Shown: piece by piece, positions 1 to 35,760 of the stretch
Position numbering within the stretch: position 1 is the first letter of the stretch
How the letters are laid out: every line of letters begins with the position of its first letter
Origin: a virus
Taxonomy: Duplodnaviria > Caudoviricetes
Length of the DNA: 35,760 nucleotides
Virus record (IMG/VR): IMGVR_UViG_3300020045_009020
Location: 1 to 35,760 of that record
Strand: one strand, 5' to 3'
Program-made: the position numbers and the translations under genes
The notes under the pieces: model-generated
Seen by the model: only the letters and a program-made list of their open reading frames with translations
The model's database searches: none
What the model was told of the DNA's origin: nothing

Positions 1-2
1 CA

Positions 3-1814
3 TTATTTCAAATATTTGGCGGGGTAAAGGACGATACTGATCCGAAACAAACTCCAGCTCAATATTTTACTGAGGTTACTAACTGGAATTTCCCTGATAC
101 TAGCTTAAATGGGCTTGAGAAAATATTGTTTCCTTCTGTTATTAATACTATAGGCATAAAAGCAATAGACGGACTATATGAGTACAGATACTTAAACAAT
201 CTCAATGTATTACAAACAGAACAAATAGCAGTTACGGACGGAAGTATATACAAAGGTGTATTAGCGACAGAAGCGCTATTAAAGTCAGGCCTTACCGCAG
301 GCAGAGTATCGTTTGCGGCATATAATGATAAGTTGTTTATTGCAAACGGCAAAAACTATGTAAATATTTATTACGGTATTTTAGGCTTAGTTTCCGAAAT
401 GGGTGCGCCGGTCGCAGAGCTTACAGCTACTGCCGGAAATGTTAATGTCGGCGCTCATTATTATGCTATGAGTTATGTAACGGCAGGCGGCGAAGAAGTT
501 TTAGGGAGTGTGTCAAATACTGTTACCGTGGCAAGCTCGGCAAAGCAGGTAGTATTATATTTGCCAGTTGGGTATGACGGAACTTTAACACGGAATATAT
601 ACAGAACTGAGGCCGGTGGCACTACACTAAAGTTGCTTACAACAATTGCAAATAATACAGATATGACATACACGGACAATATAGCAGACGCAAGCTTGAC
701 GACTACAATGCCCGCAGTAAACAATGAGCTACCGAAGCCGTATTTCTTAGCGATTGCGGGACAATCTTTATATGGGGCAAAGGTAAGCTTATTGCCGACG
801 CAATTATTTAAAACTGATACAAATTTAGAGGTTTGGGATGCTGCTCATTTTATTGATATTGCTAATTATGGTAATGATAATACTCCGATTGAAGGGGTAG
901 GCATAGATTTCAGTAAAATTATAGTCGGAACTGGTAAGCATATTTACATTGTTGAGCCGTCGGACACTTTAGTTAATACTGATACTGTTCAAATAACAAG
1001 AGCGAATGTTGGGATAAAAAGCGGGTATTCGGTTGTATCGGTTCCGGCTTTTGGCGAGTTTCCCGGTGGGTTAATGTTTGTATCAACGCTTAACGATGTT
1101 AGAATTATAAGCGGTGAGCAAAAGTTACCGGTTGCGACAGTTTTCGGTAATATACGAACAGAGAATTGGGCGCAGAATATACGCACTTCGTTAAACGCAG
1201 AGTTACAATCTTATACTAATATTTGTGCTGAATTTTATAACTATAGGTATCACTTAGCAATTGACAATATAAAATTTGTATTTGATATACGAGCTAAGGG
1301 CTGGACTACACACGAAATTAAATCAGCTACTTACGAATCGAAGCCGCGCTGTTTTGCTACTATGGGAACACCGGCATATTTATATAACGGTCAATCCGAC
1401 GGTAATATTGAGAAAGAATATTCAGAAATACAATATAGAGGTGAAGACGTGTCCGCTACTCTTAGAAGCGCGTATTTGGAAGTTGGCAGATTGTTCAAGT
1501 GGTTTAAAAAACTAATAATGTGGTTCAAAACAAGTTTAACCAGCTCAACGAATGTTAATATTGTTTTAGATTCTAACACTGCATACCCTGTTACGGCTAC
1601 AATACCGTTATATGGTGGTGTATTTAATCCGCTATATTTTAACGCTACATATTTTTTGACAAGCTCTCGAGGTGATAGTGATTTCAGAGTTTTCAATATT
1701 GGTTTTCCGTGCAGGTGGGCTACATTTACGCTAACCTGTACTACCGGCAATATATCATTTTTACAATGGGGCGCAGTTGGAAGTCCGTTAAATAATGCAC
1801 AGGAATTACAATGA
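3..1814 (+). CDS. Tail hub / packaged-DNA stabilisation protein (P22 gp10- or T7 tubular-B-like), 5' truncated
   Basis: Frame is open from base 3 (LFQIFGGVKDDTDP...), so the true start lies upstream of the window. Beta-rich protein of over 600 aa, placed before GNAT and ejection-like genes as in podoviruses. Confidence 0.65.
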   Translation, partial: LFQIFGGVKDDTDPKQTPAQYFTEVTNWNFPDTSLNGLEKILFPSVINTIGIKAIDGLYEYRYLNNLNVLQTEQIAVTDGSIYKGVLATEALLKSGLTAGRVSFAAYNDKLFIANGKNYVNIYYGILGLVSEMGAPVAELTATAGNVNVGAHYYAMSYVTAGGEEVLGSVSNTVTVASSAKQVVLYLPVGYDGTLTRNIYRTEAGGTTLKLLTTIANNTDMTYTDNIADASLTTTMPAVNNELPKPYFLAIAGQSLYGAKVSLLPTQLFKTDTNLEVWDAAHFIDIANYGNDNTPIEGVGIDFSKIIVGTGKHIYIVEPSDTLVNTDTVQITRANVGIKSGYSVVSVPAFGEFPGGLMFVSTLNDVRIISGEQKLPVATVFGNIRTENWAQNIRTSLNAELQSYTNICAEFYNYRYHLAIDNIKFVFDIRAKGWTTHEIKSATYESKPRCFATMGTPAYLYNGQSDGNIEKEYSEIQYRGEDVSATLRSAYLEVGRLFKWFKKLIMWFKTSLTSSTNVNIVLDSNTAYPVTATIPLYGGVFNPLYFNATYFLTSSRGDSDFRVFNIGFPCRWATFTLTCTTGNISFLQWGAVGSPLNNAQELQ

Positions 1815-2341
1815 TCAAGCTTGTAAAATTTCAAGGCGAGTATATAGATAAATCTATCCAATGGCACAAAAACAAAAAGATTGCCGACTCAATAGGCTTG
1901 TGGGGCGAATATACCGACGAGAATTTAAATAATTTAGTTTGTGACTGGATGTTTGGCAGCAATATAAAAATATTCGGAATAGAACGAGATAGTAAGCCAA
2001 TTGGATATATTATGTTTAAGAATATTGATAATCAAAATAGAACAGCTGATATACATATTACAATTGGTGAGCCTAGTTTGTGGGGCAAAATGTCGTCTTA
2101 TATAGCATACAAGAAAATGCTAGTTTATGGATTTACTGAATTGAACTTGAATAAAATTCATACTTATTGTTTAGAAACTTGCCCGACACTTGTAAAGATT
2201 ATGAACAAAAATCCATTTGGCTTTAAGAACGAAGGTTTTTTACGAGCTTGCTTAAATAAAAACAATAAGTATATCGGCACACATATATATGGTTTATTAA
2301 AAAATGATTTTTACAAAGGAGCGACATTATGCCCGCAGTAG
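1811..2341 (+). CDS. RimJ/RimL-like GNAT acetyltransferase-fold protein
   Basis: Motifs PIGYIMF, NRTADIHITIGE..LWGK, YGFTELNLNKI, GFKNEGFLR. Sits in the slot occupied by P22 gp14-like genes. Confidence 0.8.
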   Translation: MIKLVKFQGEYIDKSIQWHKNKKIADSIGLWGEYTDENLNNLVCDWMFGSNIKIFGIERDSKPIGYIMFKNIDNQNRTADIHITIGEPSLWGKMSSYIAYKKMLVYGFTELNLNKIHTYCLETCPTLVKIMNKNPFGFKNEGFLRACLNKNNKYIGTHIYGLLKNDFYKGATLCPQ

Positions 2342-2883
2342 TCCCGATTATAGCAGCAGCCGGAACAGTAGCAGCTTCAAATGCGTCAGCAAAGGGCGCA
2401 GAAAATGCAGCAGATGTACAGGCAAAAGCGCAAACTACTCAAATCGGAGAATCAGCTAGGCAATTTGATATTACAAACACGAATCAACGTAACGATCAAG
2501 CCGCACGGTTAAAAGCTTACAATGAATCTATTGCCCGTGGCGAATCCCAAATGGGCGAAGGTGAGTCGTCACTTATGGCAAGTTTGGACGAAGCAAATCC
2601 CGAACTAGCACAGCAAGAGGCTGATTTACGCTCAGGTAATGCTAAGGCTTTGCAAGATACTACCGGACAAATCAGCTCGAATCTAGCAAGGCAGGGCGTA
2701 AGAGGCGGACAGGCGGCAACATTATTAGGTCGTTCCGTCGGCGAAATGGGAACGACTGCGCAGAAAGATATTAACCAGATGAAATTTCAGGACGCAGATA
2801 CTCGGGCCGCTCAAAAGCGTGCTTATTTGGCAAGCAAAGCTGGCAGAGGACAGGCGGCTACGCTTCCGGCAGGAGCGATATAA
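2329..2883 (+). CDS. Probable DNA ejection/internal virion protein (gp7-like)
   Basis: Ala/Gly-rich N-terminus, AADVQAKAQ motif, helical; gene position; AAAGGAGC RBS. Confidence 0.55.
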   Translation: MPAVVPIIAAAGTVAASNASAKGAENAADVQAKAQTTQIGESARQFDITNTNQRNDQAARLKAYNESIARGESQMGEGESSLMASLDEANPELAQQEADLRSGNAKALQDTTGQISSNLARQGVRGGQAATLLGRSVGEMGTTAQKDINQMKFQDADTRAAQKRAYLASKAGRGQAATLPAGAI

Positions 2884-3722
2884 TGGGCGCACTACGTGAC
2901 GCATACGATAGTTATCAGAAGAAAACAGCTGTTCCCGAAATAGCGGCAATGCCGAAAAGTTACGCTCCGGCTTATTATGAGACTATGGGCAAAAATGTAG
3001 AAGTACCTCGTCCTGTAAACGCAAATGATATATCTTCGGCGGTCAGTGGCAATTATAAAAAATATGGCGGTGGGATTAGAGGTATTGGAATGGGAGCTTT
3101 GGCGGGCATTGGTAAAATAGGCGAGTTTATGGGTACTGAGCAAGGTGCAAATATTATGGCAGGATTGCAAACTAATCCATATTTAGCAGAAGGCTATTTA
3201 AAAACAGCAGATAAATTAGGGCGTAAAGAAGCAGGCGCAGTAAGCGCAGCGAATCAAACTAACATGGAATTATTAAAGCAACGTGGCGAAGATGTGCGCG
3301 AAGCCGGTAAGTCGGCGGCTACTGCTAAACAATCACAAGATAACTTAATACTACAAAATATGCTTAACGAGCCTAGCCTTGCAATATCGCAAGGTCAACT
3401 TGCGCTTGCGGGAAAGCGCGAAGAGCGCGAGACTAAACAGCAGGAAGCTGTACAGAAGACCGGTGAAGTAAAAACCGATTACGATCAGAAAGTAAAACCT
3501 ATTCTTGATATGGCAAATGATTTGTATGCTAAAAAGAGTATCAGCGAGGCAAATTACGCAAAGCTTATACGTGAGCCGTTAAAATATAAGGTAACAAGCT
3601 CAGCTCATAAGATATTTGGTATCGGCCCGGGTGCAGGTATTACAGAGGGGAAATTAAGTGTCGATGCAAATGGCAATAAAGCTTATGTATTCCCTGACGG
3701 AACAATTAACGAGGTTCAATAA
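2883..3722 (+). CDS. Probable ejection/internal virion protein
   Basis: TAATG coupling at both ends; helical, Ala/Gly/Lys-rich; gene position. Confidence 0.5.
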   Translation: MGALRDAYDSYQKKTAVPEIAAMPKSYAPAYYETMGKNVEVPRPVNANDISSAVSGNYKKYGGGIRGIGMGALAGIGKIGEFMGTEQGANIMAGLQTNPYLAEGYLKTADKLGRKEAGAVSAANQTNMELLKQRGEDVREAGKSAATAKQSQDNLILQNMLNEPSLAISQGQLALAGKREERETKQQEAVQKTGEVKTDYDQKVKPILDMANDLYAKKSISEANYAKLIREPLKYKVTSSAHKIFGIGPGAGITEGKLSVDANGNKAYVFPDGTINEVQ

Positions 3723-5386
3723 TGGCTTTTGATATTTCGACAGCTAAACCTATTGAAGAGCAAGTAACAAGCGGCTTTGATATTTCGACGGCTAAACCTA
3801 TCGAAGAAGAAACGGCACAGTCTGAATCTTTAGGTGGTAACCTTTTAAAAGATGTAATTGAAACAGGTAAGGGGTTAGTACCGGGAATGGGTCAAGCAGT
3901 TTCTAATGTCGGCAAAATGGGTATGGATGTAATGCTAGGCTCGAGCGTAAGAGATTATTTAGGGCAAGGTAGAGAATCAAATAATCCGGTTATTTCAGCA
4001 ATTAATGAGCCTGCGATTAAGAATATTGCAAGGGAAACACAATCGCAAGCTATTGCTGAAGAGCCGAAATATAATACTTTAGAAAAAGCAAAAGAAACGA
4101 TGTATAAGCATCCAATAAGTAATATACCAATGCAGGCCGCAATGATGGCAGCTCCAACTTTGCTAGGTAAAAAAGCTATTAAGCCATTATCGCAAACAGA
4201 GTTTATTAAAGCTCAAGGTAAAGCATTGAAGAAAGTAGGCGGAACTTCTGAAAATGTATTACAAATGATGAAAGAGAATCCTGAGCTAAGCCCGAAAGTT
4301 AGAGCATTTGCAGAATCTAAAGGCTATAAGGTTACACCGAAACAATTAGAAAAAGTTATACGAGGCGAGCGTGAATCTGTAGACACAGCCGAATTATTAC
4401 CAATCAAACTTGAAAAAACGCAGATACAAAATCTTGCAAAGAATAAGTTTTTACAGGATAAAATAGGTAATTTTACCGGCGCGCAAGCAGCTGAATATGC
4501 AGATACGGCCGCAACATTGACTAAAGAAGTAAAGCCGGGTATTCGTAAAGCGCAGAATGAATTTTATAAAGAGCTAGGCATTAAAGATAGCGATTTATTA
4601 AATGCAACAGAAGCTCAAAACAAAATACTTGATATTATAACCGAAGGCGCTAAATATGTTGACGAAAGAGCAATCAAAAATGCAACAGCTTTATTTGACG
4701 ATATATCGAAAAAGCCTGAAATAGATTTTGGTACTGTAAAGAAGAATGCAAATATTGCGTATGATTTAGCAGAAGCCAATGTAAATAATATCGGCAGAAA
4801 GACTCCGACGGGTAAATTTTTCACAGATATAGGCAATAGTTTAACAAAGTTAAAACATACAGATCCGCGAATTTCTAAAGCGTCAGCAAAATTTGCAGAG
4901 TTACTTGAAGCTGAAAAACTTATCAATAAAACACTAAGGGCAAGTTCAGAGATGGGCGAAATGTCGCTTGATAAGAAAATATTAGCTTCGCATAAAGATA
5001 AGGGATTTTTAGATACTAAGCGGAACTTGGCTAGAATAAATGATATTTTAAGCAAATATCCCGAAACAAAACAATTAGTGAAGAAAGGCGGTTTTAACGA
5101 TATGATACAACTTGCGCAACTTGCTCAAGATATATCGTTAAAGAAAACAACAAATCCAGTGGGATTCTTTAACAGGTTTGGACTGCAAGCTCTAGGCAAT
5201 GTTTTGAAAGTAGGTGATCCGGCAGTGCAAGCGCAATTACTTGTTAAAGGTATAAAAAGCGGTAGGATTAATCCCGAAGCTGTTGCTGGAATGTCGAAAG
5301 ACTATCCGGGTATTATGTTCGGCGGTTTGAAAACAAAAGTAGGAGCATTAAAAGACATATTAACATTTCCAAAAGGGAGAAAATAA
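3722..5386 (+). CDS. Probable large ejection/internal virion protein
   Basis: 554 aa helical protein with duplicated N-terminal FDISTAKPIEE motif; lies just before the tail fibre genes. Confidence 0.5.
   Translation: MAFDISTAKPIEEQVTSGFDISTAKPIEEETAQSESLGGNLLKDVIETGKGLVPGMGQAVSNVGKMGMDVMLGSSVRDYLGQGRESNNPVISAINEPAIKNIARETQSQAIAEEPKYNTLEKAKETMYKHPISNIPMQAAMMAAPTLLGKKAIKPLSQTEFIKAQGKALKKVGGTSENVLQMMKENPELSPKVRAFAESKGYKVTPKQLEKVIRGERESVDTAELLPIKLEKTQIQNLAKNKFLQDKIGNFTGAQAAEYADTAATLTKEVKPGIRKAQNEFYKELGIKDSDLLNATEAQNKILDIITEGAKYVDERAIKNATALFDDISKKPEIDFGTVKKNANIAYDLAEANVNNIGRKTPTGKFFTDIGNSLTKLKHTDPRISKASAKFAELLEAEKLINKTLRASSEMGEMSLDKKILASHKDKGFLDTKRNLARINDILSKYPETKQLVKKGGFNDMIQLAQLAQDISLKKTTNPVGFFNRFGLQALGNVLKVGDPAVQAQLLVKGIKSGRINPEAVAGMSKDYPGIMFGGLKTKVGALKDILTFPKGRK
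3728..3808 (+). repeat. Imperfect 33-bp direct repeat encoding FDISTAKPIEE twice
   Basis: Copies at 3728-3760 and 3776-3808 differ only at synonymous sites. Confidence 0.9.
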
Positions 5387-6199
5387 ATGGCAACACCTGC
5401 AATTACGGATTTTATCCTCTACACTTCAACGCCGCTAACTGATACTGATTATGAGTTTAACTGGACGAAGCTGGTTGACTATGTTACCGACGGAACATTT
5501 GACTTTACGATTAAGTCATTGACGGTAGCGGCTGGCGATGTTTCTATTAAGCCGGCAAGTGATTCGACTACGACTTTCGAGGTGGTTGATACTTCCGATG
5601 TTTCTATTTTAGCGGTTGATACTACCAATAGCAGAGTAGTTTGTCCGACAAATTTATATATAGGTGGCGCGGATATTTGCCCGCTAGGTGCAATGACATT
5701 ATTTGCCGGTGCTACTGCTCCAACAGGCTGGCTGATATGCGACGGTTCGGCTATTTCTAGGTCAACTTATGCTGATTTGTTTGCCATTGTATCTACAACA
5801 TACGGCGCAGGTGATACTACAACAACTTTTAATATACCGGATTTGAGAGATAAATTTGCCATTGGAAAATCAGGGTCAAAGGCTCTTGGAAGCACAGGCG
5901 GATCAACTACTATTGCCGAAGTTAATTTACCTTCTCATGTTCATTCGTTGAGTACGACTGTTTCTCTACACGCTCATACATCTAAGGCTGTTACAGCGGC
6001 GGGAGTTGGTACGACCGCAGGTACTTGTTTCTTGGTAACAGGTTCAACGGTTGCAAAAAGAGTGGATAGAACAATTACAGATTTAGAGCAAACATCGGAT
6101 GATAATGCATCTCTAACTGGTGACACAGCGGCTGTAGGTTCAGGAACAGCATATAATCAGCCGTATCAAGCATTAAATTATATCATAAGAGCATTATAA
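5387..6199 (+). CDS. Tail fibre protein with phage tail-collar domain
   Basis: PLGAMTLFAGATAPTGWLICDGSAISRSTYADLFAIVSTTYGAGDTTTTFNIPDLRDKF and C-terminal QPYQALNYIIRA. Confidence 0.9.
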   Translation: MATPAITDFILYTSTPLTDTDYEFNWTKLVDYVTDGTFDFTIKSLTVAAGDVSIKPASDSTTTFEVVDTSDVSILAVDTTNSRVVCPTNLYIGGADICPLGAMTLFAGATAPTGWLICDGSAISRSTYADLFAIVSTTYGAGDTTTTFNIPDLRDKFAIGKSGSKALGSTGGSTTIAEVNLPSHVHSLSTTVSLHAHTSKAVTAAGVGTTAGTCFLVTGSTVAKRVDRTITDLEQTSDDNASLTGDTAAVGSGTAYNQPYQALNYIIRAL

Positions 6200-6200
6200 C

Positions 6201-6632
6201 ATGGCAGAAATCCTAGTTAAAACAGGCGACACAGCAACTAACGCAAGCTATAAAGGCAAGCTAGGCGAGGTTACGCTTGATACACAGCGCAAAGTATTAA
6301 TCCCGCATGACGGCGTAACTGTTGGCGGTATGCCAACGATAGGTTTAGACGGTACTGCAAGTTATCGTTTTAAATTTCTTACAGGCACAACGGCCGGCGC
6401 AGAAGGTGGCAATACTCAAATAGCGCATGGCTTAACAGGTGCGAAGATTATAGGAATTATCCCAACTGTAGAATTTGCAACGAATAGTGGGCTAATGCCG
6501 CACGATCCTTCAGCTGGATATAGTTATAGGGTCTTGTGGGATGCTACAAATGTAATCGTATATTTACACGCAACAGAATCAGAAAATATATTGAACAAGC
6601 CAATTATAGTATTGGTAATCTATGAAATATAA
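6201..6632 (+). CDS. Tail protein with Mtd N-terminal-like (major tropism determinant) domain
   Basis: YKGKLGEVTLDTQRKVLIPHDGVTVGG resembles the Mtd_N motif (GExTxDT...HDG.T.GG). Confidence 0.7.
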   Translation: MAEILVKTGDTATNASYKGKLGEVTLDTQRKVLIPHDGVTVGGMPTIGLDGTASYRFKFLTGTTAGAEGGNTQIAHGLTGAKIIGIIPTVEFATNSGLMPHDPSAGYSYRVLWDATNVIVYLHATESENILNKPIIVLVIYEI

Positions 6633-6642
6633 AGGAGCAAGT

Positions 6643-7032
6643 ATGAAAAAAGTATTATTGCCGTGGCTGTTTGTAGTGATTTTTGCAGGGATAGTTAGCG
6701 CTGCAAGTGATCAGGTATATGTAGGGTGGGGTAGTTACGACGACGCTTCTACAGATACTCGCAACTATGCTTTAAATGTTAGCTCGATGTCCATATCAAC
6801 AATGTCAGCAGTAAATTATGGCGTTCAGCGGATTATTTGCAATAACGGAACTGCTACAGTTTACGAAGTTAAAATGGTAACGAACAATACTACGCTTACG
6901 ACAATCGGACAGCCTTTGACAGCTTCCGAAAAATATGTTGAAGATAAATGGTTTGGCGTTATATATTTACAGACAATAGCAGGCAGCGCGGCACAAAATA
7001 TAAGAGTCGAAGAATTGAAAAAAGCTAATTAA
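6643..7032 (+). CDS. Hypothetical protein with N-terminal signal peptide
   Basis: Start moved to ATG 6643 behind an AAAGGAGC RBS; MKKVLLPWLFVVIFAGIVSA-A. Confidence 0.7.
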   Translation: MKKVLLPWLFVVIFAGIVSAASDQVYVGWGSYDDASTDTRNYALNVSSMSISTMSAVNYGVQRIICNNGTATVYEVKMVTNNTTLTTIGQPLTASEKYVEDKWFGVIYLQTIAGSAAQNIRVEELKKAN

Positions 7033-7043
7033 GGATCATCTAA

Positions 7044-7748
7044 ATGAAAAAATTAATAACATTATCCGGATTATTACTTTTCGCAAAACTAGCAATAGCT
7101 AGTAATTTTAACCTAGGGGTAGCATCTGTAACTATTAGCGGAAATTATCTGCTGAAAACAGGCGATACTATGACAGGTAATCTTGTAGTGCCGAATGAAA
7201 CTGTTACCTATGGAATAACTGCTACTACGGCAACTATACCGACATTGCAAGGTGCAGTATCAACGACAGGAAATCTTACAGCACCAAACCTAACAGCGAC
7301 TTATGGCGTTAGTGCGGCGACATTAACTGTTAGTGGGGTATCTAACTTTGCGGGGTTAATGACATATAATCAAGCTATGTTATCAGGCGGTACGATATAT
7401 TTATATGATGGAAATAGCAAAAAAAAGTTATGGCGCACTGGCGGCACCGGGAACATGAAAGTAACAAACGGCGACGAGGTAGGCTTAACAGTTGCCGACG
7501 GAGTAGGGCATACTATATTTGATAGCGGAATAACTGCTTCTTCTGGAACTTTTAAAAATGGAATGGTACAAGTTTCAACAGCGACAACAGCAACAAGAAC
7601 AATGAAAATGGGTGGAGTAGTCACAACACTACCTACATCGGATGTTGAGATAGATACTCTTTTTATCGTTTCGACTGATAGTATTTTATGGATTTCTACG
7701 CAAGCAGTTACAGGGGCGTATAGTTACAAGAAAGTAGGGGCGCAATAA
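7044..7748 (+). CDS. Tail-fibre-like protein with N-terminal signal peptide
   Basis: MKKLITLSGLLLFAKLAIA-S; YLLKTGDTMTGNL fibre motif; internal repeat TGNL..PN.T.TYG. Confidence 0.65.
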   Translation: MKKLITLSGLLLFAKLAIASNFNLGVASVTISGNYLLKTGDTMTGNLVVPNETVTYGITATTATIPTLQGAVSTTGNLTAPNLTATYGVSAATLTVSGVSNFAGLMTYNQAMLSGGTIYLYDGNSKKKLWRTGGTGNMKVTNGDEVGLTVADGVGHTIFDSGITASSGTFKNGMVQVSTATTATRTMKMGGVVTTLPTSDVEIDTLFIVSTDSILWISTQAVTGAYSYKKVGAQ

Positions 7749-7751
7749 TAA

Positions 7752-7952
7752 ATGGAATTAAAACATAAAGCTCATCATATTCTTAAAGGCAGAGTTACTA
7801 GCATTACAATAATACTAGCATTTTGCCTATATGCTTATATAGGCATTCATACACATAAGCCGATAGATTGGTTTGTAGATCGGCTTGTGTGTTTAATGCT
7901 GGTATATGGCTTTAGGAAGGCAATGGGCTTTGGCAGGGCGGGGAAAGCATGA
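7752..7952 (+). CDS. Small membrane protein (two hydrophobic segments)
   Basis: Two hydrophobic stretches; tight gene packing. Confidence 0.55.
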   Translation: MELKHKAHHILKGRVTSITIILAFCLYAYIGIHTHKPIDWFVDRLVCLMLVYGFRKAMGFGRAGKA

Positions 7953-8233
7953 GCACAAATGCAACAAATATAGTATTTTCCGACTTAGGCGATTCAGGCG
8001 CTTCGATTATTATAGAAATTGACGAAAATACTGAAATAGTATGTGCATCGTATTATGGCGCAAATATTAATAATCCTGTATGGAAAATATATAAAAGAGT
8101 ATATTTAACAGACGCTAATTTTAGCGGTTATCCATACAGGCGTATTCTATGGCCGCAAGATCCTGTTACCGGAATAGCAATAGGCGATGCAACACTAATA
8201 GCTGCCAATGCGCTGACTTATACTTTTATCTAA
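7949..8233 (+). CDS. Hypothetical protein
   Basis: ATGA and TAATG overlaps with its neighbours. Confidence 0.65.
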   Translation: MSTNATNIVFSDLGDSGASIIIEIDENTEIVCASYYGANINNPVWKIYKRVYLTDANFSGYPYRRILWPQDPVTGIAIGDATLIAANALTYTFI

Positions 8234-11136
8234 TGAAAAAACTATTATTTCTACTTCTTTTATTGCCTTCCATATTAAAAGCGGAATATCGGATTAACGA
8301 TTATACGCACAAGCTTGATTATTACAAGAATAATGTTTCAACTGCTACAAAAGCGCAATCATTAATTGGCTATGTAATGGCTAAATCTTATGGAGTTGTA
8401 GGCGATGGAATAACCGACGACACAGCAGCTTTGCAAAATGCAATAAATGCTTGCGGTGCTACTAAAACACTTTTCCTTCCTGACGGTACATTTAAAGTCA
8501 CTTCTACTACCGGCACTTACGCACTAACTTCTTCATGTTCTATCAGAGGAACTGCTCCAAAGAATTGTATCATTTACAATGCCGGTACTGGTTCTGCCAT
8601 GAACTTAAAAGGCTCTGGCTACTATACTACATGGAAGGATTTTCAGGTTAAAGGTTCCACAAATAGTGAAGATGGTATTGTAACGACTTCCACAGGTACT
8701 ATGGGCTGGGAAACGGCTTACGGCTCATTCGAGAATGTGTGGTCACGGAATCACGGGCGTAATGGTTTAGTGCATAGAATGGCATGGGGTACACGATATA
8801 CAGACTGCAAGTTTGAGTATAACGAAGGGCTTGGAGTGTCTGCGGTAACTGAACCCGGAGATGCCGCTTGTTCTTCAGCATTATCGTTTATTAATTGCGA
8901 TTCTCGCTGGAATGGTGGTACAGCCGATGAAACACATACTTTTGATACTGGCGGCGTAAAGTTTTCAGGGGTTGTATCGGCAATATGGTTTAGGGGCGTA
9001 ATTGAATCAAACAACGGATGGGGCGTAATAGTATCAAGTCAGGCATTAAGATACACGGAACAGATACGCATTGACGGCGTTCACATGGAAGATAATCCAC
9101 GTTCGGATTCGGCAACGACTACCGGCGGTGCGATATTTGCGGCAGGTGATTGGGGAAATCTATCAGTTGAGAATACTTGGATAAGCTATGGCGCAAAGGC
9201 TGGCTCTACAGGCTACGGATTATACATTACCGCAGTATCAACTATTCCAGTATTTTACCCAACAGGCGAGAGATTATTTTATGATAATAATAACTGGATG
9301 TACCCGTCAGGTGCTGGTACAAATATAAAAGAGTATTTTGACTATAATTATACCAGAAACAAAACCAAAGCAACTTCAAGCCTAGACATGAATAACTATC
9401 CAATATACGATGCCTCTACAATTTCTATTGCTACAAACTCTGCTTCGGGCTACTTACAAATTAAAGATAAATATATTCTAGTTTCTGCTACGACTTCCAA
9501 AGTTATACAAGGCATAATCAATCAGTATGGTGACGGCGTAACTTATGAATTTTTAGCAGGCACAATATCAGTTAATTCACAGATTAATGTAATGAAGAAT
9601 AATATTACACTTATTGGACAAGGCTATGGAACAGTATTTCTTGCAGAGCCGTGGGCTAATTGGACAACTGCCGGACACATGATTTATAGCTCTGGGACTT
9701 CTGGGCTTACTATTGGCAACATGAAACTTGACGGACTAGCCGCTAACACGGGACAATCTAAATCACCTATTACGCTTCAACGATGCAGTTATGTAGTGAT
9801 AGAAGGCACATGGATTGATTATTCTGACTTGCATGGTATGTATATTGAGGGAAGCGATTATGTTTTTGTGACAAAAAACTTGCTTACCAATATAGATAAT
9901 TCCGCTATATATGTGTACGGCTATGATAACATTGTAGGCGTGTATAGGGGCTATCAAAATAAAGTGTATGACAATCAAATTAGAGTTGCCAGTATCGGAA
10001 TAGATTTTATCTATTGCCGTGCTGGAATAGTTAATGGTAATTATATTTGGGGGACAACTGCATGGGGCATATCTTGCGCCCAGGTCAACTATGGATTGTC
10101 GCTTTTAAACAATACTATATTTGGCGGTGCTGGAGGTGGTATTTTCTTTTACGGAACTACTACAAACGGTTTTACTTGTTCAGCAAATTTAGTATCTTGC
10201 GGCAATATAGGGATGCTTGTGCAGGGTGATATATCGGCAGGCTCTATAACGAATAACTCTATAATAATAACAGGGACAAATAATGGAATAGAAATTGGCA
10301 GTTATAATAATGTATCTAATTTGAATATCATAGGAAATTCAATTATTAATGCAGGCAATACGAAGGCTTCAATCAATGCCTATGATATGTCTAATAGCCT
10401 TGTGGCATTTAATAACTGCTCAAATACTGCAACGGGTAAATCAGAACAAGCTTTCCTATTACAGAAAGGTACAGGCAATGTTATAGCCTCAAACCTTGCA
10501 TACTTACAAGATACAGCCGACTATCAGATTAATGCGTTCTGCTATCAAAACCAACTACTAGGCAACATAGCAAAAGACGGTGTTAAGATTATAGATAATG
10601 GTAGAGATACTTGCTTACAAACATTACAGGATTGTAAGTGGGGCTTCGGGGTAAGCTCGCCAACAGCTACGGTTGATGTTGCTGGGCGAGTAAAAGTTGA
10701 TAATGTGTGGCATGTAGTCGGCGGTACTCATTCGGTTATAAATACCGTGCCTTGCGCTTTAAATACATGGAGTAAGATAACAAACGCAAGCGGCAATTTA
10801 TTTCAAGGAACAGAGGTTGACGGTTTTTCAATGGTAAGCGATTCTATGGTAGTAACCAATGCGGGCGACTATTGGGGAAGTGTAATGATTTCATACGCCG
10901 CAAACTTGGGTAATGATTGGAGTTTTCGTATTAGCGATTTAGACACAGGATTTACTACTCTGCAAGCGGAAGGCGCTTCAACAAGCGGCTCAACAAATGT
11001 TGTAACGGTTACTATTCCGATTTACCTTAAAGCCGCCGCGAATAACAGATTTATACTTGAAGCAATGAATACAAGCACTAACGATGACTTAGATATTCAT
11101 AGCATTAAATTCATTGTTACATATTTGCATGATTAA
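8233..11136 (+). CDS. Tailspike/depolymerase-like protein with two right-handed beta-helix (pectate-lyase-like) regions and a signal peptide
   Basis: Likely start is ATG 8233 (TAATG overlap), MKKLLFLLLLLPSILKA-E. Contains AKSYGVVGDGITDDTAALQNAIN (Pectate_lyase_3-type start), a second helix from NNITLIGQG, Asn/Ile/Gly repeats and GFGVSSPTATVDVAG. Confidence 0.8.
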   Translation: MKKLLFLLLLLPSILKAEYRINDYTHKLDYYKNNVSTATKAQSLIGYVMAKSYGVVGDGITDDTAALQNAINACGATKTLFLPDGTFKVTSTTGTYALTSSCSIRGTAPKNCIIYNAGTGSAMNLKGSGYYTTWKDFQVKGSTNSEDGIVTTSTGTMGWETAYGSFENVWSRNHGRNGLVHRMAWGTRYTDCKFEYNEGLGVSAVTEPGDAACSSALSFINCDSRWNGGTADETHTFDTGGVKFSGVVSAIWFRGVIESNNGWGVIVSSQALRYTEQIRIDGVHMEDNPRSDSATTTGGAIFAAGDWGNLSVENTWISYGAKAGSTGYGLYITAVSTIPVFYPTGERLFYDNNNWMYPSGAGTNIKEYFDYNYTRNKTKATSSLDMNNYPIYDASTISIATNSASGYLQIKDKYILVSATTSKVIQGIINQYGDGVTYEFLAGTISVNSQINVMKNNITLIGQGYGTVFLAEPWANWTTAGHMIYSSGTSGLTIGNMKLDGLAANTGQSKSPITLQRCSYVVIEGTWIDYSDLHGMYIEGSDYVFVTKNLLTNIDNSAIYVYGYDNIVGVYRGYQNKVYDNQIRVASIGIDFIYCRAGIVNGNYIWGTTAWGISCAQVNYGLSLLNNTIFGGAGGGIFFYGTTTNGFTCSANLVSCGNIGMLVQGDISAGSITNNSIIITGTNNGIEIGSYNNVSNLNIIGNSIINAGNTKASINAYDMSNSLVAFNNCSNTATGKSEQAFLLQKGTGNVIASNLAYLQDTADYQINAFCYQNQLLGNIAKDGVKIIDNGRDTCLQTLQDCKWGFGVSSPTATVDVAGRVKVDNVWHVVGGTHSVINTVPCALNTWSKITNASGNLFQGTEVDGFSMVSDSMVVTNAGDYWGSVMISYAANLGNDWSFRISDLDTGFTTLQAEGASTSGSTNVVTVTIPIYLKAAANNRFILEAMNTSTNDDLDIHSIKFIVTYLHD

Positions 11137-11245
11137 AGAAATTATTGAATTGTTAAAATTAATGTTATTAGAAATGAAACTTACAAACTCATATTTAAGA
11201 TGCTTAACAGACAGGATTGAAAAAATAATAGAGCAAGAGGACTAA
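11129..11245 (+). CDS. Small hypothetical protein (38 aa)
   Basis: Manually translated MIKEIIELLKLMLLEMKLTNSYLRCLTDRIEKIIEQED; exactly fills the intergenic gap. Confidence 0.5.
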   Translation: MIKEIIELLKLMLLEMKLTNSYLRCLTDRIEKIIEQED

Positions 11246-11246
11246 A

Positions 11247-11495
11247 ATGGCAAAGATAAGTATTGATATTAAAGATGAACCGCTTATATTTCAGGCATTC
11301 TTACGTAAATATCCGATGCCGGATGCTTTTAAAAAGCCGGAAGATTGGATAAAAGAGAAATTTCGCAGAGATATTAAAATGATTGTGCAGGAATACGTTG
11401 AAAGTAATGTAATGCTAGAGGCAAATACTCAAGTAAATGAAATACTTAAAAATGCAAAAGATTCAATAATTGTGAAGGACGACATTACGGAATAA
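11247..11495 (+). CDS. Hypothetical protein
   Basis: GAGGA RBS; open frame. Confidence 0.65.
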   Translation: MAKISIDIKDEPLIFQAFLRKYPMPDAFKKPEDWIKEKFRRDIKMIVQEYVESNVMLEANTQVNEILKNAKDSIIVKDDITE

Positions 11496-11508
11496 GGGGC
11501 TACTAGAC

Positions 11509-11805
11509 ATGGGCGAGAAAAACGAATACTTCGAAGAGCGCAGGGCCGCAGATAAACGCATAGAAGCAATCCAAAAAACTGTTGAGGACATACGCAATAT
11601 CTTGCAAAGTGAACACGGAATTTGCGTAAGAATGAGTATTGTAGAAAGCCGGATACAGTCAACACAAACAGAGCTTTCAGAGCATAAAGAGGATCACAAA
11701 GTAAAAGACAAGGAAAAAAAAGAAACAAGTTTCCGCTGGCTAGATATATTGCTAGTAGTCGGAATGTTTGTGTTAGGGATATTAGGCTACATAAAGGCAA
11801 AATAA
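11509..11805 (+). CDS. Coiled-coil protein with C-terminal TM helix (lysis-region, holin/XhlA-like)
   Basis: ERRA motif, heptad region, C-terminal WLDILLVVGMFVLGILGYI. Confidence 0.55.
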   Translation: MGEKNEYFEERRAADKRIEAIQKTVEDIRNILQSEHGICVRMSIVESRIQSTQTELSEHKEDHKVKDKEKKETSFRWLDILLVVGMFVLGILGYIKAK

Positions 11806-11975
11806 TGAACGAAGTGCTGGAGCATTGCCCCGAGTGTTTGAATAAACATGATGAACGGATCGAGCTTGAACCTATAGAATGGTCGCCATTTGGGAAAGTG
11901 TTTCATTGCAGGAATTGCGGGAAAGAATATCAATACAAGGATTTGGAAGTAAAAATTGACACAAAAGGAGCGTAA
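11805..11975 (+). CDS. Small Cys4 zinc-ribbon protein (56 aa)
   Basis: Manually translated MNEVLEHCPECL...FHCRNCGKEY; TAATG coupling. Confidence 0.65.
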   Translation: MNEVLEHCPECLNKHDERIELEPIEWSPFGKVFHCRNCGKEYQYKDLEVKIDTKGA

Positions 11976-11976
11976 C

Positions 11977-12306
11977 ATGGACACAAACCAGTTGAAAGAG
12001 AAGATTTATGCGGCATTTGTAGGAAGAGAAGGTGAGTTAAACCTTATCAAAGCTAGTGTTGAGAAATTTATTATGGATGTTTTGGGCGATGTTAAAGAAG
12101 TAATCATTGAACTACCGGAATTGAATGACGCAGTAAATCTAGGTATTGAAATTGCCGACGATAAGACAAATACGGGACTGCTGGACATTATAGACTCCAA
12201 TATTGCTAAACTTGTTGTGGGTAGGATTATCAATGACAAGATGAAGCTTTGGTACACGACTGAAAGAGCGAAACTTTTGGAGTCGGCTAATAACGCAGGC
12301 ATATAG
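11977..12306 (+). CDS. Hypothetical protein
   Basis: Start moved to ATG 11977 behind an AAAGGAGC RBS. Confidence 0.65.
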   Translation: MDTNQLKEKIYAAFVGREGELNLIKASVEKFIMDVLGDVKEVIIELPELNDAVNLGIEIADDKTNTGLLDIIDSNIAKLVVGRIINDKMKLWYTTERAKLLESANNAGI

Positions 12307-12308
12307 TC

Positions 12309-12539
12309 ATGGGCGCTTTCGACCTTACAACAAATAGAGGTGTTAAGCTAACTATCATCGGCGCCCTTGCGGGTACGATTGTGCGGGTAGGGCTTTGCTT
12401 TATTCCGCAGGTGCCGGCTTCCGTCGCCGATCAGATTTTCTGGGGCGTCGTGGGGATATTCGGCGGAAATGTAGTATCGCAACGGGTTGCCGACGGTATG
12501 TCAAAGGGCGCAACTGCAACAATAACTAACAAGGAATAA
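12309..12539 (+). CDS. Probable holin (two TM helices)
   Basis: Two hydrophobic helices; upstream of the endolysin. Confidence 0.55.
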   Translation: MGAFDLTTNRGVKLTIIGALAGTIVRVGLCFIPQVPASVADQIFWGVVGIFGGNVVSQRVADGMSKGATATITNKE

Positions 12540-12641
12540 AATGTTAATAGACTTTGTAAGGCAATATAAATGGCGCTTTTCAGTCAATTACCGCTTCACA
12601 AAGATGAATATCAGGTACTTATTAAGGAAACTATTTAAAAG

Positions 12642-12965
12642 ATGAATAGGCGAGAATTTACAAAAAATATAGCAACATTAATATTGCAAATGATAACAGA
12701 CGGCAATGAGCCGGTAATTGATTATCTATTACGCTCAACAGAAGAGCAACAACGCTTATTTGCAAAGGGTGTTACGAAATGTGACGGAATCAAAAAAATA
12801 TCACAACATCAAAAGGCATTGGCTGCTGATATTTACTTTGTTGTAGATGGAAAAGTAGATTTTTCCTATTTTAAGACAGCAGAACTTGCGATAAAATATC
12901 ATGATTTATGGGTGACAATGGGCGGAAGAACTATGATTTCTTGGGATAAACCGCATTATGAATAG
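12642..12965 (+). CDS. Endolysin, peptidase M15 family (L-Ala-D-Glu peptidase-like)
   Basis: RSTEEQQRLFAKG, SQHQKALAAD (SxH...D) and WDKPHYE zinc motifs. Confidence 0.85.
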   Translation: MNRREFTKNIATLILQMITDGNEPVIDYLLRSTEEQQRLFAKGVTKCDGIKKISQHQKALAADIYFVVDGKVDFSYFKTAELAIKYHDLWVTMGGRTMISWDKPHYE

Positions 12966-12967
12966 TA

Positions 12968-12996
12968 TTTACAAATAATCATTAATATTGTAAAAT
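12968..12996 (+). promoter_or_regulatory. sigma70-like promoter
   Basis: TTTACA-17-TAAAAT in intergenic DNA. Confidence 0.6.
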
Positions 12997-13005
12997 ATCT
13001 TTATT

Positions 13006-13110
13006 AAAATGAATCCGCAAAATTCAAACTACTATTCTAATATTCTTAATAACGAGCAGGATTTTAAAACATTTCTTTGCGGATTCGTTTTGCCTGCTCG
13101 TTCTATTTTT
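13006..13110 (+). promoter_or_regulatory. Structured leader 1 (hairpin plus terminator-like hairpin with complementary loops)
   Basis: TGAAT-CCGCAAA-ATTCA (13010-13026). AACGAGCAGG...CCTGCTCGTT (13051-13102) plus T tract encloses TTTGCGG (13076-13082). Confidence 0.65.
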
Positions 13111-13124
13111 ATTGGAGATAAAAT

Positions 13125-13430
13125 ATGAAGGAAATGTGGCGAGATATAAAAGGATATGAAGGGTTTTATCAGGTTAGTAATTTAGGCAGGATTAAGGGAC
13201 TTAGTAGATTAGTACAACATTCAGTTGGATTTTTAAAAAAACTGAAAGGACGAATTCGGAAACTTAATTTATTTGGAATGGAGAATGACCCTGTTATATG
13301 TTGGGCTAACATTTTTTTAGTTTTGTTGGTAGTAGGCTTAATATACTTATTCGGATGGGCTTTTTTCAGGGGTGTAGACATACTGCACGATTACGATCAG
13401 AAAGTTTATGAAAAAAATAGTTTGAAATAA
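13125..13430 (+). CDS. NUMOD4-domain protein lacking HNH, fused to a TM segment
   Basis: EMWRDIKGYEGFYQVSNLGRIK is the NUMOD4 motif; the C-terminal half is a hydrophobic helix. Confidence 0.75.
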   Translation: MKEMWRDIKGYEGFYQVSNLGRIKGLSRLVQHSVGFLKKLKGRIRKLNLFGMENDPVICWANIFLVLLVVGLIYLFGWAFFRGVDILHDYDQKVYEKNSLK

Positions 13431-13433
13431 TGC

Positions 13434-13462
13434 TTGACTTTATATAAAATCTTATGTATAAT
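13434..13462 (+). promoter_or_regulatory. Near-consensus sigma70 promoter (probable early promoter)
   Basis: TTGACT-17-TATAAT ahead of the accessory gene run. Confidence 0.8.
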
Positions 13463-13494
13463 TGTAATGAGAGGATATAAGGGGGGTGCTTAAA

Positions 13495-13632
13495 ATGCAA
13501 CTAACCAAAAAGACAAAGTTAGCATACAAAAACAATAGCTGGGTAGCCATTAGAGGCAACAAAATTAGAGAGCTAGACCAGTCGAGAGCATTTAAAATTG
13601 TATTGTTGGCAAAATATCATAAAGGATTATAA
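13495..13632 (+). CDS. Small basic protein (45 aa)
   Basis: Manually translated MQLTKKTKLAY...; G-rich RBS. Confidence 0.55.
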   Translation: MQLTKKTKLAYKNNSWVAIRGNKIRELDQSRAFKIVLLAKYHKGL

Positions 13633-13797
13633 ATGAAAATAACTAGCTGTAAAATTTGCAGTAAGGTATTCCGGCCCAAACATCCGGCGCATAAAATATG
13701 CTCAAAAAAGTGTTACAAACAATCAAGAGTATTAATCAATAGACGCTATGCACTAAAGGTTAAGAACGCCAAAGAACTTAAAAATATTGAAATATAA
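13633..13797 (+). CDS. Small zinc-finger protein (54 aa)
   Basis: Manually translated; CKICSKVF...KICSKKC. Confidence 0.65.
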   Translation: MKITSCKICSKVFRPKHPAHKICSKKCYKQSRVLINRRYALKVKNAKELKNIEI

Positions 13798-13808
13798 GTG
13801 AGGTAATC

Positions 13809-14018
13809 ATGTCATTATTTCAGTGGCTCGAAAACAGCGTCATAGATTTACAGCTTAAAATCGAAACTGAACGTGAAGGGAAAATTTACTTACTACCTGA
13901 GGAACAACGAAGAATTGACGCCGCAATACAGACTATAGTTGATATCCTCGAATCTTCCTGCAAAACTACCACTGCCGATCCTGATATAAAAAATGATGAA
14001 GCTCAACTTACGAGATAA
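13809..14018 (+). CDS. Hypothetical protein
   Basis: GAGG RBS; open frame. Confidence 0.6.
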   Translation: MSLFQWLENSVIDLQLKIETEREGKIYLLPEEQRRIDAAIQTIVDILESSCKTTTADPDIKNDEAQLTR

Positions 14019-14021
14019 CTG

Positions 14022-14123
14022 ATGACTCCTACAGAAACTAACGTGTTAATTATCTGTTGTATTATTATTGCTGTTTTATTTGTGGCAGCGGCCATAATAG
14101 ATAGTAAATTTTTGCATAAATGA
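14022..14123 (+). CDS. Single-TM micro-protein (33 aa)
   Basis: Manually translated MTPTETNVLIICCIIIAVLFVAAAIIDSKFLHK. Confidence 0.5.
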   Translation: MTPTETNVLIICCIIIAVLFVAAAIIDSKFLHK

Positions 14124-14135
14124 GGAGCGTAACCC

Positions 14136-14270
14136 ATGAAACTCTACCAGCTATTAATTTTAGCAATTCTACTCGGTATTTTAGTAGAAAAAGGCATTGT
14201 TAGAAATCAAAATCCAAACGGACAACGTAATATCAGTTACGAGGTTATTGAGTCAACGGGGGTAAGATGA
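14136..14270 (+). CDS. Small protein with hydrophobic N-terminus (44 aa)
   Basis: GAGGAGC RBS; ATGA overlap with the next gene. Confidence 0.5.
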   Translation: MKLYQLLILAILLGILVEKGIVRNQNPNGQRNISYEVIESTGVR

Positions 14271-14473
14271 CTGTTCCATTTGTAGCAATAAGCAATGACG
14301 AACTAGGCGAACCAATAGGCGAATATACAATATGCCCTAAATGCCATAAAAAGCACTTAGTTAGGTACGGAGATAGAATTATAGGCAGGAAAAAAGTTAA
14401 ATCTACCCTTTTAGGATATGTAAAATGTGGTAAACATTGCTATATGGTTGCTGTCAAGGGATTGAAGGTATGA
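14267..14473 (+). CDS. Small Cys-rich protein
   Basis: CPKC...H and C-terminal cysteines. Confidence 0.6.
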   Translation: MTVPFVAISNDELGEPIGEYTICPKCHKKHLVRYGDRIIGRKKVKSTLLGYVKCGKHCYMVAVKGLKV

Positions 14474-14616
14474 AAAATAAAAACTTAAAAATGACAGATG
14501 ATGATGCGTTAAGAATAATTATGTTTCTTATTAAATACTTAAATTGGGGTAAAAATAAGCAGTATACACTGATTGACTGGCATAAAATCAAAAAAGAACT
14601 TATGAGGATTAAATGA
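14470..14616 (+). CDS. Small hypothetical protein (48 aa)
   Basis: ATGA overlaps at both ends. Confidence 0.5.
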   Translation: MKNKNLKMTDDDALRIIMFLIKYLNWGKNKQYTLIDWHKIKKELMRIK

Positions 14617-14936
14617 ACAGGGTAATAAAAGACCTAAAAGACATACTTGAGATACATCATGTAGCTATACATTTAGCTAAACATACAGACCAATTTGTAG
14701 TCATTGACCCGAAACAAGTGGCTGAATATATTTATGGCGTTGGTTATAGAAAGACAAATGAGTATTGCAATTGGAAGCCTAATCCTGATTATGAAGATTG
14801 TGGCGGCGGATATGATACATCTTGTAAAAGGCAGTTTGTATCAGAATACACACTAGAAGAATGTGATGCTGTTTATTGCCAATTTTGCGGAAAGAAAATA
14901 AAGGTTGTGAAATCTAAAGGAGGTAGTAGTGAATAG
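14613..14936 (+). CDS. Hypothetical protein with C-terminal zinc ribbon
   Basis: YCNW...YDTSC...YCQFCGKKI. Confidence 0.65.
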   Translation: MNRVIKDLKDILEIHHVAIHLAKHTDQFVVIDPKQVAEYIYGVGYRKTNEYCNWKPNPDYEDCGGGYDTSCKRQFVSEYTLEECDAVYCQFCGKKIKVVKSKGGSSE

Positions 14937-15129
14937 AAATGATATAAGTCAAATGCTTTTAGCTGTAGTAAACTCAAAAAGTATGCCTTTTCACTGCAAG
15001 GATAGATTGGAAAAGGAACTATTGTGTATCTTGCACGAATGCGACGAAGCCGAACGCCAAAACAAAGGCGATTCAATAATAATACCAATTATGCCTACAC
15101 TTAAAGTATTGCTAGAAAAAGGAGAATAA
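14929..15129 (+). CDS. Hypothetical protein
   Basis: AGGAGG RBS; GTG start. Confidence 0.6.
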   Translation: MNRNDISQMLLAVVNSKSMPFHCKDRLEKELLCILHECDEAERQNKGDSIIIPIMPTLKVLLEKGE

Positions 15130-15131
15130 CT

Positions 15132-15428
15132 ATGAAACAGTATAAACTTAAAGTTGACTTTTTAGGATTTAAGAAAGATACACTATTAGAATATATCATA
15201 AATAAAAATTGGTATGTGATAAAAAATTTAGCCCTTGACGATATTGTTTTTGGCATTGATATATCACTCATAAAAGCAAATCCTGAAATATTCGAGCCTG
15301 TATTATGCCTTGAGGATGAACTTTACAGACTATTAACAGAATATGCTCGATTAAATATCCAAAATCAGGCTGTTTCGACAGTTGAATACCGCAACAAAAT
15401 AATCAAACTTTTTGAGGATAGGAAATGA
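15132..15428 (+). CDS. Hypothetical protein
   Basis: AGGAG RBS. Confidence 0.6.
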   Translation: MKQYKLKVDFLGFKKDTLLEYIINKNWYVIKNLALDDIVFGIDISLIKANPEIFEPVLCLEDELYRLLTEYARLNIQNQAVSTVEYRNKIIKLFEDRK

Positions 15429-15793
15429 AACTAACTGATATTGTTGTAAGCTTACCACTGGCAAAGAAGCTTAAGAGATTAAAGCTGGACTATCCCGAGA
15501 GTTTATATTATTGGGATAGCCATGCCACAGACAAGGTTACAGGGAAATACGGCATAACTTCCGACGGAGAGTATAAGGCCTATACTTCGGCGGAACTTTG
15601 GGAAATAATTCCAGATTCAATGTTTTTAGACGATAAAGAATGTCACTTTGGAATCACAAAAACACCTTACTGGTATGAGTGCGGGTATCGTGAAATAATT
15701 TATAGGTATCCTTACACAAGGCTTACTTTGGGCAAGACAGAAGCCGACGCACTTGCTGAAATGCTGATTTGGCTTAGTGGGGTGAGGAAATGA
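15425..15793 (+). CDS. Hypothetical phage protein
   Basis: VVSLPLAKKLKRL...AYTSAELWEIIP...TEADALAEMLIWL; ATGA overlaps. Confidence 0.65.
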   Translation: MKLTDIVVSLPLAKKLKRLKLDYPESLYYWDSHATDKVTGKYGITSDGEYKAYTSAELWEIIPDSMFLDDKECHFGITKTPYWYECGYREIIYRYPYTRLTLGKTEADALAEMLIWLSGVRK

Positions 15794-16404
15794 AAACCAT
15801 AATCATACTCTTATTATTTACCACAAACGCTTATGGGTTTGCACCGATGCTAGTAAGCCAGATGCCGAAAGAGGCACAGGATAAGTACATTACAAATGCA
15901 ATAATTGATGTGGTATGCAAGGAAGCAGGCGTTACATTTGCTGGGCGCATGGAACATATTGGAATTGATTATGTGTATATAACAGAGCCACAAACCAAAT
16001 CAACAATAATGATAAAGCTTGCAGATTTCAATGAGGAGTTTATCAAACATGCTATTGAGGCAAAGCGTAAACAATTTTCTGATTATAAAAAAGGTAATGG
16101 GAAACCTAAGCCACAAATGCCTATTGATTTAAAAGAATCACATAGGGCGCAGGTGGTTTGTGAGGAGTTGGGCCTACAATTCGTAATGTATTACAATGGT
16201 AAAGTATTTTTCAATGTTCCTGAAATTCCCACTACACTTTTTATGAATTTAGAGGGATTTAATGAACGTTCAGCAAGTTTGTATATCAATGAAATTAAGC
16301 TAGAACAGCATAGAATGTACCAGAAGGCAATGGATAATTTAAGGAAATTTAAAATACGTGACTTTAACGTTGAACAAGTTAAGGAATTGCTGGGGGCGAA
16401 ATAA
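15790..16404 (+). CDS. Signal-peptide protein with an internally duplicated domain of about 55 aa
   Basis: MKTIIILLLFTTNAYG; VVCKEAGVTF...FNE and VVCEELGLQF...FNE. Confidence 0.65.
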   Translation: MKTIIILLLFTTNAYGFAPMLVSQMPKEAQDKYITNAIIDVVCKEAGVTFAGRMEHIGIDYVYITEPQTKSTIMIKLADFNEEFIKHAIEAKRKQFSDYKKGNGKPKPQMPIDLKESHRAQVVCEELGLQFVMYYNGKVFFNVPEIPTTLFMNLEGFNERSASLYINEIKLEQHRMYQKAMDNLRKFKIRDFNVEQVKELLGAK

Positions 16405-16405
16405 A

Positions 16406-16633
16406 ATGAGTGCATGGGTAAAATGTTCGTGTATGGGTTCCAAACAAGTCAAAATGAAAAAATGGCGAGTATTGCATCTGAAACATAATCATTCATACTT
16501 TGAGTCACCAAAAGGCGGTGAACATCCCTCTAATTATTCTCAAATTATTTGTATTGCAAAAGGTTGTTTGGGAAATTTTAGGACGAAAGCAAATTATGTA
16601 TATAGTCTTAAAAGTGCAAAAATGAACGATTAA
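16406..16633 (+). CDS. Small Cys-rich protein
   Basis: Start moved to ATG 16406 behind GGGGGCGAAA; CSC...CIAKGC. Confidence 0.6.
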
Positions 16634-16649
16634 AATTATTGGGGGCGAA

Positions 16650-17243
16650 ATGACACCAGAAGAATTGAAAGAATGTTTAGCGTTGCATTTAGCATGGCTG
16701 AAAGATAACACAAAGGGGGAAAGAGCCAACTTGCGCTATGCCAGCTTGCGCTCTGCCGACTTGAGCTCTGCCGACTTGAGCTATGCCGACTTGAGCTATG
16801 CCAATTTGAGCTATGCCAACTTGAGCTCTGCCAACTTGAGCTGTGCCAACTTGAGCTGTGCCAACTTGAGCTCTGCCGACTTTAGCTATGCCAACTTGAG
16901 CTCTGCCGACTTGAGCTCTGCCGACTTGAGCTCTGCCGACTTGAGCTGTGCCAACTTGAGCTCTGCCGACTTTAGCTATGCCAACTTGAGCTCTGCCGAC
17001 TTGAGCTGTGCCAACTTGAGCTGTGCCGACTTGAGCAAACGCTACATACAAATATCATGTATTGGCAGTCGTAAAGATATGACAACGTATTGTTTTGATG
17101 ATGATATTATTTGGTGTGGATGTTATTCCGGCACTCTCGATGATTTTGAACAAAGAGTTAAAGAAACACACAAAGATAATCCACGTTATCTTAAAGAATA
17201 TCTTGAAGCGATAAAGCTATTTCGGGCATTAAAAGGAGCTTAA
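16650..17243 (+). CDS. Pentapeptide-repeat protein
   Basis: A[D/N]LS[S/Y/C] repeats, with HLAWL...GERANL N-cap and IGSR...IWCGC...F C-terminal domain. Confidence 0.95.
16725..17039 (+). repeat. 21 tandem 15-bp units, consensus GCC[A/G]ACTTGAGCT[A/C/G]T
   Basis: Directly visible tandem array of 315 bp. Confidence 0.95.
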
Positions 17244-17244
17244 A

Positions 17245-17496
17245 ATGAAAGAAGGCAATGTTCTTATGATTATGCTGGGTGTAATTATTGTTGGGATGTT
17301 GATTATGTTTTTCGGTTGCGCAACACCACAAAAGCCTAAAGATATGGGCTGGCAGGGAAACAGTATGGACGGTTGTATTGTGATGCAATTAGAGCGAGAG
17401 GACGGCACATTTATTGATAACTCACCAGAGGCAAAAGAAGCGGAAGAGAAGGCTAAACGTAAGGCTGAATTTATGAGGAAGAGCGGATTTCATTAA
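17245..17496 (+). CDS. Possible lipoprotein
   Basis: Hydrophobic leader ending in FFGC (lipobox-like). Confidence 0.55.
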   Translation: MKEGNVLMIMLGVIIVGMLIMFFGCATPQKPKDMGWQGNSMDGCIVMQLEREDGTFIDNSPEAKEAEEKAKRKAEFMRKSGFH

Positions 17497-17505
17497 ACTA
17501 AAACT

Positions 17506-17621
17506 GGACGGGTGGCGTAGTGGTTAACGCATGTGCGCTCTTAAAAGGTGGGACGCCGATTCCGGAACGGTGGAGCGATAAAACATACCACAAATCGTAG
17601 GTTCGATTCCTGCCCCGTCCA
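17506..17621 (+). ncRNA. tRNA-like RNA with greatly expanded anticodon arm (identity undetermined)
   Basis: Acceptor GGACGGG/CCCGTCC; D arm GCGT-AGTGGTTA-ACGC; T arm GTAGG-TTCGATT-CCTGC; TGTG/CACA encloses 53 nt. Confidence 0.75.
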
Positions 17622-17654
17622 GTAAATTTTTAAATAGGAAAAGAGGTTAATAAT

Positions 17655-17837
17655 ATGAAAACTAAATATCGAAACAAGAGAGAAATTGTTTTTAAAAAAG
17701 GCGAGGAAACGCATCTGGATGAAATCGAACATTCTCAATCAACGTTTATGGGATGTTTTGACCATAAGGATGATGATGAACTGTCTGATGAACTAATCTG
17801 TAATGCAAACTGTAAGATAACTTTGGAATGGGATTAA
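17655..17837 (+). CDS. Hypothetical protein
   Basis: GAGG RBS; open frame. Confidence 0.6.
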   Translation: MKTKYRNKREIVFKKGEETHLDEIEHSQSTFMGCFDHKDDDELSDELICNANCKITLEWD

Positions 17838-17902
17838 AAACCCGAGGTTGGTAATGAAAAAAACATACTGGGTAATTAAAGACATGGACAAAGGAGCTTA
17901 AA

Positions 17903-18052
17903 ATGAAAGAATTATTTGTGCAGTTAGTTGTAACACTTATCATGCTGTCAATATTTATAGTATTTCGTAAATTCTTCGGTTTTGAATACACTGTTTTATT
18001 TGCAATTGCATTTTCTTATGCAGGACTGATTGGAAGAATCAGGAAGATATAA
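17903..18052 (+). CDS. Small membrane protein (49 aa)
   Basis: Manually translated MKELFVQLVVTLIMLSIFIVF...; AAAGGAGC RBS. Confidence 0.55.
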   Translation: MKELFVQLVVTLIMLSIFIVFRKFFGFEYTVLFAIAFSYAGLIGRIRKI

Positions 18053-18068
18053 AAACAGGAGCGAAACG

Positions 18069-18185
18069 ATGGTATTAGTAACTTTGTCGTTGGCTATTAT
18101 TGGATTAGCAATTGCGATATTAGGCATTTATAAGACACTAGATGAAATAGCAAATAAACTTAAAGAAACAGGAGCGAAACAATGA
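18069..18185 (+). CDS. Single-TM micro-protein (38 aa)
   Basis: MVLVTLSLAIIGLAIAILGIYK...; ATGA overlap. Confidence 0.55.
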   Translation: MVLVTLSLAIIGLAIAILGIYKTLDEIANKLKETGAKQ

Positions 18186-18355
18186 TTGAAAGATTTGAGT
18201 TTATTGAAAAACAATGGAAATTACTTGAATGGTTATGGGTTAATAAATTTATATCAGAAAAAAAATTATTAGAAATTACAAGAGAACAAGAAATATGCCC
18301 CGAGTGGTGGGACATACCGTGCAATTGCCAAGAATGTATTAATTGTGAAAGATAA
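18182..18355 (+). CDS. Small Cys-rich protein (57 aa)
   Basis: ...ICPEWWDIPCNCQECINCER. Confidence 0.6.
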   Translation: MIERFEFIEKQWKLLEWLWVNKFISEKKLLEITREQEICPEWWDIPCNCQECINCER

Positions 18356-18374
18356 ATAAAAAAGGAGCGAAACA

Positions 18375-18476
18375 ATGAAAACTTGTGAAGATTGTAAATA
18401 CTATGAAACCTGTAAGTTACATGTAAATAATTTCCCACCAACTGAGTTCTGTGAAGAATTTGAGGAGAAACAATAA
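18375..18476 (+). CDS. Cys4 micro-protein (33 aa)
   Basis: MKTCEDCKYYETC...FCEEFEEKQ. Confidence 0.55.
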   Translation: MKTCEDCKYYETCKLHVNNFPPTEFCEEFEEKQ

Positions 18477-18613
18477 AGAAGAAAAAAAATCGGAACTTGA
18501 GGATTTGAAATACGACCCAAAAGAGAAAATATTTCCTGCCGATTTTCAGGAAGATATAAGAGAAAGATTCAACGAACTCATAGACTACATTAAAAGAAAG
18601 GAGCGAAAATAAC

Positions 18614-18907
18614 ATGATTACAATCAGCATTAAAAAAATTGTAGAGCATTACCTAACAGATGATTCCAAGAAGCGGACAGCAACAATATATTTCGTTGAT
18701 GATAAGTTTAAGAGCGTAACATATAAAACACGCTGCGATACATACGACCGCGCGGATTGGGAGTTTTTAGCGGATATTAATTGTCAAATAGCTAATATTG
18801 AGGAAGGGCTTCTTAAATATCCAGTACCAAAAATGCCTAAGCCAACAGCTTTTGATGAGGGCGGCAATCCTTTTAGATATAGCTCGAGTGAGGAGAAAGG
18901 GAAATGA
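18614..18907 (+). CDS. Hypothetical protein
   Basis: AAAGGAGC RBS. Confidence 0.65.
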   Translation: MITISIKKIVEHYLTDDSKKRTATIYFVDDKFKSVTYKTRCDTYDRADWEFLADINCQIANIEEGLLKYPVPKMPKPTAFDEGGNPFRYSSSEEKGK

Positions 18908-19104
18908 ACTATCTCTGTTCTCGTTGCGTAAATCGTAACGCCAATAAATTCTGCAAGGCTGGCAGGCCTAGAAATCAATATAAAAACTGCGCTCAGTTTG
19001 AGGCTGGGGTGCCGCATAACAGACTTGCGGGAAAAAGAATTAAGAAGTATGAGAACAATCCGATTATCAAGGAAATGCGGGCAGATATGGCAAAGTATAT
19101 ATGA
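18904..19104 (+). CDS. Small Cys4 protein
   Basis: CSRC...C...C; ATGA overlaps. Confidence 0.6.
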   Translation: MNYLCSRCVNRNANKFCKAGRPRNQYKNCAQFEAGVPHNRLAGKRIKKYENNPIIKEMRADMAKYI

Positions 19105-20465
19105 CATTATACAAACATCAAATTGAAGGTATAAAGCGAGCTATTGACAATAACGGAAAATATGCGTTTTTCTTTGATTGCGGAATAGGTAAGTGTTTAA
19201 CTGCGCTCAAAACATTCGAACAGTTAAAGCTTAAAGATCAGGGATTACGAATGTTAGTGTTTGCGCCAAAGTCTATTCTAATTACTTCTTGGATTTCAGA
19301 TATTAAGCAATATACTGATTTTACAGTAGGTATGCTCAAAGATACTAACAAAGGCGATATATTACTTATTAATTACGAGCTTGCTATTGCTAAAAGTGGT
19401 ATTAATAAGATTGCAAAGCTTATTTCTTCCGGGCGGTGGATGGCCTGCTGCGATGAATCCAGCCGCATGAAAAATTATGACTCACAAACTACCAAATTGT
19501 TAATATCGCTAAAATGGCAATTTCAGCATAGGCTCATACTCTCAGCCACACCTTGCCCGAATACTGAGCTTGAGTTGTGGGGTCAGATTGAGTTTATAAG
19601 TACCGTACTACCAAATAAGTTTACGCAATTTAGAAACCTATACTTCCAACTTTCGCGCGGGAATCAGGTAATGGTACCAAACGGAACCATGATGAATCGC
19701 TATACTATGGGCAATCTATACCGTACAGGGTGGAAGTACACCATAACGCCACAGAAACGCGAATTATTGATGAAAATGATCGCGTCATGTTGCTATTGGG
19801 TACGCAAAGAGGATGTTTTAGACTTGCCCGAGAAAATAGACGAGATCCGGCAAATAGAGCTATCCCGCGATGAGCTTAAGGCCTATAAGTCCATGAAAGA
19901 CGACTTAATCGCGGAAATAGGCGACGATATTGCCGTTGCAAGTGTTGCGCTTGCTAAGCTTATGAAGTTGCGCCAAATTACAAGCGGCTTCGCGTACAGC
20001 CTTGAAGGTAAGGCGCTACCTATTGGCAATAGCAAATTGAACGAACTACAAGCACTATTAGAAGAAATAGGCAATAAACAAGTAATAATATTCGCACAAT
20101 TTCGCTATGAGATTGAGCAGATCCAATCATTACTGCCCGGCAGCGTTACACTGTACTCACAAACTGACGATAAGGAAGCTTCCATTAACCAATTTAAGAA
20201 CGGCGAAGCTAAATATTTAATAGGACACCCGAAGTCAATGGCCCACGGATTAAACCTGCAATGCTGCCAGAACATGATATTTTATAGCCTCGATTATTCT
20301 TATGAGGCTTATGAGCAGGCGCGTAACCGCATTCACAGGATTGGGCAACAAGGATCTTGCACCTATTTTCACTTAATAGCTAAAGATACTATTGACGAAG
20401 CTATACTCAAAGTATTGCAGAAGAAAATTGACTTGCAAGAGGCGATAAGGGGAATAATTGAATGA
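19101..20465 (+). CDS. SNF2-family (SF2) helicase
   Basis: LYKHQ, DCGIGKC (motif I), DESS (II), LSATP (III), HGLNLQ (V), QARNRIHRIGQ (VI). Confidence 0.92.
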   Translation: MTLYKHQIEGIKRAIDNNGKYAFFFDCGIGKCLTALKTFEQLKLKDQGLRMLVFAPKSILITSWISDIKQYTDFTVGMLKDTNKGDILLINYELAIAKSGINKIAKLISSGRWMACCDESSRMKNYDSQTTKLLISLKWQFQHRLILSATPCPNTELELWGQIEFISTVLPNKFTQFRNLYFQLSRGNQVMVPNGTMMNRYTMGNLYRTGWKYTITPQKRELLMKMIASCCYWVRKEDVLDLPEKIDEIRQIELSRDELKAYKSMKDDLIAEIGDDIAVASVALAKLMKLRQITSGFAYSLEGKALPIGNSKLNELQALLEEIGNKQVIIFAQFRYEIEQIQSLLPGSVTLYSQTDDKEASINQFKNGEAKYLIGHPKSMAHGLNLQCCQNMIFYSLDYSYEAYEQARNRIHRIGQQGSCTYFHLIAKDTIDEAILKVLQKKIDLQEAIRGIIE

Positions 20466-21073
20466 AAATCTTAAATTTATATGCAGGTATCGGCGGTAAT
20501 CGTAAGCTGTGGGGCGATGAACATACTATTACCGCAGTTGAATACAAGCCTGAAATAGCGGCAATTTATAAAGATTTCTTCCCGAATGATAATGTAATTG
20601 TCGGCGATGCACATGATTTTCTCCTAAAAAATTATAAATCATACGATTTCATCTGGGCTTCGCCACCATGTCCGACACATAGCCATATATATAAAGAATT
20701 AGGAGTTGAAAGGCGCGGCTGGAAAGCATTTTATCCGGACATGAGTCTATATCAAGAAATAATTATGTTGAAGCATTATTTCAAAGGGAAGTGGTGTGTT
20801 GAAAATGTTGTTAGTTATTATGAGCCGCTTATTAAGCCGCATTATTTTGGTAGTCATTATTTCTGGTCAAATTTTCACATCAAACCTGTCGAAATTGAAT
20901 CAAGAGGTCACCATGTCGGAATTAAACATCTGCAAGAAATTAAGCAATTTGATTTGTCTAAATATAAAAGTATTGATAAAAGGAAATTACTGAGAAATTG
21001 TGTTGAGCCGGAATTAGGCTTACATATTCTAAACGAAAGCCAAAAAGATATATGTCCGGAGTTGTTTAAATGA
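20462..21073 (+). CDS. Compact C5-cytosine DNA methyltransferase
   Basis: LYAGIGG (motif I), SPPC (IV), ENV (VI). Confidence 0.9.
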   Translation: MKILNLYAGIGGNRKLWGDEHTITAVEYKPEIAAIYKDFFPNDNVIVGDAHDFLLKNYKSYDFIWASPPCPTHSHIYKELGVERRGWKAFYPDMSLYQEIIMLKHYFKGKWCVENVVSYYEPLIKPHYFGSHYFWSNFHIKPVEIESRGHHVGIKHLQEIKQFDLSKYKSIDKRKLLRNCVEPELGLHILNESQKDICPELFK

Positions 21074-21351
21074 GCCAGCCAGAAACGAAATTCAAGAATA
21101 AAGTATTGCGTATGATCAAGAAAGATTATCCTGGGGCTTTGGCTTTCAAGTTAAACGACGCAACACACTCGGGCTACCCGGATCTTCTCGTATTGTATAA
21201 ATCAAAATGTTATTTCTTCGAGCTTAAAGTTGCGCCAAATAAAACTTCCAAAATACAAGATTATTATATTTCCGCAATTCAATCTACCGGCAACTTTGCC
21301 GGCGTTGCTTATTCTACCGACGATATATCGCGAGTGTTAAATAACGCTTGA
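21070..21351 (+). CDS. VRR-NUC domain nuclease
   Basis: E..F...SGYPDL...FFELK...Q PD-(D/E)xK pattern. Confidence 0.85.
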   Translation: MSQPETKFKNKVLRMIKKDYPGALAFKLNDATHSGYPDLLVLYKSKCYFFELKVAPNKTSKIQDYYISAIQSTGNFAGVAYSTDDISRVLNNA

Positions 21352-21377
21352 CTATGCAGAATAAGAAAAGATATAAT
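21348..21377 (+). promoter_or_regulatory. sigma70-like promoter
   Basis: TTGACT-18-TATAAT. Confidence 0.7.
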
Positions 21378-21404
21378 ATGTATGTAAACATTACAAATAC
21401 ATAC

Positions 21405-21478
21405 GATCGGGTAAGCGATCTATCTTCATTATATAGGGCGTGTTGCTTCTTACCAGGCGACATCGCCCTAGTTTTTTT
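21405..21478 (+). promoter_or_regulatory. Structured leader 2 (kissing-loop hairpin plus terminator)
   Basis: GATCG-GGTAAG-CGATC (21405-21420). TAGGGCG-TGTTGCTT-CTTACC-AGGCGACA-T-CGCCCTA followed by GTTTTTTT (21434-21478). Confidence 0.75.
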
Positions 21479-21491
21479 ATGAGGAGATAGT

Positions 21492-22112
21492 ATGACAACT
21501 AAAAAATATTATAGAGAAAATATTGATAAAATAAAAAAGTATAGCCATCTGTATTATCAGAAATATAAGAAATTGATTTATGCCAAAAATAAAGAATATA
21601 TGATAGCTTATAGAAAACGCAATAATGCTAAATTAATACAATACGCAAAGGAATACAGAATAAATAATGCAGATGCAATTAAAAAGAAAAAGAAAATATA
21701 CAATATTAAAAATAAAAATCATATTAATGAACATAAAAAGCACATTATTTATAATGGCAATAGACTGAAATTACTCAAAAAATACAATTATACCTGCCAA
21801 AAATGCAATCAATCATTTAAAGATTCTAAATTAGATATACACCATATTGATCGATTTGGAAGTAGGAATCCGGTTGCGTTGCAAAATAATAATGTAAATA
21901 ATCTTATGCTCTTGTGTGAACAATGTCATCACAGATTGCATAGTACCGGCGAATCGAATGGCAATGCAAAACTAACAAATAAAAAGGTTACAGAAATAAG
22001 AAAACTCTATAATAAAAAAATATCTTATAGAATTATTACAAAACAATACAATATATCTCAGGCTGTTTTTTACAAAGTTATCAACCATATTAGTTGGAAA
22101 CATGTTATATAA
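21492..22112 (+). CDS. HNH endonuclease (homing-endonuclease-like)
   Basis: CQKC...DIHHID...NNVNNLMLLCEQCHHRLH; C-terminal GESNGNAKLT...EIR HTH-like tail; Lys/Tyr-rich N-terminus; very AT-rich. Confidence 0.9.
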   Translation: MTTKKYYRENIDKIKKYSHLYYQKYKKLIYAKNKEYMIAYRKRNNAKLIQYAKEYRINNADAIKKKKKIYNIKNKNHINEHKKHIIYNGNRLKLLKKYNYTCQKCNQSFKDSKLDIHHIDRFGSRNPVALQNNNVNNLMLLCEQCHHRLHSTGESNGNAKLTNKKVTEIRKLYNKKISYRIITKQYNISQAVFYKVINHISWKHVI

Positions 22113-22124
22113 ACTAGGGGGTGA

Positions 22125-22532
22125 TTGAAAATGATGAATGACATAAGTGAAAAAGATTTAGTGTCACGACTTAAAAGTTTCAGGAACGAGCGAAAAGAAT
22201 TAGAAATTAAGCTCGATGAAATTAAAAGAGCAGAAGCGGAAGCTGAATCTAATTTACTCGAACATCTTGAAGCCATCAACGCTACCGCTACAGCAAAGTA
22301 CGATAATGTGGGGTATGCCGTTGCTATGAAACCGCGATGCTTCGCAACTTGTGTCGAAAGTGAATTTGATAACCTAAAAAATTATCTAGCAAATGAAGGC
22401 AGGCTTGACCTTGTAAAAGAAAAGGTTATGCCTTCAACCCTTTCGGCTTATGTTTCGGAACTTATTGCGGCCGGCAAGCCTATACCGGCTTGTATTAGTT
22501 ATTATCTCAAAACCAGTATCAAGGTTTATTGA
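22125..22532 (+). CDS. Replication-module hypothetical protein (coiled-coil N-terminus)
   Basis: Open frame directly before the SSB-like gene; exact start uncertain. Confidence 0.65.
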   Translation: MKMMNDISEKDLVSRLKSFRNERKELEIKLDEIKRAEAEAESNLLEHLEAINATATAKYDNVGYAVAMKPRCFATCVESEFDNLKNYLANEGRLDLVKEKVMPSTLSAYVSELIAAGKPIPACISYYLKTSIKVY

Positions 22533-22563
22533 TACGAAATTTAAACCGAAAAGGAGCTACACA

Positions 22564-23256
22564 ATGAAAAAACAAGAAGAGCAGAAGCTAGCAGTTAAGC
22601 AGGAAACAGCAATAGCAGCACCGGGTCGCATTATCAGAGGCTTCGAAGCTGAACTCGACCAGAATGATTTAATGATACCGCGCGCTAAGCTCATCCAAAA
22701 GATGAGCGATGAGATAAACGACGGCCGGCGCGAAGGCGAGATTATCAATAGCCTCACAAAGGAAATACTACCGGCTACCTTCATACCGATTTTCGTCTAT
22801 AAGCAGGTTATACGCTTTGACGAGAACAAGAAAATGTTATGGCAAACTACCGATATGAAAGATCCGCGAGTATTGGCTGAGGCTAGCTTTGGCAAGGACG
22901 GCGAAGCCCCTTTAGCACATACTTATCTCAATTTTTTCTCGGTATTTGACGGGCTGCCTATGCCAATTATAATTGGCTTTAGCAAGTCGAGTTATAAAAC
23001 CGGCAAGCAATTATTATCGCTTGCCAAATTTACCGGAGATTCTATGTATGGGCGCAAGTACACACTCGGCTCTAAAAAAGTATCTGGCGATAAAGGCCAG
23101 TATGCCATTTTCACTATCAATCCGGCTGGTATAGTTACCGAAGATGAGTACAAGAACGCTGATAAATTGTGGGAAACATACTCCAACAAGGCAGCAGATC
23201 TCAAGGTACACGACGAAACAGTTGCAGAATCAGAAGTACCGGACAGCTGGAAATAA
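22564..23256 (+). CDS. Probable phage ssDNA-binding/annealing protein
   Basis: Start moved to ATG 22564 (AAAGGAGC RBS); DLMIPRAKLIQKMS, SKSSYKTGK, acidic-aromatic C-tail (ESEVPDSWK). Confidence 0.55.
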   Translation: MKKQEEQKLAVKQETAIAAPGRIIRGFEAELDQNDLMIPRAKLIQKMSDEINDGRREGEIINSLTKEILPATFIPIFVYKQVIRFDENKKMLWQTTDMKDPRVLAEASFGKDGEAPLAHTYLNFFSVFDGLPMPIIIGFSKSSYKTGKQLLSLAKFTGDSMYGRKYTLGSKKVSGDKGQYAIFTINPAGIVTEDEYKNADKLWETYSNKAADLKVHDETVAESEVPDSWK

Positions 23257-23265
23257 CTAACAATT

Positions 23266-23310
23266 CATGCCGCTCGAGTTTGCTAGTCACTTCTCGGGCG
23301 GTATGTTTTT
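23266..23310 (+). terminator. Rho-independent terminator
   Basis: CATGCCGCTCGAG...CTCGGGCGGTATG followed by TTTTT. Confidence 0.8.
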
Positions 23311-23325
23311 GCCTGAAAGGAATAT

Positions 23326-23841
23326 ATGAAAATGGATATAGTAGCAGGTAGTAAAAATGATGAATTTTATACACCAGAATACGCAGTTATACCTATTACT
23401 AATTATCTAAGACCAAATTCGACAATTTGGTGTCCTTTCGATACCCAGGATAGTAATTTTGTGAAAGTTTTAACAAAACTAGGACACAAAGTAATTGCAA
23501 CGCATATTCATGATGGTCAAGACTTTTTTAATCATAGCGAAATTTGCGATTATATAATATCTAATCCACCCTATAGTTTAAAGTATGAAGTTTTTGAAAG
23601 ATTATACGCACTAAATAAGCCATTCGCAATGTTAGTTGGAGTAGTGGGATTATTCGAAAGTCAAAAAAGATTTTATCTATTCAAGGAACATTTTTTTGAG
23701 ATTATGTATTTGAATAAAAGAATATCTTATTTTAGAGATTACTTTGAACAAAAACCATCTATTAATCCTCCGTTTAGTAGTGTTTATGTTTGTTGTGGAG
23801 TCTTACCTGAAAAGATTATTTTTGAAGAAGTATATAAATGA
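23326..23841 (+). CDS. Small amino (N6-adenine) DNA methyltransferase
   Basis: DEFYTP, IWCPFD, GQDFF, ISNPPYS. Confidence 0.85.
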   Translation: MKMDIVAGSKNDEFYTPEYAVIPITNYLRPNSTIWCPFDTQDSNFVKVLTKLGHKVIATHIHDGQDFFNHSEICDYIISNPPYSLKYEVFERLYALNKPFAMLVGVVGLFESQKRFYLFKEHFFEIMYLNKRISYFRDYFEQKPSINPPFSSVYVCCGVLPEKIIFEEVYK

Positions 23842-23972
23842 AAAATCTATTCCCAATTACGCTGATCGTTTTAGATCTATGCGCCTCTATTGTTTACTTG
23901 TGTTATGGCGACTGGCGCCGCGCCATTTACTGGCTAGCGGCTAGTATTTTAACCTTGACAGTTACGCTGTAA
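23838..23972 (+). CDS. Two-TM micro-protein (44 aa)
   Basis: Manually translated MKNLFPITLIVLDLCASIVYLCYGDWRRAIYWLAASILTLTVTL; start overlaps the upstream stop (ATGA). Confidence 0.6.
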   Translation: MKNLFPITLIVLDLCASIVYLCYGDWRRAIYWLAASILTLTVTL

Positions 23973-23983
23973 AGCTATACAAT
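23955..23983 (+). promoter_or_regulatory. sigma70-like promoter
   Basis: TTGACA-17-TACAAT. Confidence 0.8.
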
Positions 23984-24024
23984 ATCGCAACTCCAGTACA
24001 AGGCTATTTTATGGATAACAATAC

Positions 24025-24100
24025 AAAGCTTATTGCGCAAGTTTTTTTAATTTATAGAGGATGCTGTCCGTGGCGCAATCACGGCGGCATCCTTAATTTT
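24025..24100 (+). promoter_or_regulatory. Structured leader 3 (kissing-loop hairpin pair)
   Basis: AAAGCTT-ATTGCGC-AAGTTTT (24025-24045). AGGATGCTG-T-CCGTG-GCGCAAT-CACGG-CGGCATCCT (24058-24093) followed by TAATTTT. Confidence 0.75.
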
Positions 24101-24114
24101 ATCATAAAGGAACA

Positions 24115-25572
24115 ATGCCTATGAATGCTTTAAGTCTTGAAATGAAGATCAGGGAATTGGACTCGCAAGAAAATCTCGATATTACTAATGAGATAGGACT
24201 GGCCGAGCTAATCGTACAACTGTATGCAAATGAAATTTTATTTGTACCGGTGCTCGGATGGCTAGTTTGGAATGGTAAACAATGGGAAATTGATAATGAT
24301 AATGTAGTTGTGCTGAAAGTAATTGAAATGTGTCAACAATTAAAAAAAATCATTATCAGTAAAAATGAAAAGAAAATGCTGAAATTCATACCGGATATAT
24401 CACAGAATAGAAAAATCAATTCTATATTAAAGCTAGCCGGAGTTATGCCGCCGATTGTATCCAAACAAAACACACTCGATAGCACGCAAACAGATTATCT
24501 ATTTAACTGTCAAAATGGTACTTTTAATCTCAACACAATGAAACTCCAGCCACACAATCCGACAGACTATATTACCAAAATTTCTAATGTTACCTACAAT
24601 GAAACCGCGAAGCCTGATAAGTTTATTAAATTCCTTAATACTACCTTTTGCAATAATCAAGATACTATTAGTTATATCCAGCGATACTTTGGATATACGC
24701 TCACAGCTTGCATTAATGAGCAAAGTTTAGCTTTGTTTTGCGGAACCGGAGCGAATGGGAAAACACAACTACTTGAGATTATATCGCTCATAATGAAAGA
24801 TTACTATCAAAAAATTGAGAGCAATACATTCCTCGACGATAGAGGCAACAATAAATCACTTGCGCTTGCTAATGCTAAAGGCGCTCGAATGATTTACGCT
24901 GGCGAGTTTAACGGCAAGAAAATTGACGAAGCGTTTGTCAAAACTATTACCGGGGGCGAAGAAGTGTCAGCTCGGCATCATTTTAAAAACTTTTTCCAAT
25001 ATTATCCGACCTATAAAATCTTTATGACTTCAAATGATAAACCCCGAGTATCAGGTAACGATCATGGCTTTTGGCGCCGATTTAAAAGTATTGAGTTTAA
25101 AAATGTTATTCCAACGAGTGATCAGATTAAGGATTTTGGACGGTTCCTGTTCAACGAAGAAGGCTCGGCAATATTTAACTGGGTACTATCTGGATATATG
25201 GCATGGATTTCACAAGGGCTCGGGTCATGTAAGGAAGTTGATGACGCTACACAGGATTATAAAGAGGAAAGCGATATATTACATGATTTCTTTCAAGATA
25301 AAATTGAGGTTGATAAGTTCTATTGTGTTAAGTCCAGCGCGCTGCATAAAGCTATAAATGACTACCGCAAGGCGGCCGGACTCAATGCTATTTCTACGCA
25401 ACGCATGGCTCATTATTTAATCAATAAAGGGTTCGATAAAAAGCAGAAAACACAAGGGGCAGAAAAGGGCTCAAAATACTGGCATGGATTAGGCTTAAAA
25501 GACGCAATAGAACACGCTGACCAGAACGATTTATTAAGTGATATTTTGAATCATGACACAGAACCATTTTAG
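24115..25572 (+). CDS. P4/D5-family SF3 helicase (D5_N plus ATPase), no primase domain
   Basis: GWLVWNGKQW, LFNCQNG, GTGANGKT (Walker A), VKTITGGE, GFWRR. Start may be ATG 24121. Confidence 0.9.
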   Translation: MPMNALSLEMKIRELDSQENLDITNEIGLAELIVQLYANEILFVPVLGWLVWNGKQWEIDNDNVVVLKVIEMCQQLKKIIISKNEKKMLKFIPDISQNRKINSILKLAGVMPPIVSKQNTLDSTQTDYLFNCQNGTFNLNTMKLQPHNPTDYITKISNVTYNETAKPDKFIKFLNTTFCNNQDTISYIQRYFGYTLTACINEQSLALFCGTGANGKTQLLEIISLIMKDYYQKIESNTFLDDRGNNKSLALANAKGARMIYAGEFNGKKIDEAFVKTITGGEEVSARHHFKNFFQYYPTYKIFMTSNDKPRVSGNDHGFWRRFKSIEFKNVIPTSDQIKDFGRFLFNEEGSAIFNWVLSGYMAWISQGLGSCKEVDDATQDYKEESDILHDFFQDKIEVDKFYCVKSSALHKAINDYRKAAGLNAISTQRMAHYLINKGFDKKQKTQGAEKGSKYWHGLGLKDAIEHADQNDLLSDILNHDTEPF

Positions 25573-25588
25573 GACTATAATATAGAGT

Positions 25589-25827
25589 AAAAGTAGCGGA
25601 GTAAGTTATCCACAAAGTTATCCACAAGTGAAAATATTGGAAAATGTCAAAAAAAGTAGCAGATGAGGTTAAAAGTAGCAGAGTAGTAGCAGATAAAACA
25701 CATTGATTTATCAACAAAGTAGCAGAGTAGAGGAGTTTTTATATACTAATAGGTTAAATAAAAATATATATATTTTATATATATGTAAAGGAAGACAAAA
25801 CCTATCTGCTACCAAAAGTCTGCTACT
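25589..25827. other. Probable replication origin: iterons, two DnaA boxes and an AT-rich element
   Basis: Five direct AGTAGC[A/G]GA copies, two inverted TCTGCTAC (25805, 25819), TTATCCACA at 25606 and 25618, AT palindrome at 25761-25776. Confidence 0.8.
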
Positions 25828-25851
25828 GAGAAGAAATACTAAGGGGGTAAA

Positions 25852-26481
25852 ATGAAAGAAATTTACAAATTAATGGCCAAGCATTCAGGTTGGTGGTTCA
25901 AGTGTGAAAAGTCGGGCTGTTTTACCGCAGCCGAATTGGCAGAATTAATCGAAATTGAAATGAGTGATGCCGATTTGGCAGAAAAGGAAAAACAATCGGA
26001 GTGGCGGGCTCAAGCTTTGGTTGCTGAATTTAAAAAAGAAATGGAATACCAGCAATGGATGAGAGATAGTAGGATTGAATACTTGTTGAGTGTAAAAAAT
26101 AAATTAAACCAACAGGTAAAAAAAATGTTTGGAATGTCTAAACAGTCAGCAAATTTAGCAAGTTATCGTGATATGATAGCTAACAAACAAATAATTATTG
26201 CTAAAATTATGAGTAATATTGAAAATCTAAGATCTTGGGACGATAATAAAATATCTGATATTGATATTGAAAATGCTAGGAACTATTCGCTTGATAAGTT
26301 ATTGGATATTAAAAAGAATTTTGCATTATGTATTAATCATCAGGATACTAAGCCGAGTATGTACTGTAAGAAGAATTTTGCTCATTGTTTCGTATGTGGA
26401 TGGACTGGAAGCGCAATAGATGTGGTTATGAAGCTGGAAGGATTAGACTTTGTGGCGGCAGTTAAGAGGTTAAATGAGTAA
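25852..26481 (+). CDS. Protein with C-terminal CHC2 (DnaG-type) zinc finger
   Basis: CINHQDTKPSM...AHCFVCGWTGSAIDVVMKLEGLDFVAAVKRL. Confidence 0.85.
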   Translation: MKEIYKLMAKHSGWWFKCEKSGCFTAAELAELIEIEMSDADLAEKEKQSEWRAQALVAEFKKEMEYQQWMRDSRIEYLLSVKNKLNQQVKKMFGMSKQSANLASYRDMIANKQIIIAKIMSNIENLRSWDDNKISDIDIENARNYSLDKLLDIKKNFALCINHQDTKPSMYCKKNFAHCFVCGWTGSAIDVVMKLEGLDFVAAVKRLNE

Positions 26482-26698
26482 TGAATTTGTTGGGATGTTA
26501 AACAAGTATTTGGTAGGCAAGGCATGGCTAGCAGCCCGTCCACCATGCAAGGATCTTGAAGATAAGTTTTACGCGAAAGTCAAAGCGCCCTTGGCCGCGA
26601 TAATTGAAACAGACGAGGAAATGTTATTGATAATGCGTATTTGTGATAAGTTTAATGCGGTTAAGGTTATGTGGAAAGAAAAGAAGGCTAAGGCTTGA
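26474..26698 (+). CDS. Hypothetical protein
   Basis: GAGG RBS; overlaps the upstream gene. Confidence 0.6.
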   Translation: MSNEFVGMLNKYLVGKAWLAARPPCKDLEDKFYAKVKAPLAAIIETDEEMLLIMRICDKFNAVKVMWKEKKAKA

Positions 26699-26723
26699 CA
26701 TTTGGAAATATATATTATAGCAT
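26695..26723 (+). promoter_or_regulatory. Possible sigma70 promoter
   Basis: TTGACA-17-TAGCAT in an AT-rich gap. Confidence 0.5.
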
Positions 26724-26793
26724 ATATAATAATACTATAAATGAGTATATAATATAATGCTGGCTATGTAATTCTATGCTAAAAGGGGTTAAA

Positions 26794-26961
26794 ATGCTTA
26801 AATGCGAGTTTTGTGGAAAGGATTTTTTAGAAAGGAATTTAGAAAATGGAAATTCTAAAAAATATTGTAATAGTAAATGTAGAAGTTATGAAAATATGCT
26901 TCATTGGTTATTAAAGAAAAAAAATAAAGGGCAACAAATATGCGAAACAAAAAGCGTATAA
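26794..26961 (+). CDS. Small zinc-finger protein
   Basis: CEFCGKDF...KYCNSKCR; start moved behind the AAGGGG RBS. Confidence 0.65.
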   Translation: MLKCEFCGKDFLERNLENGNSKKYCNSKCRSYENMLHWLLKKKNKGQQICETKSV

Positions 26962-27092
26962 AGCAGAAAACAGAGCAAAAATGGGTATGTGATACTTGCA
27001 ATAACACTTTTACGGCTTATACGCCAATTACCGGAGCGCATTGTGTAAAGTGTAACAAACCTATGCGATTAAACCTTGGTATAATTGTGTAA
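26940..27092 (+). CDS. Small zinc-ribbon protein (50 aa)
   Basis: Manually translated ...WVCDTCNNTF...HCVKCNKPM. Confidence 0.6.
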   Translation: MRNKKRIKQKTEQKWVCDTCNNTFTAYTPITGAHCVKCNKPMRLNLGIIV

Positions 27093-27108
27093 AATTAAAA
27101 AATAAAGC

Positions 27109-27137
27109 TTGACTTTTGGCGCAATATTTTATATAAT
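27109..27137 (+). promoter_or_regulatory. sigma70 promoter for the packaging/late operon
   Basis: TTGACT-17-TATAAT. Confidence 0.8.
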
Positions 27138-27147
27138 CCGTATATAA

Positions 27148-27295
27148 TGCAAAATAAATCTTTGCAATTTACAATAAAACTCTCAAGCGGCAGGTTACCG
27201 CGTGGGAGTTTTTTTCATTATAGCGGGGCTAAACCGAATCGGATAACTAAATATCATACAAGCGATTTATGCGTTTATGCCCTGCGCTTTTTTTT
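27148..27295 (+). promoter_or_regulatory. Structured leader 4 (hairpin plus two terminator-like hairpins)
   Basis: TGCAAA-ATAAATC-TTTGCA; AAAACTCTCA-AGCGG-CAGGTTA-CCGCG-TGGGAGTTTT-TTT; GCGGGGC-TAAAC...GTTTA-T-GCCCTGC followed by a T8 tract. Confidence 0.65.
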
Positions 27296-27487
27296 ATGAC
27301 AATACTACAATACGCAGCTTTTCTTTCAGTAACTTTAATATTCCTCGTGCTTGCTTTACGCGCGTGTTACTTTCTTTTTGTTTGCAAAGCCGATCCGATA
27401 AAATCTATTCTTCCGGACTTTGCGCTTAAAATGTTTAAGATAGATACTGATAAAAAATTTCATAAAACTATCGAAGTTTCGAGCTAA
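27296..27487 (+). CDS. Small membrane protein
   Basis: MTILQYAAFLSVTLIFLVLAL...; ATG 27296 preferred as start. Confidence 0.5.
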   Translation: MTILQYAAFLSVTLIFLVLALRACYFLFVCKADPIKSILPDFALKMFKIDTDKKFHKTIEVSS

Positions 27488-27507
27488 TTCAGTACAAGGA
27501 ATATTCA

Positions 27508-27756
27508 ATGGCTTTTAAAGCAGGACAAAGTGGTAATCCCGGCGGTAAACCTAAGATGTCTGAGGGATTAACTAAAATTTTAAAAAAAGGCGCTGATGAA
27601 GCGCTTTTGCAAGTTATAAAATTATCACAAAAAGCGCAAAGCGATAAAATAAAATTAGCTGCTTGCCAGTATTTGATTGATAGGCAATATGGAAAAGCTG
27701 TACAGCCGATAGGTAATGACGATGATCAGCCATTTTTGGTTAAATGGAAAGAATAG
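27508..27756 (+). CDS. Terminase small subunit-like protein (DUF5681-type)
   Basis: FKAGQSGNPGGKPK, LIDRQYGKAVQ; directly upstream of TerL. Confidence 0.75.
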   Translation: MAFKAGQSGNPGGKPKMSEGLTKILKKGADEALLQVIKLSQKAQSDKIKLAACQYLIDRQYGKAVQPIGNDDDQPFLVKWKE

Positions 27757-29069
27757 TAGAAATACCTTATAAGCCACATGATGCACAGTTGTTATTGCAT
27801 CAAGACAAGCATAGATTTAAAACGATTGTGTGCGGTAGGCGGTTTGGTAAAACAGTATATGCAGACAATAAGCTCATTCGCAGAGCAATAGAAGATCCAG
27901 GCCCTTATGGGTATATTGCTCCGACATACGGACAAGCAAAATTAATTACTTGGGAACTATTAAAATATTACGCAGTACCTGAGATTCGACAAGGACAGCC
28001 GAATGAAACAGACTTATTGGTAAATTTTAAAAGTGGTGGACAAGTAAGATTATTTGGTGCAGATAAGCCCGATAGAATTAGAGGTTCAAAGTTTAAAGGT
28101 TTAATTATTGACGAATACGCTGATATGAAGCGTAAGATATTTGAGTTAATACTAAGACCGACGTTAGCAGATTATAAAGGGTGGTGCGATTTTTTAGGAA
28201 CTCCAAAAGGAAAATTAAACCATTTTTATGAAATGTTTATCAAAGACCAACAATATGCGGATTTAGATTATAGAGATATAAACGGGAATCCAGTTTTGCC
28301 AGATAAAGATTTTAAAAGCTTTCAATTTAAGACTGAGGATAATCCGTATATAGACAGGCAGGAAATTGAAGACGCAAGAAGGATGTTAGCTGCAGCATAT
28401 TTCCGGCAAGAGTGGGAAGCAAGCTTTGAAAACTATACTGGAATTATTTACAAAGAGTTTGAGCCGGCCCGACACATAATAAGTATTCAGCCGGGCTTTG
28501 TAAAAGATTGGTGGCGAGTATTTGTCGGGTTAGATACAGGACGACATACAGCAGTAAGTTTTGTAGCAGTTGACGATCAGGGCAAGAAGTATGTATTTGA
28601 TGAGATATACGATTATGATGGTGTAGTAAAAGACATAGCATTTCAAATTAAAATAAAATTGTCTAAGTGGCGAATAAACAGGGCAACATACATAATTGAC
28701 TCGGCCTCGCAAGTTAAGCGAGAATATGAGCGACACGGAATAGCAGCACTTGATAGCGAGAAAGATGTTGAAAACCAAATAGCACAAGTAAGAAATCATT
28801 TTCAGAATGATATGCTCTTTATAAACGGCGAAGATGCGCCAATGCACATTGTAGAGCATAAAGGTTATGTATGGGACGAGAAAAGCAAGAAGCCGAAGCC
28901 TGAGCCATTAAAAGAAAACGATCATTCAGTTAGCGCGGTTCAGTATGTTCTCTCAACTTATATGGCGACAAAATCAATAGACCATGCACAAGAGAAAAAA
29001 CAAAAGCAGAGTATCGCTTATTTAAATACAAACAAGCCGCGAGGCACGGCTATATTCAGGAATAGTTAG
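27744..29069 (+). CDS. terL: Terminase large subunit
   Basis: PHDAQ, GRRFGKT (Walker A), IIDEYA (Walker B), GTPKG, nuclease GLDTG, ENDH. Confidence 0.95.
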   Translation: MERIVEIPYKPHDAQLLLHQDKHRFKTIVCGRRFGKTVYADNKLIRRAIEDPGPYGYIAPTYGQAKLITWELLKYYAVPEIRQGQPNETDLLVNFKSGGQVRLFGADKPDRIRGSKFKGLIIDEYADMKRKIFELILRPTLADYKGWCDFLGTPKGKLNHFYEMFIKDQQYADLDYRDINGNPVLPDKDFKSFQFKTEDNPYIDRQEIEDARRMLAAAYFRQEWEASFENYTGIIYKEFEPARHIISIQPGFVKDWWRVFVGLDTGRHTAVSFVAVDDQGKKYVFDEIYDYDGVVKDIAFQIKIKLSKWRINRATYIIDSASQVKREYERHGIAALDSEKDVENQIAQVRNHFQNDMLFINGEDAPMHIVEHKGYVWDEKSKKPKPEPLKENDHSVSAVQYVLSTYMATKSIDHAQEKKQKQSIAYLNTNKPRGTAIFRNS

Positions 29070-29082
29070 AGGAGGCAGCAAA

Positions 29083-29298
29083 ATGGCAAGAGTAGATTTA
29101 AAACAGTTTCTACCGTCGGACAAGAATTTTCAAGCTAATGGAGACTTAATGCTTGGTACAACGATACAAAATTTTGGGCTTGGGAAATACAGTGTTCAAA
29201 TGGTATTTCTCGGTATGGCAATACCGTCTAAGGTAGTCGGAACTTTCGAAGAAGCGACAGCGCTAGAAAATAAGATTTGGAAGGCGGTATTACAATGA
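29083..29298 (+). CDS. Hypothetical protein
   Basis: GGAGG RBS. Confidence 0.65.
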   Translation: MARVDLKQFLPSDKNFQANGDLMLGTTIQNFGLGKYSVQMVFLGMAIPSKVVGTFEEATALENKIWKAVLQ

Positions 29299-29690
29299 CT
29301 GAAGAATTTGAAAAGTTAAAGAGCATGATATTGGATATTGACAATCGTATCTCGGCACTTGAGAATGATAGAAGCCCGGATGCATTGCACAATAAGTTAC
29401 AGTTTATGGGTGGAATATTAGAAGAGCATACTAACAAAATATCACAGATTGAAAACTTAATAACAACGCAAGACGAAAACAATATTGAAGAGTTTACCGC
29501 GCAGGAATTGTTAAAATGGTATCGGGCGAGCGGGTTATTTGTTAGCGATGTACAGAATTTTATCAACGATCCGAAGATAAGCGCAAATGGCGTATTGAAT
29601 GGCAATTGTACAGATAAGTATTTAATATCAAGACTTGGCAAGTGGTTTAGAACTAGAGCTATTAAGCGCAATACTGGGAGTGGGCTGTAA
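29295..29690 (+). CDS. Hypothetical protein
   Basis: ATGA overlap at 29295; TAATG overlap at the end. Confidence 0.65.
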   Translation: MTEEFEKLKSMILDIDNRISALENDRSPDALHNKLQFMGGILEEHTNKISQIENLITTQDENNIEEFTAQELLKWYRASGLFVSDVQNFINDPKISANGVLNGNCTDKYLISRLGKWFRTRAIKRNTGSGL

Positions 29691-30133
29691 TGCTTGAGCA
29701 GTTATGGAATACAATCAGGCCGAACAAAAGATTGACTCAGTATGGCACAGTAGCATTACATATATTTGACGATAGAACACTATTAGAAAAGTTGTGCGGT
29801 AAAGTAGATAACTGGATATTTGAGTATCGGCAAAGACAGAGGTTGCAAAAGTCAATCCGCAAACAAGTTTGGCATAGTTTCTACTCGTTGGGCTTAGGTG
29901 GAATAGTAGATTCGCCGGAGAAGATACGCAACTGGGAAAAGAAAGGTTATGCCTGGGCAACTGCAAGAGAATTTGAGCAGACAGCGGACAGAGCGCAGAA
30001 GCGTATTGAGGCTGAGCAGAACACAAAGATAAGAAAGAAAGTAGAATACGCGGCCCGGCAGATTGCACAGGGTAGAAGCTATATCAAAGAGCAGCGTGAA
30101 ATGCGTGAGAAATTATTAAGGCGAGGAAAATGA
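29690..30133 (+). CDS. Hypothetical protein
   Basis: Coupled overlaps on both sides. Confidence 0.65.
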   Translation: MLEQLWNTIRPNKRLTQYGTVALHIFDDRTLLEKLCGKVDNWIFEYRQRQRLQKSIRKQVWHSFYSLGLGGIVDSPEKIRNWEKKGYAWATAREFEQTADRAQKRIEAEQNTKIRKKVEYAARQIAQGRSYIKEQREMREKLLRRGK

Positions 30134-32256
30134 ACGATCCTAAAAAAGTATTATTTGAGAAAATATTAAAACTTTGGGAAGAAGGCGAGAACCAGAGCTC
30201 AATAATTAATGATTTATACGAGTATTATGCCGGAACTAATTACAAGAATCCAGCCGATTCGTTTTTTCTTAAAGAGAATAGAACTCCGCTAAATGTTATA
30301 GGCCAGATTATAGACGCTAAACATTCGGCGGTACTTGACGCTCAGTTTAACGCTTCAGTTGTGCCGGATATATATAACTTTTCAGATATGCAAGCAATTA
30401 AAGCTTTGCAGAATGTTGCTAATGTTTTAAATAAAGGGTTACAGCAAGTATTAAAGAAAAATTGTGAAGATGACATTAAAGAACGAGCGTTAAAGTGGGG
30501 CTTTATTAAGCGTGGCGCTACTCAGGTTATTTGGGATACGACAAACAATACCGACGGCGATATAAAAATAAGTGTTGTTGATCCGCGCAACTTACGATAT
30601 ACGAAAGGCGCTCAGTCAGTGGACGAGCTTACGATGGTTGCGTATTCAGTTGATATAGACGCCGCTATTGTAAAGCGCGATTACGCGCGTATGCCAGACG
30701 GTAGCTTTGATATTGAGCTATGCAAGCGTATAGATGAGGCAGTAGGCAATAAAGATTTATCAAAAGATAAGGGTAATGATAAAGCAATTGCACCTTACCA
30801 AACTGATAATTCGGCTGGGCTTGCCTATGTCAAAGATAGTCAAGCACAATCCGCTGGTAAGATATTGACAATAGTAGTTATGTTCTTATTTGACGGAACT
30901 TTAGAAGCGCCAGTTGAAGGGCAAACTCCCGAAGATGTTGAGCTTCAAAACGAGATGAAGCTTAAATATCCGAATGGGCGTTTGATTATGTTTGTGCCGA
31001 ATAAAGAGAAACAATTAATACTAAAAGACGAAGCCGCGCCGGAATCGTTTAAGAGTTTAGGGAATATAGATTTCTTACTGCTTAATAAATTTAGCGGGTT
31101 AGATGTGAAGAGTGAAGTTGATAATCTTATTGGCGGGCAAGATAGGATTAATGGCACGATAAGAAAGTTAAGAGCGACAGTTGGCGGAAATATTAACTCA
31201 GTATTATTCGACGAAAGACATAGAGGGATTGTTGAGGACAACGCATTTGTAAATTTACCAGTTGTGTTTATTGACGGGCTTGGTGACTTTCAGCCGCCAG
31301 TGCTAAATAATGGCGGTATTGAACAAGCAATGAAGTTGCGCGAGTTAATCGAAAGCTATAAAAATGATATGTACGAAATAGCGCGCATAAACAGAGCATG
31401 GGTAAGCGGCGAGAATCAAGATAATGTCAAATCTGGCGATCATGCAGACGCGCTTAACGAATCGGCAATGTCGGCTATCCGGTCATTACAGCGCAACTTT
31501 AAGGATTACTGGATTGGAGTTTGTGAGAAAGTAATATCATTAATGCTTGAGAATTATACTACACAAAGATTGATTGAGATAGGTAGTGGAGTAACCGCGC
31601 AAGAATATGCTATGTTTGATACTGAGATAGGCGAAGATGGCCAGCCGCAGAAAACAATAAAATTTATAGATGAAGCCGGCAAGATAGCAGATATGATTAA
31701 GATTGACCCGGCATGGAAATTCAAGATTGAAGTTACAAGCGGGACAGATATACCGCGCTCAAGGTTAGAAAATTCAAGGCTTGTAGATGAAGTTATAGCA
31801 TCGCCGATTATGCAGACTGGTGATATTGACATGATAGATATGTATCTAACAGCAAAAGATTTTCCGAATCGCCATGCAGTAGTTGAAATGCTCAAGAAGA
31901 AAATGGAACAAAAGGCTAAGAATCCGGAGCCGATACTTGAGCAATTAGGCAAGAATCCTGATATGATGAAAGCATGGTCAGATTTATTCAAGGCTTTGGA
32001 AGGACACCCAAACGCGCAAGGTCAATTGTTAGAGCGTGCGGGCTTAAATCCCGAAACAGGAACTATTACAAGTTTACCTGCTAATTTAGTAACTAGCAGA
32101 TCACAAGCGAAAGATATTGCATTAATAGCACCAGCTCAAGTAAGCGAGAATCCGAAACAAGCTAAATTCGGTCACGATCAAGCAACAGATGTAGAAATAA
32201 TAACTCATGCTGAAAAACAAAATCAGCATAAGTTTGTGCCTGAGGAGGCCAAATGA
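30130..32256 (+). CDS. Portal protein (P22 gp1-like size and position)
   Basis: 708 aa after TerL; YYAG, LNVIGQIID, VVDPRNL, YPNGR. Confidence 0.8.
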   Translation: MNDPKKVLFEKILKLWEEGENQSSIINDLYEYYAGTNYKNPADSFFLKENRTPLNVIGQIIDAKHSAVLDAQFNASVVPDIYNFSDMQAIKALQNVANVLNKGLQQVLKKNCEDDIKERALKWGFIKRGATQVIWDTTNNTDGDIKISVVDPRNLRYTKGAQSVDELTMVAYSVDIDAAIVKRDYARMPDGSFDIELCKRIDEAVGNKDLSKDKGNDKAIAPYQTDNSAGLAYVKDSQAQSAGKILTIVVMFLFDGTLEAPVEGQTPEDVELQNEMKLKYPNGRLIMFVPNKEKQLILKDEAAPESFKSLGNIDFLLLNKFSGLDVKSEVDNLIGGQDRINGTIRKLRATVGGNINSVLFDERHRGIVEDNAFVNLPVVFIDGLGDFQPPVLNNGGIEQAMKLRELIESYKNDMYEIARINRAWVSGENQDNVKSGDHADALNESAMSAIRSLQRNFKDYWIGVCEKVISLMLENYTTQRLIEIGSGVTAQEYAMFDTEIGEDGQPQKTIKFIDEAGKIADMIKIDPAWKFKIEVTSGTDIPRSRLENSRLVDEVIASPIMQTGDIDMIDMYLTAKDFPNRHAVVEMLKKKMEQKAKNPEPILEQLGKNPDMMKAWSDLFKALEGHPNAQGQLLERAGLNPETGTITSLPANLVTSRSQAKDIALIAPAQVSENPKQAKFGHDQATDVEIITHAEKQNQHKFVPEEAK

Positions 32257-32528
32257 AGTATGTCGCAGGTAGAAAGTTTAAGATTAGCGGTATAGATTTA
32301 GATATTGAGGTAAATGGTTGTTTCCCGGGTGGTCAAGGCCGCTCAATTCGTTGGATGCAGAACAGTTACCAGATAACAATGAACGGAATCCCGATGGAGA
32401 TTACTGAGCAGGGATTGGAAACGCTCGAGAACGCAATGCACGAAATAGCAATAGTAGAAACAGATGGGCCGGTTAATTCGCAAGAGCCACTAGTTGAGAA
32501 GAAGAAAAGAGGCAGGCCCCGTAAATGA
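32253..32528 (+). CDS. Hypothetical protein with AT-hook-like C-terminus
   Basis: Ends KKKRGRPRK; GGAGG RBS. Confidence 0.65.
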   Translation: MKYVAGRKFKISGIDLDIEVNGCFPGGQGRSIRWMQNSYQITMNGIPMEITEQGLETLENAMHEIAIVETDGPVNSQEPLVEKKKRGRPRK

Positions 32529-32665
32529 AGATAGTTTGTCCGAAGTGCGGCAAATTTCTCTTTATTGTTAATGAAACTAAAAGTAATGATTTTAAGAATA
32601 CGAAGAAAATAAAAATATGGTGTAAAGTTTGCAAGAAAGAAATAGAAATAGAAATAGAAATTTGA
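32525..32665 (+). CDS. Com-like Cys4 zinc-ribbon micro-protein (46 aa)
   Basis: Manually translated MKIVCPKCGKFLF...IKIWCKVCKKEIEIEIEI; ATGA overlap. Confidence 0.7.
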   Translation: MKIVCPKCGKFLFIVNETKSNDFKNTKKIKIWCKVCKKEIEIEIEI

Positions 32666-32683
32666 AAATTTAATAAAGTTTTC

Positions 32684-32753
32684 AGAGCCACTAGAGCCAA
32701 TATTTGCGAGGGAGCGAAAGCGTCATTACCTCGAAATATTGGCTTATTTTTTT
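32684..32753 (+). terminator. Terminator overlapped by a tandem AGAGCC repeat
   Basis: AGAGCC at 32684 and 32693; AGCCAATATTT...AAATATTGGCT (32695-32744) plus T tract; internal GC-GAAA-GC tetraloop. Confidence 0.75.
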
Positions 32754-32762
32754 GGGGAAATT

Positions 32763-33431
32763 ATGAATCCATTAAAAGCAGCTTATCAGGAAATATTAAA
32801 TAAATCGAAGTTGAAAGGCTTGCAAGAGTTTGCGAGTAATCCTGATACACATAAGAACGCTGATGAATTAGTTGGTGATTTAACTATAGGACAGCCATTT
32901 TCGCAAGTACCGGGGCAAGTTGCAACAAGATTTAATGAAGCAAAAGCAATCGTAAAGAATCCCGCCGGAGAATTTAATAAATATAATGAAGCTGAGATGC
33001 GCAAACCGTTAAAGCAACGGATAGAAGAAAACTTAGGAATGGCAGCAGGGATACTTGGCGAAGATTCAAGATTTGGAGAAGCGCTAAGAATTGATAAGCA
33101 AAACTCAAGAATAAAAATATTAAAAAAAGCACAAGAAATGAGTAAACATTTGAACTCAGCAAAAGTATTGCCTAAGACAGCAAATGAGATTGCGCTAAAA
33201 AAGATGATAGAAGAGAGCGGCGGTGTATATGGTGGCGTGATGCACTCGCCGGATTCAAGTATTGTAAATTTTACGGCAAAACGTGGCGAAACTAGCTTTC
33301 CTATGGCTTTGGAAACTAATAATCTAACACCGGAAATAATCAAAGCAAAAATATTAGAAAAATCTAAATTAGATGCCGCTGAGTTAGTAAGAAAAGCTAA
33401 TTTAAGAAATAAAAAAGGGAGTGTGAAATAA
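32763..33431 (+). CDS. Hypothetical head-region protein
   Basis: Start moved to ATG 32763 after a GGGGA RBS. Confidence 0.65.
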   Translation: MNPLKAAYQEILNKSKLKGLQEFASNPDTHKNADELVGDLTIGQPFSQVPGQVATRFNEAKAIVKNPAGEFNKYNEAEMRKPLKQRIEENLGMAAGILGEDSRFGEALRIDKQNSRIKILKKAQEMSKHLNSAKVLPKTANEIALKKMIEESGGVYGGVMHSPDSSIVNFTAKRGETSFPMALETNNLTPEIIKAKILEKSKLDAAELVRKANLRNKKGSVK

Positions 33432-33432
33432 A

Positions 33433-33678
33433 ATGGATGAAGAAATGATGCAGGGTGAGCAGAGTGAGGACGCACAGCTTGATCAGATATTACAGCTTTG
33501 CCAAAGTGGTAATCCGCAGGCACTCGGTGAGATTGCCAGAATTGTTGAAGGTATGAAGGCCGCACAGGCACAGGAAGAGCAGGTACTTGGCGCCGAAGGA
33601 ACGGACGGCGAAGGCGAACAGGCAGCGCCGGAAGGTATGGCTCAGCGCGTAATGAATAGGATCAAAAAAGGTGAGTAA
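33433..33678 (+). CDS. Acidic hypothetical protein
   Basis: AAGGGAG RBS. Confidence 0.65.
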   Translation: MDEEMMQGEQSEDAQLDQILQLCQSGNPQALGEIARIVEGMKAAQAQEEQVLGAEGTDGEGEQAAPEGMAQRVMNRIKKGE

Positions 33679-33696
33679 TAACCTTGAGGAGATTAT

Positions 33697-33864
33697 GTGA
33701 AAGTAGAATACGGAGTCGAGAATGGTGGAACGCCAAATGGTGATAGGGCAAGCTTAGAACGGCTTGCGGCTGAAGTAAACGAAAGAGAACGGCAACGCTA
33801 TTTGTCTATATTGAAACAGAAGCAAGACGCGAAAGACAGAGCAAACAACGCTCAAAACCGCTAA
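33697..33864 (+). CDS. Small hypothetical protein (55 aa, GTG start)
   Basis: GAGGAG RBS; manually translated. Confidence 0.5.
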   Translation: MKVEYGVENGGTPNGDRASLERLAAEVNERERQRYLSILKQKQDAKDRANNAQNR

Positions 33865-33895
33865 ACGAAAGCGGACTAAAACGGAGGCAACACAA

Positions 33896-34828
33896 ATGGA
33901 ATTAGAAACAAGCTCTTTGACAGATAATGTAACACCGGAAACACCAGCAATACCAAACGGACAAGAAGCTACTCCCGAAGCAGCTCCGGCAGACGCAGGA
34001 ACTCCTGCACAACAGCCGACAGCGCAGGAAATAGCAGATTGGACTAAGGATCAACGCTATGAGCGGATGTGGAAAAAAGACCCAAATGCGCTATATAAGA
34101 GTTACCGGGAAGCCGATAAACTTATTGAGGGGCAATATAAGCCTTTAAGAGCGCAAGCGGAAACTTTTACCAAACTTTTCAAGGAATACGGTTACGAAGC
34201 AGACCCTGCGCAGATTAAACAAGCAATGGACGAGCTAAAGACTTGGAAAGACCCGGAAAATCCGACTATTAAGCGTGCTAATTACTTCTCTTACTTCTAT
34301 GATCATCCCGAATATAAGGGTGAAGTAGAAACAATGTTTGAAGGTTTACGGAAACGAGAAATTCGCAAACAATTCGGCGACGGAGTATCTGACGAGATAG
34401 TTAATGAGATTATCGCAAACCGCAAATATAGAGAAGAGCAGGAAGCTAAAGAAAAAGCGAGAATCGAGCAAGAGCAACATTCAAAGCTAGTTGGCACGAT
34501 TGATGAAGGGTGGAAGCGTGTTGAATCCGAAGCGAAAGCTATGGGGTTCCCGGTAACGGAAGAAATAAGACAGCAACTATTAGAAGTATGCGCGAAAGAA
34601 GATGTTGATCCTCGCTTTATGTATTATAAATTTCAAGATATGTTCAAAGACGAGGTTTCGAAATATCGGAGATTGTCAGTACAGAGTGAGCAAAAGAAAC
34701 TAGCAGAGAAAAACAAAAGAGCCGGAATTATACCGGCAAGCTCGACGCCTTCAAGGCCGGTTAGCAAAGCGGCTACAAATCCGAATATGTTAAACAGGGT
34801 CATGGAGAGAATAGGGCTAAAAACTTAA
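33896..34828 (+). CDS. Probable capsid scaffolding protein
   Basis: Acidic Pro-rich N-terminus, helical charged body, directly before the capsid gene. Confidence 0.7.
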   Translation: MELETSSLTDNVTPETPAIPNGQEATPEAAPADAGTPAQQPTAQEIADWTKDQRYERMWKKDPNALYKSYREADKLIEGQYKPLRAQAETFTKLFKEYGYEADPAQIKQAMDELKTWKDPENPTIKRANYFSYFYDHPEYKGEVETMFEGLRKREIRKQFGDGVSDEIVNEIIANRKYREEQEAKEKARIEQEQHSKLVGTIDEGWKRVESEAKAMGFPVTEEIRQQLLEVCAKEDVDPRFMYYKFQDMFKDEVSKYRRLSVQSEQKKLAEKNKRAGIIPASSTPSRPVSKAATNPNMLNRVMERIGLKT

Positions 34829-34843
34829 TACAGGAGAACTTAA

Positions 34844-35760
34844 ATGGGTATCGGACTTACAGAACTACAAGCTGCGGTAACGCAGGAGATATTTCCCGAA
34901 GTAGCTGATGGATTAAAATATTCAACAGCACTTTGGAATCACCTTTCAACGAAAGGTAAAAAGAAACAGGACGGTGGATTAAATCTTCAATTTCCGTTGA
35001 AGGCACTTGTTAATGCGTCACAGGCCGCAATAGCCGGAGATAGCGGACTCACAGACAATAACCCTTCTCAGCAGATGATTTACGGTTTGCTTTACTGGAA
35101 GTATAACTATTTCGCAGTAAATCTTACCTTGCAGGATATGAACGTTGCTTCTGGCGACAATCAGAAAGTAGAGTTTGCAGTTGAAAAAGCACAAGGCGCA
35201 AAAGCTGATTTTATGAGATCGCTTTCTGTTCAGTCTTGGGGTACTTCTGCTAGTAATTCACTTCTGCTTGACGGTATGCAGGATATTCTTGCGGCAAGCG
35301 GTACTTCGTATGCTGGTATTCTTAATACCACGTACGACCCGACTGTTTATGACGCAACAAATATTAAGAACGTATATTCACCGCTTGTTTATACCGACAC
35401 AACTGTTTCACCGAAAACACTCGCTAAACTTACTTCCGGCGTAATGGCAAGGATGCAGGCTGGCGCGGATATGAATGAAACAATTATGGGATATTGCAAT
35501 ACTTCCCTGTTTGCTTCTATTCTTACGCTTGCTCAGGCTTCTCAGTTTATTATGGGAAATGTTGAGAAAGCTAATCTCGGATTCAAGGGCTTCAAGCTCA
35601 ATGGCGTATGCGATGTTTACCTTGATGTCAATTGCCCGGGCTCTGGATATGGCACAGCTGATAACTGGCTTGTTATGTTCCCTGAATCAGCATTGAAATT
35701 CTATTACAACTACGGCCTTGGCGACGCTTCGCCGATTGATGGTAAGATGGATATACCTGC
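34844..35760 (+). CDS. Major capsid protein, 3' truncated (missing from the ORF track)
   Basis: AGGAG RBS; MGIGLTELQAAVTQEIFPEVADGLKYSTALWNHL...DGGLNLQFPL...LDGMQDI...YAGI; follows the scaffold gene and appears to run off the window end. Confidence 0.8.
   Translation, partial: MGIGLTELQAAVTQEIFPEVADGLKYSTALWNHLSTKGKKKQDGGLNLQFPLKALVNASQAAIAGDSGLTDNNPSQQMIYGLLYWKYNYFAVNLTLQDMNVASGDNQKVEFAVEKAQGAKADFMRSLSVQSWGTSASNSLLLDGMQDILAASGTSYAGILNTTYDPTVYDATNIKNVYSPLVYTDTTVSPKTLAKLTSGVMARMQAGADMNETIMGYCNTSLFASILTLAQASQFIMGNVEKANLGFKGFKLNGVCDVYLDVNCPGSGYGTADNWLVMFPESALKFYYNYGLGDASPIDGKMDIP

Follow-up and report, generated by a model that had tools for sequence, protein, structure and literature searches.

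The leaders that begin at 12968 (E1), 21348 (E2) and 23955 (E3) of the tailed-phage DNA analysed here (IMG/VR record IMGVR_UViG_3300020045_009020; its whole 35,760 nt are called the window) are genuine structured-RNA leaders, their structure being predicted. In each of them, sequence and folding place loop pairing of the P1 type between a 5' hairpin and the loop of a terminator-like hairpin; the sections below document this complementarity, where it lies, how rare it is and the compensatory changes seen in relatives. An earlier note had listed four promoters and four complementary pairs, all of which were recovered in the sequence where it had placed them (Table 1), and had taken them for one family of four equivalent kissing leaders. 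That second view had to be given up. By their sequences there are two sub-types, E2 and E3 being pure loop-loop pairs of 6 and 7 nt and E1 a long duplex at the 5' end, and the fourth element (E4) is doubtful as a loop-pairing leader. Likewise, the order promoter, small hairpin, complementary terminator-like hairpin stands for E1-E3 and is lost at E4, since a strong terminator-like hairpin separates the E4 loops, the descriptor used below misses E4 and its duplex is weak.

Table 1. Features of the four elements and of the genes behind them (window coordinates)
Element	Feature	Positions	Strand	Score or basis
E1	Promoter-like site TTTACA-17-TAAAAT	12968..12996	+	10/12 consensus matches
E1	5' segment with weak hairpin 13010-13026, loop CCGCAAA	13005..13026	+	folding, descriptor
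E1	Predicted leader ORF, 39 aa, without SD; stop overlaps ATG of next gene (ATGA)	13009..13128	+	ORF analysis
E1	Terminator-like hairpin 13051-13102, partner strand 13076-13092, then U-rich tail	13051..13111	+	-19.1 kcal/mol
E1	Gene with NUMOD4 motif (aa 3-49), then hydrophobic tail	13125..13430	+	domain search
E2	Promoter-like site TTGACT-18-TATAAT; -35 box overlaps stop codon of upstream nuclease gene	21348..21377	+	11/12
E2	First hairpin, 5 bp, loop GGTAAG (21410-21415)	21405..21420	+	folding, descriptor
E2	Terminator-like hairpin 21434-21470, loop CTTACC (21449-21454), 7-U run, SD immediately after	21434..21478	+	-21.5 kcal/mol
E2	HNH endonuclease gene, HTH-like C-terminal part	21492..22112	+	domain search
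E2	Pam3 gp33-like and gp34-like genes, downstream	22125..23256	+	Pfam PF23984, PF23977
E3	Promoter-like site TTGACA-17-TACAAT	23955..23983	+	11/12
E3	Predicted leader ORF, 37 aa, weak SD; stop overlaps second ATG of D5-type gene (24121)	24011..24124	+	ORF analysis
E3	First hairpin, 7 bp, loop ATTGCGC (24032-24038)	24025..24045	+	folding, descriptor
E3	Terminator-like hairpin 24057-24094, loop GCGCAAT (24073-24079), weak U-tract	24057..24100	+	-24.2 kcal/mol
E3	D5/P4-type primase-helicase ORF, D5_N and DUF5906 domains	24115..25572	+	domain search
E4	Promoter-like site TTGACT-17-TATAAT; perfect TATAAT repeat 11 nt downstream (27143-27148)	27109..27148	+	consensus match
E4	Predicted leader ORF, 50 aa, without SD; stop overlaps ATG at 27296	27147..27299	+	ORF analysis
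E4	First hairpin, loop ATAAATC (27154-27160)	27148..27166	+	folding
E4	Intervening strong terminator-like hairpin 27176-27212, loop CAGGTTA, no complementary partner in leader	27176..27216	+	folding
E4	Second terminator-like hairpin holding GATTTAT (27264-27270); weak, doubtful partner	27223..27295	+	folding
E4	63-aa hydrophobic ORF (conserved in G001), then small terminase-like gene 27508-27756	27296..27756	+	domain search, comparison

Rarity of the Design

The descriptor, which is blind to promoters, looks for a perfect small hairpin and, no more than 75 nt away, a stable hairpin whose apex is complementary to 6 nt or more of the small hairpin's loop. Over both strands of the window it matches four times, at E1, E2 and E3, all with a U-rich tail, and at one minus-strand site that lacks it. 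In 200 block-wise dinucleotide shuffles of the window, U-tailed matches averaged 0.08 with a maximum of 2, and three were reached in 0/200. With the hairpins held fixed, the probability of a full-loop match is about 1e-3 for E1, 2e-3 for E2 and 9e-5 for E3. The weak loop duplex of E4 (-10.5) was matched by 37/2000 shuffles and 1/28 swaps. Beyond the window, kiss, U-tail and promoter occurred together only once, weakly, among 295 other phage loci (3.05 Mb), and with 1/42 sampled promoter-terminator units carrying it the loop-pairing design is uncommon. Among 182 strong terminators, complementarity of at least 9 nt was present upstream in 9/182 and downstream in 0/182 (p=0.0018). Outside the window, a blind census of 11 promoter-proximal terminators detected the long duplex in 5, beginning 0-6 nt from a start site that was estimated, like all those used here, from the promoter consensus; in a fresh set, all three HNH leaders with a perfect promoter (3/3) have it. 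The members discussed below were gathered by searching for complementarity, and their pairing is therefore partly selected. A pattern scan leaving the loop middles free gave 2 complementary cases in 67, about 1 being expected and one being the seed, which is not significant. As had been proposed, the loop codes are orthogonal within a genome: in the window, in G006 and in G008, no code pairs with that of another leader.

The Leaders and Their Genes

In E1 the pairing is not merely a 7-nt kiss. Positions 13005-13021 can pair with 13076-13092 over 17 bp (-22.4 kcal/mol), a duplex that joins the start of the transcript to the loop of the terminator; the first hairpin itself is worth only about -1 kcal/mol. 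The gene behind it does carry the NUMOD4 motif that gave it its earlier label; an HNH domain was searched for in it with no match, and from its sequence it is likely a truncated NUMOD4-HNH gene. In E2, the kiss energy is -7.5 kcal/mol against -21.5 for the terminator, and promoter, leader and HNH gene together make up an insertion that separates the nuclease gene from the gp33-like gene. The E2 terminator hairpin can be aligned with leader L483 of the nearest related phage, G001. The HNH protein had no match among annotated phages, and the diversity of its relatives precluded a locus search. The gp33-like genes mostly have no leader, the corresponding interval being coding in most of 65 distinct regions. 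In E3 the kiss (-8.7 kcal/mol) faces a terminator of -24.2 kcal/mol, and the U-tract is poor (TTAATTTT), so E3 may act on translation. Of the labels previously attached to the genes behind E2-E4, HNH was right; the supposed SSB is Pam3 gp34-like, the replicative helicase is a D5-type ORF, and behind E4 a hydrophobic ORF of 63 aa comes first, before the terminase.

A late promoter followed by tandem terminators, which would depend on a protein antiterminator, is by analogy a likelier reading of E4 than a pairing leader. Its TATAAT repeat resembles a sigma-dependent pause site. Lambdoid pR' late promoters with such a pause, as presented in the available part of the source (PMC5001585), resemble E4 alone among the elements in the -10 repeat after the start and the terminators before the packaging genes; the window, in contrast, yielded no Q-like gene, and its small upstream ORFs had no Pfam match of that kind.

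Related Phages and Compensatory Changes

Pairing is kept in related phages with different letters, and the loop letters differ in every copy. G001 has two loop-loop leaders, L483 (compare E2) and L484 (compare E3), in which compensatory changes affect 3/6 and 2/7 pairs, respectively; in one genome an E1-type leader is compensatory in 10/10 pairs. Covariation of the loops in homologues, predicted by the earlier note, has thus been observed. The similarity of E3 and L484 (42.5) is not above that of background units (up to 52), and their homology therefore rests on layout and loop scaffold only. Fourteen more E1-type leaders were found in related phages, often ahead of HNH genes. Across members the pairing measures 6-22 bp, most have a clear U-run behind a GC-rich stem, and they stand directly before an SD or a start codon; the genes behind them code for HNH nucleases, SNF2 and D5 helicases and gp33-like proteins. 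No letters are conserved across the family, and eight members could not be aligned jointly.

Several samples gave no further members. A D5 protein search of viral contigs returned no close relatives (best protein relatives at most 38%), and the nearest terminase relative, L001, has only structural genes in common, with no DNA match to 10000-27600. The pure kiss design was present in 0/47 distinct upstream regions of the NUMOD4 sample, a promoter-linked match in none of the 160 loci of the D5 and terminase samples, and a convincing member neither in G009, a complete relative, nor in three prophage regions.

Leader ORFs

A leader ORF occupies 13/21 leaders (shuffle mean 3.0; 13 reached in 0/3000), a signal noticed after the fact, against 14/42 background units (p=0.03). 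An ATG lies at the start site in 9/21 members vs 2/42 background units (p=0.0004). The ORF stop overlaps the next ATG in E1, E3, E4, L250c and G008a. The ORF is missing in 8/21 members, E2 among them, where the start carries only ATG-TAA.

Comparison with Known Systems

The closest precedent is, by analogy, the guanidine-IV riboswitch and not the IncI/IncB plasmids invoked earlier. According to excerpts of the guanidine-IV articles (PMC7736828; bioRxiv 10.1101/2020.10.21.349134; PMC11611296; PMC9788692), the full terminator cannot form when its loop is paired with that of P1, linker length is critical, and more RNAs using terminator loops were predicted. The phage leaders have in common with guanidine-IV (mepA/GGAM-1) and its variant Gd4v, compared by description only, the 5' hairpin, the linker, the terminator and the pairing of its loop with that of the 5' hairpin. 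They differ in loop letters that are unconserved, each copy having its own code, in a pairing of 6-22 bp with no ligand evident, and in their genes (NUMOD4, HNH and D5-type), none of which is a guanidine exporter of the mepA/sugE type. The IncI/IncB rep pseudoknot of ColIb-P9, as far as the excerpt goes (PMC4705826), shares loop-initiated pairing; a putative leader ORF whose stop falls on the next start codon occurs in E1, E3 and E4 and not in E2, and the leader-peptide part of that analogy gained some ground. However, ColIb-P9 controls translation with no terminator, its loop pairs beside the SD and an antisense RNA blocks it, whereas the phage partner lies in a terminator-like apex and antisense promoters were not consistent (best 6-10/12 in 15 members, 8-9 in E1-E4). 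IsrK of Gifsy-1 and the P4 CI RNA, in the part of the article available (PMC4825925), also have a phage promoter followed at once by a terminator, and mutually complementary leader parts; they need a short RNA in trans and a target beyond the terminator, whereas here the partner is inside the terminator loop. Another example is that of the T-even homing endonucleases, with their own promoter and RNA structure before a mobile nuclease gene; the excerpt of the source (PMC2988022) presents single SD-hiding hairpins or an in-gene terminator, and loop pairing is not described there.

The design had been presented as possibly new, and it matched no Rfam family at the thresholds run. With Rfam 15 at the gathering score, the window gave a tRNA only and six member loci gave nothing; six more members at E<=1 gave a tRNA and a sub-threshold TEG147 on the L497 terminator stem. 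The phage design was not found described in the literature searched; the supplementary motifs of PMC5737381 and PMC10690425, which lay outside the search, could match.

Possible Modes of Action

In the preferred model, on which our confidence is evenly balanced, co-transcriptional pairing of the 5' segment would block the terminator, so that the polymerase reads into the nuclease and replication genes. The 5' hairpin would fold first, and the terminator loop, on leaving the polymerase, would pair with loop 1 in a kiss of 6-7 bp (E2, E3) that in E1 would zip into the 17 bp duplex. Shortness of the linker, or constraint on the closed loop, would then keep the lower part of the terminator stem from forming completely, and read-through would follow; if the 5' segment were occupied at the moment of pairing, the terminator would close. 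The most likely occupant would be a ribosome engaged at the 5' end with the leader ORF, and the next candidate a terminated leader RNA in trans; for read-through transcripts sequestering the 5' segment from upstream there was no signal in 15 members. A small-molecule ligand is not expected, given that the family as a whole conserves no loop letters. Rough geometry agrees in E3, where the 11-nt linker reaches about 65 A and 81 A are needed with the full stem (only the upper stem fits), and is borderline in E2 (77 against 73 A). When the polymerase has reached the U-tract, folding into the duplex is favoured over the 5'-blocked fold by 7.7-18.8 kcal/mol in 6/6 long-duplex leaders tested. Against this model, the pseudoknot is not scorable in ViennaRNA, and the kiss energies of E2 and E3 are far below those of their terminators. 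A bolder form of it, put forward tentatively, would be a ligand-free, freely recodable guanidine-IV-like switch in phages and mobile HNH cassettes: the first transcript bases would pair with the terminator loop, a ribosome on the leaderless 5' start codon or the cassette's own terminated RNA would decide, and the private code of each cassette would make of them natural orthogonal attenuators.

Alternatively, pairing might mask the leader ORF's start as soon as the loop has been synthesised, and translation of that ORF would open the hairpin and supply the coupled gene with ribosomes, so that each transcript would be translated only briefly and expression lowered, not raised. The five leader ORF stops placed on the next ATG speak for this rather unlikely option, as do linkers able to pair with the SD region in E1-E3 and, within the excerpts cited, the precedents of ColIb-P9 (leader peptide and pseudoknot; PMC4705826) and T4 homing endonucleases (SD-hiding hairpins; PMC2988022); it fits poorly with the 8/21 members that have no such ORF and with the U-run of most members. 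Feedback by the terminated leader, a short RNA that holds both complementary parts and would pair in trans with fresh transcripts from the cassette that produced it, separate codes insulating the cassettes as for IsrK or the P4 CI RNA, seems improbable. It would account for the codes that do not cross-pair; IsrK, in the available text (PMC4825925), is the terminated form of its own leader and acts in trans on the read-through form, and the first terminator of E4 and of L194 would free the 5' segment as a small RNA. Nevertheless, all the data can be explained by pairing in cis, in which drift alone may have yielded the different codes.

To an equally low degree of belief, the terminator itself would not be switched, and pairing would fold or protect a stable small RNA or mark a site for a phage protein antiterminator. 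The E4 repeat and tandem terminators, as in lambdoid late promoters, point that way; the family has no conserved letters that a protein or target could recognise, and its members stand directly before the SD or start codon. Finally, chance, or inverted repeats at the DNA level in AT-rich intergenic DNA, is plausible for E4 alone on the shuffle count (37/2000) and very unlikely for E1-E3 in view of the shuffles, the fixed-hairpin probabilities, the 295-locus scan, the upstream-only direction, the compensatory changes, the tolerance of G-U pairs and the place of the partner in a hairpin apex.

Significance

The leaders represent a recurring cis-RNA design ahead of phage nuclease and replication genes, which sequence-based catalogues would miss because the pairing alone is conserved and the rest resembles an ordinary terminator. 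Whether loop pairing is sufficient for antitermination without ligand or protein is now a testable question; if it is, these leaders of 90-110 nt would be ready-made orthogonal parts.

Complementarity between leader segments and terminator loops

Every promoter and loop motif reported in the earlier note was found at its position (table). The single geometry claimed there for all four leaders holds for E1, E2 and E3, which were caught by a promoter-blind descriptor, but not for E4, which was missed. On the window this descriptor returned those three leaders and one minus-strand match without a tail, and the complementarity exceeds that of shuffled controls, in which matches with a U-tail averaged 0.08 and three were never reached (n = 200 shuffles). 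With the hairpins held fixed, the chance of a match is about 1e-3 for E1, 2e-3 for E2 and 9e-5 for E3, and cross-pairs between non-cognate loops of the window leaders span at most 4 nt. Applied to other phage loci totalling 3.05 Mb, the descriptor made 287 raw matches; 39 of these have a U-tail, and one, a weak match, has a promoter as well. The leaders fall into three different kinds, represented by E2/E3, E1 and E4.

Features with coordinates (window unless a locus from another phage is named)
Feature	Position	Remarks
E1 promoter	12968	before NUMOD4-motif gene
Inverted repeat across E1 promoter	12968-12994	TTTACAA-N13-TTGTAAA; possible operator
Repeat ORF	16650-17243	15-nt repeats; PHROG matches of unknown function; product presumably pentapeptide-repeat-like
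tRNA-like gene	17506-17621	Rfam 49.2 bits; long insertion in anticodon arm; no ARAGORN call
E2 promoter	21348	before HNH, then gp33-like/gp34-like genes
E3 promoter	23955	before D5-type ORF
D5-type and CHC2 ORFs	24115-26481	no primase-domain match in D5-type ORF; CHC2 zinc finger in separate downstream ORF
Probable origin (predicted)	25588-25730	two TTATCCACA copies (25606, 25618); several AAAGTAGC-type repeats beside them
E4 promoter	27109	packaging side
L250	4560-4722	copy of first codons of gp33-like gene directly before promoter-leader-HNH cassette
L253	5848-5986	candidate of E2/E3 type: perfect promoter, 6-bp hairpin, terminator-like stem with possible 6-nt partner
L497	202-252	AGUA/GAA internal loop in terminator stem

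Pure loop-loop leaders

The loops of E2 and E3, 6 or 7 nt long, are complementary throughout, and the two hairpins are joined by linkers of 13 nt (E2) and 11 nt (E3). Two pure kissing leaders were caught by the same descriptor in the related phage G001 (terminase 78% identical). The first aligns with E2 from end to end, scoring 57.5 where none of 42 background units exceeds 34.5 (0/5000 shuffles), and the loop-loop covariation sought in homologues is present, since 3/6 kiss pairs have changed on both sides while all 20 counted pairs are kept. The second lies between a putative lysis gene (read from the ORF map) and an SNF2-like gene, the position that E1 has in the window; compared with E3 it carries two-sided changes in 2/7 kiss pairs and in 8/19 pairs overall, its overall likeness to E3 being within background. 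A wide scan covering 12/64 parts gave one kiss design (L611) among 42 promoter-terminator-SD units, versus 2/1722 swapped pairs, and a second gave L497, with 2/67 matches complementary where about one was expected, one of the two being the seed. The G001 pair and these few cases therefore indicate that the pure kiss design is real but uncommon. E2 and its HNH gene are inserted at a junction occupied by coding sequence in most relatives; a leader with an HNH gene is also found there in L250.

Long-duplex leaders

The first hairpin of E1 is marginal; counted from the estimated start site, the E1 pairing extends over 17 bp (-22.9; 0/2000 shuffles, 0/28 swaps). A promoter, 5' segment and terminator with complementary loop also occur directly before gp33 in L193 and L194, where they were first spotted by eye. 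In a scripted count of strong units, at least 10 complementary nt were found in 7/44, versus 8/1844 swaps; at least 9 occurred upstream of 9/182 terminators and downstream of none. A fresh sample of 80 HNH loci comprised 72 distinct upstream regions with five terminators near the start codon, and the long duplex was present in 3/3 start-codon terminators with a perfect promoter. Of 176 near-consensus promoters in a blind census, 11 beyond the window are followed by a proximal terminator, and in five of these a duplex begins 0-6 nt from the estimated start. The set used outside the window comprises 14 leaders, with three copies each in the related records G006 and G008; those of G006 have common flanks, yet 10/10 aligned duplex pairs show two-sided change. 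HNH or NUMOD domains were found above a Pfam cut-off in four of nine downstream proteins scanned, and weak HNH matches in two more. Because a copy of its first codons precedes the L250 cassette, the sequence suggests that this cassette was inserted at the start of the gp33-like gene. An AGUA/GAA internal loop, which we take to be loop-E-like, is kept in the terminator stems of three G006 leaders (L473) and of L497; it is absent from the window's leaders and accounts for a sub-threshold TEG147 match.

Membership of E4 in the design is doubtful. Its interior holds a strong terminator without a partner, and its weak duplex was equalled by 37/2000 shuffles; the sole support is L194, which also has an intervening terminator. 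The E4 -10 box is followed 11 nt downstream by a perfect TATAAT repeat, an arrangement reminiscent of lambdoid late promoters and their pause element (PMC5001585).

Genomic context

The window (virus record, 35.8 kb, GC 38%) carries terminase, portal, capsid and tail genes and an SNF2-nuclease-gp33-like-gp34-like-D5 module, with module relatives at 35-53%. Omnitrophota contigs hold 9/15 module relatives from genome assemblies. D5 relatives such as L248 have a single long ORF, whereas the D5-type and CHC2 ORFs are separate here. Just 3' of the D5-type gene, the two TTATCCACA copies, presumably matching the DnaA-box consensus, are spaced 12 nt apart.

Ahead of NUMOD4 genes in five loci (L299, L313, L346, L351 and L372), a separate leader design was seen by eye about 190 nt upstream of the NUMOD4 match; its loops are complementary to one or two repeats beside the start codon, which recalls c4-type control.

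Predicted mechanism and relation to known systems

The guanidine-IV riboswitch has its terminator loop paired by the P1 loop, and the linker is too short for this pairing and a complete stem to coexist (bioRxiv 10.1101/2020.10.21.349134, PMC11611296). E1-E3 share this layout and, by analogy, they likely work in the same way; by a rough length estimate, the linker of E3 is short enough for such a constraint and that of E2 is a borderline case. With the polymerase at the U-tract, the duplex fold is favoured by 7.7-18.8 kcal/mol in 6/6 long-duplex leaders, and termination can be suppressed by structures beside the exit channel (bioRxiv 10.64898/2026.06.17.733018). Pairing of the 5' segment with the terminator loop would thus give read-through, and blocking of the segment would give termination.

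A lead on what might block the segment comes from leader ORFs, a pattern noticed post hoc. An ATG near the start with a frame through the terminator is found in 13/21 members (shuffle mean 3.0; background 14/42), and an ATG sits at the estimated start itself in 9/21, versus 2/42 background units and 12/114 of all sampled promoters. The ORF's stop and the next ATG overlap in E1, E3 and E4; no leader ORF is present in E2 or its G001 counterpart. The same pattern could equally mean that pairing locks translation, a rival reading.

Guanidine-IV membership fails on two counts, conserved loops and gene context, and no Rfam family matched the leaders at the thresholds used. The design has not been described in phages in the literature searched, outside which lie the supplements of PMC5737381 and PMC10690425, and the Minerva preprint nowhere mentions kissing, terminator or HNH. 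E1, E2 and E3 are genuine members of an uncatalogued leader design, for which a functional role is predicted from sequence.

Follow-up and report, generated by a model that had tools for sequence, protein, structure and literature searches.

The RNA leader in front of the helicase gene of a tailed phage is a real kissing-loop element that is not catalogued in Rfam and is not shown to be a plasmid copy-control device. It belongs to a family of RNA leaders with two hairpins close to a promoter and is not a feature of the helicase. The window analysed here, that is, the whole stretch of 35,760 nt, is the entire IMG/VR record IMGVR_UViG_3300020045_009020 (G000), all annotated genes of which lie on the + strand.

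Organization of the helicase leader

The original prediction described the loops ATTGCGC (24032–24038) and GCGCAAT (24073–24079) as exact reverse complements, and a 37-aa upstream ORF (uORF) with an AAGG ribosome-binding site that crosses both hairpins and ends in an ATGA overlap with the helicase ATG. The sequence agrees with both descriptions. Judging from the usual promoter spacing, the transcript of this leader (leader 3) would start at about 23990. Its parts, with the gene that follows, are listed below.

23955–23983, + strand: sigma70-type promoter-like site, TTGACA-17-TACAAT, 11/12 in the promoter scan
24000–24003, + strand: AAGG, Shine-Dalgarno (SD)-like site of the uORF, from the sequence
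24011–24124, + strand: uORF of 37 codons, beginning MDNNTKLIAQVFLIYRGCC and spanning both hairpins; its TGA overlaps the helicase ATG at 24121 (ATGA)
24025–24045, + strand: hairpin 1, 7 bp, weak, with loop 1, ATTGCGC, at 24032–24038, from folding
24037–24049, + strand: anti-SD segment formed by the end of loop 1, the 3' arm and the linker; predicted partner 24105–24118
24057–24094, + strand: hairpin 2, 15–16 bp with two G.U pairs, terminator-like, with loop 2, GCGCAAT, at 24073–24079, from folding
24095–24102, + strand: U-rich tail, 5/8 T, the weakest among six copies
24107–24111, + strand: AAGGA, the helicase SD, from the sequence
24096–24125, − strand: antisense promoter-like site with an extended −10 (24096–24104), 9/12 in the promoter scan
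24121–25572, + strand: helicase gene, D5/P4-family superfamily 3 (Pfam D5_N and DUF5906, PHROGs), primase domain absent

Significance of the loop complementarity

In order to assess the complementarity, loop 2 was kept fixed and the 67 nt upstream of it were shuffled 20,000 times. A 7-bp complement arose anywhere upstream in 103 of the 20,000 shuffles and inside a hairpin loop in none of them (7/20,000 for complements of at least 6 bp). The corresponding counts for a sister leader upstream of an HNH gene (leader 2) were 101 and 1. When hairpin pairs were required to have at least six loop-loop Watson-Crick pairs (strict scan), only leaders 2 and 3 were retrieved from the 70 strong + strand hairpin calls of the window; seven matches were obtained from 78 calls on the minus strand, every one inside a pentapeptide-repeat gene. 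The loop pairing of leader 3 is thus real and beyond chance.

A family of two-hairpin leaders

Further copies of the arrangement were found in the window, in a related provirus (G001) and in an unrelated phage locus. Their common anatomy consists of a sigma70-like promoter followed by hairpin 1, a GC-rich hairpin 2, a U-rich tail, an SD and the start codon.

13009–13128, + strand: sister leader 1, loops CCGCAAA (13015–13021) and TTTGCGG (13076–13082), extendable to 11 bp, before a NUMOD4 remnant
21405–21494, + strand: sister leader 2, loops GGTAAG (21410–21415) and CTTACC (21449–21454), hairpin 2 with a U7 tail (7/8 T), before the HNH gene
G001: copy with loops ATTGAGG and CCTCAAT, before an SNF2-methylase gene
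G001: copy with loops GTCTAG and CTAGAC, before a gene without a Pfam family
L388 (the unrelated phage locus): copy with loops GTTGCGG and CCGCAAC and the full anatomy, before a replication-initiator-like gene, relatives of which are annotated as replication proteins

Both G001 copies lie directly behind TTGACT-16/17-TATACT promoters. The loops of the six copies are fully Watson-Crick complementary and of six different sequences, with each loop 1 finding its best partner in its own loop 2, and within any one genome the loop codes are orthogonal to one another. Loop 1 and loop 2 of the four simple copies are separated by 34–41 nt, and the end of hairpin 2 lies 21–26 nt from the start codon. All six hairpins 2 contain G.U pairs, their + strand folds being better by 2.9–6.1 kcal/mol, and all six are followed by 5–7 T in 8 nt; at least five T at positions −24 to −17 were found in 3 of 50 ordinary gene starts. 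Strong SD burial is predicted in leaders 2 and 3 only and is weak in the G001 copies. The antisense promoter-like site is likewise confined to leader 3; none was present in the three other copies tested, and with a chance rate of 0.084 per 100 nt its occurrence is likely due to chance. The original prediction placed TATAG at or just after the start of the large stems of leaders 2–4, which is correct (21432, 24053 and 27219); as a general feature it fails, being missing in the other four copies. TATAG and a YRxCC peptide echo, both confined to this genome, were dropped as family features.

The strict scan of 82 loci (1.23 Mb) yielded 31 matches, two of them in G001. In a relaxed promoter-anchored scan, the thresholds of which were chosen after leader 1 had been seen, matches were obtained for 3 of 38 promoter sites in the window (leaders 1, 2 and 3), 2 of 17 in G001, 6 of 1,375 in shuffled sequences and 9 of 640 across a further 384 loci. 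The last nine comprise L388 (counted twice), L239 and six more. The motif does not accompany D5 helicases: it was present at none of 146 strong promoter-like sites from 80 D5 loci and five GenBank loci (8/914 with a looser promoter cut-off), and loose GC-rich matches were present in 3 of 70 D5 upstream regions. Among 80 SNF2/methylase loci, the motif precedes that gene in none but G001. Degenerate DNA patterns of the leader gave four matches, all in open frames and none a two-hairpin leader; a further pattern search of 119 loci from 36 of 64 parts recovered no new simple copy; and a BLASTN comparison of the leader with phage and plasmid sequences and with G001 gave either short matches ascribed to chance or nothing. 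The copies as aligned by MAFFT are not structure-true, and no ligand-like sequence conservation among them was seen in the alignments. Searches against Rfam at E-values up to 1 gave no match for the leaders of the window, G001, L388, L470 or L239.

Several neighbouring structures were recorded alongside the family. The gene at 13125–13430 behind leader 1 encodes a NUMOD4 domain (residues 3–49) followed by an unrelated hydrophobic tail and is probably a decayed HNH gene. Leader 4 (27144–27299) has the promoter of a late operon, two terminator-like hairpins, both followed by long U tails, and a uORF of 50 codons that runs by ATGA onto a small SD-less membrane gene, the start of which is conserved in G001. 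L470 (MW202462.1, 895–1030) is an ornate leader before an unannotated replication-initiator-like gene (z −4.6), in which a 5' hairpin carries UUGGCG, a terminator-like stem with U8 encloses a junction with CGCCAA, and CUCAGUA and UACUGAG form a second pair. L239 (1363–1530) is a promoter-led leader with two complementary pairs, CCTCAA/TTGAGG and CGGTAA/TTACCG, and looks c4-like by eye.

The upstream reading frames

The uORF protein of leader 3 matched no Pfam or PHROG family and nothing in the Atlas; two weak repeat-like matches were obtained, each with five matched stretches. Leader 1 carries a uORF of 39 codons, also with an ATGA overlap. ATG-started ORFs with an exact ATGA overlap arose in 232, 286 and 161 of 20,000 shuffles of leaders 1, 3 and 4, respectively, and ATGA-type overlaps are frequent among the gene starts of the phage (17/50). 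Only in leader 3 does the uORF have an SD of its own. In leader 2 a 34-codon frame starts upstream of the inferred transcript start; in the SNF2 leader of G001, an ATG that coincides with the inferred transcript start opens 27 codons ending 12 nt before the gene; the other G001 copy has an internal GTG frame only; and L388 has an upstream ATG in the same frame as its gene.

Predicted folding of leader 3

The + strand of leader 3 folds better than 200 of 200 shuffles (z −3.4) and the minus strand more weakly (z −1.9); the antisense strand itself folds no better than its shuffles (z 0.29) and has no listed terminator. Hairpin 1 is worth only −1.7 to −2.3 kcal/mol, and its central pair had a probability of 0.03–0.11 by nested folding at all ten transcript lengths. 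Hairpin 2 is far more stable (−25.2 kcal/mol) and has a 5-nt loop; opening of the top G.U pair, at 0.4 kcal/mol, exposes 7 nt. Hairpin 2 was not listed by a simple terminator scan. The anti-SD segment pairs with 24105–24118 with probabilities of 0.84–0.96, which is mutually exclusive with hairpin 1 (−30.6 versus −27.5 kcal/mol), and in the nested ensemble of the full leader the helicase SD, AAGGA, is predicted to be paired with a probability of 0.98–0.99. The helicase start ranks 11th among 55 starts for SD occlusion.

The kissed state is not representable in the nested model. For a transcript ending at 24079 the pairing of loop 1 with loop 2 has a predicted probability of 0.79, falling to 0.07 at 24084 as hairpin 2 displaces it. 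Reaching an SD-open, kiss-competent state would cost 6.3 kcal/mol in leader 3, 6.4 in leader 2 and 1.5 and 2.7 in the G001 copies, and the loop duplexes of these four copies are worth −5.7 to −8.7 kcal/mol. With a cost of 6.3 kcal/mol set against a loop duplex of −8.7, the two states of leader 3 may be close in energy.

The phage genome and its relatives

By Pfam and PHROGs, G000 encodes a terminase, a P22-like portal, a tail collar protein, an endolysin, an SNF2 protein, Pam3 gp33- and gp34-like proteins and a CHC2 zinc-finger protein. CheckV puts the completeness of the record at 45%. The ends of the window can be joined across a gap of ~2.6 kb in the alignment to G001, the terminase of which matches at 78% and which has the end of the capsid gene and four more genes, one of them HNH, at this place; the record may therefore be nearly whole. 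In terminase and portal scans, G001 was the sole clade member with DNA, and its replication module differs. The portal (30130–32256) has 17 further relatives at about 52–72%, all proteins without DNA, and found no match among 50,697 GenBank phage records; it marks an uncultured clade.

For the helicase, the best relatives among 7,994 scored candidates reached 36% over most of the length and 42% over a 61% piece, and the CHC2 protein found no relative but itself among 209 candidates. No matching loci for the helicase and the gp34-like protein were detected in viral contigs, nor did the relative searches provide an ortholog of leader 3 at a helicase locus for a conservation check. That no integrase is visible, as originally noted, holds for PF00589 and PF00239 on this record of 45% completeness. 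Integrases or resolvases of these two families, ParA and an HTH_3 repressor were found in neither G000 nor G001, with positive controls matching in 12–14 of 14 genomes, a pattern that agrees with a virulent phage no less than with a plasmid-like state.

Directly 3' of the helicase gene lies an origin-like stretch (25589–25827) in which two exact copies of the DnaA box TTATCCACA are spaced by 12 nt, along with iteron-like repeats of the AGTAGCAGA type in both orientations and an AT-rich tract; a promoter-like site is located nearby at 25553–25581. Elsewhere in the window, a tRNA-like gene (17506–17621) scores 49.2 bits with the Rfam tRNA model and was missed by ARAGORN; in it, 53 unaligned nt replace a 9-position stretch of the anticodon arm. 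A strong hairpin with a GAAA loop and a U-rich tail (32692–32750, z −3.6) lies just 5' of the gene at 32763.

Comparison with known regulatory RNAs

The rep leaders of IncI-alpha ColIb-P9, IncB and IncL/M plasmids combine a leader peptide, a pseudoknot and an Inc antisense RNA (PMC4705826, PMC10724649). As in the IncI/IncB leaders, the ORF of leader 3 stops at the start of a replication gene. By prediction, its SD may also be masked by a stem and opened by a long-range loop pairing. However, the loop partner in leader 3 is not a set of SD-adjacent bases but loop 2 of a separate hairpin of −25 kcal/mol, about 27–28 nt before the SD. Unlike the weak GUG start and plasmid Rep initiator of the IncI/IncB systems, the gene behind leader 3 has an AUG start and encodes a D5_N/DUF5906 helicase; moreover, leader 3 has no supported antisense gene, and its sister copies precede unrelated genes. 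Of the resemblance to plasmid replication control suggested by the original prediction, the leader ORF with its ATGA overlap remains; the antisense site is found at leader 3 only and the topology differs. RNA-level control of the helicase is still plausible, given the real loop pairing and the coupled uORF, but the plasmid framing lacks support as an account of what the element is for; the same design precedes HNH, NUMOD4-remnant, SNF2/methylase, unknown-function and replication-initiator-like genes.

In the guanidine-IV riboswitch, a kissing loop of the 5' leader has been proposed to act against a terminator (PMC11611296). Leader 3 has an upstream loop complementary to the loop of a terminator-like hairpin. 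In contrast to the riboswitch, the present leaders have no Rfam match and precede phage genes, not mepA, and their loop letters vary freely, so that no shared ligand pocket is evident. The Gifsy-1 prophage IsrK-orf45-anrP region is described as combining terminator read-through, alternative folds and an AUGA-coupled leader ORF (PMC4825925). The same source outlines P4, where pairing between parts of a single RNA gates the replication genes (CI RNA with seqA and seqC). Leader 3 shares with the IsrK-orf45-anrP system a short ORF with an AUGA overlap, a terminator-like stem and alternative predicted folds. It differs from IsrK and P4 CI in consisting of only two simple hairpins and one predicted 6–7-nt pairing, and from c4 and P4 CI in lacking a target both up- and downstream of its antisense loop and any Rfam c4-type match.

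Of three RNA surveys compared (PMC2864571, PMC5737381, PMC10690425), the last includes, in a supplementary table, unnamed RNA candidates located in front of Prim-Pol/D5 and SNF2 genes, and the leader family may overlap one such candidate. No description of this leader was found in the titles and abstract openings of the literature searched.

Leaders of T4 homing endonuclease genes, the dose of which must stay low, hide the ribosome-binding site in a hairpin, and a late promoter inside the hairpin bypasses it. Leader 2 resembles these in standing before an HNH gene; to our knowledge, the T4 leaders have no loop-loop pairing.

A model for leader function

We propose that the leader is an attenuator-like gate in which loop pairing would delay the terminator and free the SD, with translational coupling as a specific addition in leader 3; our confidence in this reading is about even. 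Once transcribed, loop 2 is predicted to pair with loop 1 before the 3' arm of hairpin 2 is made. Such an early kiss would delay hairpin 2, allowing the polymerase to pass the U-tail and leaving the SD free (ON). Should hairpin 2 zip first, the outcome would be either termination or a refolded transcript with its SD locked in a long stem (OFF). As a feature of leader 3 alone, ribosomes translating the uORF would melt the stem and restart at the ATGA, so that the helicase would be made mainly from translated leaders. The net outcome would be a low, tunable dose of helicase, and such a gate likely keeps the gene behind the leader turned low. Precedents are the guanidine-IV riboswitch for a kissing loop set against a terminator and IsrK-orf45-anrP for read-through together with an AUGA-coupled leader ORF. 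The weak points of this reading are, at leader 3, the marginal hairpin 1, the weakest U-tail, the failure of the simple terminator scan to list hairpin 2, the displacement of the loop pairing within 5 nt in the nested model and the rank of only 11th of 55 for SD occlusion, and, in the G001 copies, the weak SD burial; no switching signal for the gate was found.

A purely translational switch would dispense with termination at hairpin 2: the kiss would free the SD, the extended stem would hide it, and translation of the uORF would couple the helicase. The anti-SD helix (probability about 0.95), exclusive with hairpin 1 in leader 3 and likewise in leader 2, speaks for such a switch, as do the weak U-tail of leader 3 and the ATGA-coupled uORFs of leaders 1, 3 and 4. 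We nevertheless regard it as rather unlikely in view of the weak SD burial in both G001 copies and the U-rich tail that follows hairpin 2 in six of six copies. The same tails in all copies, together with the competing anti-SD helices of leaders 2 and 3, point to alternative states; a constitutively kissed fold that protects the 5' end or marks a site of processing is accordingly very unlikely, even though neither ligand-like conservation among the copies nor a switching signal was found. Chance complementarity, or a pair of DNA operators around the palindrome TTGCGCAA, is exceedingly improbable. While TTGCGCAA does lie within loop 1, GGCGCAAT recurs in the spacer of promoter 4 and hairpin 1 is weak, none of the 20,000 shuffles reproduced the pairing within a hairpin loop, the loop pairs of the other copies are non-palindromic, and the G.U pairs and strand asymmetry argue against it.

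Two further readings invoke a second RNA. In IncI/IncB-type copy control, a counter-transcribed RNA would compete with the pseudoknot and the leader peptide would induce Rep translation, in a plasmid-like state. The uORF with its ATGA overlap, the predicted SD masking, the iteron-like repeats and DnaA boxes 3' of the helicase gene and the minus-strand extended −10 at 24096–24104, the RNA from which would display the loop AUUGCGC, agree with this. It is set back by the absence of that antisense-promoter-like site, expected by chance at the rate given above, from the three other copies tested, by the poor fold and unlisted terminator of the antisense strand, and by the different topology, the lack of ParA and the copies before non-replication genes; we hold it to be highly improbable. 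Feedback by a same-strand antisense RNA is doubtful, if less so. Here a terminated leader RNA of ~105 nt would pair through its loop 2 in trans with a newly made loop 1 and block the cis kiss, with the loops serving as operon-specific address codes and, for the helicase, as a copy sensor. Orthogonal loop codes within each genome would suit such feedback, and rough geometry (26–29 stacked bp bridged by 8–13 nt) suggests that a taut cis kiss would free loop 2 once hairpin 2 is complete. Precedents are P4 CI RNA with seqA/seqC and the short IsrK acting in trans (PMC4825925). Yet free loop letters are equally expected of a cis-only fold, and ATTGCGC occurs in the window at 24032 and 33189 only, leaving no exact second loop 1 target 3' of hairpin 2 in leader 3.

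Implications

The gate and the trans feedback could be joined in one module, in which the kiss with the terminator loop gives read-through, the released short leader RNA silences new transcripts in trans, and the loops form an orthogonal address code. Although we consider this combination unlikely, it would, if true, provide every operon, that of the helicase in front of the origin among them, with RNA feedback of its own, without a repressor, protein or antisense promoter. If the attenuator-like gate exists, phages in which no repressor is recognisable could use an RNA of ~100 nt to fix the dose of their replication and nuclease genes, and a free sequence combined with a fixed loop pairing would explain the absence of these leaders from sequence-based RNA catalogues. 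The six natural loop pairs are ready for swaps and allow a test of ligand-free antitermination by a kissing loop alone; they are also potential orthogonal parts for synthetic attenuators.
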